In this document: piece after piece, positions 1-64,000 of the stretch
Layout of the letters: each line of letters opens with the position of its first letter
Position numbering within the stretch: position 1 is the stretch's first letter
Source of the DNA: an uncultured Gammaproteobacteria bacterium
GTDB lineage: Bacteria > Patescibacteriota > Microgenomatia > Levybacterales > UBA12049
Assembly (NCBI GenBank): GCA_964490105.1
Contig: CAZAZU010000001.1
Location: 434,361-498,360 of the forward strand
DNA length: 64,000 nt
Direction of reading: 5' to 3'
Position numbers and translations under genes: made by a program
The notes under the pieces: generated by a model
Told to the model about the DNA's origin: nothing
The model's input: the letters and a program-made list of their open reading frames with translations, nothing else
Databases searched by the model: none

Positions 1-51
1 CCTCCTTCTGTGATACTTCAAGCTCGGAATAAATTATTTGCTTAATGGGAC

Positions 52-1710
52 TCATTTCTTAATTTTAATGTATTTATCCCACATAAACAAACAAAATAAA
101 ATAAGAGCCGAAAATACTGTCATTACAAGCGAGATGGTTTGAAGTCTGGTACTTTTCAAAACCACTTCAATGATATGTTCACCTTCTGGAACTCTTGCCT
201 TAAAAATTCCCTCCTTCGTAACTGTTAAAGGAACGGGAACTCCGTCGATCTTAACTGTCCAGCCAGGGAAATGGGCTATATTTATTAAAATTTCCCCATC
301 CCTGTCCCCTTTTAAAATAAATTTTTCTTTTGTAACACTACTCGAAATCGGACTAATCTTAAAGCCATCTGCTTTAACTCTTTCTTTTGCTGGAGTTAGT
401 TTTGCATTGAAATTAAGCGTATTGAAAACATTTCCCGGGCTATTAGTTCCATTTGTAAAATTCTCTCTTTTTAAGTAGTACTGATCATCCCTAAGATGAT
501 GGAATGGAGCCTTAATATAATCTAGTGAAAATCCGATGGAAAGCACTATTAATAATATTGAAATGATTATTCTCACTTTTTCATTTTTTATTAAATTCTG
601 AGATACTATAAAACCTGCCAGAAAAGAAGACGTTAGAATCACGACACTTAAAAGTCTCCATGGGAACTGAACATATGGAATAAAAGGAACATTTTTCCAA
701 GTAAATTCAGAAAAGGGTGTTATTAAAAAAACCGCAAAAATAAATATGAACAAGAAGTATCCGATCATATTGTTTCTTTTTTTAAAGATAAAAATAAGTA
801 AACAAATCATGACTACTAGTATATTTGCTATGCCAATTTGAAAAGACATTTGATCAGGAACATTCACTCCTGAGAAACCATAGCCCCAGGAAGAATAAAT
901 TAGTTTATAAACAACCGGAAAATGCTGGGTTGGATCAAAAATTTGAAGCCCTCTGACGTATTTAGTTTCGAGAATTGCAGGTAGCCAAAAAATCGCTGAA
1001 AGCCCAGTCCCCAGAACTGAAATAAAAATCGCAGAACTAAATTCCTTTAATTTATTTCGAGCGTCTTGTTTCTTAGCAAAGGAAAGAAAAAATGCATACG
1101 AAAGAAAAAAGGTAAAAAATACGACCGCAAGGATATTATGCGCAAGAACGATTAGCGCAATAGAACATGACGAAAATACAAAATATTTTATTTTTTTTGA
1201 ATCAAAATAAGATTGATATCCCCATAAAAGCATCGGCGCCAAGCCAAGACTCCATACTTCCCCAACAGACCCTCTAACATAAATGTCTAAAAGATGGTAC
1301 GGAGAGTACGCATAGAAAACAGCACTTACCACCGCCCCCCATTCACCCCAAAACTTCTTAGTCCATAAATAAAAGAATATTGATCCCACGATTGTAGCTA
1401 GGATCATATTTAACTTGAGTGAATCAATAAAACTAAATCCCAGTAAATGAGTGAATGATGCTACGTAATTTGGGAGTGGGTACACATAATTAAAAAGCGG
1501 AATTCCATAACCATTATTAAAATCTTGTGCCCATCTCGGATAAAGCGTCCCCTCATTTATAGATTTAAAAAACTGCTCAAACCTCATCACATGATATTCG
1601 CCATCATGAGTAGGAGGAATCCCGTAAGAAACCAGACTCCATACAGACAAGCCCGATATTAGTACTGCAAGAAATAGAAACTTATATTTTAAAAATGCTT
1701 CCTTTATCAT
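52..1710 (-). CDS. Polytopic membrane protein, family A (five paralogues in this window); putative GT-C-like glycosyltransferase with a C-terminal extracytoplasmic beta-rich domain
   Basis: 552 aa with about 10 predicted TM helices. Shares the motifs HDGEYH, DIYVRGSVGE, QFPWRLLSV and C-terminal FPGW with ORFs 12805-14484, 14471-16168, 34160-35818 and 35806-37446. The 29-nt overlap with the upstream ORF suggests the true start may be an alternative codon. Confidence 0.55.
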   Translation of the reverse strand: MIKEAFLKYKFLFLAVLISGLSVWSLVSYGIPPTHDGEYHVMRFEQFFKSINEGTLYPRWAQDFNNGYGIPLFNYVYPLPNYVASFTHLLGFSFIDSLKLNMILATIVGSIFFYLWTKKFWGEWGAVVSAVFYAYSPYHLLDIYVRGSVGEVWSLGLAPMLLWGYQSYFDSKKIKYFVFSSCSIALIVLAHNILAVVFFTFFLSYAFFLSFAKKQDARNKLKEFSSAIFISVLGTGLSAIFWLPAILETKYVRGLQIFDPTQHFPVVYKLIYSSWGYGFSGVNVPDQMSFQIGIANILVVMICLLIFIFKKRNNMIGYFLFIFIFAVFLITPFSEFTWKNVPFIPYVQFPWRLLSVVILTSSFLAGFIVSQNLIKNEKVRIIISILLIVLSIGFSLDYIKAPFHHLRDDQYYLKRENFTNGTNSPGNVFNTLNFNAKLTPAKERVKADGFKISPISSSVTKEKFILKGDRDGEILINIAHFPGWTVKIDGVPVPLTVTKEGIFKARVPEGEHIIEVVLKSTRLQTISLVMTVFSALILFCLFMWDKYIKIKK

Positions 1711-3520
1711 CGCTATAGATTAGTTGGAAATCTTCAAAATGATTAATATTCATAATAATAGAGTTTTTTGCAAAATCATCCTTATAAATAATAATATACG
1801 ATATTTCCTCTTCTTTCAGAATATTCCTCAAGCGCTTAATATCCTGAGTTTCAAACATAATACGCCTTTTGGTTAATCTTTCTTCAGGGTTTCCTCCATA
1901 AAGAAAAATATAATGACTTCTACCTAGGTAAGTTTTTTTTCCAGCAATTGATGCCGGGTCGTAGATTTCTCCATTTGTTAAAACTAAACTATCCATAGGT
2001 ATGTTAACTTGAATAAACTTTGTAATTCCATTTGATTTATAGTCTGGAATCAGCTCCCTGACATCATTTTTTATTGTTAAAAAATTTAGAAAACCAGAAA
2101 ACAAAAAAATACAAATTAAAGGCGGAATAAATAATTTATAAATATGATTTTTCTTAAATAGATAAATAATTGCATAAGAAGCATAAAAATAAAATGAGAT
2201 GATCCATAAGTTAAGGAATTTATGATTATCAAAAATATCTTTAGTAAACTGGAAAATATTCGGAAGAATAAATAATGGCAGAAACAAGATCAGAAGCGAT
2301 CCCTTCGCCCTGCCCGCTTTCCAAATTCCAATTATAAAAAAACTTATAGATAACCCAAAATTCGCAATCCAATACTTGGAAAACGATGAAATACTTAAAT
2401 TATCGGCCACCATAAAACCTGGGTTAAAAATTATTGAATTATCGGAATTTTTTATTATCGAGAAAAGCTGAGGAGAGGAAATGATAATTGCTGTAAATAA
2501 CATGTACACATAACCCTTCCTATTTATTGGCATAATTACTAAAGACATCGCAATAATTATTAGTCCTGATAAAAAAATTTGAGTATTCCAAAATGGCATT
2601 AAGCCAATCAGGCTTCCTAAAATTATTGCCTGAAAAACAGATATTTTTTTATTTACACTTGTGTAAATAAAATAAACCAATAAAAGTACTGCGGCTAATG
2701 CCACTATGAGATGCCTCTGATTTATAAATGTATTCAGAGTCCAGAATACGGAAATTGTATTATTTCCGAATGGTGAATCTAGGAGAAAAACAGAATTATT
2801 CCATATTTCTCTAAAACTAATTCCTTTATCTACGAAAAAGCTTATAAAAGAAATACTAGGAGTGAAAAGAAAAAATATTACGCTTAATAACCCGACTGCT
2901 TTACTCTCAAAAAACAGCATCCCTAGTCGAAAAATAATCAACAATAAAAGAGTAAAGAATATTGCAGAAATTAGATTAAATGCAAGCGAAATATTAAGTC
3001 CCAAATACTCTAAAATACCCACATAAAAATCAAACATAAAATGATAAACAAGATTAGAATTCCCAAAAAAAGGTATCTCTGCAGGAAAATTGTTACCCAA
3101 AGAAAAAGAACGCACGAATGGAATATGAGCACCGAAATCAAGATAAGTATTAGATGAAATTAAAAAATTTCCCTGATCATATGAAAATGATTTATTCATA
3201 ATATAGTAAGATAAAACAAAAAATAAAATACTAATAACAGTAGTCGGGGACCGCATATTTCTTGCTTCAAACAAAATATTTTTTATACTTCTTACTTTTA
3301 AAACTAGCAATATAAATGAAATTATAAAAAAGAAAAGAAGACTTTTATGCAAATCATGAGTCAAATATGAAGTGACAATATAAAGTAAAGAAACTGAAAG
3401 TACAGACCCTAATATAAATGCTGAAATTGCATTTATTAATTTATCCTTTATATTAAAAATGCGAGCAAGGAAAAGCCCATCTAAGAAAACTAATCCCAAG
3501 AAAACAAATCCAATCATCAA
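1682..3520 (-). CDS. Polytopic integral membrane protein, putative GT-C-type glycosyltransferase
   Basis: 612 aa, more than 12 hydrophobic segments, with a soluble C-terminal domain. Its stop overlaps the next start by 4 nt (ATGA), suggesting translational coupling. Confidence 0.5.
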   Translation of the reverse strand: MMIGFVFLGLVFLDGLFLARIFNIKDKLINAISAFILGSVLSVSLLYIVTSYLTHDLHKSLLFFFIISFILLVLKVRSIKNILFEARNMRSPTTVISILFFVLSYYIMNKSFSYDQGNFLISSNTYLDFGAHIPFVRSFSLGNNFPAEIPFFGNSNLVYHFMFDFYVGILEYLGLNISLAFNLISAIFFTLLLLIIFRLGMLFFESKAVGLLSVIFFLFTPSISFISFFVDKGISFREIWNNSVFLLDSPFGNNTISVFWTLNTFINQRHLIVALAAVLLLVYFIYTSVNKKISVFQAIILGSLIGLMPFWNTQIFLSGLIIIAMSLVIMPINRKGYVYMLFTAIIISSPQLFSIIKNSDNSIIFNPGFMVADNLSISSFSKYWIANFGLSISFFIIGIWKAGRAKGSLLILFLPLFILPNIFQFTKDIFDNHKFLNLWIISFYFYASYAIIYLFKKNHIYKLFIPPLICIFLFSGFLNFLTIKNDVRELIPDYKSNGITKFIQVNIPMDSLVLTNGEIYDPASIAGKKTYLGRSHYIFLYGGNPEERLTKRRIMFETQDIKRLRNILKEEEISYIIIYKDDFAKNSIIMNINHFEDFQLIYSDDKGSIFKI

Positions 3521-4659
3521 TTACTATTTTTATAGGGTAGAAACTTAAGGAAACTTTTTATATCTATATTTTTAAAATCTTTAAGAACATATAAAACTAC
3601 GGCTATCAAGGGTATGTATGTTGCTAAAATTTTAATGATTGGTGTAACTCCAAAATGAGTTCCTAAATACATATAAGGAACGTACCTGAGCATTAGTCCA
3701 AATGAAAGAACAAATCCTAAAATCTTTAAAGTCTTTATATTTGTAAGTGAAATAAAAGTTAAAAACCATATTCCATACCATGGATATATTTCTTCTCTTA
3801 TTGGCGAAAGTAAGAAAACAATAAGCATTAAAAGTGCACTAGATATATATATTTTTTCCCAGTTAATTTTTCTTTTTTTAATTTTCTGAAAAATATAGTA
3901 AGTAAAAATTGGAATAAGAAATATTGTTGCGTATTTTATAAAAATAGAGATTATCAAAAGAATTAACGCTAAATATATTTTTTCTTTTTTTAGCAAATAA
4001 AATGAAAGAAGCGCAAAGAACATCATAGAAACATCATTATGTCCGGAAACGAATGTTTCAATTAGAACCAGAGGGCTTAACGCAAAATATGCTACGCTTT
4101 CAACTCTACCGGTCAATTTATAAATCAAATATAATATTCCAAAATAAAAAACCACCACAAAAAGCTTGAAGTTAAACAAAGTTAAAATAAAATTATTTAA
4201 TCCCAACAAATAAGGAATGCCGGTCATTGTCACCCATGAGGGACCATATAATGCCACTTTATTCGCTGCGTGAGTAAAGTTTAAATAGGGATCGCCAATA
4301 AATTCTATAGGCATAACAATAAATGGATTTTCCTGATACCAAAACAAAATTTTTGCTGTAAATATATAGTTAAAAATATCATACGAAAGAATTGCTGGGT
4401 ATGATAAGAAAAGAAAAACAGCGGAAAGCATTATCAGATTCATCAATATTTTTTGCGTAATTTTTCTTAGGAAATAGAAGTAAAAAATAAAAAAAACTGA
4501 AATAAAAGATATATACAGCAATGTCACTATTTCTCTATTTAGATTTGCAAAACCCGTATATAAATTTGTCATATAAATCAAGTTTTGATCTACAAATAAG
4601 TAAGAAAAGAAGGTAAATCCCAGGAGAAATGTCCCATAGATAATTATTAATAACCTCAT
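3517..4659 (-). CDS. Polytopic membrane protein, family D (paralogue of 39015-40190)
   Basis: 380 aa. The motif SYDIFNYIFTAKI..YQENP...YGPSW aligns with SYDLFNYIFDAKI..YHENP...YGPVW in ORF 39015-40190. Confidence 0.5.
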   Translation of the reverse strand: MRLLIIIYGTFLLGFTFFSYLFVDQNLIYMTNLYTGFANLNREIVTLLYISFISVFFIFYFYFLRKITQKILMNLIMLSAVFLFLSYPAILSYDIFNYIFTAKILFWYQENPFIVMPIEFIGDPYLNFTHAANKVALYGPSWVTMTGIPYLLGLNNFILTLFNFKLFVVVFYFGILYLIYKLTGRVESVAYFALSPLVLIETFVSGHNDVSMMFFALLSFYLLKKEKIYLALILLIISIFIKYATIFLIPIFTYYIFQKIKKRKINWEKIYISSALLMLIVFLLSPIREEIYPWYGIWFLTFISLTNIKTLKILGFVLSFGLMLRYVPYMYLGTHFGVTPIIKILATYIPLIAVVLYVLKDFKNIDIKSFLKFLPYKNSN

Positions 4660-5186
4660 AAAACGCTATTTCTTATGTTAATAGAGTCATTTAAAATCTT
4701 CTTAAGATTAAGATTAGTCGGAGTGGAATTTTCCGGATTCCATTCAACCTCTTCAGGCAAATTCTCGCTAAGATGCCCTAAGGTTTCCATATGCTTCCTG
4801 GAAGCTTCTTTCAGTATCAGATCTCTCTCGGAAATATCTTTTCTATTTTTTTCCGCTTTTTCCAATGCGGGATGAATATTTTTAAAATATTCGTCTGACT
4901 TTTTAAGAGCATCTGCGGCGAGTAAATATTGCTTATACTCAAACAGGGTCTTTGCTTCTACTAAGTAATGATCCGCCTCTTTTAAGTTGTAATCAAATTT
5001 ACCAAAATCTCCAAAGTATATATACTTACTTATTCTAGAAATAAATAATCTAGGCTGATATAAAAAGTTACCCGGCATGTAGGAAGGGTAGGGTAATACG
5101 TAGCTTGATTCAGCAAATACAAACTTAGGGAAGGTTAAATTTATTATGAAAACAACAAGAATAGCTAAAAATATGTACTTAACCAT
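4656..5186 (-). CDS. Secreted/periplasmic protein with a signal peptide; possible DUF5667-like family typical of CPR genomes
   Basis: N-terminal signal sequence ending FVFA. The YVLPYPSYMPGNFLY motif is followed by a helical region rich in K, E and A. Confidence 0.45.
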   Translation of the reverse strand: MVKYIFLAILVVFIINLTFPKFVFAESSYVLPYPSYMPGNFLYQPRLFISRISKYIYFGDFGKFDYNLKEADHYLVEAKTLFEYKQYLLAADALKKSDEYFKNIHPALEKAEKNRKDISERDLILKEASRKHMETLGHLSENLPEEVEWNPENSTPTNLNLKKILNDSINIRNSVL

Positions 5187-6153
5187 TTTTACTATGCCAA
5201 AGCCAAGCTGATTTTACTATAGTTTCAATGTCAGAATATTTAGCTTCAAATCCTAGCTCTGTTTTTATCTTAGCTGGATCAGCAATTAACCTGTCAGCAT
5301 CCCCAGCTCTCCTTGGACAGGCCTCAATATCTGTTGTTAAGCCACTTACGCTCATGACAGTTTCAATAACTTTTTTATTTGAGACACCATTTCCGGTTCC
5401 TACATTGTAAAAATATCCACCCTTATTATTTAATATATGATTAAGCGCTAAAAAATGTGCTTCTACGAGATCAAGTACGTGTATATAGTCCCTAAGACAT
5501 GTTCCATCAGGAGTATCATAGTCAGTTCCAAACAATTTAAAACTACTCTTATTCATTACTGCCTTAATGGCAAGGGGAATTATATGTGTTTCAGGATTAT
5601 GTCCTTCCCCCATTTCACCATTAAAATCTGCGCCACTTGCATTAAAATATCTTAAACACGCAAAATTTATCAGTTGATTATCAGAACGCATAGATTTTAA
5701 GTATTCTTCAGTATTTAACTTTGATTCCCCATAAGGACTGGTCGGATTCTTCTCGTGATCTTCAGGAATTGGAATAATTTTTGGATTTCCATACACAGCT
5801 GCCGTGGAACTAAAAATATAATTATATACATTGTTCTCTGATGCAATTTTGAATAAATTTTTTGAACCTTCAGTATTATTTTCAAAATATATTTGAGGAT
5901 TTCTAGTAGATTCCTCAACTGAAATTAATCCAGCGAAATGAAGAATTGCGTCAATCTTTACTGACGAAAAAATTTCATTCAAAAGCTGAGTATTTCTTAT
6001 GTTTCCAATAATTAGTTTCGCTTTTGAATTTACCGATTCCTTATGTCCCCTTTCTAAACTATCCAAAACAATAACCTCATATCCTCTTTTGACAAGAGCG
6101 TCAGTCATAAAACTTCCGATATATCCAGCTCCACCGGTAACTAAAACTCTCAT
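5179..6153 (-). CDS. galE: UDP-glucose 4-epimerase (NAD-dependent epimerase/dehydratase)
   Basis: N-terminal Rossmann motif VLVTGGAGYIGS and the YxxxK region; 324 aa is typical GalE length. Confidence 0.88.
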   Translation of the reverse strand: MRVLVTGGAGYIGSFMTDALVKRGYEVIVLDSLERGHKESVNSKAKLIIGNIRNTQLLNEIFSSVKIDAILHFAGLISVEESTRNPQIYFENNTEGSKNLFKIASENNVYNYIFSSTAAVYGNPKIIPIPEDHEKNPTSPYGESKLNTEEYLKSMRSDNQLINFACLRYFNASGADFNGEMGEGHNPETHIIPLAIKAVMNKSSFKLFGTDYDTPDGTCLRDYIHVLDLVEAHFLALNHILNNKGGYFYNVGTGNGVSNKKVIETVMSVSGLTTDIEACPRRAGDADRLIADPAKIKTELGFEAKYSDIETIVKSAWLWHSKNG

Positions 6154-6248
6154 ACCAATATATTACAATAAGCAAAAAAAAATCGCTAATCCACTTTTCG
6201 CCTACTTCTTGATATTTGTCTTGTTTATGTGATAAGAATTTAGAATTA

Positions 6249-6932
6249 ATGTCATACGATAAATCAAAAATTAGCATAATAATTGCCTGCAAAAACGAAG
6301 GAGAAGGTATTCTTAAAATATTAAAATCTGTCAAAAATTATTCAGAGGATATATTGGTTATCGATGGTCATTCTGAAGATGGTACCAGAGAAATAGCAAA
6401 AAAAATGGGTGCTAGATTTTTTCTTGATCATAAATTAGGAAGAGGTGATGCTCTAAAAATAGGAATAAAAAATGCAAAAAAAGATATATTGGTTTTTTTT
6501 GATGCAGATGGATCACATAACGAAAAATATATTCCCTTGCTAGCAGCTCCGATTTTAAAAAACGAGGCCGACTTAGTTATTGGATCCAGACGAACTGGCG
6601 GAAGCTTCGACATGAATATTGATTTTATTGGAATAGTTAGATCAGTGGGATCGGATTTTTTAACTGCAATTGTAAATCACAAGTATAAAGTTAATCTAAC
6701 CGACATCTTATTTAGTCTCAGAGCTATTAAAAAATCAACTGCTATTGACCTTAAACTTAAATCAGATGATTTCTGTGTTGAGCAGGAAATGATCGTATCT
6801 GTACTTAAAAAAGGTTACGCTATAAAAGAAATTCCAACTCAAGAAATGGCAAGAAAATGGGGAAAATCAAAACTAAAAACCTTGACGGGTGTAAAATTCA
6901 TTTATTCATTATTGAAACAGACTTATTTTTAA
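6249..6932 (+). CDS. GT2 glycosyltransferase (DPM1/GtrB-like polyprenyl-phosphate sugar synthase type)
   Basis: ISIIIACKNEGEGI, VIDGHSEDGT and the FFDADGSH DXD motif. The ORF-track start at 6216 is a TTG; the first ATG is at 6249. Confidence 0.8.
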   Translation: MSYDKSKISIIIACKNEGEGILKILKSVKNYSEDILVIDGHSEDGTREIAKKMGARFFLDHKLGRGDALKIGIKNAKKDILVFFDADGSHNEKYIPLLAAPILKNEADLVIGSRRTGGSFDMNIDFIGIVRSVGSDFLTAIVNHKYKVNLTDILFSLRAIKKSTAIDLKLKSDDFCVEQEMIVSVLKKGYAIKEIPTQEMARKWGKSKLKTLTGVKFIYSLLKQTYF

Positions 6933-6950
6933 TTTTTTAATATGGAGCAG

Positions 6951-7550
6951 TTAAACCTCACAATATTTAAGAGCCTGATCTGGAATCAAAATAATCCAGA
7001 AAATAGATAACGCTATTAATACAAAATAAGTTAATACAACCATTTTTGTATTCTTGGAACTTAGAAACTTAAAATGACCGTAAAAAGATAGTAAATTAAA
7101 AGGAATTGCGACTACTAGTAGTTTATAAATAAAAGATAATTTAAAATTAATAAGAACTTCAAATAACGGGATTCCAAACGAAATCAGTATCAGAAATCCT
7201 AATTTTTTATTTCTGTTTTTTGCATTGAGAAAATACCAGATTGAAATAACTACCCCAAAAACACCAACAAATGTTAACAACGTAATTAAAAGCTGAGGAT
7301 CAAGAAAATGAGTATATCTTTTATAGACGTCTATAAAAAATTGGAGTAACTTGTTATGAAATGTTCTTGCTAGCAAAACGGGTAAACCCTGATCGTGATT
7401 TATGGCATAAATAAGCTGAAGCTCTAAATCATATAAAGAGAAATGATAATAATCAAAAAAATTCTTGCACGCAGTCCACGCTTTTAAAGGAATCAATTGT
7501 AAAACTAATAATCCAAGAATTAAAAATACCTTTATTTTCATAATTTCCAA
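6951..7550 (-). CDS. Small polytopic membrane protein, unknown function
   Basis: 199 aa with a signal-like N terminus and 4-5 hydrophobic segments; overlaps the upstream ORF by 13 nt. Confidence 0.4.
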   Translation of the reverse strand: MEIMKIKVFLILGLLVLQLIPLKAWTACKNFFDYYHFSLYDLELQLIYAINHDQGLPVLLARTFHNKLLQFFIDVYKRYTHFLDPQLLITLLTFVGVFGVVISIWYFLNAKNRNKKLGFLILISFGIPLFEVLINFKLSFIYKLLVVAIPFNLLSFYGHFKFLSSKNTKMVVLTYFVLIALSIFWIILIPDQALKYCEV

Positions 7551-9070
7551 AATTGTGCAATTATATCTTCATTATTTTTTTGATCTAAAAAAACATTAAA
7601 TATAATTCCTTCAGAGTTTTGGGATCCATAAAATGGCCTAATATATAACACTTTTTTATTTCCCCACTCCTTTGGCTTATTCCATGTTACGTCGACCATC
7701 TCGGGAATTTCACCATTTGAATAAAATTTATAATATATTGGCGCAAAATTTAAATTTTTATCAACCACTATGTAATCATATTCGCTTCTTAATCTGTCAG
7801 TATTTATTACTATTTCCCTATAGCCTGCTCCCCAATCCTTTTGATTAACTTGTGGATAATGAACATAATAATAGTGCGAGTAAAAAATAAACTCAAAAAA
7901 TGCAATTATTAAAATCAAAGGTGCAATATATAGCCTAAATCTTTTTAAATTATCAAAAAAATATACTACGCCTAAAGAAACTAATACTAGTAAAGGCACT
8001 ACCATCAGAAGACTGCGCAAAGAATGCGGACTTGGAACAGCTAAGGAGGCAGGAAGCGGGGAAATTAATAAGAGAGCGACAACTAATATTTTTAAAATAT
8101 TTTTCTTTGATTTTAATAATGCATAGAGTCCTATTAATAAAAAGGGCAATTGCCATTTAAATAAAAGTCCGAATTCTGGTATCTGATGCCTGCCTATTCC
8201 ATCTCCGGTGTCAAATAAAAAGTAAAATGAAAAATAGGACAGATAATTTTTAAAAACTGCAAAAGGATACTCAATAATTTTCTGGGTATTCGTCATGATT
8301 CCTAGTTCTGAAAAGACACTTGTAGCGCTAAATCTTGCACTGCCTTGTCCTGAAAAACTAAACAAAAGAATTGGCAAGAACAAAATAGAAAAAGATATCA
8401 TTGATAGGATTATTTTTCTCCTATTCGTGGTGTCTTTGTAAAGACAAATTAATGAAAACCCACCAAAAACTAAAGGCGAAATAATTCGATATGAATGATA
8501 TGCATAAATACTTACTGCAAATAATATCGCAGCTAATAAAATAAAAATTATCTTCTTATTCTTCAGATAACTGAGCGAAAGAAAAACGGCAAGCAAAAAA
8601 AGAAATAGGGCCTGATTAGTTTCAAATCCACCTCTTGAAAAGTGAATATGCCAAGAAGAAATTCCCATTAAGAATGCTGAAAGTAATGCCACCCTTTCAA
8701 CAGTATCCTTGGAAATTTCCTTCTCAAATAAAAGCGCTTTTTTTACAATTAAATAAATTAATAAGATTGTTAGGATTCCAAAAAAAGCTGATGGAAATCT
8801 AATTGCAAATTCATTTTTACCAAATACTGCCATGGATACTGAAGTTGAGTAAATATAAACAGGCATCTTATAATCTCCAAATGATTTAAAAAATAAAGGC
8901 ATTCTATATTCATGCTCATCTTTTCCTGTCTTTAAAATCTCATGCGCATTATGGCCAATTGCAGCCTCATCTATGTAAAGACCTGGTGGGTTTGTATCTA
9001 TATTATAAAATCTCAATAAGAATGAAATAAAAATTATGACTACTAGAGCTAACTTATAATTTATCTTCAT
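7538..9070 (-). CDS. ArnT/PMT-family GT-C glycosyltransferase (GT39/GT83-like)
   Basis: LRFYNIDTNPPGLYIDEAAIGHNA...FKSFGDYKMPVYIY...AIRFPSAFFG is the classic first-loop DE motif and architecture of the dolichyl/undecaprenyl-phosphate-sugar dependent GT-C family. Confidence 0.8.
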   Translation of the reverse strand: MKINYKLALVVIIFISFLLRFYNIDTNPPGLYIDEAAIGHNAHEILKTGKDEHEYRMPLFFKSFGDYKMPVYIYSTSVSMAVFGKNEFAIRFPSAFFGILTILLIYLIVKKALLFEKEISKDTVERVALLSAFLMGISSWHIHFSRGGFETNQALFLFLLAVFLSLSYLKNKKIIFILLAAILFAVSIYAYHSYRIISPLVFGGFSLICLYKDTTNRRKIILSMISFSILFLPILLFSFSGQGSARFSATSVFSELGIMTNTQKIIEYPFAVFKNYLSYFSFYFLFDTGDGIGRHQIPEFGLLFKWQLPFLLIGLYALLKSKKNILKILVVALLLISPLPASLAVPSPHSLRSLLMVVPLLVLVSLGVVYFFDNLKRFRLYIAPLILIIAFFEFIFYSHYYYVHYPQVNQKDWGAGYREIVINTDRLRSEYDYIVVDKNLNFAPIYYKFYSNGEIPEMVDVTWNKPKEWGNKKVLYIRPFYGSQNSEGIIFNVFLDQKNNEDIIAQFWKL

Positions 9071-9071
9071 A

Positions 9072-10580
9072 TTATTTTTTTAACATTTTATAGACGTTTG
9101 TGCCATCTGGAAAACTCCATTTCTCTACTAAATTATACTTATCAGAGGGTGTTTTATAATTTATAAAGTCAATCTCAGTAACTTTAGTTACTTTTGGAAT
9201 AATTACATAAACTAATTTGGAATTTTGATCAACATTTTTATCATTCTTTTCGTCCTGCCAATTAAACAAATAATCATATTCGTAGGTATAAATTGCTGAG
9301 CTATAAGCTATGTACCCAAAATCTTTTTCCGCATCATTAAATACAAATTCTGCAATATGTGTTCTAGATCCCAAATCGGAATTAGTAAAGTTATTTTTTT
9401 CAAAAACATTTTGCAAATCACCACTCCTCGAAAACACTGCCAGCAATAAGGGAATAATTATTATGTATTTTCCCCAACTAATTTTACTTAAGAATAATCC
9501 GATAAAAAGTAAAAATAATATTTCAACGCCTATAAAATAATATGCCCAAGTGGGATTTTCATTAAATATGAATGATGAAATTAAGAAAAATGAGATAGTT
9601 AGAATTAATATTATTAAACGTATTTCAAATTTCTTAAATGTTATCTTTCTATTCAAAAATAAAATTAAAATAAATATAACAGTGATGCTAAAAATTAAAA
9701 CAGAGTAATAATTTGGAGCTCCTATTAAATCAGAAAATTTACTAAAAAAACTTGTTACTATGTCTCTGTCTGTCATTCCAGTTTGCCCAACCGATGCAGT
9801 GTTATAAACAATAGAATTGGTTATTGCTTTAATAAAAGTTTTTGACTGAATAAAATTATGTCTTATTTCAAATAATAAAAACGGAAAGAAAGAAAAACCA
9901 ATTCCCATAATTAACAGGAGAGTTTTTTTAAATAATAGACCAAGGGATTCTACGAATTTTTTTCTATATTCAAAAACGTGAACTAATACTAATGAGGATA
10001 TAAATGCGACAGTTGTGGGAATTCCAAATGATAAATGAAAGTTTGTAATTAACCCAACTAAAAATCCTAGCGCAATATAAACAAAACTCGCATTATGCTT
10101 TTTGTTATCAGAATTTATAAATAAATAAACCGCACCGATTAAGCATAGAGCGCCATAATGAACATTCCAAATTTGATTTGCATAACTTCCGAAATTCAGA
10201 ATAAACAGTAGCCAGATACTAATGAATATAAATAGTCCCCAACTTTTTGAAATTCTATAAAGGATAAAAGGGAAAATCGTAAAATAAGGAATAGTTAAAA
10301 GGGAAAAAACAACTACTCTTGGGTCCTTTGAAATTAAAGTAAGAACGCTAATTATCCATACCCAATATGGGCCGTAAAAAAGACCTGGAAGACCAGAGGG
10401 TTGCCCTATAAATGTAGGGTTTTCCAAATTTTTAAGAGCTAGTAGAAAATCTCTTGCAGGATCGTACCAAAATGCAATTCTTCCGAAATAAATATCCGAA
10501 ACCGAAACGATGAAAGGAACAATTGATACAAATAAAAAACATAGGGTAATATTTTTATTTTCTAATATTTTATTGATCAT
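9072..10580 (-). CDS. Polytopic membrane protein, family C (shares a DxARD loop motif with 10581-11957); putative GT-C
   Basis: 502 aa with many TM segments; WYDPARDFLLAL and GLPGLFYGPYWVW align with FDFDAARDSLVA and GPLYYWG in the neighbouring ORF. Confidence 0.5.
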   Translation of the reverse strand: MINKILENKNITLCFLFVSIVPFIVSVSDIYFGRIAFWYDPARDFLLALKNLENPTFIGQPSGLPGLFYGPYWVWIISVLTLISKDPRVVVFSLLTIPYFTIFPFILYRISKSWGLFIFISIWLLFILNFGSYANQIWNVHYGALCLIGAVYLFINSDNKKHNASFVYIALGFLVGLITNFHLSFGIPTTVAFISSLVLVHVFEYRKKFVESLGLLFKKTLLLIMGIGFSFFPFLLFEIRHNFIQSKTFIKAITNSIVYNTASVGQTGMTDRDIVTSFFSKFSDLIGAPNYYSVLIFSITVIFILILFLNRKITFKKFEIRLIILILTISFFLISSFIFNENPTWAYYFIGVEILFLLFIGLFLSKISWGKYIIIIPLLLAVFSRSGDLQNVFEKNNFTNSDLGSRTHIAEFVFNDAEKDFGYIAYSSAIYTYEYDYLFNWQDEKNDKNVDQNSKLVYVIIPKVTKVTEIDFINYKTPSDKYNLVEKWSFPDGTNVYKMLKK

Positions 10581-11957
10581 TTAATAACTTTTATGAACTT
10601 GCATATTCTTTAAGTCATTTGGAGAGATATTATTAAAACTAACTACGCTACTGCAGCTTGGATCAATAATTATCTTTTTCCCTTCGTTAGAGAGTAAATC
10701 TTGTTTATTTAAGAGATAACTTAAGCCCATTACCTCACTCATTTTTGAATCACAAAAATAAACATTAAATTTATTTTCCGGATATTCATCCATTAAAGCA
10801 TTTTTAATCTTAACCGCTTCTCTATTTGAAGATTCAGATACTATTATATTTCTATCTTTATTAAGAATTAGAACAATAAGAAACATACTAAATAGATATG
10901 CAATTGGTTTGATTTTTTTTATTTCTATGCTTTTAAATAATAAAAATCCTGAAAATAAGAAAATAAATATTTGCAAGAAATATAGATAGTAGATTGGTTT
11001 TTGAGAAGGAAAATATCTAAGAAGTATAAAGTTAAAAACAAATGCCAAGATAATCATAAAATGTTTTTTATTTAAAAGCTTTTTATAACTCAAATAGATA
11101 AATAGGATCCCCAACGAAGCAACTATCAACACTGAAATAATTAAATTTAACCCTAAAGTTTCACTTATGAAGTTCGGCCAGAAATCTCTTACATAAAAAA
11201 GCCATCTATTTGCCACATAAACATTTTCCCTAGACTGCGTTAAATAAAAAATGAGACCTTTGAGATTATAAAAATTACTATTCATATCATAAACTGCTAT
11301 TGGTATTAGTGGAATTAAGAATCCCAAAGCGGCTGAAATAATATTCTTTAAACGATCTTTATAAAAGAAAAGGATTAAAATTGGAAATATAATAAATCCT
11401 GCTAATTGAAAATGAATTGTAATCCCGATGGACAAGAATAAAGACATTAAAAAAACATGCACAGACTTTTTTGTATTTAAATATGAAACAAAAAATAAAA
11501 TAACTAACCCGGAAAAAAATGGAATTATACTTGGATTACTTAAAGTTGTAGATAAAACTAATTGAGAGGGTGACAATGCAAAAATTCCGGCTAGTATTAA
11601 TCCAAAGTTTTTATTTTCCAATTTTTCGCCAATTTTATAGGCAACTATTATTGTCAACATGCTCACTACGCTAATAAAAATCCAGGAACCGTAAAATGGA
11701 ATAAACTTTTCAAAAATTATTAACCCCCAGTAATACAACGGACCAAAATTAAAAGGAGCCACAGAAGATGCAGCACCGGTCAAAGGAAATGATAATTTGT
11801 CTGAAAAAAGGGAGGCAACCAAACTATCCCTTGCAGCATCAAAATCAAAACCATATCTATTAGGAAAATTATAAAATCGCAATAAAATCCCAGCGATCAC
11901 TACTCCCGTTAGTATGTAGTTTGATGAAAATTTATTAATAAATTCTTTAATTTTCAA
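10581..11957 (-). CDS. Polytopic membrane protein, family C; putative GT-C glycosyltransferase
   Basis: 458 aa; DFDAARD loop motif after TM1; more than 10 TM segments. Confidence 0.5.
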   Translation of the reverse strand: MKIKEFINKFSSNYILTGVVIAGILLRFYNFPNRYGFDFDAARDSLVASLFSDKLSFPLTGAASSVAPFNFGPLYYWGLIIFEKFIPFYGSWIFISVVSMLTIIVAYKIGEKLENKNFGLILAGIFALSPSQLVLSTTLSNPSIIPFFSGLVILFFVSYLNTKKSVHVFLMSLFLSIGITIHFQLAGFIIFPILILFFYKDRLKNIISAALGFLIPLIPIAVYDMNSNFYNLKGLIFYLTQSRENVYVANRWLFYVRDFWPNFISETLGLNLIISVLIVASLGILFIYLSYKKLLNKKHFMIILAFVFNFILLRYFPSQKPIYYLYFLQIFIFLFSGFLLFKSIEIKKIKPIAYLFSMFLIVLILNKDRNIIVSESSNREAVKIKNALMDEYPENKFNVYFCDSKMSEVMGLSYLLNKQDLLSNEGKKIIIDPSCSSVVSFNNISPNDLKNMQVHKSY

Positions 11958-12808
11958 TTAGATAACAGATATTTTATGAATGAAATCGGAAATCTAAGGG
12001 AGGAAAAAAATGAAAACACAAACCCCTGCCATGAATCCATAAACCCCTTATGTCTTATAAATGTTAACAAAAACCAATAAATTGGCTTTATTATCAAGTA
12101 ATTAAAGGCCGTGAGGGGATTTTTGGATAATTTTTGTTCTCTGAATTGCTTAGCCATAAGGGAAGTATATCTGCTATTTCTCTTTAAGTATTTAGAAAAA
12201 GTTGGAGAATCATAGTGGAGTAGATTTTCTTTTAACCAACCGACTCTTCCGGAAACGTCATACTGCTCATGCACATCCATCTGAGGGAGTCTGGCCTTAT
12301 TTTTTCTAAATAATCTTATAACTCCATCTGGATATACTCCTCCATATTTTAGAAATCTTCCAAGAAAATAATTAGACCTTGCTATAAAAAAAGCGTTATA
12401 TTCGCCAGTCTCCTCACCGATTTGACCATCTCTTGCTTTTAATATGTCTTGATGCCTTCTGAATAACTCAGGGATATTCTTTTCATATTCCCCTATTTCC
12501 TCATTTGACATCTTTATAACTTTTTCAATTTCATCTGAAAGTTTTTTACTTACGACCTCATCTGCGTCTAATTGAAGCACCCAGTCACCTGATGAAGCGT
12601 CAATTGCTTTCTGTTTATTAATATGAAAAATTGGAGGATTTGTTGTGACTATTATCTTTGCGTTAAATTTTGCGGCAATCTCTACGGTCCTGTCCGTTGA
12701 TGACCCATCGACGATCACAATCTCATCCGCAATTTCTTTTATAGAATTTAAACATTTCTCAATGTTTTTTTCTTCTTTAAATGTCGCGATGGCTACTGAT
12801 AATTTCAT
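11954..12808 (-). CDS. GT2 glycosyltransferase
   Basis: LSVAIATFKEEKNIEKCL, IVIVDGSSTDRT and the LQLDADE DXD motif; same GT2 subfamily as 29424-30170 and 31081-31986. Confidence 0.85.
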   Translation of the reverse strand: MKLSVAIATFKEEKNIEKCLNSIKEIADEIVIVDGSSTDRTVEIAAKFNAKIIVTTNPPIFHINKQKAIDASSGDWVLQLDADEVVSKKLSDEIEKVIKMSNEEIGEYEKNIPELFRRHQDILKARDGQIGEETGEYNAFFIARSNYFLGRFLKYGGVYPDGVIRLFRKNKARLPQMDVHEQYDVSGRVGWLKENLLHYDSPTFSKYLKRNSRYTSLMAKQFREQKLSKNPLTAFNYLIIKPIYWFLLTFIRHKGFMDSWQGFVFSFFSSLRFPISFIKYLLSN

Positions 12809-14484
12809 TTATTAATCGGGATTTTACGCCTAAATAAGAATAGCACAGATATGACGATAACAGAAAATATAGAAACAACCTTTCCTACTCTTCTTACCCG
12901 TGTATCTTCAAATTTAAGCTCTATAGTGTGTTCTCCTTGGGGAACCTGGTATGTGATTACACCTCGCTGATTTGGATCTTGAAACTCTATGGGAGCTTTA
13001 TTACCGTCAATGTATAGATTCCATCCTGGGAAGTAGAATGTGTAGTCTACCATCTTTAGCGTGGTGTCTGCTTTTATTTTATAGACTCTGGATGAATTGT
13101 TTACTTTCTTATCTATAACTACTCCCGTTCCTTCAAGTATTTCTGTTTTTTCAGTTTTTACCGGATAATCTTCACTCTTCCCTGTCCAGATTGGGTTCAT
13201 AACGATTGCATGAAGATTAAGATTTGTGAATGAATAATAACTATCTGGAAATTTTACGTAATTTTTACCATAAATCTCTGGCATTCTTAATACACAAATT
13301 AAAATAATAAAACATAAAATTAATGCCCTGCTGTTTATCCTATCCAAAATCACTGCAGCAATTATAGGAGGCAAAAAAATCAGAACTGAGAGTAATCTCC
13401 AGGGGAATTGGATATTTCCCAAAAAATTAATATTTTCATATATCGGTTTTGAAAAAGAAGTAGTAAGAAAAATTATTCCAGCACTAGTAAGAATTGCGAA
13501 AACAAGCATGGAATTATTTTTTAATTTTATTTTTCTTACTTTAATTAATAGAACAAAAATTATTCCTAATAAAATGATTAGTGTTTCCAGTAAACCAAAG
13601 TTAACTACAAAACCTCTGGGTAAAATATTAATTTGAGTGAAGTAATACCATTTGGTGTCTATGTAATTTGATAATGATAAAAAATTTCCCGGAGTTAGGT
13701 GATTACTTGAAGTACCATAATAAAAATATTTTATTTCTAAAAAAAGTGGAAGTATAAAGTAACCCGATATTCCTAATCCTAGTAAAGAAATTATTGCCAA
13801 ACTTAATATCTCTCTTAATGCCTTAAATTTAAAAAGCTTATTTTCGTAAATTAAAAATAAAAAGTATGGACCAGCTAGAAACGAGCCAATTACTAACATA
13901 AATGGATGAGTTAGAGAAATTAATGCTATGGAAATTCCAACTAAAAAATATCCATAAATATTCTTTTTTTGAATTGCTAAATACATTCCTATTAAAAGTA
14001 AGGGCATAAATACCGCAGCGAAAAATTCAGGAAGTGCACCCCTAATATAAATATTTAAAATTCTGTATGTAGAAAGATGAAAAAGAAGCGCTGCTGATAA
14101 AGAAACAGTTTCAGTAAAATAAATTCTTAGAAAGAAATAGAAAAAAAAGAATGACAAGAAAAAACCTAAAAAAGCTACTAGATTAAATGCGATCACCGGA
14201 TCAGAAACAAAAAATTCAAAAAAGGCTGTAAGATAAGTAGTTAACTGATGCGCAATAACTCCAAGAGGTAGTCCGTAATTCGCAAATCCATCCACCCAAC
14301 TTACTGGAAATTCCCCGCCTGCAATAGTTTTATAAAATAAATTAGGAGTTAGTGTGTGGACAATTCCATCCATGTTTGAAGATCTAACTGGGGTTATGAA
14401 CCAATCAATAACAGTAAGAATTGAAACAAATAAAATTATAAACCCAGCAAATAAATCTAGCTTAAATTGCCTAATTAGTTTCAT
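12805..14484 (-). CDS. Polytopic membrane protein, family A
   Basis: 559 aa; NIYIRGALPE and QFPWRLLSV motifs. The C-terminal 103 aa are identical to those of 14471-16168. Confidence 0.55.
   Translation of the reverse strand: MKLIRQFKLDLFAGFIILFVSILTVIDWFITPVRSSNMDGIVHTLTPNLFYKTIAGGEFPVSWVDGFANYGLPLGVIAHQLTTYLTAFFEFFVSDPVIAFNLVAFLGFFLSFFFFYFFLRIYFTETVSLSAALLFHLSTYRILNIYIRGALPEFFAAVFMPLLLIGMYLAIQKKNIYGYFLVGISIALISLTHPFMLVIGSFLAGPYFLFLIYENKLFKFKALREILSLAIISLLGLGISGYFILPLFLEIKYFYYGTSSNHLTPGNFLSLSNYIDTKWYYFTQINILPRGFVVNFGLLETLIILLGIIFVLLIKVRKIKLKNNSMLVFAILTSAGIIFLTTSFSKPIYENINFLGNIQFPWRLLSVLIFLPPIIAAVILDRINSRALILCFIILICVLRMPEIYGKNYVKFPDSYYSFTNLNLHAIVMNPIWTGKSEDYPVKTEKTEILEGTGVVIDKKVNNSSRVYKIKADTTLKMVDYTFYFPGWNLYIDGNKAPIEFQDPNQRGVITYQVPQGEHTIELKFEDTRVRRVGKVVSIFSVIVISVLFLFRRKIPINK
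12892..13202. repeat. 311-bp direct repeat, copy 1 (310/311 identical to 14579-14889)
   Basis: Direct comparison of the nucleotide strings shows a single synonymous A/G difference; the repeat covers the C-terminal domain codons of two tandem paralogues. Confidence 0.9.
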
Positions 14485-16168
14485 TTTTTAATTTAAAAAT
14501 TTTAAATATTTTATTTCTAAAAACGAATAATAAAATAAATACTATTAGTGACGTTAAAGACAGAATTTTGGCATATTCTCTTACCCGTGTATCTTCAAAT
14601 TTAAGCTCTATGGTGTGTTCTCCTTGGGGAACCTGGTATGTGATTACACCTCGCTGATTTGGATCTTGAAACTCTATGGGAGCTTTATTACCGTCAATGT
14701 ATAGATTCCATCCTGGGAAGTAGAATGTGTAGTCTACCATCTTTAGCGTGGTGTCTGCTTTTATTTTATAGACTCTGGATGAATTGTTTACTTTCTTATC
14801 TATAACTACTCCCGTTCCTTCAAGTATTTCTGTTTTTTCAGTTTTTACCGGATAATCTTCACTCTTCCCTGTCCAGATTGGGTTCATAAGAACTGAATGT
14901 GGATTATAAATCGATGAGTAATAAATTTCCGTTGGATATTTAATATAATTTTTCCCGTAAAGCTGTGGGAACTGAAGAACAATAATTAAAGCTACAAAAA
15001 TAAAAATAAAAATATTTTTATTTAATTTAGTAAGAAAAGCTGCATAAATAATGGGTGGGATAAAAATAAATGCTGACAAAATTCTCCAAGGAAATTGAAT
15101 ATTACTTAAAATATTTATTTTTTCATAAAAAATATTTGAAAAAGGTGAGATGAAAAAAAGAATTAATATAGATATTAATACCCCAAATTCCAAAATTCCA
15201 AAAGCCCTATCTTTCTTAATCCATTTAAACAAAATTAACCCTATACCAATTAATATTGATGCTGCTTCAATTATTCCTGGAAAAATGATATGACCTCTTG
15301 GAAATATTTCTGAATTTGTAAAATATTTCCAATCAAATTTTAAATAATCTGCTATTCCTAAAAATGAATTTGGCGTTAAATGATTTCCAATTCCATAATA
15401 AAAATATTTTATTTCTAAATTTAGAGGCAATAAATAATAGCTGGCAAGTCCTATTCCTAAAATTGAAAATATTCCAACAAAAATGATATCTTTAATTTGA
15501 TTAATAGAAATTAAACCTTTGAATTCTTTCTTGTCCTGAATTAATAGAAAAAATAAGTATGGCAAATATATAAATGAATAAATCAAAAGCATCATCGGAT
15601 GATTTAATGCCAGGAGAAACAACGAAAATGATGTGATGAAAAGTCCGATTATTTTTCTTTTCTTAATAAATAAATATAGCCCGATTAAAATTAATGGTAG
15701 AAAAGTGGCGGCAAATATTTCCGGCATGGCGCCTCTTATATAAAAGTTTATTATTTTATAAGATGTTAATGTATATAAAACTGTTGAAGCAAAAGAAGGC
15801 AAAGATCTAAAATACAATCGTAATAAACCGTAAAAAGTCAAAGAAGATAGACTTATTCCAAAAAATGAGATTAGCTTATATGCATTTTCTGGACTGAAAC
15901 CAGTGAAAATAAAAGCTGCTCCAAGATAATTTGTTAACTGATGAGCAACAAGCCCCATAGGAAGTCCATAATTCCCTATTCCATTATTCCAAACCACCGG
16001 AAAATCCCCGCCTTTTAGAGCTAGAAAAAATTGCGCCATATTGGTAATATGATATGGAGCATCAAAAGAGGCTAAGCGCGCTGAAGTTAAAAATAAGTCA
16101 AATACGAAAAAAACTGATAGAATAATAATGGCGACTGAACCAAAAATATCGGCTCTTGATAACCTCAC
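14471..16168 (-). CDS. Polytopic membrane protein, family A
   Basis: 565 aa; NFYIRGAMPE and QFPWRILSA motifs; apparent GTG start. Confidence 0.55.
   Translation of the reverse strand: MRLSRADIFGSVAIIILSVFFVFDLFLTSARLASFDAPYHITNMAQFFLALKGGDFPVVWNNGIGNYGLPMGLVAHQLTNYLGAAFIFTGFSPENAYKLISFFGISLSSLTFYGLLRLYFRSLPSFASTVLYTLTSYKIINFYIRGAMPEIFAATFLPLILIGLYLFIKKRKIIGLFITSFSLFLLALNHPMMLLIYSFIYLPYLFFLLIQDKKEFKGLISINQIKDIIFVGIFSILGIGLASYYLLPLNLEIKYFYYGIGNHLTPNSFLGIADYLKFDWKYFTNSEIFPRGHIIFPGIIEAASILIGIGLILFKWIKKDRAFGILEFGVLISILILFFISPFSNIFYEKINILSNIQFPWRILSAFIFIPPIIYAAFLTKLNKNIFIFIFVALIIVLQFPQLYGKNYIKYPTEIYYSSIYNPHSVLMNPIWTGKSEDYPVKTEKTEILEGTGVVIDKKVNNSSRVYKIKADTTLKMVDYTFYFPGWNLYIDGNKAPIEFQDPNQRGVITYQVPQGEHTIELKFEDTRVREYAKILSLTSLIVFILLFVFRNKIFKIFKLKNETN
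14579..14889. repeat. 311-bp direct repeat, copy 2
   Basis: Identical to 12892-13202 except for one transition. Confidence 0.9.
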
Positions 16169-16187
16169 AAGGTTATTATAGAAAGAA

Positions 16188-16781
16188 ATGAATAAAAAAC
16201 AAAGTATCTTTCTAAAGTTACATAATCCAGTATATTTTCTAGCTCTATTAATGATCTTAATTACGATTTGCTTCGTAATTTTTACACCTCGTGTTTCAGC
16301 GTTACTATTTTCACCAAAAAGAGAAATGACATTAAATTCATTTTTAGATAAAACAAAACAAGAACAAAAAATAAATCCTCAAGAGTTTTGGAAATTTAGA
16401 GAATTTTATTCACCGGGTTATTTTGAACTAATGGATCAAGGCCTAGAAAATTCTGAAGTAAATTCGGCAATTAATGAAATTGGCCTAGAGCCAAAGGGCG
16501 TCGCATTCACTTCCCTGTTCAAATCAAAACATTCCATTAGCCTGGATGGATTAACCGAAAATGAATCACTAAGTGAAATTATCGATTTAAATTCAATTCA
16601 AAATATTGCGTTTCAAAACGAACATTCTATGATATTTACAAATAACAATAAAACAATCATGTTTTTTTTACTTCCAATTTCAGAAATGAAAAAAGCAAAT
16701 GGATTTTTTGAATATGATGGAAAAGACAAAGAATTATTAGAAAACAAATACTGGTTTAATATAACCAAAATAGAAAGATAA
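16188..16781 (+). CDS. Hypothetical protein with an N-terminal TM anchor
   Basis: 197 aa, one N-terminal hydrophobic helix and a soluble remainder. The start lies 19 bp from the divergent upstream gene. Confidence 0.4.
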   Translation: MNKKQSIFLKLHNPVYFLALLMILITICFVIFTPRVSALLFSPKREMTLNSFLDKTKQEQKINPQEFWKFREFYSPGYFELMDQGLENSEVNSAINEIGLEPKGVAFTSLFKSKHSISLDGLTENESLSEIIDLNSIQNIAFQNEHSMIFTNNNKTIMFFLLPISEMKKANGFFEYDGKDKELLENKYWFNITKIER

Positions 16782-17359
16782 TGAAGTTTTCTAAGAAGAT
16801 CTTATTGGTTTACGTTTTATATCTTCTCTCAACATCTCTTATTTTCCTAAACACTAATTCCTGGGAAATAAAAAATAAACCGCTAAAACTTTTCTTTCTG
16901 GATAGCGATATAAGCTACAAAATCGTAAGTTCACTTGCACTTGATCCAAATACCGGAAGCACATTTATCCCAAGAGCATTTCATAACAAAATTTCGATGA
17001 GCTTTGATACATTCACAAGTTCATTGTTCCAATCAATTGATCCTGTTTTTCTATTCTCACTTTCTAAAGACTCCCCGCTTTACTCTGGACCCACGGACGT
17101 AAAAATGCTTTTTCCGCTTGAACTTCCTTTATTTATTTTGGCAATTATCTATATAGTAAGAAATTGGAAACCTAGAAAAGATAAGTATATTTATTTATTT
17201 CTATTTTTTCTTTTATCGCTTTTAATATCCGGATTTTTTATCCACCCGCTTCATCCTCTGAAGCTTTTTCCGCTAGTTATTGTGACAAGAACACTAATAT
17301 TTTTAGGAATTTCTGATTGGTTTTTAAATCAAAAATGGTCAAAAAAATATTTTTCATAA
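16781..17359 (+). CDS. Hypothetical membrane protein
   Basis: 192 aa, 3-4 hydrophobic segments, ATGA-type overlap with the previous ORF. Confidence 0.4.
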   Translation: MKFSKKILLVYVLYLLSTSLIFLNTNSWEIKNKPLKLFFLDSDISYKIVSSLALDPNTGSTFIPRAFHNKISMSFDTFTSSLFQSIDPVFLFSLSKDSPLYSGPTDVKMLFPLELPLFILAIIYIVRNWKPRKDKYIYLFLFFLLSLLISGFFIHPLHPLKLFPLVIVTRTLIFLGISDWFLNQKWSKKYFS

Positions 17360-18999
17360 TTTTAATAGCGGTAGGCATTTTCTTAAGGTTTTATCAAATA
17401 AACGAAATTCCTGCTGGGCTTTTTATGGATGAAGCCACAATTGCAGTTGATTCGAAATCAATTGCTCAAAATGGATTTGATGAGTACGAAAGAAATTATC
17501 CATTTGCCTTTGAAGCCCTTTCTGATTTCAGACCTCCAGGATATGTCTACTTAACAGCATTAGCATATGAATTTCTAGGACCAACAACCCTAACAGTAAG
17601 AATAGTATCTCTTCTTTCTTCAATCGCAGGAATACTTCTCCTTGGCTATTTCACGAGATTATTATTTCCTAAAAGAGAACTACTTCCGCTTATTTCCATG
17701 GCAGTTCTTGCGATTTCGCCATTCCACATTCATTTTTCTAGAATTGGATACGAAACTATGCTTGCGACAACTCTCATGCTCCTTTATTTCATTTCAATAA
17801 TTCATTTGTTAAAAAAGCCAAACCTAATTTGGATGATTATAGGAATTCTATGTGCAGGAATTAGTCTTTGGACATATCCAGGTGCTAAATTTATCGTGCC
17901 AATTGTAACGCTATCAATATTTTTGCTCGGCCTATTTAATCTAAATTTTGAATTTAAAAGAAAAAATCTAATACTTATTCCGTTAATTTTTCTTACTACC
18001 TGCGCAATCGTTTACATACCTGCACTCCTTAACCCGATTTTTGATAAAAGACCAATTAGCTACCTAAAAGAAGGCACAGATGGCACGCTAATAGGAATTA
18101 TTACAAAAAAACCGCTTCTTATGATAAATTCATGGCTTTATATGTTTGATTTTCAATTCTTATTTAAAAAAGGCGATCTATTTGCTTTTAGACACGGTAC
18201 AAAAGAACAAGGACTATTTCTATCAATATTCGCTATTCCTTTTATCCTAGGCGTTCTTAATGTCATCAGGCGTTATTCAAATAAATCTTTTTCAATTCCA
18301 TTTTTAATCATTCTTACTTTAGTAATAGGCTTCCCATCCGCACTAACTTCAAGCACTCCATACGGAACCAGAATTTTACCAATACTCATTCCTTTTTCTA
18401 TATTTGTAGCATTAGGAATAGATATGTTAATTCAGAAAACTGAAAGAATTAAACCGTTTATAAAAATTCCCTCGTATGCAATTACGATCGTAATCCTCAT
18501 TTTTCAAATTTCTCTTTTTTATCATATTTATTTTGTTCATTTTAAGAAAACTTCTCTCCCGGAATTCCCAAAAGCTTCTCGTGATATGGCTATTTTTATT
18601 AAAGACTTTAGAACGGAAAACAGACAAACACCAATTTATTTTTTAACTGAAAGATCTTGCAGGCAGTGGGCACATGATGATCTTCACTTCTGGTATTTTG
18701 CGGATCTAGATAATACAGAAATGGTTATATGGAACAATAAATTTAGAGAAATTAGATACAAAAATGGCAGTCCTTTCGATAATTATGATGCTACTACCAT
18801 TCCATCGCACACTTTTGAGAACATCCATCTTTATCCGGGCTATGAAGCCGTAGAAAACTCCGAAAAAGATTCACTTATCGTTAGATGCGGCCTTCATCTA
18901 AAAGATATCGATGAAACACGTGAGCAAATAATTAAAGTATTTTATATGTATGAGGATGAAAAAAGAGACGCCTACTATGTTATTACTAGAAAACTTTAA
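17317..18999 (+). CDS. ArnT/PMT-family GT-C glycosyltransferase
   Basis: FLRFYQINEIPAGLFMDEATIAVDS...DFRPPGYVYL...TVRIVSLLSS. The start may be the internal Met at 17335. Confidence 0.78.
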   Translation: MVFKSKMVKKIFFIILIAVGIFLRFYQINEIPAGLFMDEATIAVDSKSIAQNGFDEYERNYPFAFEALSDFRPPGYVYLTALAYEFLGPTTLTVRIVSLLSSIAGILLLGYFTRLLFPKRELLPLISMAVLAISPFHIHFSRIGYETMLATTLMLLYFISIIHLLKKPNLIWMIIGILCAGISLWTYPGAKFIVPIVTLSIFLLGLFNLNFEFKRKNLILIPLIFLTTCAIVYIPALLNPIFDKRPISYLKEGTDGTLIGIITKKPLLMINSWLYMFDFQFLFKKGDLFAFRHGTKEQGLFLSIFAIPFILGVLNVIRRYSNKSFSIPFLIILTLVIGFPSALTSSTPYGTRILPILIPFSIFVALGIDMLIQKTERIKPFIKIPSYAITIVILIFQISLFYHIYFVHFKKTSLPEFPKASRDMAIFIKDFRTENRQTPIYFLTERSCRQWAHDDLHFWYFADLDNTEMVIWNNKFREIRYKNGSPFDNYDATTIPSHTFENIHLYPGYEAVENSEKDSLIVRCGLHLKDIDETREQIIKVFYMYEDEKRDAYYVITRKL

Positions 19000-20648
19000 G
19001 GCTTAGCGATCACTATCGCTGTTTCTCCATTTAAATAATTAATAGTTTTTAAAATTTTCCCGCTCCCTATATCTTCCGCGCGTCCTACAAACAAAGTATT
19101 TTCTAAATTCTGATCATTATTCCAGTCAATTTCCCTAAATTCATATTTACTAAAACTATGATTCCCCACTGTAGTTTTGGCATCCTGAAACTCAAGGGGC
19201 GGATATTTTAGATGAAACAAAAAGAAAATGTATGATTGATCCAAAGGTACCTCATTTGAAATAACAATTTTTTCATAGCCGTTTGCTTGAGATGATACAT
19301 ATTCTACAGCCTCCTTATATCCATATTGCCACTCTTTAGAATAATAATAATTCTGCTGAGAAAAATATTGATTTAAATAAAACAAGAAATTAAACAAAAC
19401 TAATAAAATTCCAAGACCGATTATCAAATATCTGAATGGATCCATTTTTACAAAACTTTTTAACCAAACTAAAAATGAATAAATTCCAAGTGCTGTAAAT
19501 ATTTGATAAGTTGGGAGAAAATTTAAAGTTCTTACTGCGTGCGGAACATCATTTGTAACCGCTGCTGGAATTGGAGAAATTAAAAACCACGAAAAAATAA
19601 ATAGTTTAGCTTTTTTACTGAATTTCCCAAATATTAAAAAATACAAACCTATTAAGATAAATGGTAATTCCCAAAGATATAAAAGCCCCATATTTGGAGC
19701 GTGATGGCGCGGCAAATCTCCTTCTATGAATAACCAATTCGGATTAAAATGTGATAGATAAGCACCAGCACTTTGTCTTAAATAAACCACTCGCCTATTA
19801 TCTAGAACCAAACCAATCAAATCATTATTTTCTTTATCAACTGATACCCTTTCTGCGGTGTGTGAGAAAAATTTATTTTCAGCGATAAAACTTGTGGATC
19901 TTGCCCTGTTAAGACTTTCGGGATTTTTAACCATCGAGAATAAAAGCGGCGCAACGGTTATTAATCCAATAATAACGAATGGGACTAAATATTTTCTTCC
20001 TAGCTCAAGCAATTCTTTTCTAAAAATTATTATTAGACTTAACATGAAAAGCGGAGCAAATATTTTTTCACTTTGATATGCGTAAATTGATAATCCGCTT
20101 ATAATTGCGGAGGCAAACAAAAGATACGGACGCTTTAATCCTTTTATAAATAAATAGGCAGTTAAAATATTTAGAAATACTCCTAGATTTGCTTCAAACG
20201 CCGTACGCGAAAATTGAATATGCCAAGGAGAAATCGCAAGAATAAACGCAGAAAGCAATGCGATTTTTTCATTTTTAAATAATTCTTTAATCAAAAGAAA
20301 TGTAAGTAGAACTGAAATTACTCCAATCGCCATTGAAGGAAATCTAATTGCAAAAGTAGAAACATCAAAAAGTATTACTGATGGAATTGCGAGATAAGCA
20401 TAAAGAGCAGGCTTGTAGTCACCAAATGACTTTAGGGTTGTTGGCAAAAAAATCCCATACTCATCTCTTCCAGTTGTTGCGATAGAATAAGCATTATACG
20501 CAAGAGATGCCTCATCCCAATCTGGACTGATTGGGACACTTCCCAACTGCCAGAATCTCAATGCAAAAGCTAAGAATAGAATAAAAATTAGTATAAATTT
20601 AGTTTTGAACATAAGCTGATAACATAGGCTTACCATCTGGCAAATCAA
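18996..20648 (-). CDS. ArnT/PMT-family GT-C glycosyltransferase (tandem paralogue of 20599-22257)
   Basis: LRFWQLGSVPISPDWDEASLAYNAYSI...FGDYKPALYAYL...AIRFPSMAIG. The start is probably an internal Met near 20612, because the 5' end overlaps the upstream gene. Confidence 0.78.
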   Translation of the reverse strand: MICQMVSLCYQLMFKTKFILIFILFLAFALRFWQLGSVPISPDWDEASLAYNAYSIATTGRDEYGIFLPTTLKSFGDYKPALYAYLAIPSVILFDVSTFAIRFPSMAIGVISVLLTFLLIKELFKNEKIALLSAFILAISPWHIQFSRTAFEANLGVFLNILTAYLFIKGLKRPYLLFASAIISGLSIYAYQSEKIFAPLFMLSLIIIFRKELLELGRKYLVPFVIIGLITVAPLLFSMVKNPESLNRARSTSFIAENKFFSHTAERVSVDKENNDLIGLVLDNRRVVYLRQSAGAYLSHFNPNWLFIEGDLPRHHAPNMGLLYLWELPFILIGLYFLIFGKFSKKAKLFIFSWFLISPIPAAVTNDVPHAVRTLNFLPTYQIFTALGIYSFLVWLKSFVKMDPFRYLIIGLGILLVLFNFLFYLNQYFSQQNYYYSKEWQYGYKEAVEYVSSQANGYEKIVISNEVPLDQSYIFFLFHLKYPPLEFQDAKTTVGNHSFSKYEFREIDWNNDQNLENTLFVGRAEDIGSGKILKTINYLNGETAIVIAKP

Positions 20649-22257
20649 ACTTTTTTAGAACTGTTACGTTCTCGGGAGTTTTATCCCACCGCTCTACATG
20701 AATACTATTTTTAGAATGTGAAACATTATTAAAGTTATATTTGCCGATTTTATTTACATGAACAAATCCAAAAACATCTCTTTTAATATCTGAATTTTTT
20801 CTATAAAACTTAGGGTCTATTTTATTATGGAATAAATAATAAATATGCGGTCTTCCCAATTCATCAGTGAAATAAATATTTTCATATTGGTCCTCTACTT
20901 CACTTAGATATTTAAAAGCCTCCTTATATCCGTAGTTCCAGTCTGCTGCAGATTCCCTGCCATAATGAGAATAGTAAGAATGTAAAAAATAAAATACATT
21001 TACAAAAAGTAAGAATAAAATTGAAACATACATTCCTGAAATCATTTGAGGCTTTAGTCTATTTTTAAGCTGATCTATAAAAAATACAAATCCTACTGCA
21101 GTTAAAATTTGAAAGGTTGGGAGAACCGTTTCGATTCTAAGCGCATGTGGAGTTTCTCTGGCTGTCGCCGCAGGAATAATTCCTAGAAGCAGCCAGATAG
21201 GAATTAACCAGTAATACCCTTCTTTTCGTTTGAACAATATGAAGGCGCCAATAATTAAGAACGGTAAATCCCAAATAAACAGCTGACCGATATCTTGAGT
21301 GGAAAACTTAGGATTTCCATCCCCTTTTATAAATAAGAAACTAGGATTTAGATTATCTAAATAATGCTTAACAAATTCTGTTCCGTAATAAACCCGTCTG
21401 TTATTAATAACTTTTGACCAAATGGCTCCGTCATCATTTTCTATTTTTTGATTTGCTGTTTTTACAATTTCAGGATTACTAAATATATTAACTTCTTGAT
21501 ATCTTAATTTTGCCTGAGGAGAAAAAAGAAAAGGAATTAAAGGAAGAAGTATAAGCAGACCAACAACAAGGGAAACAATAACCTCCCTTTTGGCTTTAAA
21601 TAGTTCCCTTCTAAAACCACCTACGAGAACCAAACCAATCAATGGAACAAAAATTCTCGCTGTGTTAAATACATAGAAAGAAACTGCAAATGAAATTGCT
21701 GATAAAACTAAAAGCCACATGTTTTTATTTATGGCGCGCAGGAATAATAAAATCCCTAAAACTATACAAAACGTAGAAACATTGGCTTCAAAAGCAGCGC
21801 GGGAAAGCATAATATGCCAAGGAGATACTCCTAAAAACAACGTGGAAAATAATGCCAGCTTTTCTTTATTCTCATTTTTATGAAAAATTTCTTTTACTAA
21901 AAAATAGGTCAGAAGAACAGTAAGAAATCCAAACAAAGCCGATGGCGAGCGGGTGGCAAATTCATTAAGTCCTAATAATTTTACAGGAACACTTGCTAGA
22001 TATGCATAAACTGGAGGCTTAAAATCACCAAACGATTCTATATATTTATAAGGAAAACTTACTCCAAATTCGTCTTTCCCGTCTATCCCTATCGTATACG
22101 CATTATATCCCCAAGCAGCTTCATCCCAATTTATAGACATTGGGATACCCCCAAGCTGCCAAAATCTTAACATAAATGCAATTAAAAGGATAATTATCAG
22201 GAAGAAACTATTCTTTCTTTTATTCTGAAGAAATTTATTAATAAATTCTTTTGACAT
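20599..22257 (-). CDS. ArnT/PMT-family GT-C glycosyltransferase
   Basis: LRFWQLGGIPMSINWDEAAWGYNAYTI...FGDFKPPVYAYL...ATRSPSALFG. Confidence 0.8.
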   Translation of the reverse strand: MSKEFINKFLQNKRKNSFFLIIILLIAFMLRFWQLGGIPMSINWDEAAWGYNAYTIGIDGKDEFGVSFPYKYIESFGDFKPPVYAYLASVPVKLLGLNEFATRSPSALFGFLTVLLTYFLVKEIFHKNENKEKLALFSTLFLGVSPWHIMLSRAAFEANVSTFCIVLGILLFLRAINKNMWLLVLSAISFAVSFYVFNTARIFVPLIGLVLVGGFRRELFKAKREVIVSLVVGLLILLPLIPFLFSPQAKLRYQEVNIFSNPEIVKTANQKIENDDGAIWSKVINNRRVYYGTEFVKHYLDNLNPSFLFIKGDGNPKFSTQDIGQLFIWDLPFLIIGAFILFKRKEGYYWLIPIWLLLGIIPAATARETPHALRIETVLPTFQILTAVGFVFFIDQLKNRLKPQMISGMYVSILFLLFVNVFYFLHSYYSHYGRESAADWNYGYKEAFKYLSEVEDQYENIYFTDELGRPHIYYLFHNKIDPKFYRKNSDIKRDVFGFVHVNKIGKYNFNNVSHSKNSIHVERWDKTPENVTVLKKFDLPDGKPMLSAYVQN

Positions 22258-22263
22258 AAAGAA

Positions 22264-22965
22264 TTAGTCAACGAAGCGGTATTTAAAAAGAGTCCAAAGA
22301 GCAATTGAACCATCGTGGAATGTTCTTAATTTCTTACCCTCACTATAATCCCTGGGTACCGTTGTAATAGGAATTTCCAATATCTTGTAACCGGCTTTCA
22401 GAAGCTTAGCAGTAATCTCGGGCTCAAAATCAAATCTTCTTGCGTTTAATTTAAATTTTTTCCCTGCCTTTGCCGGGAAGAGTTTATAGCATGTCTCCAT
22501 GTCTGTTAACCAGCTGCCGTATAAAACACTTGTTAACAAACTTAATGATCTGTTGCCAATATAATGCAAAAAAAATCTTCCGGTTCTTTCTTCACTCTTC
22601 ATATGCGGAAGTCTTTTAAGCCTCGTACCATACACGACGTCAGCTTTTTTCTCAAGAATTGGCTCCATAAGCACAGGAATAAAATTAGGATCGTATTCCA
22701 GATCTGCATCCTGAATGATAATATAGTCTCCGCTTGATTCATCAATTCCTCTTTTTACAGCAGCCCCCTTCCCCATATTCGCTGGCTGTTTAAAAAGTTT
22801 TATTCCATCTTTTGGAAGATGATTTAAAGTTTTATCGGTTGAGCCATCGTCTACAACTATAATTTCAGTTTCTACATCCTTAATTTTTACAGCTTTAACT
22901 CTCTTAATTATTTCACTAATAGTTTTTTCTTCATTGAAAACTGGAATTATAATGGATAATTTCAT
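22264..22965 (-). CDS. GT2 polyprenyl-phosphate sugar synthase (DPM1/ArnC/GtrB-like), short soluble form
   Basis: LSIIIPVFNEEKTI, IIVVDDGSTDKT and IIQDADLEYDP; at 233 aa it lacks the C-terminal TM anchor. Confidence 0.82.
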   Translation of the reverse strand: MKLSIIIPVFNEEKTISEIIKRVKAVKIKDVETEIIVVDDGSTDKTLNHLPKDGIKLFKQPANMGKGAAVKRGIDESSGDYIIIQDADLEYDPNFIPVLMEPILEKKADVVYGTRLKRLPHMKSEERTGRFFLHYIGNRSLSLLTSVLYGSWLTDMETCYKLFPAKAGKKFKLNARRFDFEPEITAKLLKAGYKILEIPITTVPRDYSEGKKLRTFHDGSIALWTLFKYRFVD

Positions 22966-24890
22966 AATGTTTTGTAAAGAGAGTAATTAGATTTTTGAAA
23001 AATTAACTCGATGTTTTCGAGCTTATCAAAACAAGGGGTTTTCTTCAAGTCTAAGATATATGATGTTTCAATTTGCTCTAATCTTTTACTAATATCTGCT
23101 TCCAGGTCCCCAACATTCTGACATTTATCAAGTAGCTCGCTTATGTCTCCCACATTTTTCTTCCTAGTTTTAATTTCCTCATCTATTCCACCGAATTCCA
23201 TGAGCTCTGGTTCAAAATATAATGAGCGCTCAGAGAGCCCTGAAATTATTGGAGCCAAATATGGGGCAGAATAAACATCTCCATTTTTTTCCACATTTAA
23301 AACCAATATACTTTGATCTTTTGGAATTTTTGATAGTTCTTTGGAAACTTCAACCAAATTTAAATCAATCTTATAAGGATTATTTGAATAAATATCTATA
23401 AGCCTTAAGTTATCCGGCAAACTTAGTAAAATAATTACTAAAATAATGATTCCAAGCTTAAGATTATTAATTTTTCCTAATATTTTTGTTAATGAAAATG
23501 CAGTTGGAATTAGCAGAATAAAATATCCAATCCAAAGAAATTGAAGAACCACAAAAACAGCAGTGCTTTGAATAAAAAAACTTGGAATTAAAAAACTAAG
23601 TAATATTAAAAACCCCAAAAAAAGATTTCTCTCAGTATATAAATTTTTATCCAAAAGTTTTTTTACATAGAGCAGATTAACCAATCTCACCCCAAGACTT
23701 GGTAAATAAAATAATGGAAGTATTAGAATAAATTTATAAAAAATAATTTTAATATAATTATCATGTGCTTCAAAAACCAAAAGCCTTTGATACCAATCAA
23801 GCTGATAAATAGCAGCAATGCTTTCCAAGTAATGTCTGTATAGAAGATTTGGAGCAAAAATCAATCTCCCTGAACCAAAATTTATCGGGAGGTATGTGAG
23901 CGCAAATATAACCCCCCCAAATAAAATCACAGGAAGATAATATAAATCTTTTTTTCTAATTAGTCTTATTAAGAAAATTATTCCAATACTTAAAAATGCA
24001 AGAAATCCAGTATAAATTTTTATCATTGGGAGAACACTAAGAACTATCGCAGCCAAAATAAATGAGTATTTAGTTTTTGCTGAGAAAACTAAAATGTAGA
24101 AAGCAAATAATAACGAGACAGAAAGTATCACTGATGGGTCTACTATATTTGCAATTGTTTGAACGATTCCCGGATCCATAGAAATCTTATCTGGGAAAAC
24201 GAATCTGGAGAAACTCTGAGCAAAATATAAAAGTGTTATAAAAATCAACTGAGATTCTCTTTTCATTCCCATAAATCTCCCAAGAGCAAGACCTGAGAGT
24301 CCATAAAATGCTGATAGAGCTACCGGGAAAAATCTAAAGAATAAATCTAGAACTTCTAGTCTGTAAAACTTAGAAAAATATGCCACGACTAAATCATAAA
24401 AAAAGTTATATCCATTTAAAGGAAGCCCAAAAAGTCCAGGATGAGTCGGGGGGAAATTTGATTTAAGATTTCCAATCAAACTTAAATGATAAATTGCATC
24501 AACAGTATTTACGCCGTAAAAAACTAAATTATTATTTTCGATAGAACCTGATCTCCACATTAAATAACTTGTAAGAATAGTTCCTGCTAGGATAATTAAA
24601 GTTTCTATTTTTAATATTTTTCTGAAGTCAAAACTTGGAAATCTTCCAACACTTTTAATAAATACAGGAATGCAGAAAATTAGAAAAATATTGTAGTAAA
24701 ACTCAAGATGGATCCAGGAAAGCAGGTAACTCGCAATCATAAAAAGAGCAATTCCAACCGAAGAACTTAATACTATATTTGTTAAATTATCTCTTGCAGA
24801 AAATTTAAATAATCTTAGAAGAAGGAAGCCTGGAATATAGAATGTAAAAATTAATAAAAAGAAAAAATAAATAAAATTTAGAATTATCAT
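22962..24890 (-). CDS. Large polytopic membrane protein (putative GT-C-like), unknown family
   Basis: 642 aa with about 14 TM segments and a C-terminal soluble domain. Confidence 0.45.
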   Translation of the reverse strand: MIILNFIYFFFLLIFTFYIPGFLLLRLFKFSARDNLTNIVLSSSVGIALFMIASYLLSWIHLEFYYNIFLIFCIPVFIKSVGRFPSFDFRKILKIETLIILAGTILTSYLMWRSGSIENNNLVFYGVNTVDAIYHLSLIGNLKSNFPPTHPGLFGLPLNGYNFFYDLVVAYFSKFYRLEVLDLFFRFFPVALSAFYGLSGLALGRFMGMKRESQLIFITLLYFAQSFSRFVFPDKISMDPGIVQTIANIVDPSVILSVSLLFAFYILVFSAKTKYSFILAAIVLSVLPMIKIYTGFLAFLSIGIIFLIRLIRKKDLYYLPVILFGGVIFALTYLPINFGSGRLIFAPNLLYRHYLESIAAIYQLDWYQRLLVFEAHDNYIKIIFYKFILILPLFYLPSLGVRLVNLLYVKKLLDKNLYTERNLFLGFLILLSFLIPSFFIQSTAVFVVLQFLWIGYFILLIPTAFSLTKILGKINNLKLGIIILVIILLSLPDNLRLIDIYSNNPYKIDLNLVEVSKELSKIPKDQSILVLNVEKNGDVYSAPYLAPIISGLSERSLYFEPELMEFGGIDEEIKTRKKNVGDISELLDKCQNVGDLEADISKRLEQIETSYILDLKKTPCFDKLENIELIFQKSNYSLYKTL

Positions 24891-25816
24891 GAGGTTAATT
24901 TACCTAAAACTTCATTATCTGAAATAACAAACTGCTTTCTATGCTTAGATCTTAAATTTAATACTTTACGCAACATAAAAAGTGCATCAATAAATCCCAG
25001 TACTAATGCCTTGTCCCCTCTTATTCCATTTACTAAGTGGTAAGGAAGCCAAATAAGATGGTGATTGATTTTTCTAGGGTCGGCATTTTTCCAAACAAAA
25101 ATAAATTGATTTCTATATGCAATTCTTTTTACTTGATTTGGTGTGTATTTGCTTTTAATAGCCCCCTTTTCATGCTCATGTCGAACTACGCTTTTCCCCT
25201 CAAACAGTGTCTTAAAGCCCGCCCTTTGGGCCCTATACGAAATATCTATATCCTCCCAGTAAAATGGGTCATACACTTCATCAAGTCCCCCTAACTTATC
25301 CCAAATTTTCCTGCTGAAAGCTCCGCTTCCTCCGCTTATCCAAAGGGTGTTTGTTTTTTCAAGATCTCCAGCTCTATGCATCAAAAAACCTTTTTCCCAT
25401 TTTCCTATCCCCCTTCCTCTTAAAACAATTTTTCCTTCTTCAACGCTTTCATTCAAACATCCAACGGCAAAAACTGAATCATCAGAAAAATGTTCAATTA
25501 ATGGTTTTAAAAATGAATTATTAGCGATTACATCAGTATTTAATAAAACTATAATTTCTCCGCTGGATGCATTAACACCCTTATTTACATTAGTCGAAAA
25601 TCCCTTATTCTTATCGCTTTTTACTAATTTTAAGCTTTTATTTTCTTTTATAAATTCTTCGATTACCTGGATGGAGCCATCTTCTGAGCAATCATCAGCT
25701 ATAACAACTTCGATTTTATTATCGCTAAAATTATCGACTGCTTTTAACAATACTGGAAGATTTTTTTTGAGAATTTCCTCCCCATTATAATTTGGAACTA
25801 CAATGCTTATTTTCAT
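24887..25816 (-). CDS. GT2 glycosyltransferase
   Basis: ISIVVPNYNGEEIL, VIADDCSEDGS and LLNTDV. Confidence 0.85.
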   Translation of the reverse strand: MKISIVVPNYNGEEILKKNLPVLLKAVDNFSDNKIEVVIADDCSEDGSIQVIEEFIKENKSLKLVKSDKNKGFSTNVNKGVNASSGEIIVLLNTDVIANNSFLKPLIEHFSDDSVFAVGCLNESVEEGKIVLRGRGIGKWEKGFLMHRAGDLEKTNTLWISGGSGAFSRKIWDKLGGLDEVYDPFYWEDIDISYRAQRAGFKTLFEGKSVVRHEHEKGAIKSKYTPNQVKRIAYRNQFIFVWKNADPRKINHHLIWLPYHLVNGIRGDKALVLGFIDALFMLRKVLNLRSKHRKQFVISDNEVLGKLTS

Positions 25817-28071
25817 AATATGTTTTTATAAAAAGTGATCACTTGTTTACCACCAGGAATAAATATGCCTCGAAAATTATAATTAGTCCTAATTATCATA
25901 CCCTCTGAATCGTATCCTTCTATTTTAACATGCCAACCTGGATAATATGAATCAGATAGCACTAAAAATCCTGAGCCTTTGGTTTCTATATTAGTCTCCA
26001 CTACAATTTTATTATCAGTGTAACTTAGAGTCTTTACAGACCCATCAGAAAGATTGTCGCTTGGGCCAAATTCTTCTTCAACTATTGCAGTATTAGAAGG
26101 ATCAAAAAGAGGGTCAAACATTAACTTTATAGCCTCCTCTTTACTCGACGCGCTAATTACATTCTGTACCAAAAAAGCACGTGGCAAAACATTTTTATTT
26201 TCATAAACCTTAGTAGTCCCTTCTTCAAAAACCTTAACAAAGCCATCTTCATTTAAGTCGTCCAAACTTAAAACATATTTAACGCCAAGCAAATCAATTA
26301 GATTTCCTGAAAAATTTTCAATCCTAACGATCCTATTAAATCCATACGGCGGCTCTATATTTGGCCCATTTCTGTTAATAGCAGAAATTAGCTCGGCATA
26401 TCGATTTAAGAAAAGTGGATCATAACCTTCAACTGTCTGGATTCTATAAACTGAAGAAAAATTCGGAGGAAGAATTCTAGCGTCCGTTGTCGCAATTCTA
26501 TGATTTCCAATATTTTGAGAAATAAAATCTAAAGTTTTTGTATTCGGAAATAAATATTCTGGTTTTGAAAATGTATTAAACTTCCAAGAAAATCTGAAGA
26601 GATCTATAACAGTTAAGAGAATAATTAAACAAAGAATATATCTCTTAAATTCTTTTCTGGATTTAATAAATAAAAATAATAAAATTGCAGATGCACCAAA
26701 AACAATTGACGGAAATATTAAATTCCTCTTTGATACTAGTAAATTTTCTTGTTTTATCCCAAACTGATTTCCAATTTGAATAAAAATAAATATTCCCCCA
26801 AGAATTAGTGCAATAGATGTTAGCGGAATAATTAATTCTTTTATCTTTTCTTTTTTTATTAAATAATTAAGCCCAAGTGCTGCAAGAATTGATAATGAAA
26901 AGTTTACTAAAAAAATTAATCTAGTTGGCTGGGCTGAGGAGATAAAAGGAATTTCCAAAATGAATGGTAACCTGGAAATAAAATTAGGCAAAGTAAATAA
27001 AAGTGAGACAAAAAACAGACCACCAAAAAAATAAGTCTTCTTATCTCTTCTAAAAATTAGAGCTAAAATTACAAGAATAAGCGGAATTATTCCAAGATAT
27101 GCTGTCAGCTCTCCGTAATTCCATACCCCCCAATAATTTAAAGTTGTGGGATTTCCAAAAAAATCAGGTACCAAAAATTGAACTAAATTTTGCCAAGGCA
27201 AAAACCATCCTTCTTTTTGCCATAGTATTTGGTCCAAACTTCTTGCTGAAAGAGATATAAGTTTAAAGGTCGGAATTAGTTGAACTGAAGTAATTAAAAG
27301 AGTAATAAACCAGGTTATTAAAAAAACAATTCCAACTTTTTTATTTTTTTTACTCTGCCATATTCGAATAAGCAGATAAACAGAAGAGACTAATGACAGA
27401 TAGAAAAAGGTTTGAAGATGACCTGCAAAAAATGATGAAATACTTGAAAAAATAAGAATCCCCGACCAAGCAGATATTTTTTTAATATTTTTAGAAATTA
27501 TAATTTTATCAATTGATAATAAAATTAAAGGCAGCCATAAACCTGTATGAAGTATATTTCCCCATTCAAGCCATGTTGTAAAAAATCCTGAAAAAGAAAA
27601 TACAACTGAACCTAATAGACTGGAATAAATATCAAGCTTTAAGCTCCTTAGATATAGAAACAGAAAAATCCCAGCTAGCAATGGCTGGAGTATAATAAAA
27701 AAAGACCAGGAATAATTAAATGGCAAGATTAAAAATAATATGTTTAAAGGGTAAAAAACAGCAGACTGGAAATTTGCTAAAAGTGGGGTACCGGAAAATG
27801 AATACGGATTCCACATTGGAAGCTCTCTTTTTTTCAAACTTTCTATGGATAAATCTTTCCAAGGGTATTGCTGTCTAACGGGATCGGTAATTAGAAAGTT
27901 CTTATATGGAATCCCATTCGAGTAATCTTTAGCATACAAATCCCTATATGGATGATAAAGACCAATTATGGTGTCAGATGGGATCGGAAGAAATCCTTTT
28001 GCAAAAAATTGCCAAAAAAAGACAAATACAAAAAAGATAATTACTAAATAAGGAATTATTCCCCTAATCAT
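25813..28071 (-). CDS. YfhO-like large GT-C membrane protein
   Basis: 752 aa with more than 12 TM segments. The C-terminal domain carries the SDSYYPGWHVKIEG motif also found at the C-termini of family A proteins. Confidence 0.5.
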   Translation of the reverse strand: MIRGIIPYLVIIFFVFVFFWQFFAKGFLPIPSDTIIGLYHPYRDLYAKDYSNGIPYKNFLITDPVRQQYPWKDLSIESLKKRELPMWNPYSFSGTPLLANFQSAVFYPLNILFLILPFNYSWSFFIILQPLLAGIFLFLYLRSLKLDIYSSLLGSVVFSFSGFFTTWLEWGNILHTGLWLPLILLSIDKIIISKNIKKISAWSGILIFSSISSFFAGHLQTFFYLSLVSSVYLLIRIWQSKKNKKVGIVFLITWFITLLITSVQLIPTFKLISLSARSLDQILWQKEGWFLPWQNLVQFLVPDFFGNPTTLNYWGVWNYGELTAYLGIIPLILVILALIFRRDKKTYFFGGLFFVSLLFTLPNFISRLPFILEIPFISSAQPTRLIFLVNFSLSILAALGLNYLIKKEKIKELIIPLTSIALILGGIFIFIQIGNQFGIKQENLLVSKRNLIFPSIVFGASAILLFLFIKSRKEFKRYILCLIILLTVIDLFRFSWKFNTFSKPEYLFPNTKTLDFISQNIGNHRIATTDARILPPNFSSVYRIQTVEGYDPLFLNRYAELISAINRNGPNIEPPYGFNRIVRIENFSGNLIDLLGVKYVLSLDDLNEDGFVKVFEEGTTKVYENKNVLPRAFLVQNVISASSKEEAIKLMFDPLFDPSNTAIVEEEFGPSDNLSDGSVKTLSYTDNKIVVETNIETKGSGFLVLSDSYYPGWHVKIEGYDSEGMIIRTNYNFRGIFIPGGKQVITFYKNIL

Positions 28072-29140
28072 TTATAAATCCGCTTACGGTCTCTGAAAAT
28101 TTTTCTTCACTAAAATCTTTAGCTTTTTCTTTTGCATTTTTAGATAAATCATTTAAAAGTTTTTCATTATTTATTAATTCTAAGGTTTTGATTTGAAGCT
28201 CCTCCAGCGTGTCCCAAAGAAAACCATTCACGGAATTTTTTACAATCTCTCTTTGTCCTCCTGCATTTATAACCACTGGCACTGCTCCTGCACCCATTGC
28301 CTCAACTGTTGAGATTCCAAAATGCTCAGCGAACTCGGGGTGAATTTTTAAATCCTCACCATACCCGCTCGCATGCCAGTAAATCTTGGCCTGGCCATAA
28401 ATATCCCAGAGTGCATCATTTGATTTGTTAACAAGAAATTCAACTGGATAATTTTTAGCGAAGTTTTTCATGCCCTCAAACTCTTTTATATCTTTTTCAT
28501 TTACACTAACCGCTAAAACAAACTTCCAGCCTTTCAGACCCTTATCTACCATTTTCTTAAATTCACTCACCATAACATGCTGCTTTTTATAATCGTCATT
28601 AATTACATTTCTTGTTCTGAATCGGCCTACATGAAGAATAATATTTTCTTTTTTTGTGTTCGTCGATTTAATTCTTACTGGAGGGAAAAGAATTTTAGTT
28701 TTCAGATGAAACTTATCATCGATAAATGATTTTGTATAATTTGAGTTACAGAAAAAGACACTTACCCTCTTAACCTTAAGTTTACCGACTAGCGAATTTG
28801 ACTGCATCCTATCTAATGGCTGCTGAATATGAACTAGCAACCTTGGATAAACTAACGGAATTGATCCATCGCTTAAAATAATTATTCTGTCATATTTTTT
28901 TGAAACCAAAAACCTCTGTAAAGTGGAAAATTTAGGTGAAAAAATATTAGGAACGATTTTAACCTTTGATAAGTTTAGGGAAAATCTTTTTAGCAACCCA
29001 TCGAGATCAGATTTATTGTCCCAGAATACATCAACATCATTCTTTTGAGACAAAACCTGGGCAATAGTCATCATATACTTCTCGCCTCCTCCTAAATCGT
29101 CCAAATAAGGATCGAAAATACCAATCTTCATATAATTCAT
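28064..29140 (-). CDS. GT4 (GT-B fold) glycosyltransferase
   Basis: EHFGISTVEAMGAGAVPVV is the canonical GT4 E-x7-E motif region; 358 aa. Confidence 0.85.
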   Translation of the reverse strand: MNYMKIGIFDPYLDDLGGGEKYMMTIAQVLSQKNDVDVFWDNKSDLDGLLKRFSLNLSKVKIVPNIFSPKFSTLQRFLVSKKYDRIIILSDGSIPLVYPRLLVHIQQPLDRMQSNSLVGKLKVKRVSVFFCNSNYTKSFIDDKFHLKTKILFPPVRIKSTNTKKENIILHVGRFRTRNVINDDYKKQHVMVSEFKKMVDKGLKGWKFVLAVSVNEKDIKEFEGMKNFAKNYPVEFLVNKSNDALWDIYGQAKIYWHASGYGEDLKIHPEFAEHFGISTVEAMGAGAVPVVINAGGQREIVKNSVNGFLWDTLEELQIKTLELINNEKLLNDLSKNAKEKAKDFSEEKFSETVSGFIND

Positions 29141-29187
29141 TCTAACAATTTTTGATTTTTTATCAAAGTTTATGCTAGGATTAAGTT

Positions 29188-29427
29188 ATGAATTTTATGA
29201 GCCCAATACCAGGAGTTAATCCGTTTTTAGTGGCTGCACTTTTAATTTGGTCGTTGTTTTGGAAAAGTTTGGCACTATGGAGAGCGGCTAAGGGAAATCA
29301 AAGATATTGGTTTGTGGGCCTTTTATTAATAAATTCTTTTGGAGTTCTTGAACTCATCTACTTGCTTAGATTCGCAAAAAACAAACTTACTGTCCAGGAA
29401 ATAAAAGAAAAAAAATTTCTCCCTTAA
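29188..29427 (+). CDS. Small two-TM membrane protein; possible DUF5652-like family from CPR genomes
   Basis: 79 aa with two hydrophobic helices separated by WRAAKGNQRYWF. It is the only plus-strand gene in a 22-kb run of minus-strand genes. Confidence 0.45.
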   Translation: MNFMSPIPGVNPFLVAALLIWSLFWKSLALWRAAKGNQRYWFVGLLLINSFGVLELIYLLRFAKNKLTVQEIKEKKFLP

Positions 29428-30170
29428 TTTTTCTTATTCTGAATCTCCCAGAGCTTTGCATAAGTAATAAACGTACTAAAAGACTGATAAATACTCTCAA
29501 TTAGCCCAACTACACCCATCCTATACCCCTTATGCGAGATAAATGAAGTCAGAAAGCTTGTGATCATGACTCTGGGAAATCTCCACCAGCTCATCTTTGG
29601 ATGATTTGATTCAACTCGTATTTTGCTTTCCACATCTGACCATTCAATCGTTTTCTTTAACATCTGAGACAAATTCCGATGCGTAAAGTGAAGAATGGCT
29701 CCGTCAAGACTACCTATATCTCCATCCACAACTGGACTTTCGTGAATTTCACCACGCCATCCCATTAATTTCTCTTTTTTAAACAATCTTTCAAGCCTTT
29801 CTATTTTTGGCCATGCGTTCTCTCCTAAATAAAAATTTTTCCTGTTAATTCTGTATGCTGAGTACGAAGAATTAGATTTTATTTCGTACAAAATGCTTTT
29901 TCTTAATGCTTCATCGACTCTCTCATCAGCATCAATATATAAAATATAATCATGGATAGCGCTTTCCTTACCGATATTTCGAAGCTCTGAAAAGCTGCTT
30001 GCTTTTGACTTAAATACTTTAGCCTTATACTTTTGGGCAATTTCTAGAGTCTTGTCAGTTGAATAATTATCAATTATTAAAATTTCATCACAAAAACTTA
30101 GACTTTTTAATGCGTCATCAAGCATTTCCTCCTCATTTTTAGTTATTATAATTCCTGAAATTTTTGCCAT
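29424..30170 (-). CDS. GT2 glycosyltransferase
   Basis: ISGIIITKNEEEML, ILIIDNYSTDKT and YIDADERV. Confidence 0.8.
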   Translation of the reverse strand: MAKISGIIITKNEEEMLDDALKSLSFCDEILIIDNYSTDKTLEIAQKYKAKVFKSKASSFSELRNIGKESAIHDYILYIDADERVDEALRKSILYEIKSNSSYSAYRINRKNFYLGENAWPKIERLERLFKKEKLMGWRGEIHESPVVDGDIGSLDGAILHFTHRNLSQMLKKTIEWSDVESKIRVESNHPKMSWWRFPRVMITSFLTSFISHKGYRMGVVGLIESIYQSFSTFITYAKLWEIQNKKN

Positions 30171-31081
30171 TACTTAAAACTTCCTTTTCCAAAATTTCCT
30201 ATATAAAAATCTATTATTCCTTTTCTCTGCCAAGATCTTCCGATTAAAATTAACTTTATACTTTCCCTGAATAATGCAAACTTAGCACGCATTGATGCGT
30301 ATTCGAATCCAAAAATCATTCTATTTCTGGAAATATAATAATCCTGAAGTCCAGATCCCGATCCTCCGCTAGATTGAGCATTTTTATGCCATATTATCGA
30401 TTTTGGGGTAAATAATATCTTATAACCCTTTTTAATCGTTCTCATACTTAAGTCAGCATCTTCATAATATAGAAAATATTTATCATCATAACCTTTAATT
30501 TTTTCTAACAATTCTCTTTTAAGCATTAGACAGCATCCGCTCGCAATCTGAGTTTCTACTATTTGACTAAATTGACCATCATCCACTTCATCTACTCCTC
30601 TGTGAAATCCGATAACATTTGCCCAGTCCATATTCCCACCTGCATACCATATAACTCTGCCAAGCTCTGTTTCCTTATACTTTTTGTGATACTCAAAACC
30701 CTTAGCAAAATAAATTTTTGGAACTACTATTCCTGATTCTTTTTCGCTTTCTGCAACTTTTAAAAGTTCTTCTACGAAATTAGGATCCACATAAGTATCG
30801 TTATTTATCAAAAGCACATAATCTGCTCCGTTTTCCAAAGAATGTCTTATTCCCACATTATTTCCGCCAGAGAATCCAAGATTTTTGTTATTGTAAATAA
30901 CTTTAAGATTTAAATCTTTATAGTTTTTTTCATCAATTTTTATCTGATCCTCTGGATAATTATCTACAACAATAGTATTTAGAGAAAAATTATCTTTTCT
31001 AATTTTTTGAAGCGAACTTAAAAGCTCGAATGTGTCGTTGTGACCTCTGTAATTTAAGATCACAATAAAAACTTTTTTCAT
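30170..31081 (-). CDS. GT2 glycosyltransferase (WbbL/rhamnosyltransferase-like subfamily)
   Basis: VFIVILNYRG, NLGFSGGNNVG and LLINNDTYVD. Confidence 0.82.
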   Translation of the reverse strand: MKKVFIVILNYRGHNDTFELLSSLQKIRKDNFSLNTIVVDNYPEDQIKIDEKNYKDLNLKVIYNNKNLGFSGGNNVGIRHSLENGADYVLLINNDTYVDPNFVEELLKVAESEKESGIVVPKIYFAKGFEYHKKYKETELGRVIWYAGGNMDWANVIGFHRGVDEVDDGQFSQIVETQIASGCCLMLKRELLEKIKGYDDKYFLYYEDADLSMRTIKKGYKILFTPKSIIWHKNAQSSGGSGSGLQDYYISRNRMIFGFEYASMRAKFALFRESIKLILIGRSWQRKGIIDFYIGNFGKGSFK

Positions 31082-31986
31082 TAAATTTTGCCTTTTATTT
31101 TGTGGAAATATTTAGCAGCAATACTTTTTGATTCATCTGTCTTAATTTTTGAAAACCAATATCTTAAATCTTTACCAAATTTTCCGAGTTCTCCTTCAGT
31201 ACTTCTTAGAACTTCCTTTTCGTCAAATTTTTTAAATCCTTTTTTCTCCCAAACAATTGCCAGAACAATTAAGTGCGAAGAGGCCATTAAAAGCGAAAGA
31301 AATAATCCATGAATTCCATCCTTATAACCATGTCTTGCAAAATATCTACTTAAAAATTCTTTAGTTGGCGTACTAATTAAATCACCCGGAGTCAAAGCAT
31401 AATTTTTATTTATCAAATTATTTGCTTCATTTTGCGCATAATTTATCATATTTTTTTGAACAAACTGAATTATCGTTTCATAGTTATAATGAAGCATATG
31501 CTCTTTTAAGTAATCTGTTTCACCCTCTACCTGTATTCCCTCATGAACATGGCTATTTTTATATTCCCCTTTATTTTTTCTAAAAAGCCTTAGCTGGTGA
31601 TCTGGATACCAACCTGTGTATTCGATTTGTTTCCCAAAAATAATATTTTTTCTTGGAATAAAATATCCATTTTTTAAATTATTTTTTTTCAATAGTTCTT
31701 CAATCTCTCTCTGAAGTTCAGGAGTAACGATTTCATCTGCGTCAATTGACAGAGCCCAATCATTTTTAGCTTTTTTAAAACCTGCGTTTTTCTGAATATC
31801 AATTAGAAGAGGATCATTCGGTTGAGTTATTATGGATGTAGCATATTTTTTTGCAATATCAATTGTCTTGTCAGTAGATGAATTATTTATAACTATAATT
31901 TCATCGGCAAACATAACTGACTTAAGACAGTTTTCAATCTTATTTTCCTCATTAAATACTGAAATCACTACAGTTAGTTTTTGCAT
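31081..31986 (-). CDS. GT2 glycosyltransferase
   Basis: LTVVISVFNEENKI, IIVINNSSTDKT and SIDADEIV. Confidence 0.85.
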   Translation of the reverse strand: MQKLTVVISVFNEENKIENCLKSVMFADEIIVINNSSTDKTIDIAKKYATSIITQPNDPLLIDIQKNAGFKKAKNDWALSIDADEIVTPELQREIEELLKKNNLKNGYFIPRKNIIFGKQIEYTGWYPDHQLRLFRKNKGEYKNSHVHEGIQVEGETDYLKEHMLHYNYETIIQFVQKNMINYAQNEANNLINKNYALTPGDLISTPTKEFLSRYFARHGYKDGIHGLFLSLLMASSHLIVLAIVWEKKGFKKFDEKEVLRSTEGELGKFGKDLRYWFSKIKTDESKSIAAKYFHKIKGKI

Positions 31987-33428
31987 TAATGATAAAGATT
32001 TTTTATATCAGATATTATTTGTTTTCCTGATAATAAATAAATATTAGATATGTAAATTACCCCTCCTGAAATTATAACAAAGAAAAGAGTTAAAAGATTT
32101 TCAATTAATAAATCTGCAAGTATAAATGTACCTAATGCCATAATTATTGCAGCAATCGCGGGTTTGTAAACACTTTTAATAAAATTAAAATCTACTACTT
32201 TTTTAACCAGATAAATCGTAATGAATATTGTTAAAGTAACTACGAATGACGCAATAGCGACTCCATTAAAGCCCCAGAGATAAATAAATAGAGGTGTTAT
32301 GCTCCAGGTCATGAAAGTCCATAAAACCATTAGCTTTAATGTAGTTTTTACTCTGCCAGTTGCATCAAGCACATTTACAAGAACTGAGGACATCGAGGAA
32401 ACTATCGCATTAAGAGAGAAGAAAATAAGACTTAATAACGCTGGCTCCCATTTATTAGCCCACCCTGGAATATACATCATCATGTATGGTGAAACGATAA
32501 TTAGACCAACCAATAAAGGAAATAAGATAAGAGTTGTAAAAAAGAGTGACTTCTCAATTGCAGTTCTTAAAAAAACTTTATTGTCTTGAATTCTTGAGTA
32601 AGAAGAAAATGTAACTTTTGTAACACTATCAACAATATAACGGTAAACGAAAAATGCAATTCTTTGCGCAAATCCAATGTAACCAATTTGAGCGAAAGAT
32701 AAAAACTTAGTCAGGATTACTGTCAAGAAATCATCTTTAATTGTCGCAAGAATATTTTTTGCCTGGAACTGTACTCCAAATTTTAAATTACTAATTGAAG
32801 CTCTGTAAATCCCTACCTTTGGTTTCCATGGTGAAATTAGATAATAAAGAGGAATCCCGACAAGACTAGAAACAAGAAATGCCCATGAGTAACTATCAAC
32901 ACCGAATTTATTTAGAACGAGTGCGATAAGAATAATATTAAAAATTATTGATTCCCCAATCTGAGGAATTACAAGTTTTCCAAAATTAATATTTCTCTCA
33001 AGCAGAATTGAGGGAATCATCTTGAAGGATGAAAGAAAAATGGTAAAGACCAAAACTAATAGAAGTCTTCCGCCCTCATCATTAAGACCGAAGAATGATT
33101 TTATCTGTCCGATGAAGATTAAAAAAACGAGAAATATTCCAAAAGTTACTAAAAACTGAATTGTAAAAACTGTGGCAATATCTTCTTTTTTTAAATCTTC
33201 TTTTTTTTGAATTAATGCAGCTCCTAACCCAAAGTCTGTAATAAAACTTATTACTCGCTGAATTGCAACTACTGCAGTGTATATTCCCAGTTCTCTCGCA
33301 GATAAAATTACAGAGATCGTTAGGAAAGCTACAAAATTAATTAACTGAAGAATAAGGCTTCTACTTGCCAGCGCAAAAATTCCGTGAACGGTTTTCTGAG
33401 AAACTTTTTTTATATCCAGTTTGTCCAT
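31986..33428 (-). CDS. Wzx-like flippase of the MOP/PST family (oligosaccharide-lipid translocase)
   Basis: 480 aa with about 12-14 TM helices; the N-terminal region LILQLINFVAFLTISVILSARELGIY is typical of polysaccharide biosynthesis proteins. Confidence 0.7.
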   Translation of the reverse strand: MDKLDIKKVSQKTVHGIFALASRSLILQLINFVAFLTISVILSARELGIYTAVVAIQRVISFITDFGLGAALIQKKEDLKKEDIATVFTIQFLVTFGIFLVFLIFIGQIKSFFGLNDEGGRLLLVLVFTIFLSSFKMIPSILLERNINFGKLVIPQIGESIIFNIILIALVLNKFGVDSYSWAFLVSSLVGIPLYYLISPWKPKVGIYRASISNLKFGVQFQAKNILATIKDDFLTVILTKFLSFAQIGYIGFAQRIAFFVYRYIVDSVTKVTFSSYSRIQDNKVFLRTAIEKSLFFTTLILFPLLVGLIIVSPYMMMYIPGWANKWEPALLSLIFFSLNAIVSSMSSVLVNVLDATGRVKTTLKLMVLWTFMTWSITPLFIYLWGFNGVAIASFVVTLTIFITIYLVKKVVDFNFIKSVYKPAIAAIIMALGTFILADLLIENLLTLFFVIISGGVIYISNIYLLSGKQIISDIKNLYH

Positions 33429-33434
33429 TATTTG

Positions 33435-34163
33435 TTAGGGTTTTTGCTGCCAGGGTTTTGTAGAAAAAAGTCTCCACATCACTTTTATATCTCCCCAGAT
33501 AGTTGATACAAGTCTAACGGTTGACCCAGGGTTATCAACCCAATGAACTGGCTCTTCAAATATTTTATATCCGCTTTTTTCTCCGATAATTAATAATTCT
33601 CCGTCAAAAAACCAATCATTATCTTTAACCTTTGGTATAAGATCCCTAACTATCTTTTTAGTTACTCCTTTAAATCCGCACTGTGCATCAGTAAAATGCG
33701 TTCTAAACCAAAATTGAATAAAAAAGAAATTAAGAGTTCTTGACGTAATCTCTCTAAGCATTGTTCTTCCCTCCACTTTAGCGCCTTTTGCAAGCCGTGA
33801 GCCAATCGCTATGTCATATCCATTCTCAAGGGCTTTAAGGATGTTTGGAAGGTGCTTTAGATCAGTTGAAAGATCAAGATCCATGTACACACAATAGTCA
33901 GCTTCTGAACTACTCCATGCCCTCTTAACGGCCCTTCCTCTACCTTTCTCTTCTAGTCTAAAGAGTTGGATTCTTGGATTATTTTTAGATAAATTAGCAG
34001 CAATTATAGGCGTGTTATCGCTCGATGCATTATCAGCTATGGTTATTTTCCAATCGTACCCATTAAGGTTTTTGGAGCAATAATCCGCAAGCTTTTTTAC
34101 ATTTACTTCAAGCTCTTTTTCCTCATTATAAACCGGGATTGTAATTTCTACTGTAGGTTTCAT
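33435..34163 (-). CDS. GT2 polyprenyl-phosphate sugar synthase (DPM1/GtrB-like), short form
   Basis: ITIPVYNEEKEL, TIADNASSDNT and YMDLDLSTD. Confidence 0.82.
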   Translation of the reverse strand: MKPTVEITIPVYNEEKELEVNVKKLADYCSKNLNGYDWKITIADNASSDNTPIIAANLSKNNPRIQLFRLEEKGRGRAVKRAWSSSEADYCVYMDLDLSTDLKHLPNILKALENGYDIAIGSRLAKGAKVEGRTMLREITSRTLNFFFIQFWFRTHFTDAQCGFKGVTKKIVRDLIPKVKDNDWFFDGELLIIGEKSGYKIFEEPVHWVDNPGSTVRLVSTIWGDIKVMWRLFSTKPWQQKP

Positions 34164-35818
34164 TTTTGGTTACGCTTGGCATAAATTATACCAGCTACGA
34201 GGATTAAAACACCAGACAGAGTTAGCAAATTAGCTAATTTTTGAATCATAGTTTCTTCAAATTTACCTACTAATTCACTCTCCCCCTTTGGAACCTTAAC
34301 TATCACTCCTGTTTTAGATTCTAATGCTTCTACGCTTTCTCCATTAACATAATATTTCCATGACGGGAAATATGGAATGTGAATAGTCAATTCGTTTTCG
34401 ACATTTGATTTTATCTGAGCTGAAATCCTGTTTGTCTTGGTATTAAGATCCAAAACCTCAATATTTTCTCCGGTAATTTTTTCTTTAATTATTTCCTCAG
34501 GACTAACTGGCCTTAAAAATGATTTAGGCAAATACTCATCAGAAATTTTTGACGTGGTCCAATTTAAAGAATGTTTATTTGTATATTCTTCTGAGGTTTT
34601 TGTTAAATAACTTTGCGGAACAAATAATTTGGAGTATAAAATTATTGGCGACACAATGATCGAAACATAGACAAAAAGAAATAACAAATTATATTTTTTT
34701 AAATTTATTTTTGATAATGCATATACTACAGAACCTGCAAGAAATGATGAAAAGAAAGAGGCAGCTAAAAGAAACCTCCATGGGTATTGAAAATAATCCA
34801 TGTATGGAATTTTCCAAATTAAACTTGACTGACTCACCATTAAGAACATTACGCCCGTCAAGCAAATACCCACAATAAATATCACTATTGATTTAATTTT
34901 TTCTTTTTTGAATAAATAGACTCCTGCGATTATTGAGAATAGGGAAAATAAAATATGCAGCTTTCCAAGCCTAAAAGACAAACCATCAACGCAACCAGGA
35001 ATAGAGCCTCCAAACATCCAAGGACTATCCCAGAATTGCCTGACACAAACAAAATGATCCGCGTAATGCGCTTTTCCCCCAATTGTTGAAAGGACATTTG
35101 TATAGTTCATTTCAAGAAGTGTTGGGAGAAAATAAAATGACGCAATCAAGATACCAAGTACTGGAATTCCCAAAATGAGTACTCTTCTTTTTAATGTAAA
35201 CAAAATAAGTGCAGCTAATATTATGAACGGACTAATCATCATTGCAGTCAAATTATGAGATGCAATTATCCCAGTGTAAGATAAACTCCCAAGAATTATA
35301 AATAAGAAATTATTTGATTTGTAATACTTCCATAAAGAATAAAAAACTAAAGGAATAAAAAAATATGCATAAACTTCCCCTATGTCTCCCCTGACATAAA
35401 TATCTAGCGCATGGTATGGCGCATAAACATAAAAAGCGGCAGCAACTAATCCTCCGATCTTTCCCCAGAATTCTTTTGCCAATAAATACATAGCAAAAGC
35501 AGATCCAATTACTGCGACTGCAATCATTATTTTTGTAGCCGTTAATGCATCAAATCCTAAAAAATTAAAAAATGCGCCTATATAGTACGGTATCGGACCA
35601 TAAAAATTAAAAATAGGATATCCATATCCATAACCCAAATCAGGAACCCATCTCACTGGAAACATTCCATCAGTTAGTGCAACTTTCATCTCATGAACTC
35701 TCTGGATTTGAGTGTCGTCGTGAATATTAAAAAAACCAGATTTAAAAAGTGGAAGAACAGTTATAATACTTAGCATTAAAACAGTTAAGGCGGTTATTTT
35801 CTTTTTTAAAATTTCCAT
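34160..35818 (-). CDS. Polytopic membrane protein, family A
   Basis: 552 aa; HDDTQIQRVHE, DIYVRGDIGE, FQYPWRFL and C-terminal PYFPSWKYYVNG. Confidence 0.55.
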   Translation of the reverse strand: MEILKKKITALTVLMLSIITVLPLFKSGFFNIHDDTQIQRVHEMKVALTDGMFPVRWVPDLGYGYGYPIFNFYGPIPYYIGAFFNFLGFDALTATKIMIAVAVIGSAFAMYLLAKEFWGKIGGLVAAAFYVYAPYHALDIYVRGDIGEVYAYFFIPLVFYSLWKYYKSNNFLFIILGSLSYTGIIASHNLTAMMISPFIILAALILFTLKRRVLILGIPVLGILIASFYFLPTLLEMNYTNVLSTIGGKAHYADHFVCVRQFWDSPWMFGGSIPGCVDGLSFRLGKLHILFSLFSIIAGVYLFKKEKIKSIVIFIVGICLTGVMFLMVSQSSLIWKIPYMDYFQYPWRFLLAASFFSSFLAGSVVYALSKINLKKYNLLFLFVYVSIIVSPIILYSKLFVPQSYLTKTSEEYTNKHSLNWTTSKISDEYLPKSFLRPVSPEEIIKEKITGENIEVLDLNTKTNRISAQIKSNVENELTIHIPYFPSWKYYVNGESVEALESKTGVIVKVPKGESELVGKFEETMIQKLANLLTLSGVLILVAGIIYAKRNQK

Positions 35819-37446
35819 AATTTCTTAGCTCCTAATATTAATAGCGCAAATAAACTTACAACTGAAATTACATTACTTAGCATTCTAGTTGACGTCTCAC
35901 TAAATGATGCAGCAACAGTGTGATCTCCCGCAGGCAGTTCTAAATCCATAACTCCTCTAGTATTATTATAGTTTATTTTTTTTAGAGTGCCATTTACGCT
36001 AACTTTCCATCCAGGATAATATATTGTATTCATTCTAACAATTCCTTCCTGATTCAATTTAACTGCAAAAGTAATATTTTTGGAATTGAAAGAAATATTT
36101 TCTATGTATCCCGATCCTTTAATAATTTCAATTTTTTCTTTTGATCTTTCGAATGGAAATTCCTTAACCCAAAGCGGCATCAGTTCCTTCGAAGAAGTAG
36201 TAGTAGCATCATTTGTAAAATAAAATCCTTCTCCTCTATTTACATATTCTGATGGTTTTGAAAAAGGAATATAGAGAGCAAGAGCCATTAAAACTATTGC
36301 AAAAGATAAAATTTTAAAAAACCTAAAATTTGACAGACATCCCGCAAGCAGGGAAATAATTAAACCAATCTGAGATAAAACCACCCAAGGATAATTTATT
36401 TCTGAAAGAAGAGGAAGCTTCCAGACAAATTTCGATTCTTTAACAAGCAGAAATGTGAATATAAAAAATCCTAAAAATAAAACAATTACTAATGTTTCAT
36501 TTGATGTTCTTTTTAGTAAGTTTATTTTTCGTAGTAATAATGTTATGGAAATTAAACCCAATACAATAAGAAATGGCCAGCCAATTTGATATGTAAAAGG
36601 GCTGATTGGATCAGTCGGAGTTCCGTAACCCCATGGTGAATTTAAAAGTTGTTTTAAATTTACATAATATAAATTTCTATCAGCAATCGGGGTTTCTGAC
36701 AAAAGTATATTCGCCTTTTCTAAAAGCGCAGGTATCCAAAAAAATGCAGAAAGACCAAGACCTGAAATTAAAACAAAGAGATAATTTTTTAGAAGACTGA
36801 GATCATTCTTTTTAAAATTTCCGAGAAAAAATAATCCTAAAGTCAGCGTAAACAATATCGCCATAATATTATGAGAAGTAATTAAGATAGCGTAAGAAAA
36901 AGCTCCAACTAATTTAAATAAAATAGAATCTGGTTTTTTAATTAATGATGCAAAGGAATAAAGTACAATTGGAAAAAGCATAAATGCAAAACTTTCTCCA
37001 ATTGACCCTCTTACAAATAAATCAACTAGTCTGTACGGGAAATATAAATATAGAACAGAACTTATTATTCCCGCCCAATTATTTTCCCAAATCTTTCTGG
37101 AAGCCAAAAACATGAAAAAAGCAGATGTCGGGATTGTAATTGCAAACATTAATTTAACGGTATCCACAAATCCAATTCCCAACATGTGAATCGCAACTCC
37201 TAAATAGTACGGAAATGGATATGTAAAATTAAATAATGGATAACCATAACCGAAGTTCAAATTTCCACTATACCTTGCTGGTATCTGCATGTCCCGAAGC
37301 GTTCTGAACATATCTGAGAGTCTTACGACTGCCCACTCGCCATCATGGGTGGGAAAATATCCTGAGTGAATGTAAGGAATAAGAAGAGGGATAGAAATTA
37401 ATAAGGAAAAGATAAAAACTGGAAGATAAAATTTTACAAATCTCAC
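35806..37446 (-). CDS. Polytopic membrane protein, family A
   Basis: 546 aa; THDGEWAVVR, DLFVRGSIGE, INYPWVVLS and C-terminal YYPGWKVSVNG. Confidence 0.55.
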   Translation of the reverse strand: MRFVKFYLPVFIFSLLISIPLLIPYIHSGYFPTHDGEWAVVRLSDMFRTLRDMQIPARYSGNLNFGYGYPLFNFTYPFPYYLGVAIHMLGIGFVDTVKLMFAITIPTSAFFMFLASRKIWENNWAGIISSVLYLYFPYRLVDLFVRGSIGESFAFMLFPIVLYSFASLIKKPDSILFKLVGAFSYAILITSHNIMAILFTLTLGLFFLGNFKKNDLSLLKNYLFVLISGLGLSAFFWIPALLEKANILLSETPIADRNLYYVNLKQLLNSPWGYGTPTDPISPFTYQIGWPFLIVLGLISITLLLRKINLLKRTSNETLVIVLFLGFFIFTFLLVKESKFVWKLPLLSEINYPWVVLSQIGLIISLLAGCLSNFRFFKILSFAIVLMALALYIPFSKPSEYVNRGEGFYFTNDATTTSSKELMPLWVKEFPFERSKEKIEIIKGSGYIENISFNSKNITFAVKLNQEGIVRMNTIYYPGWKVSVNGTLKKINYNNTRGVMDLELPAGDHTVAASFSETSTRMLSNVISVVSLFALLILGAKKLWKF

Positions 37447-37448
37447 GA

Positions 37449-38990
37449 TTATTTTTGTTCAACTGAATAAACTGTGTAATATACACGATCATTCTTTTTA
37501 AACTCAGATATTTTTTTAAGCGGCCAGTCATCTGGCGCATCTCCTGCATACTCGCATGCGATGCAAGGCTGATAGAAGATAAAATATGTAGGCATTTTTT
37601 TTGCTGACTCTAAAACCTCAGCAGGTATTTCTTCAATAGGCCAATAACCTTTTATTATTACATTTGGATTATTTGCTAAATAAATTTCTAAAGCATATGG
37701 CATCAGACCGAAAGTTCCTTCTGTCCCTATAAATATTTTTTCATCTTTAGATTTATCTTCAAAAAACTTAACACTTTCCTTTACTCCGCCCCCCGCTGGC
37801 CAATCGCTAATATACTGCGCATTATCTGCACTAGCTATTGCTGCCTTAGAAGGATTGAATATAAAATCCATTGATACTTTTGCAGGGTAAAGTGTGAATA
37901 AAATGATTGCCAAAGCAGAAACCGCATAATAACTATTTAATTTTCTTTTACTTAAGTAATTATTTAGTAAATCAATAATTTGAGTAAGACCTACCGCTGC
38001 TAAAGGTAAAAGATAAAGACTCATGAAAAATATAAATCTAGGAAAAATTACTCTACCAAATAAAGCGAGAGCTATTAAAGGGAGCGCAAAGTAAGCTATG
38101 AGTAAAAGTTTTTCTTTTATAAATTTTTTGGATAAAAGCGAAACCAAAATTAAAATTAAATAAAATGGTGTGAGATAAGTAAAAAGCCATGTTAAAAGTC
38201 CTCTTAAATTTCCCAAAAATAAATTTATATTATCCATAATTGGAATACTGAATGGGTAATAAACAAAAATAGTATTTTTCTCTTTTATGATATGGAAAAA
38301 TGGAGAGAGTCTTAAGCTGTTATATAAAACCTCAGCAATTCCAATTGCTACAACCGCAAATAATCCCAACACAAATAATTTTTTTAATATTTTTTTCTGT
38401 TTAAAATTAAAAAGAATTAGCGTTAAGGGGAGAAGAATAATACTAAAGTTAGCGCTTGTCTTAGTGAGCATTCCTGCACCAAGTATAGCTCCTAAAATTA
38501 GGGCCACATCAAGCCTTAGTTTTCTGACTAAAAGAATTGAAAAATAAATTGCATAAATTGCGAAAGCCCCTACCAAACTGTCATAAAGAGCCAGGCGATC
38601 ATAAACTACTGCAAATGGATATGCCACATAAAGGATTGATGAGACAAATGCAGCTCTTTTGCTTTTAAATAATTCGTAGGTAAGTAACCATAATCCAATT
38701 AGAGAAAATAATCCGGCAACAACTGAAACAAGCCTCACAGCTACGATTGGGTCTTCAATAAGTCTTAAAAATATCATTCCAAACCAAATTAACATGGGTT
38801 GTTTTCCGTCAGTTAAAGAAATGAATCGCCAATTTGCATCTTGTGAAGCAATTTGTGCCCATCTTATGTAGAGAGCCTCATCTGTAAAAATTGGAAAGTT
38901 TCCAAGAATAATTAATCTTGAAACTAGAAAAGATATAAGAATTAGAAAACCTAAAAGAATTTCTTTTTTAAATTTTATAACTAAATTCAT
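37449..38990 (-). CDS. ArnT/PMT-like GT-C glycosyltransferase (divergent)
   Basis: GNFPIFTDEALYIRWAQ...DGKQPMLIW...AVRLVSVVAG. Confidence 0.7.
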   Translation of the reverse strand: MNLVIKFKKEILLGFLILISFLVSRLIILGNFPIFTDEALYIRWAQIASQDANWRFISLTDGKQPMLIWFGMIFLRLIEDPIVAVRLVSVVAGLFSLIGLWLLTYELFKSKRAAFVSSILYVAYPFAVVYDRLALYDSLVGAFAIYAIYFSILLVRKLRLDVALILGAILGAGMLTKTSANFSIILLPLTLILFNFKQKKILKKLFVLGLFAVVAIGIAEVLYNSLRLSPFFHIIKEKNTIFVYYPFSIPIMDNINLFLGNLRGLLTWLFTYLTPFYLILILVSLLSKKFIKEKLLLIAYFALPLIALALFGRVIFPRFIFFMSLYLLPLAAVGLTQIIDLLNNYLSKRKLNSYYAVSALAIILFTLYPAKVSMDFIFNPSKAAIASADNAQYISDWPAGGGVKESVKFFEDKSKDEKIFIGTEGTFGLMPYALEIYLANNPNVIIKGYWPIEEIPAEVLESAKKMPTYFIFYQPCIACEYAGDAPDDWPLKKISEFKKNDRVYYTVYSVEQK

Positions 38991-39014
38991 CTGTGTAAAT
39001 TATACTAGAAACCG

Positions 39015-40190
39015 CTATTCTTGTGCACCGATAGATTTAGGGAGCTTACCATAAACATAAACAAAAGCTATAAAAACTAACGGCGTTATAATAGTTAATG
39101 CGTTTCTAATTGGAACTCCGATTCCGTCCCAATTTCCAAAATAAAGTAGGACTGTATATCGAAACAATAATCCCAAAGACAAACCAATCGATAGGCTCAA
39201 AACATATTTATTTGGCTTAAGTAGTGCTACGAATGGAAGAACCCATATGAAATACCAGGGCTGAATTTCTATTTTAGATAGCGCATAACCTGATGCAATA
39301 AGCATAGAAATAATAGAAAGAATTATAAATTTATTATTATCTAGCTTCTCCTTAAAAGGAATAAAGCTTACGATTAAAGGCATCAATAATCCAATTGTAG
39401 GAATTTTTACCTGTGAAGAAATTATTACCAAAATAATTGCGAAGATTCTTTTTCTTAAAAAGTATAAATAAATTCCTGATAAAGCGAAAAAAACCATAAC
39501 AATGTCATGATGAGATGAAACTAGACTTTCAATGATTATCAGCGGGTTAAGTGCAAAAAATGTTGTGTTAAAAATAGCATGATCTGGATTTATTTTTTTA
39601 TTTATTTTGTAAATTAAAAATACCGATGCTAAGTAAAATCCTGTAATTAAAAACTTGAAAAGAAAAAAAGTTAGAAGAAAGATATTCATTCCAATAAATG
39701 AAACTGGAATCGTTAATCCTAGCCAAACAGGTCCATACGGATAGACTCTGTGCGTCCACCGCATAAAAGAAAGCATTGGATCCTCAGGATAGTCCATTGC
39801 TCGGTGAAAATATGGATTTTCGTGATAGAAAGTTACAATTTTTGCGTCGAAAATATAATTAAATAAATCATAAGAAAATGCATTATATGAAAATGAAAGA
39901 ATCGCAGCAGTAGAAACTATCAAAACAATCAAGTCTTTTATCTTTAAATCGTTTCTAATTGCTTTTCTTAAAAACCATACGTAGTAAGCAAACATTAAAA
40001 TTAATATTGAAATGAATAGAATCGTAGAAAGCGGCCGATTAAAATAACCTATATATTGAAAATTCTTTTGGATTGACTGCCAGATTGAAGCTTGAGAGAG
40101 CGTTAGGCTCAAGTCAATTTGAGTAAAGGAATAAAAAAAGAGCAGAACAATTACTAAAAAAAAGGAATATTTTCTGATCACCTCGATCAT
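39015..40190 (-). CDS. Polytopic membrane protein, family D (paralogue of 3517-4659)
   Basis: 391 aa; the shared motifs are listed under 3517-4659. Confidence 0.5.
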   Translation of the reverse strand: MIEVIRKYSFFLVIVLLFFYSFTQIDLSLTLSQASIWQSIQKNFQYIGYFNRPLSTILFISILILMFAYYVWFLRKAIRNDLKIKDLIVLIVSTAAILSFSYNAFSYDLFNYIFDAKIVTFYHENPYFHRAMDYPEDPMLSFMRWTHRVYPYGPVWLGLTIPVSFIGMNIFLLTFFLFKFLITGFYLASVFLIYKINKKINPDHAIFNTTFFALNPLIIIESLVSSHHDIVMVFFALSGIYLYFLRKRIFAIILVIISSQVKIPTIGLLMPLIVSFIPFKEKLDNNKFIILSIISMLIASGYALSKIEIQPWYFIWVLPFVALLKPNKYVLSLSIGLSLGLLFRYTVLLYFGNWDGIGVPIRNALTIITPLVFIAFVYVYGKLPKSIGAQE

Positions 40191-40945
40191 AGATTATATT
40201 TTCCTGAAAATTTATTTAATGTAATTTTTCCTAAATCAAAAATGCCATTTATAGAGTCTTTAATAGGACTTACTCTTCGAGACTCTACATAAAGCCATTC
40301 TACTGGAACTTCTTTAATCCTATACCCCATTTTATTTGCAAGGAATAAAAGCTCAACGTCAAAACCGGCTGTAACGTTTGATCCATGAATCTCTGAAAAG
40401 CCATTATGGAGCGTATTTATTTTCTTAAATAGCCTATCTGCAGCTTCTTCGGTAAACATTTTAAACCCACATTGAGTATCTTGAATCTCATAAATTCCCA
40501 CCATAGCTTTTCTAAGAATTATCATACTTCTAGACATCACACGCCTGGAAAAAGGCGAACCTTTTCTACTTCTGCTTCTAGAGCCGATCACAACATCATA
40601 GTTCTTTTCAAAAAAAGGCAAAAGCTTTTCTGCCTCCTCAATTGGCGTTGCCTGATCCATATCAGTAAAAAGACGAATTTCTCCTCTAGCCTCTAACATT
40701 CCTTTTGTAACAGCACCTTCTTTTCCGGAATGTGACCCTTTTATCAATCTAAAATTTTTGTTTTCTTTGGCATATCTCTCGGAAAATTCTGAAGATCCAT
40801 CGTCTGAACCATCATCAACAATAATTACTTCATATGTATATTTTTGACGAGTTAAATAATGATCTATTTTATCCAGTACACCTTTTCGAAGATTGGGCAT
40901 TTCATTATATGAGGGGATAACAACGGAGAGATAAACTTTATTCAC
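40187..40945 (-). CDS. GT2 polyprenyl-phosphate sugar synthase (DPM1/GtrB-like)
   Basis: LSVVIPSYNEMPNL, VIIVDDGSDDGS and LFTDMDQATP. It is the first gene of the long minus-strand run. Confidence 0.82.
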   Translation of the reverse strand: MNKVYLSVVIPSYNEMPNLRKGVLDKIDHYLTRQKYTYEVIIVDDGSDDGSSEFSERYAKENKNFRLIKGSHSGKEGAVTKGMLEARGEIRLFTDMDQATPIEEAEKLLPFFEKNYDVVIGSRSRSRKGSPFSRRVMSRSMIILRKAMVGIYEIQDTQCGFKMFTEEAADRLFKKINTLHNGFSEIHGSNVTAGFDVELLFLANKMGYRIKEVPVEWLYVESRRVSPIKDSINGIFDLGKITLNKFSGKYNL

Positions 40946-41030
40946 TCACTGATTATACGAAAAAAAACGCTCTCAAACAAATCCCTAAAACTGGAAGTTA
41001 TGCGTAATTTAAGGTAAAATATAGCCACTA

Positions 41031-41104
41031 GCCCCGTTCGTCTAGTGGTCTAGGACGCAACCTTCTCAAGGTTGAGATCAGGGGTTCGACTCCCCTACGG
41101 GGTA
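41031..41104 (+). tRNA. tRNA-Glu (anticodon CUC)
   Basis: The cloverleaf folds by hand: acceptor GCCCCGT/ACGGGGT, anticodon stem CAACC/GGTTG, loop TTCTCAA (anticodon CTC), T arm AGGGG-TTCGACT-CCCCT. It closely resembles E. coli tRNA-Glu (GUCCCCUUCGUCUAG...GGGGUUCGAAUCCCCU). No CCA is encoded. Confidence 0.85.
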
Positions 41105-41859
41105 CTAATTAAATTTGATATTGGCTCGAAGTTATCATTACTAAGCTCTTTTTTAATAATTTTCCCTTTAATTTTTCTAACTAAATATGCTTTTCCTCTA
41201 GAATTTATCTTTAGAATTCTAAATACGTTGTCTACTATCTCTATAGCAGCGCGATTATCTACGGCTAGACCAATACCTCCATCGCGACTGATCAAACGAG
41301 AGAAATCTTTTTCCCTCTTTTCAAAATGATAATGTGGACAGAATATAAAATTAAATAAACCAAGTCCTTTTACTTTTATAAATGGCCAGGATTCCCCATT
41401 CTTAGACGTGAACATTCTTGAATCACTATGACCATAAGAGAACCAACATATCGCTCCAGCTGAAAGACCCGACAAGACAATTCCCTGATCAAACGCTTTT
41501 CTTAATGCTTTGTCTACGCCAAGCCTTCTCCAAACTAACATCATCTTAAGTGTGTTCCCTCCTCCGACGTAAATAGCATCCGTGGAAAAAATCTTTTCTT
41601 CAATCTCTTTTTTCGGCGACTTATTATCTAAAATTAAAACATCAGTCTTGCAATTTAGATTTTGAAACCACTCTTCAAATGCTTTTATGTATCTTTTGGA
41701 ATTTTTACTCGCAGTAGGAATGAATAGAATTTTAGGATTCTTTTTACCAGTTAAGCGAATTATTTCATTATCTATTCCAGTAATTTCAATCTCTGGACCA
41801 TATTTTTCAAAGTCTCCTTTTTCTATATCTTCTCCGCCAATTGCCACAATTTTTCCCAT
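41095..41859 (-). CDS. Peptidase S51 family (peptidase E/cyanophycinase-like, class I glutamine amidotransferase-like fold)
   Basis: AIYVGGGNT...LSGLSAGAICW matches the PepE GGNTF / GxSAG nucleophile elbow. The last 10 nt overlap the 3' end of tRNA-Glu on the opposite strand. Confidence 0.62.
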   Translation of the reverse strand: MGKIVAIGGEDIEKGDFEKYGPEIEITGIDNEIIRLTGKKNPKILFIPTASKNSKRYIKAFEEWFQNLNCKTDVLILDNKSPKKEIEEKIFSTDAIYVGGGNTLKMMLVWRRLGVDKALRKAFDQGIVLSGLSAGAICWFSYGHSDSRMFTSKNGESWPFIKVKGLGLFNFIFCPHYHFEKREKDFSRLISRDGGIGLAVDNRAAIEIVDNVFRILKINSRGKAYLVRKIKGKIIKKELSNDNFEPISNLISTP

Positions 41860-41903
41860 GAAAAAGATTATAAGGTGAAGCTATTCGAATTACAACCTGA
41901 AGC

Positions 41904-42029
41904 CTACATCATGTAGAAGACTGCGAAGATTACAAAGACTGCAAATATTATTATAACTTGAGTGGAATTAAATCCAGCCCAAGTTTCCTTCTTGTGGCTT
42001 ACTGATTTTTTTACTTTTCTTTTAGGCAT
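41904..42029 (-). CDS. Candidate small membrane protein (41 aa, below the ORF-track threshold)
   Basis: Translating the 218-bp lon-pepE intergenic region by hand gives MPKRKVKKSVSHKKETWAGFNSTQVIIIFAVFVIFAVFYMM: a basic N terminus plus one TM helix. No strong SD sequence. Confidence 0.3.
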   Translation of the reverse strand: MPKRKVKKSVSHKKETWAGFNSTQVIIIFAVFVIFAVFYMM

Positions 42030-42076
42030 TAGTTAATTAATGTCACAATTGAAAAGTCTTGTCAAGTAAGAAGAGA

Positions 42077-44446
42077 TTAATCAGCCTGCGTAGGCGAAGG
42101 TGCATGAAGAAGAGGCCTTTGAACGACACTCTTTGTTCTTACTAATGGTTTGGCCAAGGCAATATCTAGTACTTCATCCATGTGAGAAACGAATTTAAAA
42201 TCTAAATCTCTCATGACTTCTTTAGGTACATCTATAAGATCTTTTTTATTATCTTTTGGAAGAATTATAGTTTTTAGTCCTGCGCGGTGAGCTGCAATTA
42301 CTTTTTCCTTAACTCCGCCTATTTCAAGAACCCTTCCCCTGAGAGTCACCTCTCCTGTCATTCCAACTGTTCTTTTTACCGGAATTTTTGTGAGAGCTGA
42401 TACTATAGCAGTCGTAATTGTATCTCCAGCTGAAGGACCGTCTTTAGGAACTGCTCCCTCCGGAACGTGGACATGAACATCAATTTTTTGGAAAAACTTA
42501 GCTGATAGCCCAAGCTCAACTCCCCTTGCTCTGATATAAGACATCGCGGCTTGCATAGATTCCTTCATAACATCCCCTAGTTGACCGGTTAAAATTAAAC
42601 TTCCTTTTCCTGGCATAAGTGCTACTTCTATAAATAGTATATCCCCTCCAGCTTCAGTCCAAGCAAGTCCAGTTGCCATTCCTATTTCGTCTTTTTTCTC
42701 AATAAGAGTTGCTTTCATTTTAATTGGCCCCAAATATTTAGTCACATTTTTACTTGTAATTATTATTTTTTTCTTCTTTCCTTCAGCTACGAGTTTTGCG
42801 ATTTTTCGTAGCAATCTAGCTACTTGGCGCTCCAAATTTCTGACACCTGATTCCCTAGTGTAATGTTCAATTATAAATCTCAAGCCTCCATCGGTTAACT
42901 CTACTTCTTTTGAGGTTAATCCATGAGCCTCCATCTGTTTTTTAATTAGGAAGTCTTTAGCGATATGGAATTTTTCCTCATGAGTATAACCTGCAAAATT
43001 AATTATTTCTAATCTATCTCTTAAAGCTGGCGGAATTGTATAAAGAACGTTTGCTGTTGTTATAAACATTACGTCAGATAGATCAAATGGAACCTCCAGA
43101 TAATGATCTGAGAATGCTCCGTTTTGCTCCGGATCAAGTGCTTCTAAAAGTGCAGAGGAAGGGTCACCTCTGAAATCTGCTCCAACTTTATCGATTTCAT
43201 CCAGCATAAAGACTGGATTTTTAGTTCCCGCATCTTTAATTCCCTGAATTATTCTTCCCGGAAGCGCTCCTACGTATGTTCTTCTATGTCCTCTAATTTC
43301 AGCTTCATCGCGAATTCCCCCAAGTGAAACTTTTACAAATTCGCGACCAAGTGCATGCGCAATAGATTTTCCGATAGAAGTTTTTCCAACTCCAGGAGGC
43401 CCGACGAAACAAAGGATCGGTCCCTTCATTTTTCCTGAAAGTTTTTGAACAGCTAGGTACTCAACAATTCTCTCTTTAGCGTCTTTTAGCCCAAAGTGGT
43501 CGCTATTTAACATCTTTTCAGCTTTTTTTACCTCTAGATTTGTCCTGCTTTCTTTACTCCATGGAAGATCAATTAACCAATCAAGATAATTTCTTATGTA
43601 TCCAGCTTCTGGATTAAATTGTGCCATTTGGGATAGCTTTTTAGCTTCTTTCTTTGCTTTCTCTTCTACATCTTCGGGCATTCCGGCTTCCTTAATTTTT
43701 TGCATAAGCTCTCTGATTTCATTATCCTCATCACTTTCACCAAGTTCTTTTTCAATTGTTTTAAGTCTCTCCCTAAGCATAACTTCGCGAGCACCTTTTT
43801 CAAATCTCTCTTGAGTTTTTGAAGCAATCTTTCTTTCTAGCTCTAAAACTTTAATTTCTTTAGCTAAAAGCTCAGTCACTCTCTCAAGCCTCTTTTTTAC
43901 ATCCGTCATCTCGAGTAATTCTTGTTTTTGTGAAGGTTTTAGATCCAAAACTGAAGCAATAAGGTCAGCAAGCTGACCAGCAGGATTGTCAGGAGACATA
44001 ATATTCATAAATACAAGAAAATCTGCAGTTTTTCCTAGATTCATAGCGCGCCTGAATTCGTTTGTTAAGTGATTACATAAGGCTTTAATTTCTGCGGTTT
44101 CATTTGAATCTTCGGGAAGTTCTTCAACATGACCTACCAAGAAATTATCATTCTCATGGAAAGAGTTTATTTTTACACGGGAAATACCCCGCACCTGAGC
44201 ATTAATCTCTCCATCAGTTTTTATCATTCGCTCAATTCGGCAAAGAGTACCTGTACTAAAAATATCGGATGGACTTGGATCATTCACGCGTGCAGATTTT
44301 TGAAGCACAAAACAAACAATTCTTTCCTGGCTGAACGAAATCTCAAGCGCAGCAAGGCTTTTTGGCCTGCCAAAAGTAAGAACTGAATCTGTATTTGGGA
44401 ATATTATTCCGTCTCGAATTGGGATTATGGGGACTACCTTCTCCAT
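42077..44446 (-). CDS. lon: ATP-dependent Lon protease (LonA)
   Basis: N-terminal LON domain ([12 protein letters not shown]), Walker [10 protein letters not shown], and the proteolytic Ser-Lys dyad DGPSAGDT / GGVKEKV; 789 aa. Confidence 0.95.
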
Positions 44447-44555
44447 ATAGTATTAGCACTCTATCATAGGACCTGCTAGTTGTCAACCGGTAAATCTAGC
44501 CTCGCATTTAACTCTTGGGGGTTGACAAAAAATATTATGAGTCTAGAATTAATAT

Positions 44556-45050
44556 ATGAAGAAGAGATTAACAAATCAGCATCCAACACTTCCGATCGGA
44601 GTCACCCCTGAACAGCTTGTAAAAAAACTGCACTCATTTGAAGGTCGCCTTGCAGACTTTATATCTAGATTTGCTGGAAGCATGTACTTCGTCTACTTTC
44701 ATGTATTCTGGTTTGGAGCTTGGGTATTATTAAATCATGGAACAATTGGCTTCTTTAAGTTCGATCCTTTCCCCTATGGATTGCTTACTATGATCGTCTC
44801 CCTGGAGGCGATTTTTCTTTCAACCTTTATCATGATTAATCAGAACAGACAAGCGCTCGTAGACACCGTTAGAGAGCTTGAAGAAGATGCTGAGGAGCTC
44901 GAAGAAGAAAAGGAACAGGAAGAGTTAGAGGAAGACGTTCAGGACATTCAAAAAGATCTTGATGACATTAAAAACGCAATGGCGTTTATTCAGCAGAAAA
45001 TCTCAGGCCTCGAAAAAATCCCATCCTCCTCAGATAAAACAAAAAGCTAA
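44556..45050 (+). CDS. DUF1003 family membrane protein with an acidic coiled-coil tail
   Basis: FAGSMYFVYFHVFWFGAWVLLNHG...FDPFPYGLLTMIVSLEAIFLSTFIMINQNRQ matches the DUF1003 signature (GS..F, FDPYPF, QNRQ). C-terminal EEDAEELEEEKEQEELEED. Confidence 0.75.
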   Translation: MKKRLTNQHPTLPIGVTPEQLVKKLHSFEGRLADFISRFAGSMYFVYFHVFWFGAWVLLNHGTIGFFKFDPFPYGLLTMIVSLEAIFLSTFIMINQNRQALVDTVRELEEDAEELEEEKEQEELEEDVQDIQKDLDDIKNAMAFIQQKISGLEKIPSSSDKTKS

Positions 45051-45052
45051 AA

Positions 45053-45676
45053 ATGACCAAAAACGAAAAGGCAGAAAAAATTTTTATTGAACTTCAAAAA
45101 CTTTTTCCAAATGTAAAAATCGCCATCAACTATACTACTCCCCTTGAACTTCTAATCGCAGTCATTATGTCAGCCCAGTCTACTGACAAACAAGTGAATG
45201 TGATCACAGCCGATTTATTTAAAAAATACAAATCAATTGAAGACTACATAAAGACACCCCTTCCGGAATTTGAACATGACATAAAAAGAATTGGATTATT
45301 TAGGGCAAAGGCTAAAAACATAAAGGCGGCAGTAGAAATGATAAAGAAAGACTATGATGGTAAAGTTCCGGATACTATGGAAGATCTGCTCAAACTTCCA
45401 GGAGTTGGAAGAAAAACTGCAAATGTTGTTCTTTATACTATTTTTGGAAAAACAGAAGGAATCGCGATTGACACTCATGCCAGACGATTTAGCCAGCTTT
45501 TCGGATTTTCCAAAACTGACGATGTTGTAAAAATAGAGAAAGATCTTATGACTGCTTTTCCTAAAAGTGAGTGGGGAGAAATTACTTATCTATTTGCAGA
45601 ATATGGAAGAAAGTACTGTACCGCCCGCTGCAAACACACTGAGTGTCCTTTGAAAAACTTCATTCACAGATTATAA
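45053..45676 (+). CDS. nth: Endonuclease III (HhH-GPD base-excision DNA glycosylase)
   Basis: The LLKLPGVGRKTANVVL helix-hairpin-helix and catalytic Asp region align with E. coli Nth. The C-terminal Cys cluster is atypical (C-x3-C-x4-C, only three Cys). Confidence 0.75.
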   Translation: MTKNEKAEKIFIELQKLFPNVKIAINYTTPLELLIAVIMSAQSTDKQVNVITADLFKKYKSIEDYIKTPLPEFEHDIKRIGLFRAKAKNIKAAVEMIKKDYDGKVPDTMEDLLKLPGVGRKTANVVLYTIFGKTEGIAIDTHARRFSQLFGFSKTDDVVKIEKDLMTAFPKSEWGEITYLFAEYGRKYCTARCKHTECPLKNFIHRL

Positions 45677-45704
45677 ATACATCATATATTGATATATGAG
45701 TTAC

Positions 45705-46526
45705 TTAAATAGTAAATTCCAGAAGCAATGGAAGGTGATCTGAAACTGTTTCATTCGGAACATCAAAAGACTTTACTTTAATTTCATCCGAAATCAATAT
45801 GTAATCAGCGAATTTTTCCGTAGTTTTTTTATAGTGAGTGCTTCTAGTTGTTCCAATCCCAAACTCTTTAATTAAATTTGTCATTTTTTCTTCAAGTATT
45901 CCAATACTTTTAGTATCTGGCCTTAAATTAAAATCTCCGGTAATAATCTTTGGGCCTTCAAATGAATCATAGATTTTCAAAATTGCTTCTATTTGAGCAA
46001 TGCTTTGCGATGAATCTGTCTTCGCACCAGGCATCCAATATCCATGAAAATTTCCGATTAAAACTTCTTTACCGTTTACTTTTATTTTAATGCAGTGAAT
46101 ATTTCGAGGAAGATCCATTCCATCTGTAATCCCTTCAATTATTGCTGGAGGAGCAAAATCATATTCGCCATGTACAAAATATGTTTCTTCAGAAATCAAT
46201 TCAACATTTTTTCTAACAAAAGTTGCCTGACCAAAAGCTAAATCAAAATCAACCTTAACTTGAGTGTCATAACCAGTAATAATCGGAGCATAAAAACCAG
46301 TAAATTCTGGGAGAATTTTTAAAAGATTATCATATAAATCTGTTTTAACACCATTGCTAATTTTTGACTCCTTAGAATGAAATACCTCCTGAAAACAAAA
46401 AATATCAGTATCTTTTGATTGTTTTTTTATATATTCAATCAGTTCTTCATAAATAGTTCCGCCCCAAACATTTAAACTTGATAATTTTATCCCGTTAGAC
46501 AATTTATTGTTCTTCATATTCAACAA
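45705..46526 (-). CDS. Endonuclease/exonuclease/phosphatase (EEP, DNase I-like) family protein
   Basis: LNVWGG, FCFQEV (catalytic Glu), GDFN and SDHLPLLLEF are the characteristic EEP blocks. No signal peptide. Confidence 0.75.
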   Translation of the reverse strand: MLNMKNNKLSNGIKLSSLNVWGGTIYEELIEYIKKQSKDTDIFCFQEVFHSKESKISNGVKTDLYDNLLKILPEFTGFYAPIITGYDTQVKVDFDLAFGQATFVRKNVELISEETYFVHGEYDFAPPAIIEGITDGMDLPRNIHCIKIKVNGKEVLIGNFHGYWMPGAKTDSSQSIAQIEAILKIYDSFEGPKIITGDFNLRPDTKSIGILEEKMTNLIKEFGIGTTRSTHYKKTTEKFADYILISDEIKVKSFDVPNETVSDHLPLLLEFTI

Positions 46527-46574
46527 AAGCTCCCGTAAATTTTCTAACGGGATTCATAAGTGGAATTATAATTT

Positions 46575-47228
46575 TTATCTAACGCCTGAGCAAGTAGAAG
46601 GATTCCAGAGGCCTTTATATTTATTTCTTGATTCAATCTGTGCTTGTTTAAATTCCGATTGATATTTATATGAAGAATCGTACGTATATTCATATGCATA
46701 ACCTTCTTCTATCATATATTTATTAAAATTAGTTCCGTCTGGAAAAAAAACGTAAACCAATAGTCTTTTATATTTATCCCGCTCACTTTGAGTATCGTCA
46801 AATTCTAAAGTAACAAATTTTCCCTCTAATAATTCTTTTGCCTTATTACTCGCCTCTTTTCCAAAACATTGAACCTCTTTTCTAGGGTCTACTGTTTCTG
46901 GCGTGTCTATTCCAATCAATCTCAGACGTTCAATTTTCCCATCGATATTTACATCCATTGTATCTCCGTCCACAACTTTAATAACTTCATATCCATTTTC
47001 AGATTCAATATTATTGTCATTTAAATCCTCAAAGATTGGCGTAATGATTGGAGCCCGAGTTATATAAACTCCAAGAGTACTTTCACTTTCAATTGGAGCT
47101 TGAGTCGGTGTTGGCCTAACGAATGAACCAGTTAACTTAGAGCTATCGTCTGACAGAAGTATTGCAACTGAAGAAACAAGGATGATGATAAGCGTGAAAA
47201 GTAAATTAATTTTTTTCCGGGGTGTCAT
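46575..47228 (-). CDS. Membrane-anchored thermonuclease (staphylococcal nuclease/SNase homologue)
   Basis: N-terminal signal-anchor helix, then VIKVVDGDTMDV...RLRLIGIDTPET, the SNase Ca-binding/catalytic signature. Confidence 0.85.
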   Translation of the reverse strand: MTPRKKINLLFTLIIILVSSVAILLSDDSSKLTGSFVRPTPTQAPIESESTLGVYITRAPIITPIFEDLNDNNIESENGYEVIKVVDGDTMDVNIDGKIERLRLIGIDTPETVDPRKEVQCFGKEASNKAKELLEGKFVTLEFDDTQSERDKYKRLLVYVFFPDGTNFNKYMIEEGYAYEYTYDSSYKYQSEFKQAQIESRNKYKGLWNPSTCSGVR

Positions 47229-48586
47229 TAAATAAAGAGTGAAACGATTGTAGCAATGCCTGCTAATGTCATCAAACCGGTTATAAGAATTCCAAGTAAA
47301 GTTGCTATTGGATGATTAACTCTGTCTCCCATTACTTTTTTATTACTGCTTAACAAAATGATTAAAATTAAAATAACAGGGGCCACGAGTCCATTAACTA
47401 CAGCAGAAAATATTAAAGCTTTAATTGGATCAATTCCCACAAAATTAAGCGCTACACCAAGAAGCGTTGATATAATTATAATTCCATAAAATGCGTTTGC
47501 CTCTTTAAGTTTTCTATAAAGTCCTACTTTCCACCCAAAGCTTTCACTCATAGCATATGACGCAGAGCCAGCAAGCACAGGAATCGCAAGCATACCTGTT
47601 CCAATAACTCCCAATGCGAAAAGTAGATATGCATACTCTCCAGCAATAGGCCTAAGTGCAGCTGCAGCTTCTGCAGCGGTTGGGATATTCGTTACGCCGT
47701 TTGCAAAAAGAGTGGCGGCACAAGCTGCAATTATAAAAAACATTACCAGATTACTTAAAAACATACCGCTCCAAACGTCCTGGCGCATTAATTTTATTTC
47801 TTTATCAGTTACCGCTTCCTGCCTAAGCTTTAATGTGGTTTGTCCTTTTAATATACTTTCCTCCACCTCTTGAGATGTCTGCCAGAAAAACAAATACGGA
47901 GAAATAGTTGTACCTAATATAGCGCATATAAGAAATATTTGCTCTTTAGAGAAAACAACTGTTGGGATTAGTGCGCCCGTTATTAATTCTCTGACATCGA
48001 GCTTTACTAAAACTGCTGCCGCAATATAAGAAAGAAGAATTAATGCTAAATATTTTAAATATTTCGCATACTTTTCATAACTCACAAATATCTGGAGTGC
48101 TAAGCTCACGATTGCAAATCCAAGAACCAACGTAGCAAAGCTAACACTGGGAAATATTAACTGTGTAGATTTAGCCATGGCACCTATATTTGCCCCAATA
48201 TTAAGAGTATTAGCAAAGAATAAAAGTGCAGTACAAAGATACAAAACCCACTTTGGAAAATGAATTCTTATATTACCAGCAAGCCCTCGTCCAGTTACGA
48301 GTCCGAGCCGGGCACACATTTCCTGAACTATAGACATTAAGGGAAAAGTAAAACCGGCAAGCCACAGCAGTTGAAATCCATATTGCGCTCCTGCCTGAGA
48401 ATAGGTAGCTATTCCCGAAGGATCATCATCAGCTGCACCTGTCGTGAGTCCGGGTCCTAAATTATGCCAATACTTTTTAGCTTTTTTTACACCTCCCCGA
48501 TTTACTAGATTCTCTGAAATAGTTACTGTTTTATCTAAAACATCAGCTGGGGCACCTACAATTTTTTCAAACTGTTTTTCGACCAT
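47228..48586 (-). CDS. mntH: Nramp-family divalent metal (Mn2+/Fe2+) transporter
   Basis: GPGLTTGAADDDPSGIATYSQAGAQYGFQLLW aligns with the Nramp consensus GPG(F/L)..S.A..DPGN..T..QAGA; 11-12 TM helices. Confidence 0.85.
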   Translation of the reverse strand: MVEKQFEKIVGAPADVLDKTVTISENLVNRGGVKKAKKYWHNLGPGLTTGAADDDPSGIATYSQAGAQYGFQLLWLAGFTFPLMSIVQEMCARLGLVTGRGLAGNIRIHFPKWVLYLCTALLFFANTLNIGANIGAMAKSTQLIFPSVSFATLVLGFAIVSLALQIFVSYEKYAKYLKYLALILLSYIAAAVLVKLDVRELITGALIPTVVFSKEQIFLICAILGTTISPYLFFWQTSQEVEESILKGQTTLKLRQEAVTDKEIKLMRQDVWSGMFLSNLVMFFIIAACAATLFANGVTNIPTAAEAAAALRPIAGEYAYLLFALGVIGTGMLAIPVLAGSASYAMSESFGWKVGLYRKLKEANAFYGIIIISTLLGVALNFVGIDPIKALIFSAVVNGLVAPVILILIILLSSNKKVMGDRVNHPIATLLGILITGLMTLAGIATIVSLFI

Positions 48587-48637
48587 ACAGTATTAGTAGA
48601 TCATTTATTGCTTGATGTAGTCAAGTGATAGGAACGT

Positions 48638-49159
48638 TTAGAGATTCGGGTTATTCTTGTCTTTATCCGATAAAACTGGTTCTCCGTCTAATTGCCAGGG
48701 AATATTTAAAGTTGGATCATTCCATGCAACTCCTCGTTCTCTTTCGGGAGTCCATTCATCATCTGTTAAATATGCGTAATCTGCTTCTTCGCTTAAAACA
48801 AGATATGAATTTCCTATCCCCTTCGGTACAAAGATACTTGCCCTATTATCTTCTCCAATTATAAATGACTCATATTTTCCGTATGTGCCTGATCCTTCAC
48901 GAAAATCCACCGCAACAACCTGAACTCTTCCTCTTACAGCATATATCAATTTATTCCACGGAGCGATATGGATTCCCCTAAGTGTATTTCTAGAAGATCT
49001 CGCGTGATTCATTTGCTTTACATCGAATTTAATTCCAGTAACATCTTCCAACTCTCTTATTCTAACTGGTTCTCTAAAAAAACCGCGATTATCTACTAAT
49101 GTTGGTCTTTTAATTAGAACGAGCCCTTGGATACTAGTTTTTGTAATCGTATCTTCCAT
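48638..49159 (-). CDS. rmlC: dTDP-4-dehydrorhamnose 3,5-epimerase (cupin)
   Basis: LIKRPTLVDNRGFFRE, RGIHIAPWNKLIYAVRG and FVPKGIGNSY are the RmlC cupin motifs; 173 aa. Confidence 0.85.
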   Translation of the reverse strand: MEDTITKTSIQGLVLIKRPTLVDNRGFFREPVRIRELEDVTGIKFDVKQMNHARSSRNTLRGIHIAPWNKLIYAVRGRVQVVAVDFREGSGTYGKYESFIIGEDNRASIFVPKGIGNSYLVLSEEADYAYLTDDEWTPERERGVAWNDPTLNIPWQLDGEPVLSDKDKNNPNL

Positions 49160-49172
49160 TTGTTTAATAATA

Positions 49173-50039
49173 TCAGTGTCCCGGTGCTCTTACAACATTT
49201 CTTTTTTGATCAAGATCTATTTCAAGTCCAATTCTCAAAATTGTTTCTTCTAATACTTTTCTCATGTCTGATCCCTTTTTATAATTTGCAGTATAAGGGC
49301 CTACCGTTATTCTTTTTCCGCGTGCCAACTCATATCCTTTTTCAAAATCTCCAAAAGGAGCCGAAACCCCAATCCCTGTCCCTCCATTTGACGTTACTGC
49401 AGAAAGGCACGGGACATCACTTGGTCCATCTCCAATGTAAATCATTCTTGAAAGAGGAATTCGCTGAGACTCAGTTGTTATAGCATCATTAATTCTATAA
49501 GGATTTTTTCTTAAATCCCTGACGCTTACTCCTTTTCTTATTCCATGAAGATATCTTGTTTTCTCAGTAAAACTAATTGCTGTTTTAATTCCCACTGGAT
49601 TTCCTTTTTTATCATATGCAAAATTACATCCGAAAATTCCATCAATAAATGGTGCAATTTTTGTCCCCCTAATTAATTCTTCAAATCCGCCACTGATTAT
49701 ATAAAATTCGAGACTTATCCTTGCTTCTTTTAGTTTTGGGTTTTTTAAAACATATTCCTTTAATTCATTAATTGCGTTTGGGAGTCCTGGAAAAAGTTTT
49801 AATGATTTACCAGTTTCTCTTAAAGCTTTTTCAGATATATTAATTTTTCCGTCATACGATAGATTAAGAATTTTATGCATATATGCTAGCGGAGGATCCC
49901 ATCCATCTTCTACCATTTGGTTTATTTCTTTCCAGAAATCAGGTGCCTTTATTTTTTGTTTTTCCAGAAACAGGGAGATTGTATCGGGGCCTAAGGTCTC
50001 GTCAAAATCAAAAACTACTGCAATTATCTTCTCTGCCAT
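49173..50039 (-). CDS. HAD-superfamily hydrolase (phosphatase-like)
   Basis: Motif I FDFDETL (DxDxT), motif II ISGG, motif IV IGDGPSD. Confidence 0.6.
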   Translation of the reverse strand: MAEKIIAVVFDFDETLGPDTISLFLEKQKIKAPDFWKEINQMVEDGWDPPLAYMHKILNLSYDGKINISEKALRETGKSLKLFPGLPNAINELKEYVLKNPKLKEARISLEFYIISGGFEELIRGTKIAPFIDGIFGCNFAYDKKGNPVGIKTAISFTEKTRYLHGIRKGVSVRDLRKNPYRINDAITTESQRIPLSRMIYIGDGPSDVPCLSAVTSNGGTGIGVSAPFGDFEKGYELARGKRITVGPYTANYKKGSDMRKVLEETILRIGLEIDLDQKRNVVRAPGH

Positions 50040-50051
50040 GAGAGGATTATA

Positions 50052-50606
50052 TCACTTTAATTTTTCTAGTATTGCATTTGCGAGTTCTGGAAATTCAAAC
50101 TTGGGGCGAGTTGCACCAAAATGCTCTTGGTCTTTAAATTCAGTATATTCTGAATCTAATTTTTCATGTACAAATCTAGCCTCTTCCACTGGCACAAAAG
50201 GATCATCTACGGAGCCAAACTGAAGAATCCAATTTTGATTTTTCTTTATCGCTTCCCAGTCCCACGGCCTATTAAAATATCCAGCCTTAGTTTCCCAGGG
50301 ATTATTTAAATCAGTGTGATAAGTAGCGACAAGTGCACTACCGTAAATTTTATTTTTTTCTGCAAATCTCATTGCAGCAATTGCACCACTTGAATATCCT
50401 ACAAGAATCGTATTTTCGTCAGCATTTAATTTATGAAGAAATGGAATCCAGGAACTTTCCGGAGCTAAATCACTATCAGGAAAGTCTTCGTCAATTACTT
50501 GGACTCCAACACTTTCGAGTTCTTTTTTAAGATAAGGAAACCATCCGTCCTTAGGTGATCCGCCACCATTTCCTGGAATAAATATAGCTTTTAAATTTTT
50601 ATTCAT
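50052..50606 (-). CDS. Small alpha/beta-fold serine hydrolase (YdeN/RBBP9-like)
   Basis: GYSSGA nucleophile elbow; about 185 aa. The start is moved to the internal MNKNLKAIF so that it does not overlap the upstream paralogue. Confidence 0.55.
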   Translation of the reverse strand: MNKNLKAIFIPGNGGGSPKDGWFPYLKKELESVGVQVIDEDFPDSDLAPESSWIPFLHKLNADENTILVGYSSGAIAAMRFAEKNKIYGSALVATYHTDLNNPWETKAGYFNRPWDWEAIKKNQNWILQFGSVDDPFVPVEEARFVHEKLDSEYTEFKDQEHFGATRPKFEFPELANAILEKLK

Positions 50607-51162
50607 TTTCTTTAATTTTTTCAAATAACTCTGGGAACCTCCTGTACTTCTCACCTGATGTAGAAATACTAAAATGCTTCTGTCCTGGAATTATAACAAG
50701 TTCTCCGTTAACTTTTTCACTCAAATATCTTGCATGATCAAGCGGACAAAATGGATCATCATCAGAATGAATGAATATAAACTTTCGAGCTTTATTTTTT
50801 ATTTTTTCGAAATCAAAAGGTTCTAAGAAAAGTTCTTCTAAGTCTTCTCTCCCCAAACTATCTTTAAAAGATCCAACTAAATAAACTGGCCCAGTCTTAA
50901 CTCCATCGGGCAAACTTTGGAGTAATCCAAAAATCTCTACAGATCCAGATGAATGTCCTATTATAATAGTGTCAGGTCCAAACTTGAAATCACTAGCTAG
51001 TAAAAATTCTGTATATCGCTTAACATTTGGCACATCTGCGCCCGGAAGATCAGGAACCCAAACATTGTATCCTATTTTTTCCAGTTCTTCTTTTATCCAC
51101 GGAAACCAATTTTTATTTGAATTTGAGCCAGTCCCATGAAGTATCAACGCATTTTTATTCAT
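50599..51162 (-). CDS. Small alpha/beta-fold serine hydrolase (paralogue of 50052-50606)
   Basis: GHSSGS nucleophile elbow and the same N-terminal block (NALILHGTGSNS.KNWFPW vs LKAIFIPGNGGGSPKDGWFPY). Confidence 0.55.
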   Translation of the reverse strand: MNKNALILHGTGSNSNKNWFPWIKEELEKIGYNVWVPDLPGADVPNVKRYTEFLLASDFKFGPDTIIIGHSSGSVEIFGLLQSLPDGVKTGPVYLVGSFKDSLGREDLEELFLEPFDFEKIKNKARKFIFIHSDDDPFCPLDHARYLSEKVNGELVIIPGQKHFSISTSGEKYRRFPELFEKIKENE

Positions 51163-51778
51163 CTACCTCAACGATTCTATACCAGTCGTCTTTTACTTCT
51201 ATGTATTGGTGATTTGTAAGTAGAATAATTTTATTTTCTTCGTTATATGTATGATGCACTCTATGTTTTAAATATCTTTCTTTAAATAGTTCATGTCCCC
51301 AGTGTGGGAAAACTACAAAATCGACTAAATTTAAACCTGCAAAATCTACTAAATTCGGAGCTTTTTTATAGTTATCTAAATCCCGAAGTGGTTCTATGTT
51401 CGGTCCAGCTAATACAGAACCAGCACTAGATCCTATGTAAATTTTTCCATTTTTTATGTAATCAATAATTACATCCCTGCATTCAGATTGCTGGATCTTT
51501 TCGAGCAAATAAAACGTGTTTCCGCCTGAAAAATAAATTATGTCAAAATCTTTTAGGAAGTTTTTTACTTCTTCTTTGTTTTGACCAGTAATTGTGTATT
51601 CTGTTACATCAAACCCAGCATCAATTAAAGACTGCTTATCATCTTCTTTCCATTTAAGATCCCCTTCTTCCACTTCAGCAGCTGTTGAAATAAAAACCAA
51701 CTTAGCGCCTTTTTTGTCAATTTTCTTAGCTACATCGTGAGCTACTTTTTGAACCGAAGAAGTTAAATACAAACTCAT
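51155..51778 (-). CDS. Peptidase S51 (peptidase E-like dipeptidase)
   Basis: IIYFSGGNTFYLL...IYIGSSAGSVLAGP aligns with E. coli PepE GGGNTF...YIGWSAGAN. An 8-nt overlap with the downstream hydrolase suggests coupling. Confidence 0.65.
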   Translation of the reverse strand: MSLYLTSSVQKVAHDVAKKIDKKGAKLVFISTAAEVEEGDLKWKEDDKQSLIDAGFDVTEYTITGQNKEEVKNFLKDFDIIYFSGGNTFYLLEKIQQSECRDVIIDYIKNGKIYIGSSAGSVLAGPNIEPLRDLDNYKKAPNLVDFAGLNLVDFVVFPHWGHELFKERYLKHRVHHTYNEENKIILLTNHQYIEVKDDWYRIVEVDE

Positions 51779-51790
51779 GATGAGATTATA

Positions 51791-52525
51791 TCAGAAGAAA
51801 ATTAGTTTTATTCCGGAAATTAAAACGATTGTGAGAAAAATCCATTTGACTGCTTCATTGCCTTTTTTAATTGCAGTGTGAGCTCCTAAGTATCCACCTA
51901 CTGCTGAGCCAATCATTAGTGGAATTCCTATTCTAAAATCTATTAAACCTGATGACCAGTAAGCTATTAGCGCCGTAAGATTTGCAAAAATTCCCATCGT
52001 AGTTCCATTCGCATTTGCCTGAATAATTGACATACCATAAAAATAAACCAGCGCATAAATTAGAAATGTTCCTCCGCCTCCGCCAAACATTGCAGCATAA
52101 ATCATAATTATAAAGATCACGAAAAATCCAATTATCTTATGGTGTTTTCCCTTATTTTTTTCTGCCAATCCAAAATCTTTATTGAAAACTAAAATTGGCG
52201 CAAAAAATAATAAAATAAATCCTAAAGTTTTTTCCAGTAAATTTTCATCAATTTCCAGAAGCAGTTTCGAGCCGACTAGTCCTCCTAAAATGGCACTCGC
52301 TAAAAATGGAAAAACATATTTCATGTTAATAATTCCCGCTCGTCTGAATTTAAAAATAGATGTTAATGATCCGGTTAACGCACTAAGTCTTGTGGTAGCA
52401 ATTGAAGCCTGAGGACTCATACCTAAAAATATAAGTGCGGGAATAGAAATCAAACCACCGCCTGAAGCTAATGCACCGATAAAACCAGCAGCAAATCCAA
52501 TTAATAATGGAAGCACTATGTCCAC
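51791..52525 (-). CDS. TauE/SafE (DUF81) family anion exporter
   Basis: GFAAGFIGALASGGGLISIPALIFLG, repeated in the C-terminal half; 7-8 TM helices. Confidence 0.8.
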   Translation of the reverse strand: MDIVLPLLIGFAAGFIGALASGGGLISIPALIFLGMSPQASIATTRLSALTGSLTSIFKFRRAGIINMKYVFPFLASAILGGLVGSKLLLEIDENLLEKTLGFILLFFAPILVFNKDFGLAEKNKGKHHKIIGFFVIFIIMIYAAMFGGGGGTFLIYALVYFYGMSIIQANANGTTMGIFANLTALIAYWSSGLIDFRIGIPLMIGSAVGGYLGAHTAIKKGNEAVKWIFLTIVLISGIKLIFF

Positions 52526-52573
52526 ATATGAAGTATACCATTGACTATTATATAAATTGTGTATAATCGGATT

Positions 52574-53617
52574 ATGGCGACAGAAGATATTTTAGACCAG
52601 GTTAATCTTCGCTATTCTAATGATAAAAAACCGGGATACACAAGAAAAGTAACTAATGATAAATTTATTTACTTCGATACAAAAGGAAATAAAATCACGG
52701 ACCAGGCTACAATTGACCGCATAAATAAATTAGTAATTCCTCCTGCTTATAAAAATGTCTGGATAGCTCCATACGCAAATGGGCATATCCAAGCTACAGG
52801 AATAGATGCCAGAGGCAGAAAACAATATCGTTATCATCCTTTATGGATAAAGATGAGTCAGGGAGAAAAATTCACTCATATTATGGAATTTGCAAAAACT
52901 CTTCCTAAAATAAGAAGTAAAGTCCGCTCAGATATGGAAAAACCAGGAGTTTCAAAAGAAAAAATTTTAGCAACAATCGTTTGGCTGCTCGAGAACACAT
53001 TAATAAGAATTGGGAATGAAGAATATGCCATAGATAATAACTCATATGGCCTTACAACTCTTAAAAACAAGCATGCACTAATTACCTCAACTGACAAAGT
53101 TGTTTTTAAATTTAAGGGAAAGAGCGGCGTATATCACAACGTGAGCATAAGAAATAAAAAAGTTGCAAAAGTATTACGACGCTTAAAAGAAATTCCAGGT
53201 CAGGATCTTTTTGGGTATATGGATGAAAATGGAGAAATTCAAACAATTGACTCTTATGATGTGAATGAATACTTAAAACTAATTACGGGTCAGGAAGTAA
53301 CAGCTAAAGATTTTAGAACTTGGGGTGGAACAGTTTTGGCTGCCATGCATTTTAATAAATTAGGATTAGCAGAAGAAGAAAATTTAGTTAAGGAGAATGT
53401 GGTTAATACTGTAAAGGAAGTTGCGAGCTTTTTAAGAAACCGCCCTGCAACTTGCAAAAAGTATTATATTCACCCGGCAATAATTGAAAGCTATACAAAA
53501 GGATATATAATTTCAAATATGGAAAACTTACCTAAGAAAAAAAGATACTTTACAATTGATGGACTCGGAGTTCACGAAAACAAAACTATGGCACTTTTAA
53601 CTTATCTGTCTCCATAA
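52574..53617 (+). CDS. Type IB DNA topoisomerase (bacterial/poxvirus-like TopIB)
   Basis: N-terminal KPGYTRK...IDRINKLVIPPAYKNVWIAPYANGHIQATGIDARGRKQYRYHPLW, core LTGQEVTAKDFRTWGGTV (compare vaccinia TAKVFRTY), and the active-site region CKKYYIHPAI. The ORF-track start is a GTG; the first ATG is at 52574. Confidence 0.82.
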   Translation: MATEDILDQVNLRYSNDKKPGYTRKVTNDKFIYFDTKGNKITDQATIDRINKLVIPPAYKNVWIAPYANGHIQATGIDARGRKQYRYHPLWIKMSQGEKFTHIMEFAKTLPKIRSKVRSDMEKPGVSKEKILATIVWLLENTLIRIGNEEYAIDNNSYGLTTLKNKHALITSTDKVVFKFKGKSGVYHNVSIRNKKVAKVLRRLKEIPGQDLFGYMDENGEIQTIDSYDVNEYLKLITGQEVTAKDFRTWGGTVLAAMHFNKLGLAEEENLVKENVVNTVKEVASFLRNRPATCKKYYIHPAIIESYTKGYIISNMENLPKKKRYFTIDGLGVHENKTMALLTYLSP

Positions 53618-53663
53618 TTTTAGAACTTGAATTTAATCACATTTAATGTGTTAAAATTCAGAT

Positions 53664-55127
53664 GTGAAAAAAATTATTCGCCGTATAATACGGTATTTTA
53701 ATCCAATAGCTAGGCTTGGGTATGCAAGATACTCGGTTATGGTTCCACTATTAATTAGTCTGATAGCAGCTTCATTAATATATCTACAATTTATTTATAT
53801 AACCGGAGATCCAAATTCGTTAGGGCTTTTAGCAATCTTTATTCCACTTGCTTTAATCGTTTATTCCTCTTTTAGAGACGGAATAAGAGGGGGATTTACA
53901 GCAACTATAGTTACTATTTGTTTTTACTTTTATATAATTTATTCGCTCAATTATACAGGCGATGAACTCAGGTCAGGAATCCAAACAACCATAGCGCTAA
54001 CTTTCTTATACTTATTAATTTCCATAATAGTTGGCTGGCTTAAGCAAACAATTGACGGCTTAATAATAAAAGAGGCTGATGCCAGAAAAAGGCTTGAGGC
54101 AATACTTGAGCAACTCCCGGTAGGAATAATCGTAGCGAGCAAAAATGGCGGGCTTTTGTCAGCCAATAAAAAAATTGAGAACATGGTGGGCTCTAAAATT
54201 CCAAAAAATTTTGTTGTTGGAAAATCAAGATTTATTAATTACTTGGATGGAGATAAATCTCTCGATTTAAGCCAATATCCATTAACAAGAGCCTTAAAAG
54301 GTAAAAATGTAATAAACCAGGAACTAATAATAAAAAGGGGCGACAAAAGATTGGTGTTCGTAAATGTTAGCTCTAGCCCTATCAAAAATAGGGATGGTAA
54401 TATCATCGCCGCTGCATCGATTATTAGCGATATCACACATCAGAAAGAATTAGAAAAAAGAAAAGATGACTTCATAAATATGGCTTCTCATGAATTAAAA
54501 ACTCCGCTTACAAGCATGATTCTTTATCTTAGTTCTTTAAATAAAAGATCTAGAAATAATAACGACAAGACACTTATTAACACTATAAGAAGAATTCAGA
54601 GCCAAACAGAAAATCTTAAAGAGTTAGTAGACGATTTACTTGATGTCTCAAGACTAAATACAGGAAAACTTAGATATAATTATGAAAAGTTTGAGTTAAA
54701 TAAATTAATAAATGAAGTTGTGAACGCTCTGCAGGAAACCACACCACAAAATATTATTTTTTCGAAAAATAAACCAGTAGAAGTTACTGGGGATAAATTT
54801 AGAATAAATCAAGTTTTAATGAATCTGATTTCTAACGCGATTAAATACTCATCCCAAGAAGGTAAAATTAATGTTCACTCAGTTATAAATAAAGATGAAG
54901 TTGTGGTTAGTATTAAAGATTCAGGAATTGGAATTAATAAGTCGGAGCAAAGTAGAATTTTTGATAGACTTTATCAAGTAACTGATGAACAGGAAAAAAC
55001 ATTTCCAGGGCTAGGTATGGGACTCTATATTTCTAAGGAGATAATTGACAAGCATAATGGTAAAATCTGGGTAGAGAGCGAAAAAGGTAAAGGCTCTACT
55101 TTCTTTTTCACTCTTCCTATAAAATAA
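53664..55127 (+). CDS. Sensor histidine kinase (membrane domain, PAS, HisKA, HATPase_c)
   Basis: 4-5 N-terminal TM helices, a PAS-like block, H-box MASHELKTPLTSM, and N/G boxes (ISNAIKYS, DSGIGI, GLGMGLYI). Confidence 0.9.
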   Translation: MKKIIRRIIRYFNPIARLGYARYSVMVPLLISLIAASLIYLQFIYITGDPNSLGLLAIFIPLALIVYSSFRDGIRGGFTATIVTICFYFYIIYSLNYTGDELRSGIQTTIALTFLYLLISIIVGWLKQTIDGLIIKEADARKRLEAILEQLPVGIIVASKNGGLLSANKKIENMVGSKIPKNFVVGKSRFINYLDGDKSLDLSQYPLTRALKGKNVINQELIIKRGDKRLVFVNVSSSPIKNRDGNIIAAASIISDITHQKELEKRKDDFINMASHELKTPLTSMILYLSSLNKRSRNNNDKTLINTIRRIQSQTENLKELVDDLLDVSRLNTGKLRYNYEKFELNKLINEVVNALQETTPQNIIFSKNKPVEVTGDKFRINQVLMNLISNAIKYSSQEGKINVHSVINKDEVVVSIKDSGIGINKSEQSRIFDRLYQVTDEQEKTFPGLGMGLYISKEIIDKHNGKIWVESEKGKGSTFFFTLPIK

Positions 55128-55131
55128 AAAT

Positions 55132-55491
55132 ATGGCAAAAAAAATACTAGTAGTCGATGATGAGGAAAGCATACTTGATGCTGTAAAATTAATTCTCGAA
55201 GATGAGGGATTTTTGGTAAAAGCAATTTTTAAAGGTGATGAAGTATATAAGGAAGTAGAAAAATTTAATCCAGATTTAATTCTTTTAGACGTTTTAATGT
55301 CTGGAAAAGATGGAAGAACTATTTCCAAAAATTTAAAAAGCATTGAAAAAACAAAAAACATTCCTGTTATTATGATCTCTGCACACCCAACTGCAAGTGA
55401 AACATTAAAGGAATATAAAGCTGACGATTTTTTAGCAAAGCCTTTTAAGGTGGACGAATTACTGGAAATCTTAGAGAAGTACCTAAACTAA
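55132..55491 (+). CDS. Stand-alone response-regulator receiver domain (CheY-like)
   Basis: KILVVDDEES...DLILLDVLMSGKDG...KP; 119 aa with no output domain. Confidence 0.9.
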   Translation: MAKKILVVDDEESILDAVKLILEDEGFLVKAIFKGDEVYKEVEKFNPDLILLDVLMSGKDGRTISKNLKSIEKTKNIPVIMISAHPTASETLKEYKADDFLAKPFKVDELLEILEKYLN

Positions 55492-56442
55492 ATGTGCTCC
55501 GTTTGCCGGATAATTAATAATCGTTTTAATAACCTCTGGTAATTCTTTTAATTTTTCAGATATCTTTTCTGCGTCCTCGCTTCTGCAAATTACATGAACA
55601 TCCTGACCCGTGTTAATAGTAAAATAACATTCTAATCCTTCTCGGCGGAGACTCTGAACATATTTCATAACAGCTACAGTTCCTGGTGTCCAATAAAATA
55701 ACGGCGGATTAGATGTAAATAAAATTGAGTGAAATTCCAAAGCTTCTCTTTCTATAATATCTCCAAATTCAGAAAAGTTTTTTTCTTCAATTAATTTTTT
55801 TACTTTATTTATTTTTTCAGGAATTCCCTCTAATCTTTTTTCAAAAAATATTCCAGATCTGGCGGATTTTTGTCCTTCACTTGTCGCTAAGAATTTTTTC
55901 TCTGTACTTACTACTGCTATAACATCTGCTATCTGAAAATAATCAGCTGGAAAAACAGACTGCGCATATGACTCTTCGCTTGTGTTTCCATCCCTCCACT
56001 CTACAAATCCGTCTGGAATTGAACGGCATGCAGATCCTGACCCCTGACGAGCTAGAATCGATAGATCTTTCTTGCTTAATTTCAAACCTGCAGCAGAGAC
56101 TCCCGCTAAAGTTAATGCTGCAAATCCAGAGGCAGAAGAAGAAAGACCAGTTCCAGTTGGAAAATTATTTTCTGTAATAATTTTTACTTTTTTATGGATA
56201 TTTGCCAGTTTTCGAATTCTGTCAATATGCTTTATCGCTCTATTATTTTCTAATTCTTCAATTTTCCCGTTAAAACTCACATGATCGTTTTCAAAATCTC
56301 CAAATTCTACAGTAGTTGTAGTTAAAAGTGTTGAAAGATTCATGGAAATACTTCCATTCTCAGGAAGCCTTAAGACCTCATCTTTTCTCCCCCAATATTT
56401 TACAAATGCTATGTTCGATGGTGCTTGTGCAGTTACTTTCAT
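55483..56442 (-). CDS. mvaD: Diphosphomevalonate decarboxylase (GHMP family)
   Basis: APSNIAFVKYWGRKDEVLRLPENGSISMNLS is the MVD signature, with a GHMP ATP-binding loop GLSSSASGFAALT. Confidence 0.85.
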   Translation of the reverse strand: MKVTAQAPSNIAFVKYWGRKDEVLRLPENGSISMNLSTLLTTTTVEFGDFENDHVSFNGKIEELENNRAIKHIDRIRKLANIHKKVKIITENNFPTGTGLSSSASGFAALTLAGVSAAGLKLSKKDLSILARQGSGSACRSIPDGFVEWRDGNTSEESYAQSVFPADYFQIADVIAVVSTEKKFLATSEGQKSARSGIFFEKRLEGIPEKINKVKKLIEEKNFSEFGDIIEREALEFHSILFTSNPPLFYWTPGTVAVMKYVQSLRREGLECYFTINTGQDVHVICRSEDAEKISEKLKELPEVIKTIINYPANGAHLV

Positions 56443-57290
56443 ATCAATTCAAATTTTTTGAATATACTAATTATACCATCTTCATTTACGTGGCCTCCGA
56501 TAAAATGCCTTTTCTCGTTTTTATCTAGTTTAGATTTTAATTCCTCTGTTCCATTTCCCATTACTCCTTTATATCCGCAAATTTCTATGAAATCCCAATC
56601 ATGAATCGTATCTCCCACTCCTAATACTTCGTCAAGATCTACATTAAGGTATTTTGCTAAATATTTAACGCCATGTTTCTTGGATGCATTTTTTGAAGTT
56701 ACTACAGCAGTTTTAACGTCGCCTGTGTTTGGTCCACTTGACCAAGAAAAATTAAACAAATCTTTTATTCCTTCTAAAACTGCATTAATTTTTTCTTTAT
56801 CACTATTATTAAATGCTGAAATATTTATTTTTGAAATTTCTTTTTTTTCTATTAATTGCGAAAAATCATTTATCAAAATTGGTCTTCTGCCTATAAAATT
56901 TTCATATTTTTTTGTATATTCATTTTCTGCTGATTTTAATAGGTAATAGTCTTCTGTAGTGAAAATATTTACGTAAACATCTTTTCCTAATAAGTTTAAT
57001 AACTTAATTAGATGTTCAGGCTTTATGATTTCTTTTTTTATTATTTTATTTTGGATCGGATTAAATATTACAGCTCCTCCATCCGCAATGTGAGGATTAT
57101 CGATCCCGATATTTGCAATATTTTCCTTCGCTGCGAAAGTAGTTTTGCCAGTTAAAAAGCTAACACGAATTCCGCTTTCATGAATCTTTTTCAAAGCTTT
57201 AGAAACTTTTTTACTGGGTTGGGGAAAATTAATTCCGGGGAGATTTCCAATTATTACACCGTCTATATCAAGAACTATTGCTTTTATCAT
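56439..57290 (-). CDS. HAD-IIB (Cof-type) phosphatase embedded in the mevalonate operon
   Basis: Motif I VLDIDGV, motif II FLTGK, motif IV GVGDTIHD, plus a Cof-type cap insertion. Confidence 0.65.
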   Translation of the reverse strand: MIKAIVLDIDGVIIGNLPGINFPQPSKKVSKALKKIHESGIRVSFLTGKTTFAAKENIANIGIDNPHIADGGAVIFNPIQNKIIKKEIIKPEHLIKLLNLLGKDVYVNIFTTEDYYLLKSAENEYTKKYENFIGRRPILINDFSQLIEKKEISKINISAFNNSDKEKINAVLEGIKDLFNFSWSSGPNTGDVKTAVVTSKNASKKHGVKYLAKYLNVDLDEVLGVGDTIHDWDFIEICGYKGVMGNGTEELKSKLDKNEKRHFIGGHVNEDGIISIFKKFELI

Positions 57291-58257
57291 CTTCCACTCT
57301 TACTCCTTCTGCATTTGTTTTAACTTTAAGAATTTCTCCGCCTGCTTCTGTTATTCCTTTTTCAATACTATCCAAACTATCCTCTGGCCCAAATGAAATC
57401 ATACAATCTCCTCCGCCTGCTCCTGATAATTTTCCTCCATATGCTCCGCCATTTACTGCGCCCTGTATCATCGCATCTAATTTATCAATACTTACTCCAA
57501 GCTCTACTAAAAGTTTTTGATTATCTAGCATTAGTTTTCCTGCAGTTTCCCAATCGCTACCTATAACAGCGGGTTTTGCTTTTTCAACGAGTGTGTCAAT
57601 TTCGTTATAGATTTCATCAAGTCTAGTTTTATTATCTGCGAATTTTTCCTTAACTTGATTTATGAGAGTTACAGTATCTGCTTTAACACCTGTATAGCCA
57701 ACTATTAACGGCAGAGAATCAATATTTAGAGGCTCAATAGTTTTTCCGCCTGTTACAAAATAAAGAGTTCCGCCATAGGTCGCAGCAGCTACATCAAATC
57801 CCGAACCTTTTCCTTGAATATCCAAAACTGCTTTAAATGCTAAGTCAAAAACTGCTTTGTTATCTAAATTTAATTCAAATAGTTCTGGAAGTGCTTTTAC
57901 AGCACAAACTGTGGAAGCAGAAGAAGATCCGAATCCAAATTTAGATGAAAATTCTGAAGAAGTTGTAATTCGTAAACCTTTATTCAAGCCAAACTTATCA
58001 TAAAGATTTTTAACTGCGATCTCTACAAATTTTGCACCTTTTGGAATATCCCCCTGTCCTAATTCTGAAATAGACTTTTTATAACCCGTAACATCTACGT
58101 CAGATGCTTCTAATTCAAAGTTTGGCTCATCAAGTAATTCGGCAGTCAAACGAATTCTCTGGTCAACTGCAGTAACCAAACATGGATGATCATACACTAC
58201 AGCGTGTTCTCCAAAAAGCATTAATTTCCCCGGCGCCGAAACAGTTACTTTATTCAT
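57268..58257 (-). CDS. GHMP kinase, mevalonate kinase-like (mevalonate or phosphomevalonate kinase)
   Basis: SAPGKLMLFGEHAVVY, GFGSSSAS, GSGFDVAAATYGG and KLSGAGGGDCMI are the MVK-family motifs. Confidence 0.75.
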   Translation of the reverse strand: MNKVTVSAPGKLMLFGEHAVVYDHPCLVTAVDQRIRLTAELLDEPNFELEASDVDVTGYKKSISELGQGDIPKGAKFVEIAVKNLYDKFGLNKGLRITTSSEFSSKFGFGSSSASTVCAVKALPELFELNLDNKAVFDLAFKAVLDIQGKGSGFDVAAATYGGTLYFVTGGKTIEPLNIDSLPLIVGYTGVKADTVTLINQVKEKFADNKTRLDEIYNEIDTLVEKAKPAVIGSDWETAGKLMLDNQKLLVELGVSIDKLDAMIQGAVNGGAYGGKLSGAGGGDCMISFGPEDSLDSIEKGITEAGGEILKVKTNAEGVRVEDDKSNSS

Positions 58258-58260
58258 ATA

Positions 58261-59133
58261 TTAAAATTGTACTACAACTGCAGATGGGGCAAGAGCTCTA
58301 ATTCTTGGTTCAACTGGTCTTAATGGTTTTTCTGCTCTTATGACCAACACAGGGAAGTCAATTCCAACTGGTCCATCTTGATTTCCTCTTATATTAAATC
58401 TTTGCCTAAAATACTCAGGTTGTCTTGCTAATAAATGATCCATAGCTTTTCGTCCGCCTGGCTGTTTAAACTGTCCGCCATTCTCCCAGTCCTGCGTAGA
58501 AACCTGACTAACATAGTCTTTAATACTAGAAACCCTAAAACCCGCATTATTTAGCAAACTTACCCATTGATCTTCAGTTGGTATATTACATCTTCCTCTT
58601 TCGTCTAAATCTCTTCCCCCTAGGACTTGTTTTGCGCTATGCTGTGCGTTTGTTCTAGCTTTCATTCCATCAGGTGAAACCATATCCGCTACTACCAAAA
58701 CTCCACCAGGTTTTAAAACATCATTAATTCCTGCGAGAACATTAGGCTGTTGATCTTGAGGAATGTCCTTAAGGCCATATCTAACAACAGCAACATCTGC
58801 AAGTGGAACTCCAGACAAATCCCTAACATCAGCTTGAATTCTTTCAATTCCTTCAGGAACTTTTCCTAAGCTTACAGCACTAGCCTCAACTGCTACAAAT
58901 CTATGCCCTGGTGAACGATCCATTAAACCCTTTCCTACCTTTCCAGGCCCTGACATTAGATCTAAAACTACAGCTTCTCCTTGGATATCGCCTAAACCAG
59001 TTGCTCTGTGGATCATATCCAAAAAACCTTGATCTGTATATGTTTTGGGTCCTTTATCCCAGTCTCTTTTTGCGTATATTTCTGGCATATCTGGTGCCGG
59101 CACTTGGCCTGGCCTAGCATCTGGTGCTGTCAT
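58261..59133 (-). CDS. Class I SAM-dependent methyltransferase
   Basis: Motif I VLDLMSGPGKVG, acidic post-I FVAVEAS, motif III LKPGGVLVVAD. Its composition is rich in Pro, Arg, Gly and Ala, unlike the neighbouring proteins. Confidence 0.7.
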   Translation of the reverse strand: MTAPDARPGQVPAPDMPEIYAKRDWDKGPKTYTDQGFLDMIHRATGLGDIQGEAVVLDLMSGPGKVGKGLMDRSPGHRFVAVEASAVSLGKVPEGIERIQADVRDLSGVPLADVAVVRYGLKDIPQDQQPNVLAGINDVLKPGGVLVVADMVSPDGMKARTNAQHSAKQVLGGRDLDERGRCNIPTEDQWVSLLNNAGFRVSSIKDYVSQVSTQDWENGGQFKQPGGRKAMDHLLARQPEYFRQRFNIRGNQDGPVGIDFPVLVIRAEKPLRPVEPRIRALAPSAVVVQF

Positions 59134-60197
59134 ATTTTTTCCTCTCTTAATCCTTCAACTCCCAGGGTCAGTTGGGTAGGGGTTAACTTTCGTGATTTTA
59201 GCACTTCTTTTAGTTTTTTCAAGTCCGTGTGATAAATAAGAATTATTCCCGTGGATTTCGTAGTTCCTCCTGCTCCGCAAATCTTAGCAGCTCCGCCTGA
59301 TTCCTCAATATCTCTAATTATTTTCTTAACATAATTAGAAACTACTCCAATTTTTTCCAGATTTGCTTCTCCCCTTTTAATAATTCCTGGAATTTGTCGC
59401 GGAATATTTTTTTCAATCGCCAGACGAAGGTCTTTTACTAACTCTTCCTGTCTATCAAAAATTTCTTTTGTTAAAAGTTCGTTCTCTTCAACTAACTTTC
59501 TGACAAGACTCACCATTTCTCCAGTCGATTCAGTTGGAGTACCGGTATTAATTATGTAAAAGTTTTTTGTAATATCTTCTGACATTTTCATGTCCATTGG
59601 TTTTACACCGTCATCTTTTTTAAACCAGACTAGTCCTCCATATGCTGATGTTGAATTGTCTCCGCCTGACGGCTTACCATGTTTTTTTCTCTCACATAAA
59701 AATGCAATTTCATTAATTGTTTTTTTATCCAATTTTTTACCAGTAAACAAACTTAATGCGCCGATGATTGAAACAGATAATGCACCAGAGGATCCCATAC
59801 CTGCTCCCACTGGAACTTCAGAATCAATTAAAAGATCAAATCCAGATATTGAATTCAAACCGTAATGTTTTATGAATTGACCGACGATTATAAATGGATA
59901 ATCTAAAGGATCTTTTGTTATTGATTTTAAAAGAGGGATATCATTTTCTTTATCATACTTATCCCAATTTTCCTGAGCTTTATGAAATTTTTTAACAACT
60001 TTATCAAGAGAAAGCATTTCGTCTTTATCAAAATTTTTTGAAGAAACTTTTATGTTCTTATCTTTACGGGGAGTGATAGTAACAAAACATCTTTTACTGA
60101 CAGCGGTTAAAATTGCAGGTTTATTATATACAATTGCATGCTCTCCTAATAAATGTAATTTGCCAGGAGCTGATACAAAAACTGTTTTTAGTTTCAT
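59130..60197 (-). CDS. GHMP kinase, mevalonate kinase-like (second copy; mevalonate or phosphomevalonate kinase)
   Basis: SAPGKLHLLGEHAIVY, GAGMGSSGA, KPSGGDNSTSAYGG and KICGAGGTTKSTG. Confidence 0.75.
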   Translation of the reverse strand: MKLKTVFVSAPGKLHLLGEHAIVYNKPAILTAVSKRCFVTITPRKDKNIKVSSKNFDKDEMLSLDKVVKKFHKAQENWDKYDKENDIPLLKSITKDPLDYPFIIVGQFIKHYGLNSISGFDLLIDSEVPVGAGMGSSGALSVSIIGALSLFTGKKLDKKTINEIAFLCERKKHGKPSGGDNSTSAYGGLVWFKKDDGVKPMDMKMSEDITKNFYIINTGTPTESTGEMVSLVRKLVEENELLTKEIFDRQEELVKDLRLAIEKNIPRQIPGIIKRGEANLEKIGVVSNYVKKIIRDIEESGGAAKICGAGGTTKSTGIILIYHTDLKKLKEVLKSRKLTPTQLTLGVEGLREEKI

Positions 60198-60219
60198 AAT
60201 AATTTTTGCTGATTATACA

Positions 60220-60522
60220 CTAAACTGGTTTAAATTTTATGTGATATGCAATAACCCCTTCAGTATCTCCTGTAAATGAACGACGCAGAACAGCAGCCAC
60301 TTTCTGCCCTTTTTTAAGATCTTCTTCTTCCCAATCTACAAGCTGACCTATCATTCTTTCTTTATTTTCATATTCGATAATAACAACTGGATACGGCGCT
60401 TCATGATGAAAAGCGCGGGGTGGAACTCTAACTATTGTCCAATTTAAAATCTTGCCAACTCTGCCAATATGGCTTGCAACATTTTTTTGTCTTCTCCAAA
60501 GTTTTACTGGTGTTGTAATCAT
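60220..60522 (-). CDS. DUF35 OB-fold domain protein (thiolase/HMG-CoA synthase partner), lacking the Zn ribbon
   Basis: 100 aa; APYPVVIIEYENKERMIGQLVDWEEEDLKKGQKVAAV matches the DUF35 OB-fold pattern. No Cys residues. Overlaps the thiolase stop by 4 nt. Confidence 0.55.
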   Translation of the reverse strand: MITTPVKLWRRQKNVASHIGRVGKILNWTIVRVPPRAFHHEAPYPVVIIEYENKERMIGQLVDWEEEDLKKGQKVAAVLRRSFTGDTEGVIAYHIKFKPV

Positions 60523-61658
60523 ATTTGAATAATGTGAACTGCCGCAACAGCTCCCGATCCTCCTACATTATGAGTTAGTCCTATCTTTGCGCCTTTCACT
60601 TGTCTTTCCCCTGCTTCCCCTCTAAGCTGAGTTGTAATTTCTACAATCTGTTTTATTCCAGTTGCTCCAACTGGATGACCGCACGCTTTAAGTCCCCCAG
60701 AAGGATTTGTAACAATTTTTCCCTTACCTATGGTCATCTTTCCACTCTCAATGTCTCGTGCTCCTTCTCCTCTTTTTGAAAATCCTAAATCCTCGACCGC
60801 TATGGCTTCAGCAATTGAAAAACAATCATGAATTTCTGCAACATCAATGTCTTCGGGTTTTAAGCCAGTTTTTTTATACGCTCTAACTGTAGCACCCACA
60901 ACTGACCCCAGACTTACGAAAGATTTTCTTGAGTGAAGCGCCAGGGTATCAGTACCAACTTCACTAGCTGATATATAAACATTTTTACTTTTTGAAGATT
61001 TACTGCTAATCACCACAGCAGATGCTCCATCTGAAATCGGCGAACAATCAAGAAGCTTTAACGGATCTGCAATTCTTCCGCTTTTCATAACATCCTCAAC
61101 TGTAATTTGTTTTCTAAACTGAGCTTTATCGTTTAGAAATCCATGAAAGTGATTTTTTACTGAAATAGAAGCCAATGTCTCTTCTGTCACATTATATTTG
61201 TCCATATAATCTTGCGCCATTAATGCGTAAATTCCTGGAAATGTAGCTCCCGCCATCCTTTCATTGTCAGACCCAGCTGCCATAAGTCCTGTTGTTACAT
61301 CGTCTTGTGAAGAGTCAGTCATTTTTTCTATTCCTAACACTAAAACTGTTTCATATTGGCCTGCCAAAATACTGTTCACGCCGGAATTCAAAGCCAAACC
61401 GCCGGATGCACATGCGCCTTCCACTCTAATTGCCGGAACTAATAATCCTAATTCTTCAGCGAAAAAGGCTCCCAAATTTGCCTGGTTTCCTAAAATTCCG
61501 GCAAGCATATTTCCCACATATAGAGCATCTATATCTTTAGCTTTTAACTTGGCATCTTTAAGTGTGCCTTCAATCGCTTGCCTTGCTAATGCGCGCGGCG
61601 ATTTATTCCATAATTCACCAAATTCAGTTGTAGCAACTCCTAAAATATTTACTTTCAT
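60519..61658 (-). CDS. Acetyl-CoA C-acetyltransferase (archaeal-type thiolase)
   Basis: Active-site Cys in IRVEGACASGGLAL; C-terminal His/Cys blocks (GHPVGATG, NVGGSGA); 379 aa. Confidence 0.85.
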   Translation of the reverse strand: MKVNILGVATTEFGELWNKSPRALARQAIEGTLKDAKLKAKDIDALYVGNMLAGILGNQANLGAFFAEELGLLVPAIRVEGACASGGLALNSGVNSILAGQYETVLVLGIEKMTDSSQDDVTTGLMAAGSDNERMAGATFPGIYALMAQDYMDKYNVTEETLASISVKNHFHGFLNDKAQFRKQITVEDVMKSGRIADPLKLLDCSPISDGASAVVISSKSSKSKNVYISASEVGTDTLALHSRKSFVSLGSVVGATVRAYKKTGLKPEDIDVAEIHDCFSIAEAIAVEDLGFSKRGEGARDIESGKMTIGKGKIVTNPSGGLKACGHPVGATGIKQIVEITTQLRGEAGERQVKGAKIGLTHNVGGSGAVAAVHIIQI

Positions 61659-62692
61659 AATGTATGCATTTGTTTTAGATATTGCGGATAACTTATATAT
61701 TTCTTGTCTTCAATTTGTGATGCAACAGAAATAATATTTTTTTGTTTCTTTAAAATATTTTTTGTTGTTTTAAAAATAAATCCATCTGATCCGGCGCCAG
61801 AACCGTAACTGACGAAAAATATTTTTTGACCAGGTTTTGCGATATCAAGTACTGCAGCGAGTCCAGTTAAAGATGACGCTGAATATGGATTTCCAATCCG
61901 GTCAACTATTAATGATGGCTCAAGCTGTTCTTTTGTGAAACCTAATTTTTTTGCAGCTACTCTAGGAAATTTTCCATTTGGCATGTGGAAAACACAGTAA
62001 TTAAAATCTTCTACTTTTAATTTTGTTTTTGTAAGTAACTTTTTTGCTTCATTTATTACATGCATAAAATATGCCGGCTCTCCGGTAAATCTCCCAAAGT
62101 GTGATGGATATCGCATTCCATCTCTTCTCCAAAAATCTGGAGTATCTGATGTGAATGACGAAGTTTCTAAAATATCTGCAATTATTTCTTCTTTTTTAGA
62201 ACCAAGTATATATGCAGCACCAGCTGAAGCCGCTGTATACTCAAGTGCATCATGAGGTTTTCCCTGGGCCGTATCAGATCCAATTGCTAGTCCGTACTCT
62301 GCTTGCTTACTTTCAATTAAAGAATTCGCTACCTGCATTCCGGCTGTTGCAGCTTTACATGCAAATTCTAAATCAGCTGCCATATAATCCGGTCCTATTT
62401 GAAGATACTCTGCAGCAATTGATGATGAGGGATTAACTGCGTAGGGATGGCTTTCAGATCCGAAATAAACACATCCTATTTTTTTAGGATTTACTCCTAA
62501 CATCTGAAGTGCTCGTTTTCCCGCCTCAATTCCTATGGTAATTGCGTCTTCATCAATTGCAGGAACTGATTTTTCATTTACCTTCAAGCCGTTTTTTATT
62601 TCTTCTTCGTCTTTTTTCCAAACCTCTGCAATATCAGATAATTTTATCCTGTATCTTGGAATATAGACTCCGTATCCTACAATTCCAGCCAT
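61655..62692 (-). CDS. mvaS: Hydroxymethylglutaryl-CoA synthase (archaeal/type-2-like)
   Basis: MAGIVGYGVYIPRYRIKLSDIA at the N terminus, and the catalytic Cys in DLEFACKAATAGM. The start is set at the internal Met so that it does not overlap the HMGR stop. Confidence 0.85.
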   Translation of the reverse strand: MAGIVGYGVYIPRYRIKLSDIAEVWKKDEEEIKNGLKVNEKSVPAIDEDAITIGIEAGKRALQMLGVNPKKIGCVYFGSESHPYAVNPSSSIAAEYLQIGPDYMAADLEFACKAATAGMQVANSLIESKQAEYGLAIGSDTAQGKPHDALEYTAASAGAAYILGSKKEEIIADILETSSFTSDTPDFWRRDGMRYPSHFGRFTGEPAYFMHVINEAKKLLTKTKLKVEDFNYCVFHMPNGKFPRVAAKKLGFTKEQLEPSLIVDRIGNPYSASSLTGLAAVLDIAKPGQKIFFVSYGSGAGSDGFIFKTTKNILKKQKNIISVASQIEDKKYISYPQYLKQMHTL

Positions 62693-62693
62693 A

Positions 62694-63848
62694 TTATTTT
62701 CCTCCTCTTCCCAGCTTACTGTGTGCTTTTGCCAAAGTTCCTTGCTCAAGCGAAGATAACAAGGATAACTCTCCAGCTAAAACTGCCGCCCCAATTATTT
62801 CAGAGAATTTGAGAGCGTTTTTGCCTTCATTTGGCCCAGCAACTCCCAAAATAGATAACGCTTCTTTCTGAGTCCCAAGCCCTGTCCCTCCCCCTACGGT
62901 TCCCACCATTAAAGAAGGCAAATGAACACTAATATACAAATCTTTTCCCTTAATAACTTCCGCAGTTGTCATAGTCAAACTCCCCTCGACAACGTGAGCA
63001 GGATCTTGACCTGTTGCGATAAATATAGCAGCTATAACATTGGCAACATGTGCATTAAATCCCATTGATCCGGACATTGCTCCACCTATCATACATTTAG
63101 CAAGCCAAACTTCATATATTTCACTTGCGCTTGTTTTAAGAATCTCTTTAAGAACTTTTTCAGGAATTATAACTTCTGCCTTTACTGCTTTTCCTCTTTT
63201 ATTAATTACGTTCTGCCACGCTGGCTTTTTATCTACACAAAAATTTCCAGATAAAGAAATACATTTAACTGATGAGTGTTTTTCAATATAGTCAACAATC
63301 GCGTTTGTTGCAATCGTGATCATATTTAATCCCATCGCGTCCTGAGTATCAAAATAAAAACGAACGTATATAAACCTGCCTGTTTCTGAAAATTCGTACT
63401 TAAGAAGTTTTAAATGTGAAGAAGTGGATTCTGCGGTTTTTTTTATATTTAAAAAGTTTTTATTTAATAGATTTAATAATTCATTTCTTTGCTCTATGTT
63501 TTCAGCTTTAAAAACCGGTCCTCGCGTAGCCCCAATATTTTCTGCTTCAACTTTTGCTCCTCCTGAAAGAGTTATCGCTTTAGCCCCTCTATTAACTGAC
63601 GCGACTAATGCTCCTTCAGTTGTAGCTAGTGGAATATAAAAATCTCCTTCAAATGAAGATCCGTTAATTTTTAAAGGCCCTGCCAAGCCCAAAGGCACTT
63701 GCGCAACTCCAATCATGTTCTCGCAATTTCTAGTTGATGCCACACTTTCATCCAGAGAAAAATTACCAATATTCATTAGATCAACCTTCATTTTTTTCTC
63801 AACTTCTTCTCTCCGACACTTAACTGAACTAAAATCTCTTAGGTTCAT
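62694..63848 (-). CDS. mvaA: HMG-CoA reductase, class I-type catalytic domain
   Basis: ENMIGVAQVPLGLAGPLKINGSSFEGDFYIPLATTEGALVASVNRG matches the class I ENxIG...VP.G.AGPL...PMATTEGCLVAS signature; 384 aa with no N-terminal membrane domain. Confidence 0.9.
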   Translation of the reverse strand: MNLRDFSSVKCRREEVEKKMKVDLMNIGNFSLDESVASTRNCENMIGVAQVPLGLAGPLKINGSSFEGDFYIPLATTEGALVASVNRGAKAITLSGGAKVEAENIGATRGPVFKAENIEQRNELLNLLNKNFLNIKKTAESTSSHLKLLKYEFSETGRFIYVRFYFDTQDAMGLNMITIATNAIVDYIEKHSSVKCISLSGNFCVDKKPAWQNVINKRGKAVKAEVIIPEKVLKEILKTSASEIYEVWLAKCMIGGAMSGSMGFNAHVANVIAAIFIATGQDPAHVVEGSLTMTTAEVIKGKDLYISVHLPSLMVGTVGGGTGLGTQKEALSILGVAGPNEGKNALKFSEIIGAAVLAGELSLLSSLEQGTLAKAHSKLGRGGK

Positions 63849-64000
63849 AAATAAAAATGGGCGCTATAAGCCCTCATTATTATAGTCGTAAATATTTTCA
63901 AAATCATTCGAAGCAAAATAATTCACTCCAAGTACAAAAAAATGTATAATATGACTGTGAGAGGCCTGATAGACGAAGTTTTAAAAGGAAATCCAGAGGC

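Follow-up and report, generated by a model that had tools for sequence, protein, structure and literature searches.

A conserved Levybacteria gene cluster with 17 GT-C-type proteins, probably a multiplexed transmembrane glycosylation system

What does a member of Candidatus Levybacteria, with a genome of roughly 0.8 Mb, assemble with a gene cluster rich in polytopic membrane proteins? One tightly packed cluster occupies two thirds of the window, the 64,000-nucleotide stretch of DNA analyzed here. Gene families were assigned with Pfam and NCBIfam, and paralogue families with BLASTP. In the map of ORFs of at least 150 aa, positions 52 to 40945 are filled by 33 ORFs that follow one another directly; 29 lie on the minus strand (coordinates below refer to this strand unless marked +). 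Most overlap their neighbors by a few bases, and intergenic spacing ranges from -50 to +62 nt, with a single exception, a 283-nt gap at 29141-29423. The cluster genes are translationally coupled and packed like an operon. Glycan-assembly signatures are present in all but four small proteins, which bears out the single glycan-assembly locus proposed in the initial annotation, with 33 genes counted rather than roughly 35. A tRNA-Glu(CTC) gene (41031-41105, +) marks the conserved right boundary. The left edge of the window cuts the cluster; beyond it, as loci L001, L082, L084, and L085 show, come a GT4 and a second Wzx, together with one more short GT2 and one more PMT_2. G+C content is 27 to 34% within the cluster versus 35 to 38% to its right. 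A mevalonate pathway, a potential source of isoprenoid carriers, is encoded 15 kb from the cluster.

The window encodes 17 large polytopic proteins of the GT-C type in six sequence families, fewer than the "about 20" first proposed. Each was recognized by Pfam, profile-profile comparison, precomputed Pfam assignments on orthologues, or predicted fold; checked against the alternative that they are transporters, none of the large polytopic proteins is transporter-like except the expected Wzx. The census comprises five PTPS_related/YfhO-like proteins, one YfhO, five PMT_2, two of the MptA/B family, and two ArnT-like proteins (family C, counted without Pfam matches above threshold), along with the proteins E and F described below. 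Family A, whose five members had been grouped initially and are joined by BLASTP, includes 52-1710 (552 aa; PTPS_related 47.8 bits, YfhO 44.9 bits; HDGE motif after TM1), 12805-14484 (PTPS_related 44.2 bits), 14471-16168 (54% identical to its neighbor at 12805, with no Pfam match of its own), 34160-35818 (PTPS_related 45.4 bits, above threshold like the matches at 52 and 12805), and 35806-37446, which falls just under the threshold (25.4 bits) but matches the protein at 52 by BLASTP (E = 7e-67). The YfhO-like protein of 752 aa noted at the outset (25813-28071) matches Pfam YfhO with 95 bits.

Family B consists of four PMT_2 proteins plus a distant fifth (BLASTP). PMT_2 matches lie above threshold for 7538-9070 (510 aa; 34.4 bits; IDEA motif), 18996-20648 (45.9 bits, PMT 32.1 bits; WDEA), 20599-22257 (57.3 bits; WDEA), and the distant member B2 at 37449-38990 (62.2 bits; TDEA), and below it for 17317-18999 (+; 22.2 bits; BLASTP to 7538 E = 4e-43; MDEA). 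The loop-1 DE motif is thus found in 5/5 PMT_2 proteins, as had been claimed, and two of the five also match the PMT family. Family C pairs C1 (9072-10580; 502 aa), a protein of predicted ArnT-like fold with no Pfam family, with C2 (10581-11957; 458 aa; PMT_2 20 bits, sub-threshold; FDFDAARD motif). The AF2 model of C1 has a pLDDT of 91, and its best Foldseek match is ArnT (5f15/5ezm, TM 0.61 to 0.62); its FWYDPARD motif is invariant, and the homologues found come only from Microgenomates. The kinship of the pair, asserted earlier, is undetectable by BLASTP (E = 1.2) but is confirmed when profiles are compared (hhalign Prob 97.4, E = 1e-11). The two members of family D share 38% identity: 3517-4659 (380 aa), with PF26314 MptA_B_family on its orthologues in L082, L084, L085, and L086, and 39015-40190 (391 aa), whose homologues carry PF26314, some together with PF09594, and which itself matches NCBIfam MptA at 49.6 bits, sub-cutoff. 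Conserved acidic motifs occupy the loop after TM1 in proteins whose N termini are rich in K/R: DE in family B, HDGE/HDD in A, and D-x-A-R-D in C. By the positive-inside rule, this arrangement places them on the predicted extracytoplasmic side, as the topology check proposed earlier would have it.

The remaining two proteins, E (1682-3520; 612 aa) and F (22962-24890; 642 aa), have a predicted GT-C fold in the case of E and a profile match to E in the case of F (hhalign Prob 99.9, E = 1e-31, 567 columns). There is no Pfam match among 42 family F members, and no Pfam domain covers the homologous region in any of the 104 homologues of E (word-index search) or the 901 cluster representatives for F. 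E and F make up a family of their own. An aspartate, D128 in E and invariant D131 in F, lies in the loop that succeeds the bundle of N-terminal helices; in E this loop follows TM4. The closest folds to E are the oligosaccharyltransferases STT3/AglB/PglB and the C-mannosyltransferase DPY19, yet identity is only 9 to 12%.

Four short soluble GT2 enzymes accompany the GT-C proteins. Their best matches are polyprenyl-phosphate sugar synthases (Pyrococcus DPMS 5mlz, GtrB 5ekp, ArnC, PpgS, AglJ, and PgfS) and in no case a processive synthase, in agreement with the DPM1/GtrB type first assigned to them. None has a TM helix, in keeping with the soluble enzymes PpgS and human DPM1. The four are 6216-6932 (+; GT2 83 bits; best NCBIfam AglJ, 121 bits, and PpgS, 73 bits; probable start 6249, orthologue length 227 aa), 22264-22965 (GT2 113 bits; 5mlz E = 1.7e-16, then GtrB and ArnC; best NCBIfam AglJ and PpgS), 33435-34163 (GT2 profile match; 93 to 95% conserved in relatives), and the first gene of the cluster, 40187-40945 (GT2 93.7 bits; 5mlz E = 7.5e-16, then GtrB and ArnC; best NCBIfam PgfS). 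Because their scores against curated equivalog models are all far under the curated cutoffs, the sugar and lipid acceptor of each stay putative.

The other five of the nine GT2 ORFs are 11954-12808, of the ordinary cytoplasmic type (Pfam GT2 71.6 bits) and a paralogue of those at 29424 and 31081; 24887-25816, also ordinary, with one C-terminal TM helix; 29424-30170; 30170-31081, rhamnosyltransferase-like by its profile matches; and 31081-31986 (GT2 profile matches for the second, third, and fifth). With these come a GT4 (28064-29140; Glycos_transf_1 75 bits), a Wzx-type MOP flippase (31986-33428; Polysacc_synt_3 160.5 bits, MOP flippase family NF007773 114 bits), and the UDP-glucose 4-epimerase GalE (5179-6153; TIGR01179 380.5 bits, cutoff 262.3), and Pfam and NCBIfam return nine GT2, where nine or more were listed initially, and the single GT4, Wzx, and GalE of that list. 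The small proteins are a DUF5667 protein of 176 aa with an N-terminal TM helix (4656-5186; 35.5 bits), which keeps its place between the GalE and family D genes in L082 and L084 to L086; a 4-TM protein adjoining a B-type GT-C (6951-7550; no family match, conserved in L082 and L084); a single-TM protein of 197 aa (16188-16781, +; no family match, conserved in L082 and L083); and a 3-TM protein upstream of a B-type GT-C (16781-17359, +), which is paralogue-like to that at 6951 and shares with it an R(T/A)FHNK...DP motif.

Taken together, the cluster is probably a massively multiplexed multi-component (three-component) transmembrane glycosylation system; the resemblance to such systems suggested in the initial annotation is supported by the fold, short-GT2, and topology checks. 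Gene content, families, folds, motifs with predicted sidedness, operon-like packing, and deep conservation in Levybacteria were read directly; the donors, what the flippases do, the sequence of steps, and the acceptor we infer. UDP-sugars would come from GalE and other nucleotide-sugar enzymes. The four short GT2 in the window, and in the same role a fifth just past its left edge in relatives, would load single sugars onto polyprenyl phosphate at the cytoplasmic face. Wzx-type flippases would then bring the sugars, still on their lipid carriers, to the outer face, the task of GacK in streptococci, and may also carry a short lipid-linked oligosaccharide, itself the product of the GT4 and the five ordinary GT2. 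Outside, the 17 GT-C proteins of the six families would pass sugars one by one to an extracytoplasmic acceptor, each probably with its own linkage or acceptor specificity. In this way a complex surface glycan would be built or heavily decorated, be it a glycopolymer of the wall or membrane or a set of glycoproteins. Mycobacteria offer a parallel, in that many of their GT-C enzymes work outside the membrane to assemble lipomannan, lipoarabinomannan, and arabinogalactan. Family scans of window ORFs of at least 150 aa found no GtrA-type flippase, which counts against this reading, and no priming phosphoglycosyltransferase or Wzy, which counts for it.

The five ordinary GT2, the GT4, and the two Wzx also fit a conventional Wzx/Wzy-type locus, a possible but doubtful alternative. 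Here GT2 and GT4 enzymes would build a repeat unit on polyprenyl diphosphate in the cytoplasm, Wzx would flip it, and a polytopic protein such as E or F would polymerize or ligate it, the other GT-C proteins adding only side-chain decoration. E and F, which have no assigned family, have their nearest fold among oligosaccharyltransferases, enzymes that hand over a lipid-linked glycan in one piece, and the predicted fold of E ends in an AglB-like, globular C-terminal domain; the GT4 involved number one or two. However, neither protein has the WWDxG or the DxD motif typical of oligosaccharyltransferases, and scans of window ORFs of at least 150 aa turned up no initiating phosphoglycosyltransferase (Bac_transf, WecA/MraY type), no Wzy_C domain, and no chain-length regulator; the priming enzyme and the polymerase or ligase would have to lie elsewhere or among the GT-C-fold proteins. 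Moreover, the GT-C genes take up 27.6 of the 40.9 kb and are therefore the bulk of the locus, not an accessory to it.

A protein O-glycosylation machine, by analogy with bacterial Pmt, streptococcal Pgf, and GtrB/PgtC2 systems, is unlikely. PMT_2/PMT-like GT-C proteins, perhaps with others, would modify Ser/Thr-rich regions of proteins that are secreted or sit in the membrane (pilins, S-layer proteins, or adhesins, for example), the paralogues serving different sugars or protein targets. The five PMT_2 proteins, with their loop-1 DE motif and two PMT matches, are consistent with this, as are the best match of the first cluster gene to PgfS, the GT2 of Streptococcus mutans protein glycosylation, and the presence of GalE (compare PgfE). 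Disordered Ser/Thr-rich regions are reported as substrates of streptococcal GtrB plus GT-C systems (PMC12041528), and pili and sortase substrates are abundant on CPR surfaces (PMC6744442). Yet ArnT and GtlB-type lipid and teichoic-acid glycosyltransferases are equally PMT_2 (PMC8035078), the MptA/B-family and YfhO/PTPS_related members indicate polysaccharide or lipoglycan acceptors, the cluster holds no candidate acceptor protein gene, and 17 GT-C is far above the number in any known protein O-glycosylation system.

Comparison with relatives shows how stable the locus is. Of 80 Levybacteria/Patescibacteria loci, about 70 have the same core order, namely tRNA-Glu(CTC), short GT2, MptA/B-like, PMT_2, A, A, short GT2, Wzx. 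The tRNA gene lies upstream of the cluster in 22/22 relatives tested, and two distant genomes retain the architecture over 50 kb or more. Per-gene identity to relatives is 70 to 95%, similar to the 63 to 98% of flanking genes. The variable members are E, absent from two close relatives, and Y and extra B and A copies, which come and go at the position flanked by B2 and the A-A pair. Across the lineage the cluster shows vertical conservation, and it is neither mobile nor strain-specific. Hence, although some members vary as anticipated, the terms "island" and "possibly variable" were overstated, given the fixed boundary and flank-like identity. That the GT-C/GT2 pairs are an arsenal of interchangeable serotype-converting modules like Shigella/Salmonella gtrABC, gained, lost, or switched to evade phages or hosts, is quite improbable: the variable members and low G+C speak for it, but the core order and tRNA boundary are conserved across the lineage, per-gene identity is like that of the flanks, family scans of the cluster found no integrase, transposase, or phage gene, and the AT-rich codons that hydrophobic membrane proteins require may account for the G+C.

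Literature searches found no description of such a cluster, and to that extent the machinery is, as first suggested, undescribed; its gene content and lineage-wide conservation point to an elaborate sugar coat outside the cell. For a transmembrane glycosylation system, the closest parallels are the Gram-positive CsbB/GtcA/YfhO, GtlA/GtlB, GacI-GacJ-GacK-GacL, and Lactococcus CsdAB/CD/EF systems (reviewed in PMC8035078). The cluster shares with them a GT2 of the polyprenyl-phosphate sugar synthase type that would work alongside a flippase and a polytopic GT-C with an extracytoplasmic acidic motif, and the use of both YfhO and PMT_2 families. The soluble GT2 and Wzx-type flippase resemble the GacI/GacK variant in particular: in the GacI/GacJ case GacI is soluble, and the adjacency of Wzx and short GT2 in the conserved core recurs in gacI-gacK (PMC8035078). 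Whereas Gram-positive systems have one GT-C per synthase and one to three pairs per genome, usually scattered, here 17 GT-C of six families, two without a Pfam model, and four to five synthases share one operon-like cluster that lacks a GtrA-type flippase.

The mycobacterial envelope assembly set (PimE, MptA/MptB/MptC, Emb, Aft, Pmt, and PpgS/Rv3779) offers the other comparison. As predicted here from the genes, it uses serial GT-C enzymes outside the membrane on polyprenyl-phosphate monosaccharide donors, and it shares the MptA/B family (family D) and PpgS-like short soluble synthases. The MptA and MptB matches are sub-threshold (NCBIfam), no sequence homologues of Emb or Aft type were found, and the likeness of E to AftA is at the fold level only. 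The host, a CPR bacterium, is unrelated to mycobacteria and is not known to have an envelope of the mycolate type. Mycobacterium tuberculosis has roughly 15 to 20 GT-C proteins, comparable to the 17 here, but the mycobacterial genes lie dispersed through a genome of 4.4 Mb, and those of the Levybacteria cluster are contiguous.

The glycosylation genes of this Levybacteria genome form a compact cluster (window positions 52-40945) in which 33 ORFs of at least 150 aa, 29 of them on the minus strand, are packed almost without gaps. Adjacent genes mostly overlap by 1 to 50 nt or lie less than 25 nt apart, as would be expected of a few long operons. The widest intergenic gap, 283 nt (29141-29423), holds a promoter-like match and no convincing gene or terminator; the next widest is 62 nt (6154-6215). 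On Pfam, profile or fold evidence, 17 cluster proteins are large polytopic proteins of GT-C type or fold with an acidic loop motif, and their genes occupy 27.6 of the 40.9 kb. The initial annotation had counted about 20 such proteins, a modest overcount of a locus that is indeed rich in them. The G+C content is 27 to 34% in the cluster versus 35 to 38% on the right flank, and a tRNA-Glu(CTC) gene (41031-41105, plus strand), 86 bp from the first cluster gene, marks the right boundary. Beyond window position 1, the ORF starting at position 52 (o52; ORFs are named by their start) is followed in the strain's own locus by a GT4 gene and a second Wzx gene (positions 3803-6144 of that locus). Left of the matching position, relatives have an additional short GT2 gene and an additional PMT_2 gene (18731-21509 in the close relative L082; 13427-21824 in the distant Levybacteria locus L085), the extension in L085 also containing epimerase, polysaccharide deacetylase, and formyltransferase genes. 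The two ends of the cluster resemble an ancient module duplication (3517-4659 and 52-1710 versus 39015-40190 and 34160-37446), with 38% identity between the family D copies and ~28% between those of family A. The left end reads D-(E)-A-GT4-Wzx-short GT2-PMT_2 and the right end short GT2-D-PMT_2-A-A-short GT2-Wzx.

To the right of the tRNA lie housekeeping genes, including those for an S51 peptidase, Lon, Nth, Nramp, an RmlC-like protein, topoisomerase IB, a histidine kinase, and a complete mevalonate pathway. The last (55483-63848, minus strand) comprises diphosphomevalonate decarboxylase, two GHMP kinases, thiolase, HMG-CoA synthase, and HMG-CoA reductase; genes for a HAD hydrolase and a methyltransferase are scattered among them. 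A complete mevalonate pathway is unusual in a CPR bacterium of minimal metabolism, and here it is a plausible source of polyprenyl carriers. The bacterial type IB topoisomerase (52559-53617, plus strand; Topoisom_I and Top1B_N_bact) is of a type relatively uncommon in bacteria. A distance of 10 kb separates two Peptidase_S51 paralogues (41095-41859 and 51155-51778, both minus strand), and two Ser_hydrolase paralogues are adjacent (50052-51162). The RmlC-like dTDP-4-dehydrorhamnose 3,5-epimerase (48638-49159, minus strand) scores 145.8 bits against a cutoff of 155.75 and has no rmlABD nearby; apart from it, the window has no recognizable genes for teichoic-acid, rhamnan, or other backbones.

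To assign the cluster proteins to families, Pfam and NCBIfam scans were combined with all-against-all BLASTP. Family A (o52, o12805, o14471, o34160, and o35806) shares 24 to 54% mutual identity, matches PTPS_related and YfhO, and has HDGE, HDD, MDG, or FDA directly after the first transmembrane helix (TM1). A separate YfhO protein of 752 aa (o25813) matches that model with 95 bits. Family B consists of o7538, o17317, o18996, and o20599 plus the distant o37449; all match PMT_2 (o17317 below threshold), two also match PMT, and the DE motif in loop 1, picked out from the sequence at the outset, was found in all five (IDEA, MDEA, WDEA, WDEA, and TDEA). Family D, o3517 and o39015, has 38% internal identity and no match in our local Pfam copy. 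Its 2,158 homologues with precomputed PF26314 (MptA_B_family in gene tables), some also with PF09594, suggest an MptA/B-like identity, and its NCBIfam scores are below threshold for both MptA (49.6 bits, cutoff 439) and MptB (20.7, cutoff 40).

The remaining large polytopic proteins have no Pfam model. Searches of the PDB with the sequences of o9072, o1682, and o39015 and with the profiles of families D and F returned nothing meaningful, and fold comparison was therefore needed. The pairing of o9072 with o10581 (C1 and C2) as one family C, made in the initial annotation, is not seen by BLASTP (E = 1.2), whereas at the profile level it stands: hhalign aligned a profile of 39 o9072 homologues to o10581 over 356 columns (probability 97.4%, E 1e-11), and both proteins carry the motif (F/W)x(Y/F)DxARD after TM1. 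The AlphaFold model of o9072 (pLDDT 91) is closest in fold to ArnT (TM 0.61-0.62), followed by PglB, DPY19, and Emb. Among 5.8 billion clusters, protein E (o1682) has just 104 homologues; in both fold searches, the leading matches of its model (pLDDT 93, pTM 0.93) are all GT-C enzymes, the top 18 from Foldseek being DPY19, STT3, AglB, PglB, AftA, and ArnT. For protein F (o22962), 901 cluster representatives were retrieved at E < 1e-3. None of the 42 F members sampled has a Pfam family; a weak TgpA_N match in o22962 is absent from the others and was rejected as noise. The profiles of F and E align over 567 columns (probability 99.9%, E 1e-31), with the invariant D131 of F opposite D128 of E, indicating that E and F are one uncurated family of GT-C fold. 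Identification of E and F as oligosaccharyltransferases of the STT3/AglB/PglB type was rejected, as a regular-expression search found neither W[WY][DE] nor DxD in o1682 or o22962 and the likeness is at the level of fold only. The unassigned polytopic proteins have GT-C folds nearest to ArnT, oligosaccharyltransferases, and Aft, and the cluster yields two GT-C families, E/F and C1/C2, that lack a Pfam or CAZy-style model.

All members of families A, B, and C and the YfhO protein have a K/R-rich N terminus, TM1, and an acidic motif 5 to 20 residues on, which by the positive-inside rule would put the motif outside the cytoplasm. In E, the D128 loop is predicted to lie outside after four helices, judging from the model and from two K/R-rich loops (23-27 and 75-90). 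The topology check proposed in the initial annotation thus came out in its favor, with the D/E motifs predicted on the extracytoplasmic side after TM1 or TM4. Family D has an invariant SYDxFNYIFDAK block after TM3, preceded by a K/R-rich loop, presumably cytoplasmic.

Nine GT2 enzymes are encoded in the cluster. Four of them (o6216, o22264, o33435, and o40187) are short (227 to 252 aa), lack transmembrane helices, and form one BLASTP group; the start at 6249 originally chosen for the first agrees with its 227-aa homologue in L082. Their top solved structures are Pyrococcus DPMS (5mlz, E ~1e-16), GtrB (5ekp), and ArnC, and their top curated families are AglJ, PpgS, dolichyl-phosphate hexose transferase, PgfS, and ArnC, the PpgS match covering the whole 226-residue model. 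As all these matches fall below equivalog cutoffs, they support the class and not the sugar, and the early reading of the short GT2 enzymes as putative polyprenyl-phosphate sugar synthases is upheld by homology. The other five GT2 enzymes and the GT4 enzyme look like ordinary cytoplasmic transferases, and GalE scores above its equivalog cutoff. One Wzx-type MOP flippase is encoded in the window (o31986) and a second just to its left; Pfam finds no GtrA-family flippase among window ORFs of at least 150 aa. Three small proteins (o6951, o16188, and o16781) gave only noise against Pfam at E up to 1. Two of these, o6951 (6951-7550, minus strand) and o16781 (16781-17359, plus strand), have 3 or 4 transmembrane helices and a common R(T/A)FHNK...DP motif (pairwise E 0.014); each adjoins a B-type PMT_2 gene, both are kept in relatives, and they may serve GT-C enzymes as accessory subunits.

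We consider it likely that these genes direct the serial assembly or decoration of a complex glycan, which would take place outside the cytoplasm from polyprenyl-phosphate sugars. This model is favored because the parts match known multi-component systems and because mycobacteria offer a parallel. Three other readings are compatible with it. A conventional Wzx/Wzy pathway, with the GT-C enzymes as decorators, would accommodate the Wzx flippases and is possible, if doubtful: among ORFs of at least 150 aa across the 64-kb window, Pfam scans matched neither an initiating phosphoglycosyltransferase (WbaP/Bac_transf or WecA type) nor a Wzy_C/O-antigen ligase domain, though the former could be encoded elsewhere in the genome. 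Protein O-glycosylation as the chief purpose of the cluster seems unlikely. The PMT matches in family B are relevant to it; PF02366 (PMT) exceeds its cutoff only in o18996 (32.1 versus 22.7 bits) and is borderline in o37449 (22.3), and PMT_2 is common to ArnT-type lipid glycosyltransferases too (PMC8035078). The third is an arsenal for serotype variation.

To establish how widely the cluster is conserved, the family D profile was run on 185,579 species genomes, giving 343 relatives, and ORFs of the best 80 loci were annotated against the window proteins. These 80 are nearly all from Levybacteria or Patescibacteria metagenome-assembled genomes (MAGs), and ~70 of them keep the order short GT2 - D - PMT_2 (o37449 type) - [variable YfhO/B/A] - A - A - short GT2 - Wzx - GT2, with 4 to 8 GT-C genes per 21-kb locus. 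Named homologues belong to Candidatus Levybacteria (Levyibacteriota) and, for C1, also to Woesebacteria and Gottesmanbacteria. All 22 Levybacteria loci tested have the tRNA-Glu(CTC) gene upstream of the cluster, directly adjacent in most, and it is thus a deeply conserved boundary; followed by a short GT2 and an MptA/B-like gene, it offers a synteny marker for locating the cluster elsewhere. Across its left half, the window is collinear with L082 (GCA_964364105.1) except for E, which is missing there and in a second close relative, L084, where A directly follows D. As E is kept at the same slot (D-E-A-GT4-Wzx) in the distant loci L085 and L086, lineage-specific loss is implied. In these two loci, ~39 to 40 kb on one contig separates the core D gene from the E gene and glycosylation genes run at least 10 kb further, which makes a supercluster of at least 50 kb. 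Amino acid identity to genus-level relatives is 70 to 95% in the cluster and 63 to 98% in the flanks, the short GT2 enzymes and Wzx being the best conserved cluster proteins and family A the least. The cluster is ancient and vertically inherited, with limited gain and loss, and is not hypervariable. The view of a possibly variable island, raised in the initial annotation, goes too far given the conserved synteny and tRNA boundary and the similar identities of cluster and flanks. Serotype variation, to which the gains and losses in the YfhO/B/A slot would point, is very improbable as the main role. A mobile or horizontally acquired island, suggested by the adjacent tRNA, was rejected, as relatives keep the core order and the tRNA boundary, and Pfam scans found no integrase or transposase in the cluster.

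Cluster-bearing MAGs are often deposited as "uncultured Gammaproteobacteria bacterium" (binchicken/SPIRE-style assemblies; loci L002-L081), with one Pacearchaeota, one Deltaproteobacteria, and one Eisenbacteria label also present. These four labels are almost certainly placeholders or wrong taxonomy.

CPR/Patescibacteria are ultra-small, mostly episymbiotic, and stripped down in metabolism, and they recognize and attach to hosts at the cell surface, the chemistry of which is, to our knowledge, essentially unknown. This lineage keeps a contiguous cluster of at least 46 to 55 kb with at least 17 GT-C transferases and 4 or 5 putative lipid-sugar synthases, roughly the GT-C complement of M. tuberculosis in ~6% of a genome only a fifth as large. 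This is an argument for a central role of an elaborate extracytoplasmic glycan in Levybacteria biology, and the genes are targets for glycomics, interpretation of cryo-ET data, and heterologous reconstitution. In the open-access full-text subset searched, we found no account of CPR bacteria that mentions this cluster or an expansion of GT-C enzymes; a survey of CPR protein families reports Microgenomates-enriched hypothetical membrane families without mention of glycosyl- or mannosyltransferases (PMC6744442). The components are of known kinds; what appears to be new is their multiplicity, their contiguity, their conservation throughout the lineage, and two GT-C families that have no curated model. 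A bolder proposal, which we regard as a long shot, is that in Levybacteria, and probably other Microgenomates, ~6% of the ~0.8-Mb genome is a common-ancestor supercluster that builds a major, chemically complex envelope glycan almost wholly outside the membrane, an independently evolved CPR counterpart of the mycobacterial lipoglycan/arabinogalactan machinery. E/F would then be a new GT-C family, with an oligosaccharyltransferase-like core and an AglB-like C-terminal domain, that attaches an oligosaccharide, flipped by Wzx, en bloc to protein or wall, which would make it a bacterial oligosaccharyltransferase or ligase of a new kind, lacking WWDxG.

In multi-component transmembrane glycosylation, a GT-A enzyme makes a C55-P-sugar, a GtrA- or Wzx-type flippase follows, and a GT-C enzyme carries an extracellular DxD-like motif; in one such system, the soluble GT-A enzyme GacI acts together with GacJ, a small membrane protein, and GacK, a flippase of the Wzx type (PMC8035078). 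The parts of the cluster match these systems, and its soluble short GT2 enzymes, the adjacent Wzx as a candidate donor flippase, and the lack of GtrA among the ORFs scanned fit the GacI/GacJ/GacK arrangement. The difference is one of scale, as the cluster has 17 GT-C proteins from six families and 4 or 5 putative synthases in a genome of ~0.8 Mb. In number and logic, the nearest parallel is the mycobacterial LM/LAM/AG machinery; its MptA/B family probably has members in the cluster (family D). Unlike the contiguous cluster described here, the mycobacterial genes are scattered.

Follow-up and report, generated by a model that had tools for sequence, protein, structure and literature searches.

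Five paralogous PF10131 proteins as probable GT-C glycosyltransferases in a conserved bacterial gene cluster for cell-surface decoration

Five membrane proteins encoded in the 64-kb stretch of DNA analysed here (the window), which derives from a Levybacteria-like genome of the Patescibacteria (candidate phyla radiation), belong to Pfam family PF10131 (PTPS_related), a sister of the YfhO family, and are probably GT-C glycosyltransferases that use polyprenyl-phosphate sugars to act on a glycopolymer or on proteins at the cell surface. Two of them, A5 and A4, are encoded as a tandem pair within a dense and conserved gene cluster for sugar decoration of the cell surface (Table 1).

Five paralogues of one Pfam family

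All five open reading frames of about 550 codons that a sequence-only reading had singled out were confirmed on the minus strand, and they encode proteins of 552, 559, 565, 552, and 546 amino acids (A1 to A5, in order of position). Their gene calls are present verbatim, but nameless, in public collections. All-against-all BLASTP bore out the paralogy, with identities of 24-54% and E values from 1e-30 to 0: A2 and A3 are at the upper end, and A1, A4, and A5 match each other as well as A2/A3 at 24-30% identity over near full length (E 1e-30 to 5e-67). This similarity far exceeds chance. The group has no further members among the other open reading frames of the window. The A4 and A5 genes share a 13-bp overlap, which suggests translational coupling, the A2 and A3 genes share one of 14 bp, and A2 also overlaps by 4 bp with a downstream GT2 gene (11954-12808). 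The longest exact match between A2 and A3 is a 277-bp block of 100% identity (12926..13202 and 14613..14889, both on the minus strand), which spans the beta-sandwich domain. In codon windows, identity of this pair is 1.0 over approximately residues 428-520 compared with 0.44-0.72 over the N-terminal ~415 residues.

Table 1. Features of the window discussed in the text and the evidence for each
Feature	Position	Strand	Evidence or remark
A1, 552-aa paralogue	52..1710	-	PF10131 47.8 bits, YfhO 44.9 bits (both above cutoffs); BLASTP vs A5 E 4.5e-67
A2, 559-aa paralogue	12805..14484	-	PF10131 44.2 bits; 54% identity to A3
A3, 565-aa paralogue	14471..16168	-	BLASTP vs A2 E 0; PF10131 14.1 bits
YfhO-family GT-C, 752 aa, FPGW beta-sandwich	25813..28071	-	PF09586 95 bits
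MOP/Wzx-type flippase	31986..33428	-	Polysacc_synt_3 E 7e-47; MOP flippase and O-glycosylation Wzx models
Short soluble GT2, candidate polyprenyl-phosphate sugar synthase	33435..34163	-	4-bp overlap with A4
A4, 552-aa PF10131-type GT-C, downstream gene of tandem pair	34160..35818	-	PF10131 45.4 bits; AlphaFold2 model; Foldseek
C-terminal TM anchor of A4 (residues 524-551)	34166..34249	-	Helix in model; hydrophobic segment, then KRNQK
Beta-sandwich of A4 (residues 448-520)	34259..34477	-	Nine strands in model; FPSW at 34358-34369
P346-W347-R348 of A4, PWR box, start of TM10	34775..34783	-	P and W invariant; R at least 90% conserved
R143-G-D-I-G-E148 of A4, YVRGxxxE box, second outer loop	35375..35392	-	R143, G144, and E148 invariant
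D34 codon of A4, candidate catalytic Asp, outer end of TM1	35717..35719	-	Invariant, n=53; codon checked
A5, 546-aa paralogue, upstream gene of tandem pair	35806..37446	-	PF10131 25.4 bits; BLASTP vs A4 29% identity, E 1e-62
Upstream part of operon	37449..40945	-	PMT_2 GT-C 37449-38990; MptA/B-like GT-C 39015-40190; short GT2 40187-40945

The proteins had been considered not assignable to a named family from sequence alone, but Pfam places them in PF10131. A1, A2, and A4 scored above its gathering threshold of 26.4 bits, while A5 (just under it) and A3 fell below and are tied to the rest by BLASTP. Among the matches listed, at least 120 homologues, almost every one carries a precomputed PF10131 domain. 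The match is limited to profile positions 1 to ~316 of 621, and TM8-11, the beta-sandwich, and the terminal TM helix of these proteins fall outside the model. Of the related GT-C models, the YfhO profile (PF09586, threshold 28.5 bits) was passed by A1 only, with no match for the other four at E up to 1, and PMT_2 (PF13231, threshold 26.1 bits) reached 22.9 bits for A1, which is below the cutoff, with no match for the other four. The name PTPS_related refers to a pterin synthase and is uninformative with respect to function. Both the family and its membership in GT-C clan CL0111 were already known, and an analysis from 2021 (PMC7801869) gives PF10131 as 'function unknown'; our limited literature searches returned no characterised member.

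Conserved residues and predicted architecture

Four motifs follow each other in the same order in all five paralogues, as had been proposed, but their exact patterns are looser than first written. The loop after TM1 reads PTHDGEYH in A1, SNMDGIVH in A2, ASFDAPYH in A3, NIHDDTQI in A4, and PTHDGEWA in A5; with a single Asp common to all five, it does not qualify as Asp-rich, as it had been called. The mid-protein box is present, with the pattern [ILF][YF][VI]RGxxxE and invariant R, G, and E in place of a narrower [IL]Y[VI]RG and a following acidic residue or Pro. Of the later-loop box, [QN][FY]PW holds, and the next residue is V in A5 but R in the other four, whereas the C-terminal box is retained in the wider form [FY]P[GS]W.

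Conservation was scored in a 53-sequence alignment using A4 numbering. D34, P68, R143, G144, E148, P156, H188, P232, E236, W267, G285, P346, W347, L350, P485, W487, and G512 were invariant, and the invariant core comprises D34, R143-G144, E148, H188, E236, P346-W347, and P485/W487. R348 is retained in 78 of 82 A4-type orthologues. In contrast, A5 carries PWV instead of PWR, the position is occupied by T, V, or I in its orthologues, and therefore the role proposed for R348 below would not be universal. In A4 orthologues, the long outer loop carries a nearly invariant pair of Cys residues (C258 and C276).

The GT-C fold suggested by the sequence-only reading was recovered in an AlphaFold2 model of A4 (pLDDT 92.6, pTM 0.92). 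In a Foldseek search with this model, the 32 best PDB matches were GT-C enzymes (STT3, AglB, PglB, AftA, AftD, EmbA/B/C, ArnT, Pmt4, and ALG12), with an E value of 1.3e-5 and a probability of 1.0 for the best of them. As TM-scores were ~0.44 and the rmsd was large, the match is one at the fold level only, and there was no sequence-level match to solved structures. The 12 helices of the model fit the GT-C range of 7-13 TM segments. The predicted topology has a consistent positive-inside pattern, with cytoplasmic N- and C-termini and short cytoplasmic loops that are all K/R-rich, and it places all invariant polar residues on the outer side. All five paralogues are predicted to share this layout of 12 TM helices and an external beta-sandwich held by the last of them.

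D34, a lone Asp without a DxD motif, is predicted to lie just after TM1, in line with the acidic loop expected at this site. Profile-profile alignment matched it to the D of the DE motif in the PMT_2 paralogues of the window (probability 95.6%, E 1.3e-8), and this DE motif was aligned to the PDEG segment of ArnT (5ezm), which we take to be the catalytic D55 region. R143 of A4 was aligned to the invariant Arg of the 'FSR' box of the same PMT_2 paralogues in the second outer loop. The extracytoplasmic beta-sandwich, likewise anticipated, appeared in the model as nine strands at residues 448-520 (pLDDT >90), with a C-terminal TM helix after it. Modelled alone, this domain had a pLDDT of 82. Its fold weakly resembled accessory beta-sandwich domains that occur in glycoside hydrolases, and no carbohydrate-binding module matched it significantly (best E 6.6e-3). 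The 752-aa YfhO-like protein indeed shares the C-terminal box, as YYPGWHVKIEG within a homologous domain, and hhalign related the C-terminus of family A (the five paralogues) to that of this protein (probability 87%, E 3.8e-6) as well as the two TM regions to each other (E 5e-5).

Gene neighbourhood, proposed function and rival readings

The operon runs in the order GT2, MptA-like, PMT_2, A5, A4, DPMS-like GT2, Wzx, and three GT2 genes. The operon is kept in ~80 species, and its upstream part shows an identical gene order in many other loci, L001 and L003-L006 among them. A4 orthologues (37-83% identity, 80 species loci) are adjoined by a family-A partner in 61 of 71 species loci and by the GT2 gene in 73 of 76, and a Wzx-type flippase comes after the GT2 in all 75 of 75 loci. 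The partner was found across Levybacteria-like genomes and in at least one Gottesmanbacteria genome. Natural fusions join GT2 to family A (P0244) and an A5-like to an A4-like protein in the same order, the latter in other lineages (P0121). The upstream operon genes have Pfam matches, and the MptA/B-like gene matched MptA-like at E 2.8e-13.

The DPMS-like GT2 gene and A4 are translationally coupled, and the 242-aa GT2 product has no evident TM segment in its sequence. Its best PDB sequence matches were the P. furiosus dolichol-P-mannose synthase 5mlz (E 1.5e-18) and ArnC. Its closest NCBIfam relatives are AglJ, dolichyl-P hexose transferase, PgfS, and ArnC, all under curated cutoffs, and it also resembles PpgS; the short GT2s scored far under every NCBIfam equivalog cutoff. 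As gene context, the coupling of this DPMS/ArnC-like GT2 to A4 would fit a lipid-phosphate-linked sugar donor for family A.

We propose a pathway in which a cytoplasmic DPMS-type short GT2 (the one coupled to A4 and three paralogues) would put a sugar on polyprenyl phosphate, the lipid-linked sugar would be flipped to the outer leaflet, and the GT-C protein would move it to a cell-surface acceptor. D34 at the TM1/loop-1 junction would take the same role as its counterpart in ArnT and PMT enzymes, R143, E148, H188, E236, and PW-R348 would form a donor-phosphate or metal site, and the beta-sandwich may help to hold the acceptor, with different paralogues possibly adding different sugars or linkages. 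Wzx may flip the acceptor precursor and not the donor; neither a GtrA-type flippase nor an initiating phosphoglycosyltransferase was found within the window. The acceptor is most likely a glycopolymer that this conserved operon itself produces, with its Wzx, several GT2 and GT1 enzymes, and PMT_2, MptA-like, and YfhO-type GT-Cs, and surface proteins are the main alternative.

This alternative, in which proteins of the same fold would O-glycosylate surface or membrane proteins in their Ser/Thr-rich regions and the tandem pair would act sequentially like PgfM1/PgfM2 with PgfS of Streptococcus mutans, is possible, though we do not expect it. The YfhO-family enzymes PgtC2 and PgfM1 glycosylate disordered Ser/Thr-rich regions (PMC12041528), two GT-C paralogues with one short GT2 mirror the pgf operon, and the best fold matches of A4 are protein-glycosylating enzymes. 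The short GT2s also match the PgfS model (E 1.6e-11 to 6.5e-18) and the A1 C-terminus weakly matches that of PgfM2 (E 0.053), but both matches are far under curated cutoffs. Moreover, neither the window nor its vicinity yielded a target protein, and the operon holds Wzx and at least five cytoplasmic GT2/GT1 genes, a set that typifies polysaccharide assembly. En bloc transfer of an oligosaccharide from a Wzx-flipped polyprenyl-diphosphate carrier to a protein or polymer, as by an oligosaccharyltransferase or ligase, appears quite unlikely. The ten best Foldseek matches were all STT3 or AglB, and Wzx and several cytoplasmic GT2s directly downstream could build a lipid-linked oligosaccharide; however, none of the five paralogues has a WWDYG-type motif (no WWD or WxDxG) or matches STT3 (PF02516) at E up to 1, and their external domain is a beta-sandwich of ~75 residues alone. 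The closest sequence-profile relatives are instead YfhO and PMT_2, whose characterised systems use monophosphate-linked single sugars, and the coupled GT2 is of the DPMS-like type.

That the proteins are no enzymes at all, but transporters or structural membrane proteins with motifs kept for folding or transport, would agree with the lack of a functional PF10131 study in the literature searched, yet it is highly improbable. The motifs are not accounted for by a transporter family. Neither Pfam nor NCBIfam matched a transporter significantly (MmpA weakly, E 0.022), and the first transporter among the fold matches was AmpG at rank 47 (probability 0.14). In addition, the invariant positions hold polar or charged residues that group on the outer side of the membrane, as do those of GT-C active sites, and the genes are steadily coupled to GT2 genes, up to the GT2 fusion. 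An extension of the glycopolymer reading, which we regard as tentative and rather unlikely, is that A5 and A4 form an obligate heteromeric GT-C that, together with GT2 and Wzx, builds a lineage-defining surface glycopolymer of these ultra-small bacteria. In its favour are the family-A partner beside most A4 orthologues, the overlap of the two genes, and the A5-A4 fusion. By analogy, such a heteromer would resemble Pmt1-Pmt2 or EmbA-EmbB, and its acceptor-binding beta-sandwich would be swapped between paralogues by gene conversion, as in A2/A3. If true, characterising a member biochemically for the first time could warrant a new CAZy GT family, unless the proteins are already classified there, and a family of ~8,000-28,000 sequence clusters would gain a function.

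Comparison with known glycosylation systems

For YfhO and PMT_2 enzymes, systems that combine a GT-A enzyme, a flippase (GtrA or Wzx), and a GT-C have been established (PMC8035078, PMC5836110). With PMT_2, ArnT, and PMT proteins (GT83, GT39), family A shares profile-profile homology from TM1 to ~TM6 that plain sequence search does not detect, and the donor class is predicted to be the same. In contrast, the C-terminal half differs, and A4 has Gly where the PMT_2 proteins of the window have the Lys of their 'YKP' box. As in the GacI/GacJ/GacK/GacL system of S. pyogenes (PMC8035078), a GT-A, a Wzx-type flippase, and a GT-C are encoded together, but the Gac GT-C is of the PMT_2 type in place of a tandem PF10131 pair, and no GacJ-like small membrane partner was identified here.

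YfhO proteins (PF09586; YfhO of B. subtilis, S. aureus, and Listeria, and streptococcal PgtC2, PgfM1, and PgfM2) are longer, with 750-880 compared to ~550 amino acids, and have a large extracytoplasmic region where family A has the beta-sandwich alone. The YfhO-like protein of the window does not match the YVRGxxxE and PWR patterns, with QPTR opposite QYPWR in hhalign. Its beta-sandwich is the very end of the protein, and the C-terminal TM anchor that comes next in family A is absent. Both families nevertheless have the GT-C core in common, along with the Asp after TM1 and a homologous C-terminal beta-sandwich with [FY]PGW. YfhO genes are paired with a GT2 gene for polyprenyl-phosphate sugar synthesis, as is predicted here, and the pgf operon likewise carries two paralogues in one operon (PMC8035078, PMC12041528).

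Five PF10131 paralogues in a glycosylation island

The five ORFs that a sequence-only reading had grouped as paralogous membrane proteins (family A, A1–A5; see table) were recovered with exactly the coordinates first noted and encode proteins of 546–565 aa; identical, unnamed calls already exist in public collections. Comparison of their translations over nearly the full length confirmed the paralogy, with 28–29% identity among A1, A4 and A5 (E 1e-62 to 5e-67), 54% between A2 and A3 (E 0), and 24–28% between these two groups (E 1e-30 to 3e-46). No further member was found among the other ORFs of the window. All four motifs originally described are present in the same order, while their sequences proved more degenerate than first written. 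The loop after TM1 retains a single invariant Asp (HDG in A1 and A5, MDG in A2, FDA in A3, HDD in A4), the mid-protein box reads [ILF][YF][VI]RGxxxE, the later-loop box is [QN][FY]PW, after which four paralogues have Arg and A5 has Val, and [FY]P[GS]W describes the C-terminal box. When the five paralogues were aligned with 48 homologues, the residues without variation (A4 numbering) were D34, P68, R143, G144, E148, P156, H188, P232, E236, W267, G285, P346, W347, L350, P485, W487 and G512.

Although the initial reading could not place the proteins in a named family from sequence alone, A1–A5 all match PF10131 ("PTPS_related"), a sister family of YfhO. A1, A2 and A4 scored above the gathering threshold, A5 slightly below and A3 far below it, and each match was limited to approximately the first 316 of 621 profile positions; A1 also passed the YfhO (PF09586) threshold. 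NCBIfam held no family model for any of the five, and a profile search with the paralogues against PDB sequences returned nothing relevant (best hit aldehyde dehydrogenase, E 0.18). Pfam places PF10131 in its GT-C clan, and an analysis from 2021 entered it under "function unknown" (PMC7801869). Limited literature and structure searches revealed no characterised member, functional study or solved structure, and similarly limited searches found no functional literature on GT-C enzymes of CPR/Patescibacteria. The five proteins are further members of this known, uncharacterised family, which is very large (a profile of these proteins retrieved 7,959 cluster representatives with E no higher than 1e-30 and 28,533 with E no higher than 1e-3) and multi-copy in this Patescibacteria lineage. 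As a sequence finding, this is a correct family-level annotation and no surprise.

The window has a G+C content of ~32%, and its named homologues derive from Candidatus Levybacteria/Levyibacteriota, Roizmanbacteria, Microgenomates and "Patescibacteria group" assemblies. Positions 1–41,000 form an unusually dense glycosylation island. Of its ~37 genes, roughly 15 code for membrane proteins that are GT-C-type or polytopic and unassigned, and about ten for GT2 or GT1 enzymes. Single-sequence hhalign comparison of the products of 1682, 3517, 9072, 22962 and 39015 with family A or PMT_2 gave no significant match. The GT2s fall into three classes, and the short class is closest to Pyrococcus dolichol-phosphate-mannose synthase (DPMS) and ArnC, with AglJ, dolichyl-phosphate hexose transferase, PgfS and PpgS also near at scores below the curated cutoffs; all of these enzymes produce polyprenyl-phosphate sugars. 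With a genome that is probably smaller than 1 Mb (the exact sequence of A4 sits on a 784,859-bp contig), the island represents a large investment in extracytoplasmic glycosylation.

Features of the window (positions in nt; single numbers identify genes)
Feature	Position	Remarks
A1 (family A)	52–1710	minus strand
A2 (family A)	12805–14484	minus strand
A3 (family A)	14471–16168	minus strand
A4 (family A)	34160–35818	minus strand
A5 (family A)	35806–37446	minus strand
A2/A3 identical block	12926–13202 (A2); 14613–14889 (A3)	277 bp
PMT_2-type GT-C	7538, 10581, 17317, 18996, 20599, 37449	six genes
YfhO-type GT-C	25813–28071	one gene, 752 aa
MptA/B-like GT-C	39015–40190	NCBIfam match
Probable MptA/B-like paralogue	3517–4659	YD[IL]FNYIF motif in common with 39015–40190, judged by eye only
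Large unassigned polytopic proteins	1682, 9072, 22962	three genes
GT2, all classes		nine genes in the island
Short GT2 class	6216, 22264, 33435–34163, 40187	
GT1		one gene in the island
Wzx-type (MOP) flippase	31986–33428	one gene in the island
NAD-dependent sugar epimerase/dehydratase	5179–6153	
~195-aa membrane proteins	6951–7550; 16781–17359	common R[TA]FHNK motif, without Pfam match
RmlC	48638–49159	dTDP-4-dehydrorhamnose 3,5-epimerase
Mevalonate pathway cluster	55483–63848	complete-looking
Type IB topoisomerase, bacterial	52559–53617	Topoisom_I + Top1B_N_bact
Peptidase_S51	41095–41859; 51155–51778	two genes, ~9 kb apart
Ser_hydrolase	50052–51162	two adjacent genes

Several other genes were observed in and near the island. 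Each of the two ~195-aa membrane proteins adjoins a PMT_2 gene, and the product of 16781–17359 showed a weak profile likeness to the C-terminal part of the PMT_2 alignment (probability 33%). RmlC and the NAD-dependent sugar epimerase may point to the use of rhamnose or another modified sugar. The nearby mevalonate cluster, comprising HMG-CoA reductase, an HMG-CoA synthase-like protein, thiolase, three GHMP kinases or decarboxylases, a HAD hydrolase and a methyltransferase, may provide isoprenoids for polyprenyl carriers. The window also carries topoisomerase, Peptidase_S51 and Ser_hydrolase genes.

GT-C fold, predicted topology and the A2/A3 block

An AlphaFold2 model of A4, built from a 53-sequence alignment, was of high confidence (mean pLDDT 92.6, pTM 0.92). 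Its best 32 PDB matches were all GT-C glycosyltransferases (STT3, AglB, PglB, AftA, AftD, EmbA/B/C, ArnT, Pmt4 and ALG12), supporting the earlier GT-C interpretation; because TM-scores were ~0.44 (best E-value 1.3e-5), the likeness to solved enzymes is at the level of the fold only. Model helices and charge distribution predict 12 TM segments with both termini inside. The short loops assigned to the cytoplasm are all Lys/Arg-rich (KKK, KRR, KKEKIK, KINLKKY, KRNQK), and the predicted outer side carries all invariant polar residues. Profile-profile comparison with the PMT_2 paralogues of the window aligned family A from TM1 to about TM6 (probability 95.6%, E 1.3e-8), placing D34 opposite the Asp of the PMT_2 DE motif and R143 opposite the invariant PMT_2 Arg. 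The DE motif in turn aligned with the PDEG segment of ArnT (5ezm), the segment in which the catalytic residue D55 of ArnT is located. By this alignment, the conserved Asp maps to extracytoplasmic loop 1, as had been suspected.

The anticipated extracytoplasmic beta-sandwich was likewise found in the A4 model, as nine strands spanning residues 448–520, with a terminal TM helix after them. The domain shares homology with the C-terminus of the YfhO-like protein (probability 87%, E 3.8e-6), and the TM regions of the two are related as well (E 5e-5). Modelled alone (pLDDT 82), the domain matched no carbohydrate-binding module significantly and resembled accessory beta-sandwich domains of glycoside hydrolases only weakly (best E 6.6e-3), which leaves carbohydrate binding as a guess.

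A block of 277 bp that corresponds exactly to the beta-sandwich is 100% identical between A2 and A3, whereas the regions encoding the N-terminal ~415 residues share 44–72% nucleotide identity. Such an identical block amid diverged genes looks like a recent gene conversion or domain swap. An assembly artefact was judged unlikely, because a mis-join within the repeat would yield chimeric genes, whereas A2 and A3 are each complete, stand in tandem and differ in their flanks. A metagenome scan with A2 alone gave no matches; with the A2/A3 alignment, genes of this type elsewhere were mostly single-copy. Of three source collections, only one records the A2 and A3 products; assemblies elsewhere may have broken at the repeat.

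A conserved operon core with a second paralogue

A4 overlaps the downstream short GT2 gene (33435–34163) by 4 bp and is itself overlapped by A5 by 13 bp. In 80 loci, representing genomes of different species, we observed a near-invariant order of a partner paralogue, the A4 orthologue, GT2, Wzx and then two or three GT2 genes, with adjacency of the partner in 61/71, of GT2 in 73/76 and of Wzx in 75/75 loci; GT2, MptA-like, PMT_2 and sometimes YfhO genes lie upstream. The A4 orthologues share 37–83% identity with A4, far above the values for A4 and its in-genome paralogues, so that the A4/A5 split must be old. Many records carrying this Levybacteria-type operon (among loci L003–L081) bear the title 'uncultured Gammaproteobacteria bacterium', and one (L057) that of 'Pacearchaeota archaeon'; mislabelling or mis-binning of assemblies seems likelier here than true taxonomic spread.

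The A5-type partners, 25 of 67 partners in all, have Thr, Val or Ile in place of the Arg of the PWR box, and this Arg is kept in 78 of 82 A4-type proteins. A second partner type, found in other species, has FPFR, a shortened outer loop and no W267 loop, and its alignment shows that it retains Y[KQT]RGSxGE. The Arg after PW is absent from the A5-type subgroup only. That the partner is a degenerate, non-catalytic copy was considered and rejected, as the alignment shows the Asp and the RG...E box in all partners. Natural fusion proteins join an A5-like to an A4-like part in operon order with a seamless TM-to-TM junction (P0121, 1116 aa), two family-A copies (P0122, 1093 aa), GT2 and family A (P0244, 826 aa), or family A and another polytopic membrane domain (P0250, 954 aa). 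Such fusions may serve as Rosetta-stone clues to physical coupling and to a possible heteromeric assembly, although gene-calling errors could also produce them.

Proposed glycosyl transfer and comparison with known systems

We propose that A1–A5 are polyprenyl-phosphate-sugar-dependent GT-C transferases, in which D34 would be the counterpart of the loop-1 Asp in ArnT and PMT, R143, E148, H188, E236 and R348 would build the donor-phosphate or metal site, and the beta-sandwich would aid acceptor binding. Homology, fold, conserved residues, predicted topology and synteny are results of the analysis, while donor, acceptor, the roles of single residues and any heteromeric assembly are inferred. Being well defined, the conserved A5-A4-GT2-Wzx core would suit a first biochemical study of the family, which could reveal the composition of the cell surface in candidate-phyla-radiation bacteria.

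On the simplest reading, the operon would itself make the acceptor, a surface glycopolymer. Protein O-glycosylation must be taken seriously as an alternative, since YfhO-family enzymes carry out both reactions (PMC5836110; PMC12041528) and the set of two GT-C paralogues and one GT2 recalls the pgf operon. En-bloc transfer as by an OST would fit the STT3 and AglB matches of the A4 model at the level of the fold; it is less likely, because the paralogues lack a WWDYG-type motif and do not match the STT3 model.

The reason for proposing lipid-linked sugar donors for A1–A5 is the arrangement of their genes. In multi-component transmembrane glycosylation of Gram-positive bacteria, a GT-A enzyme makes the polyprenyl-phosphate sugar, a GtrA- or Wzx-type protein flips it and a GT-C enzyme transfers the sugar outside, with one variant combining a soluble GT-A with Wzx (PMC8035078; PMC11127046). 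The GT2, Wzx and GT-C genes of the window match the arrangement of these systems.

Follow-up and report, generated by a model that had tools for sequence, protein, structure and literature searches.

A mevalonate gene set and its clustering in the candidate phyla radiation (CPR, Patescibacteria) have been described by Hoshino and Gaucher (2018; PMC6107057), who term the CPR route a 'potential' pathway. Class II HMG-CoA reductase is wholly missing from CPR, the CPR enzymes form clades of their own that are congruent with the CPR species tree, and homologues of isopentenyl phosphate kinase (IPK), with no assigned role, occur in Microgenomates (PMC6107057). The cluster reported there for Microgenomates and Peregrinibacteria, and noted in Peribacteria (PMC4736985), comprises an archaeal-type AACT, HMGS, HMGR-I, MVK, a second GHMP kinase ('PMVK') and DPMD, which is the same set as in the locus described here; clustering and host lineage are also the same. 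The initial annotation presented this locus as a bacterial operon of unusual, archaeal-like character, but its host is a Microgenomates-like member of CPR/Patescibacteria, where this operon type is already on record, and since the gene set was published by Hoshino and Gaucher (2018) that headline claim is known biology. The sole unexplained parts of the operon are an embedded methyltransferase and an embedded phosphatase, both recurrent in relatives. Neither PMC6107057 nor PMC4736985 mentions DUF35, the methyltransferase, phosphohydrolases or the ECF sigma gene noted below, and the word 'methyltransferase' occurs zero times in either paper.

The window analysed is a stretch of 64,000 nucleotides in which nine ORFs stand in tight array on the minus strand at 55483-63848, all at the coordinates first proposed; the gene content, strand and family assignments given at that stage hold in profile searches. 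From the first gene of the operon to the last, followed by the divergent neighbour, the features are:

62694-63848, minus strand: class I (NADPH-type) HMG-CoA reductase (HMGR), the operon's first gene
61655-62692, minus strand: archaeal-type HMG-CoA synthase (HMGCS), 345 aa (NF003274, TIGR00748)
60519-61658, minus strand: archaeal-type acetoacetyl-CoA thiolase (NF004720, NF053570)
60220-60522, minus strand: mini-DUF35 OB-fold scaffold protein, 100 aa (PF01796)
59130-60197, minus strand: GHMP kinase A, a mevalonate-kinase paralogue (TIGR00549)
58261-59133, minus strand: class I SAM-dependent methyltransferase, accessory slot 1 (weak class I SAM methyltransferase matches)
57268-58257, minus strand: GHMP kinase B, mevalonate kinase (NF003036, TIGR00549)
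56439-57290, minus strand: HAD-IIB (Cof-type) phosphatase, accessory slot 2 (PF08282)
55483-56442, minus strand: mevalonate 5-diphosphate (or 5-phosphate) decarboxylase, last gene (TIGR01240)
63942-64000, plus strand: 5′ end of a divergent ECF sigma factor gene that leaves the window (match to the gene in related locus L001)

Every junction is tight, although the initial annotation, with 4-nt overlaps 'between most genes', was slightly generous: such overlaps are found at four of the eight junctions, whereas three others are gaps of 1, 22 and 3 nt and one is an overlap of 23 nt. Promoter-like and terminator-like sites in the operon show no excess over shuffled sequence. The first 19 codons of the sigma gene match the window at 63942-63998 (the full gene in L001 matches PF04542 and PF08281), and by gene calls or Pfam a divergent sigma gene lies immediately upstream of HMGR in L001-L004 and L097.

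The same operon was found in metagenome-assembled genomes of Levybacteria, Gottesmanbacteria and other Patescibacteria. Across a comparison set of about 95 related loci, the core order HMGR-HMGCS-thiolase-DUF35-kinase A-kinase B-decarboxylase is fixed, being held in about 90, and two junctions of the core take extra genes. The typical CPR operon runs on into IDI-1 and UPP synthase (e.g., L097 and L004), and IDI-1 genes at related loci carry a Levybacteria label. The connection with cis-prenyl synthase and IDI-1 reported for the CPR cluster (PMC6107057) can also be seen in related loci. Window ORFs of at least 150 aa include no IPK (AA_kinase), no IDI of the NUDIX or FMN type, no trans-prenyl synthase and no UPP synthase, in agreement with the earlier statement that IPK and IDI lie outside it; IDI and UPP synthase could not be placed in the rest of the genome either.

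The upper half of the pathway is archaeal in type, as originally claimed. HMGR matches PF00368 at 415 bits and scores 438 bits with the class I model TIGR00533 against 59 bits with the class II model TIGR00532, which bears out its assignment to class I; its top solved structure is 6HR7 (374 bits), followed by eukaryotic class I enzymes. It is an outlier within the operon, with at most 68% identity to the HMGR of any relative, whereas adjoining genes reach 92-94%. HMGCS starts at an ATG at 62692, 1 nt past the HMGR stop and preceded by a GGAGG Shine-Dalgarno sequence, for which a longer TTG ORF was rejected. The enzyme scores 506 and 471 bits with the archaeal models NF003274 and TIGR00748 against 130 bits with the bacterial TIGR01835, and keeps the catalytic Glu (GSESHPYA), Cys (EFACKA), His (VFHMPNG) and Asn (IGNPYS) contexts. 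The thiolase scores 468 bits with NF004720 and 441 bits with the Methanothermococcus-type model NF053570 and contains the Cys (EGACASG), HDCF and GHP motifs, the motif list and the catalytic residues of the archaeal complex being taken from PMC12960953. For HMGCS, thiolase and DUF35 alike, the best matches are subunits of the Methanothermococcus thermolithotrophicus complex (6ESQ, 6ET9; Voegeli et al., 2018, via PMC12960953), at 408 bits (6ESQ chain I), 310 bits (6ESQ chain A) and 37 bits, respectively.

As in that complex, the three genes are adjacent, and their products retain the catalytic residues as well as the HDxF motif that belongs to the fused CoA site. To this extent the locus mirrors the archaeal channeling complex, as was proposed, but a full DUF35 scaffold is not part of the likeness. 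The archaeal DUF35 has 130 aa with a zinc ribbon, whereas the 100-aa protein encoded here has zero cysteines and no rubredoxin-like zinc ribbon: PF01796 covers residues 19-80, the OB fold only, the alignment to 6ESQ_E is confined to residues 48-128 of the archaeal protein, and, unlike in the archaeal scaffold, a short N-terminal segment (PVKLWRRQK) runs straight into the OB fold. The zinc-less form is CPR-wide, with 0-1 Cys in the 46 orthologous DUF35 matches examined from related loci (which include two duplicate contigs and two matches cut by contig ends) and a length of 98-111 aa where complete. Because the zinc ribbon is missing, the protein is an incomplete copy of the archaeal scaffold, and since it lacks one of the scaffold's two domains, formation of a complex by thiolase, HMGCS and mini-DUF35 is predicted from sequence but is not guaranteed.

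The lower half combines two GHMP kinases with a GHMP decarboxylase, the gene set of bacteria and eukaryotes, and an archaeal route was rejected for it; IPK would therefore be dispensable if the decarboxylase takes the diphosphate. Both kinases exceed the cut-off of 163 bits for the mevalonate kinase (MVK) model TIGR00549 (kinase A 179.5 bits, kinase B 196.5 bits), and neither scores as a phosphomevalonate kinase (PMK). Kinase B matches NF003036 at 208 bits and the Methanosarcina MVK 6MDE at 127 bits, with typical PGKLMLFGEHAVVY, GSGFD and GAGGGDCM motifs. Kinase A carries MVK-like SAPGKLHLLGEHAIVY and PSGGDNSTSAYGG motifs and matches solved MVKs at 65 bits; PMK models reach 78 and 47 bits only, the former being the Gram-positive model with a cut-off of 166. 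Its orthologues diverge fast (31-50% identity among CPR). By elimination, kinase A is the probable PMK. The decarboxylase scores 263 bits with TIGR01240 (cut-off 171) and is probably specific for the diphosphate.

The favored reading, in which we place good confidence, is that of a housekeeping CPR mevalonate operon using the classical order of steps, with the methyltransferase and HAD phosphatase as accessory genes. Gene identities, conserved order, host lineage and the retention of catalytic residues (checked in HMGCS, thiolase and HAD) are direct observations. Thiolase and HMGCS, on the zinc-less mini-DUF35, would convert three acetyl-CoA to HMG-CoA, which the class I reductase would reduce to mevalonate; kinase B would then yield mevalonate 5-phosphate, kinase A, as a diverged MVK paralogue, would most likely attach the second phosphate, and the decarboxylase would generate IPP. 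This IPP would go into polyprenyl phosphate carriers, needed both for the cell wall and by the very large polyprenyl-phosphate-dependent glycosyltransferase set of the window, whose 1-41 kb part encodes at least nine GT-C-type transferases, 10 GT2 transferases and one flippase.

The methyltransferase gene begins in a 4-nt overlap with the end of the kinase A gene and is translationally coupled to it. The family is rare, with 36 homologues in a search of 5.8 bn proteins and, in an exhaustive search of 1.84 bn representatives, 63 at E ≤ 1e-30 and about 31 core clusters. It is under purifying selection (28 invariant columns in 33 sequences), and the AF2 model (pLDDT 89) has as its nearest structures 1VL5 and 1XXL, both of no assigned function. 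Slot 2 holds a phosphatase scoring 115 bits with PF08282 and 96 bits, under the cut-off, with TIGR00099; its DxD (DIDG), T47 and GDxxxD (GDTIHD) motifs are intact and its nearest structures are uncharacterised HADs. The HAD gene is present in some relatives only, with orthologues in the same slot in L007, L010, L012, L015 and L021. Literature incorporating either enzyme into a mevalonate pathway was not found, consistent with their initial description as lying outside described variants. Two operon junctions across CPR repeatedly take in enzymes that modify small molecules, and the most likely targets of the methyltransferase and HAD would be phosphorylated C5/C6 compounds that the pathway passes through or produces. 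Judged by position and recurrence, the methyltransferase may have an anionic pathway metabolite as its substrate, and the HAD may serve as a valve that relieves or regulates IPP/DMAPP or mevalonate phosphates. Plants have an IP/IPP cycle in which Nudix hydrolases remove phosphate from IPP/DMAPP and IPK restores it, and bacterial IPP-hydrolysing HAD and Nudix enzymes serve in isopentenol production. The likeness to the plant cycle, a phosphohydrolase beside IPP-making enzymes, would be one of analogy only.

That the two junctions simply tolerate insertions, the methyltransferase and HAD being passengers unrelated to isoprenoid synthesis, is a possibility of some weight, though clearly the less likely one. 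About 80% of sampled CPR operons lack these genes, and most have no insert at all: kinase A lies immediately beside kinase B, with slot 1 empty, in 53 of 68 metagenome loci, and slot 2 holds no insert in 64 of 82. Slots are also occupied by proteins lacking a recognisable domain (L022, L060, L033, L075) and one EEP-family protein, a Micrarchaeota homologue of the methyltransferase lies away from mevalonate genes, and close relatives swap slot content, the L012 methyltransferase being 41% identical where its neighbour genes reach 83-92%, while L021 has a second, unrelated methyltransferase and L022 a protein of unknown type in its place. However, bacterial members of the family were found only within these operons, adjoining kinase A in 20 of 20 bacterial loci with visible context and still touching it in L089, where the gene has moved to the opposite side. 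The same slot is used by two unrelated methyltransferase families, gene overlaps imply co-translation, and slot 2 accommodates four unrelated phosphohydrolase folds across lineages (HAD-IIB, HAD-IB, HD and Nudix), a pattern that chance would hardly produce, given that every flanking enzyme works on phosphate-ester substrates. Far less credible is a recent horizontal transfer of the operon from archaea into an otherwise ordinary bacterium, the implicit reading of the initial annotation, which could appeal to the archaeal models and crystal structure that the upper enzymes match best and to an operon GC content (0.37) slightly exceeding the 0.29-0.34 seen over much of the window. The operon is matched in GC content by the 42-50 kb stretch (0.35-0.38), its lower half is non-archaeal in type and the zinc-less DUF35 is shared throughout CPR. 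This origin is already contradicted by the CPR-wide operon, since dozens of CPR loci share its order and ECF-sigma-like neighbour (such sequence is present in the flanking DNA retrieved for 33 related loci) with gradually declining identities, and by the separate CPR clades congruent with the species tree (PMC6107057).

A rather improbable alternative concerns the last steps, with the decarboxylase acting as a phosphomevalonate decarboxylase (PMD) on the mevalonate 5-phosphate made by kinase B; the resulting isopentenyl phosphate would be phosphorylated by kinase A as a GHMP-type IPK, or by an IPK encoded elsewhere, and the embedded phosphohydrolases, recurrent in the operon, would tune the IP/IPP balance. 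The specificity positions of the decarboxylase are mixed. Arg25 corresponds to the PMD-specific Arg83 (Dellas et al., 2013, Table 4; PMC3857490), at a position reported to clash with the second phosphate, residue 191 is Gln and not the Met of diphosphomevalonate decarboxylases (DMDs), kinase A scores as MVK and not PMK, and Microgenomates have IPK homologues (PMC6107057). The top solved structure is the Anaerolinea thermophila PMD (6N0X/6N0Z; 290 bits, 45% identity; 6N0X identified from PMC9254496), against 195 bits and 36-37% identity for Firmicutes DMDs. Yet the TIGR01240 score is over the cut-off, whereas the 184 bits obtained with the PMD model NF040704 fall far short of the 475 set for it, and position 19 is Arg, resembling the Lys of DMDs; of 70 CPR orthologues, 68 have one of these two residues there. 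Unlike the wild type, 6N0Z has Lys at the equivalent of position 19 and Met at the other; we take this variant to be the PMD-to-DMD engineering mutant of Thomas et al. (2019). The second kinase, present in every operon, is simply explained by the classical order, and neither the window nor the annotated flanks of L002, L004 and L097 contain an IPK. We thus infer the order of the last steps, as kinase A does not score as PMK and the decarboxylase has its nearest relative in a Chloroflexi PMD. Least credible of all would be repurposing of the HMGCS/thiolase/DUF35 trio as an acyltransferase like PhlABC or MucABC; bacterial trio homologues with that function exist (PMC12960953) and PhlA (5M3K, 9SKH) is among the structural relatives at 179-205 bits, but the archaeal complex scores twice PhlA and the trio is accompanied by HMGR and the remaining pathway genes. 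The HMGCS Glu/Cys/His/Asn contexts and thiolase HDxF, which those acyltransferases have lost (PMC12960953), are all present here and already contradict such a role.

The housekeeping operon favored here differs from the CPR cluster of PMC6107057 in that IDI-1 and UPP synthase are not adjacent and a methyltransferase and HAD phosphatase are embedded. The methyltransferase has the class I SAM-dependent fold in common with prenyl-diphosphate C-methyltransferases acting on GPP, IPP/DMAPP or FPP (PMC9401056, PMC7862628), and, given its genomic tie to the supply of isoprenoid precursors, it could conceivably play a similar role; none of these enzymes is among its PDB sequence matches at E ≤ 0.01 or its top 50 fold matches. 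From the Chloroflexi/haloarchaeal route of MVK, PMD and IPK (Dellas et al., 2013, PMC3857490; 6N0X) the locus is set apart by its second GHMP kinase and by the lack of an IPK in the window, although its decarboxylase is most like the A. thermophila enzyme and has an Arg equivalent to Arg83 of R. castenholzii; in the present enzyme, the position of DMD Lys21 is Arg, not Asn or Leu, and the His of the A. thermophila PMD is Gln. Firmicutes-type operons, with class II HMGR, thiolase II and mvaK1-mvaD-mvaK2, differ from this locus, which has a class I reductase, an archaeal-type thiolase and synthase with a DUF35 beside them, and a kinase A that fails the Gram-positive PMK model, but its lower half shares their three-enzyme logic.

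On the minus strand between positions 55483 and 63848, nine head-to-tail ORFs were called in the window, and the existence of an operon with the mevalonate-pathway gene families proposed in the initial annotation is borne out by the ORF calls, Pfam and NCBIfam. That annotation had 4-nt overlaps between most genes; such overlaps are found at only four of the eight junctions, and the other four consist of gaps of 1, 3 and 22 nt and an overlap of 23 nt. Translation of HMGCS was placed at ATG 62692, which is preceded by GGAGG and lies 1 base past the HMGR stop codon; a start at a longer TTG ORF was rejected. Within the operon, a scan of the cluster detected no excess of promoter-like or terminator-like sites over shuffled sequence. 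In order of transcription the genes are:

62694-63848, minus: HMG-CoA reductase (HMGR)
start at 62692, minus: HMG-CoA synthase (HMGCS)
next in order, minus: thiolase
60220-60522, minus: DUF35 protein
59130-60197, minus: GHMP kinase (kinase A)
58261-59133, minus: methyltransferase
57268-58257, minus: GHMP kinase (kinase B)
56439-57290, minus: HAD-IIB phosphatase
55483-56442, minus: decarboxylase

The archaeal character of these genes had been considered odd for a bacterium. The cluster is instead a standard mevalonate operon of the CPR, and its recent transfer from archaea was rejected as a reading. The host belongs to the CPR/Patescibacteria by the lineage of its operon-bearing relatives (Patescibacteria group; Microgenomates group). 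Among species-representative genomes the same operon is present in Candidatus Levybacteria, Levyibacteriota, Gottesmanbacteria and Patescibacteria, one methyltransferase homologue is named 'Patescibacteria group bacterium', and IDI-1 proteins from related loci are labelled Levybacteria. The window carries bacterial markers (Lon, endonuclease III, a two-component system and a bacterial topoisomerase IB) and no rRNA or ribosomal protein genes; its GC content is 29-38%, and its ORFs are uninterrupted under the standard genetic code. The MAGs nearest to the window (L006, L007, L008, L012, L013 and L015; TPA assemblies) are titled 'uncultured Gammaproteobacteria bacterium', which is probably a mislabel, because their gene content is plainly that of CPR.

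CPR mevalonate genes have been described as clustered and syntenic with a cis-prenyl diphosphate synthase, HMGR-II is wholly missing from the CPR, and some members have IPK (isopentenyl phosphate kinase) homologues of unknown role (Hoshino and Gaucher, 2018; PMC6107057). A 'near-complete' mevalonate pathway has been reported from Peribacteria genomes (PMC4736985), and the pathway is also present in freshwater Gracilibacteria (PMC9166423). Since these gene sets are already published, the operon as such is known biology, and its archaeal-type upper half has already been invoked in debates on early isoprenoid evolution. None of the three papers mentions a methyltransferase, the word DUF35 is absent from PMC6107057, and a literature search for native mevalonate operons that contain a phosphatase or methyltransferase gene returned nothing relevant, in keeping with the initial view that the methyltransferase and HAD genes lie outside described pathway variants. 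Within the searchable literature, five features considered below are new: the layout of the accessory slots, a methyltransferase confined to the operon, phosphohydrolases recruited convergently, a DUF35 without its zinc ribbon and the weak basis of two late-pathway assignments. Overall, the initial observation is confirmed and its interpretation partly supported.

In the upper half of the operon, HMGR scores 438 bits with the class I model TIGR00533, 3.5 bits below its strict cut-off, vs 59 bits with the class II model TIGR00532, and its solved relatives are all class I, which upholds the original class I assignment. HMGCS scores 506 and 471 bits with archaeal models vs 130 bits with the bacterial model, and thiolase 468 bits with a 'thiolase domain' model and 441 bits with a Methanothermococcus-type model. 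The best solved relative of HMGCS, thiolase and DUF35 is the M. thermolithotrophicus complex 6ESQ/6ET9 (408, 310 and 37 bits, respectively). Complexes that form HMG-CoA are set apart from repurposed bacterial acyltransferases by Glu-Cys-His-Asn in HMGS and by Cys, GHx and HDxF in thiolase (PMC12960953). Alignment to 6ESQ_I shows the Glu-Cys-His-Asn catalytic set intact in HMGCS, and alignment to 6ESQ_A shows EGACASG, GHP and HDCF, the last being the HDxF of the shared CoA site, intact in thiolase. As all of the diagnostic residues are kept, a Phl/Muc-type acyltransferase trio was rejected on catalytic motifs.

The DUF35 protein (60220-60522) consists of 100 aa comprising an OB fold only, has no Cys and aligns with the archaeal protein solely over residues 48-128 of the latter, and hence lacks the rubredoxin-like zinc ribbon. 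All 46 orthologous hits extracted, which include two duplicate contigs and two hits cut by contig ends, contain 0-1 Cys, and complete ones are 98-111 aa long; the missing ribbon is a trait of the whole lineage rather than an assembly artefact. In the operons (the window and L021-L098) a conserved N-terminal P-V-K-x-W-R-x-Q-K is joined straight onto the OB fold. The proposed resemblance of the trio to the archaeal complex thus holds for the catalytic motifs and the best structural match, but not for the zinc ribbon of DUF35.

The operon was compared across 15 genome loci collected with a methyltransferase profile and 80 metagenome loci collected with a mevalonate-kinase profile, the window proteins being mapped by tblastn. 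In about 90 related loci the core order HMGR-HMGCS-thiolase-DUF35-kinase A-kinase B-decarboxylase is constant, and additional genes are found at the junction between kinase A and kinase B (slot 1) and that between kinase B and the decarboxylase (slot 2). In the kinase-selected set, whose selection does not favour the methyltransferase, the two kinase genes are direct neighbours in 53 of 68 loci, and slot 1 is occupied in the remaining 15.

Genes occupying the two slots in related loci (L numbers)
Slot 1: methyltransferase of the window family; L023, L044, L051, L054, L090
Slot 1: unrelated 359-aa methyltransferase plus HD protein; L021
Slot 1: HD-domain proteins of ~350 aa; L047/L048, L082, L086, and L054 next to the methyltransferase
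Slot 1: EEP-family protein; L076
Slot 1: proteins without recognisable domain
Slot 2: HAD-IIB orthologues of the window gene; L007, L010, L012, L015, L021
Slot 2: HAD-IB; L011, L036
Slot 2: HD proteins of ~260 aa; five loci (L055, L060, L071, L077, L083)
Slot 2: IDI-like Nudix of ~164-176 aa; L010, L064 (7975-8472), L068 (2235-2729), L076 (8052-8582)

At least one embedded phosphohydrolase is present in about one-fifth of the kinase-selected operons and a methyltransferase in about one-tenth, and four phosphohydrolase folds (HAD-IIB, HAD-IB, HD and Nudix) have been recruited to the same place. The slot 2 Nudix proteins are missing the catalytic Cys of IDI, and a near-canonical Nudix box is kept in L064; they are candidates for IPP/DMAPP hydrolysis, not isomerisation. 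Two separate HD families (~350 and ~260 aa) recur in CPR mevalonate operons. The larger (L021 5907-7001, L047 5970-6998, L054 3382-4452, L082 1284-2342, L086 5869-6951) has a conserved C-terminal W-x-P-...-W-x-x-G-M and often no Pfam match.

Within the clade of the window, slot content varies between loci whose neighbouring genes remain alike: slot 1 holds a different methyltransferase in L021 and an unknown protein in L022. Comparison by hhalign gave the L021 methyltransferase and the 250-aa L022 slot protein probabilities of 14% and 0.1%, respectively, as diverged family members, and both were rejected as distant members of the methyltransferase family. In L012 the neighbouring genes are 83-92% identical to those of the window and the methyltransferase 41%. 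The HMGCS and thiolase of the window have their nearest counterparts in L007/L012 (92-94%), kinase A has its own in L012 (89%), and the methyltransferase and kinase B have theirs in L006 (90% and 97%); for HMGR no relative exceeds 68% identity. Because the nearest relative and the degree of identity differ gene by gene, the operon is a recombination mosaic, in which the accessory genes behave like exchangeable cassettes.

The slot 1 methyltransferase is rare. Its homologues form 36 clusters in 5.8 billion proteins, and an exhaustive profile search of 1.84 billion representatives returned 63 at E<=1e-30, ~31 of them above 220 bits. It adjoins kinase A in all 20 bacterial loci with visible context (in L089, on the other side of kinase A); a Micrarchaeota homologue, 34% identical, has no mevalonate genes nearby. 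Across the family alignment 28 columns are invariant; they include a motif I of unusual sequence (D-L-M-S-G-P-G) and a number of basic residues (R118, K122, H165, K168 and R174), which would be compatible with an anionic substrate. Searches with NCBIfam, Pfam and profile-vs-PDB comparison, and Foldseek matching of a confident AF2 model (pLDDT 89), went no further than class I small-molecule methyltransferases of a generic kind; structurally, two structural-genomics proteins of unknown function come closest, ahead of generic methyltransferases acting on small molecules.

Both GHMP kinases score above the NCBIfam mevalonate-kinase cut-off. Kinase B (NF003036, 208 bits; Methanosarcina mevalonate kinase (MVK), 127 bits) is confidently predicted to be an MVK. 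Kinase A has MVK-like N-terminal and catalytic-Asp motifs as in mevalonate kinases and falls below every NCBIfam phosphomevalonate kinase (PMK) model cut-off, so that we infer its putative role as PMK by elimination. The decarboxylase exceeds the cut-off of TIGR01240 (diphosphomevalonate decarboxylase, DMD). Its nearest solved structure is the phosphomevalonate decarboxylase (PMD) of Anaerolinea thermophila (290 bits, 45% identity; 6N0X, PMC9254496), vs 195 bits and 36-37% identity for Firmicutes DMDs. Specificity positions were taken from Dellas et al. (2013), together with two sites at which the PDB sequence of the A. thermophila variant departs from the wild type. At the positions of DMD Lys21, Ile/Asn27, Ser139, Ser141, Ser192 and the loop Met, the window protein has Arg, Arg, Ser, Ser, Thr and Gln.

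Decarboxylase residues at three specificity positions
Lys21 (S. epidermidis): DMD Lys; PMD Leu or Asn; window Arg19
Ile27: DMD Ile or Asn; PMD Arg; window Arg25
Met near the loop: DMD Met; PMD His (AthPMD); window Gln191

Among 70 CPR decarboxylase orthologues the first of these positions is K/R, the second is mostly R and the third follows Q>M>H. No correlation was found between the signature residues and kinase A, the methyltransferase or HAD. The simplest reading is the classical order (MVK, PMK, DMD), since two kinases are retained in all operons. An alternative order, in which MVK is followed by PMD and then by a kinase that would phosphorylate isopentenyl phosphate, may also be compatible with the sequence; the L097 locus, with a PMD-like signature, has no IPK nearby and has IDI-1 and UPP synthase there instead. 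A further departure from the textbook would have lineage-variable additions, with the methyltransferase acting on a phosphorylated pathway metabolite and a phosphohydrolase step taken up separately from HAD, HD and Nudix folds, and maybe the succession of MVK, a PMD-like enzyme and a GHMP-type kinase; we regard such a late CPR pathway as rather unlikely. Methylation of a C5 precursor, if true, would be of interest for non-canonical terpenoids. The sequence evidence leaves the PMK and DMD of the CPR operon, which define the 'bacterial/eukaryotic' lower route, not securely identified, and evolutionary scenarios (PMC6107057, PMC9254496) depend on these two assignments.

In many relatives the operon runs on into IDI-1 and UPP synthase (UPPS), with an adjacent UPPS in 41 loci and an IDI-like NUDIX in ~36. 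Neither IDI-1 nor UPP synthase lies within the 64-kb window, and no protein assigned to its genome was found among the 120 listed of 7,746 matches to a CPR IDI-1 profile. The reported lack of IPK and IDI stands for those ORFs of the window that are 150 aa or longer, searched with Pfam and NCBIfam, among which no aconitase-type dehydratase, UbiD-type decarboxylase or IPK was matched. In the clade of the window a convergent topoisomerase IB lies downstream in place of IDI-1/UPPS; in the window, histidine kinase and response regulator genes come before it. This pair, common to L007 only among relatives, converges on the operon, the 3′ end of the response regulator overlapping that of the decarboxylase by 9 nt. 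At the other end, 93 nt separate HMGR from a divergent ECF sigma factor gene. In 33 related CPR loci the flanks contain ECF-sigma-like sequence, and L001-L004 and L097 were confirmed to have a sigma gene in divergent orientation immediately upstream of HMGR. This placement suggests envelope-stress control of isoprenoid supply. Features surrounding the operon are:

63942-64000, plus: 5′ end of the ECF sigma factor gene, running off the window (continues in L001, 696-1244)
55132-55491, plus: response regulator, receiver domain only, 119 aa
53664-55127, plus: PAS histidine kinase
31986-33428: Wzx-type flippase
5179-6153: NAD-dependent epimerase

The last two belong to a very large envelope-glycan island (1-41000), which also encodes at least nine GT-C-type membrane glycosyltransferases (PMT_2, YfhO and PTPS_related; mostly 500-750 aa, many in tandem), ten GT2 enzymes and a GT4; several 450-640-aa ORFs in the same glycosyltransferase arrays had no Pfam match. 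The island enzymes all rely on polyprenyl phosphate carriers, and therefore provide an obvious purpose for the operon. Between the island and the operon are Peptidase_S51 paralogues (41095-41859 and 51155-51778) and adjacent Ser_hydrolase-family paralogues (50052-50654 and 50599-51162) that overlap by 56 nt. A tRNA-Glu(CTC) at 41031-41105 (+) is the sole Rfam or ARAGORN match in the 64 kb.

The operon differs from the archaeal mevalonate pathway proper, which employs phosphomevalonate dehydratase, anhydromevalonate phosphate decarboxylase and IPK, none of which was matched among window ORFs of 150 aa or more. Its methyltransferase shows no detectable relation to the solved prenyl-diphosphate methyltransferases (GPPMT/IPPMT type), which are absent from both its profile-vs-PDB matches (E<=0.01) and its top 50 Foldseek matches. 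A zinc ribbon is present in both archaeal and Phl/Muc DUF35 proteins, whereas the CPR operon DUF35 is without one. Compared with the CPR cluster of Hoshino and Gaucher (2018), synteny with IDI-1 and cis-prenyl synthase is not seen in the 64-kb window, while archaeal-type AACT and HMGS, HMGR-I, MVK, a second GHMP kinase and a DPMD homologue form a shared, clustered set.
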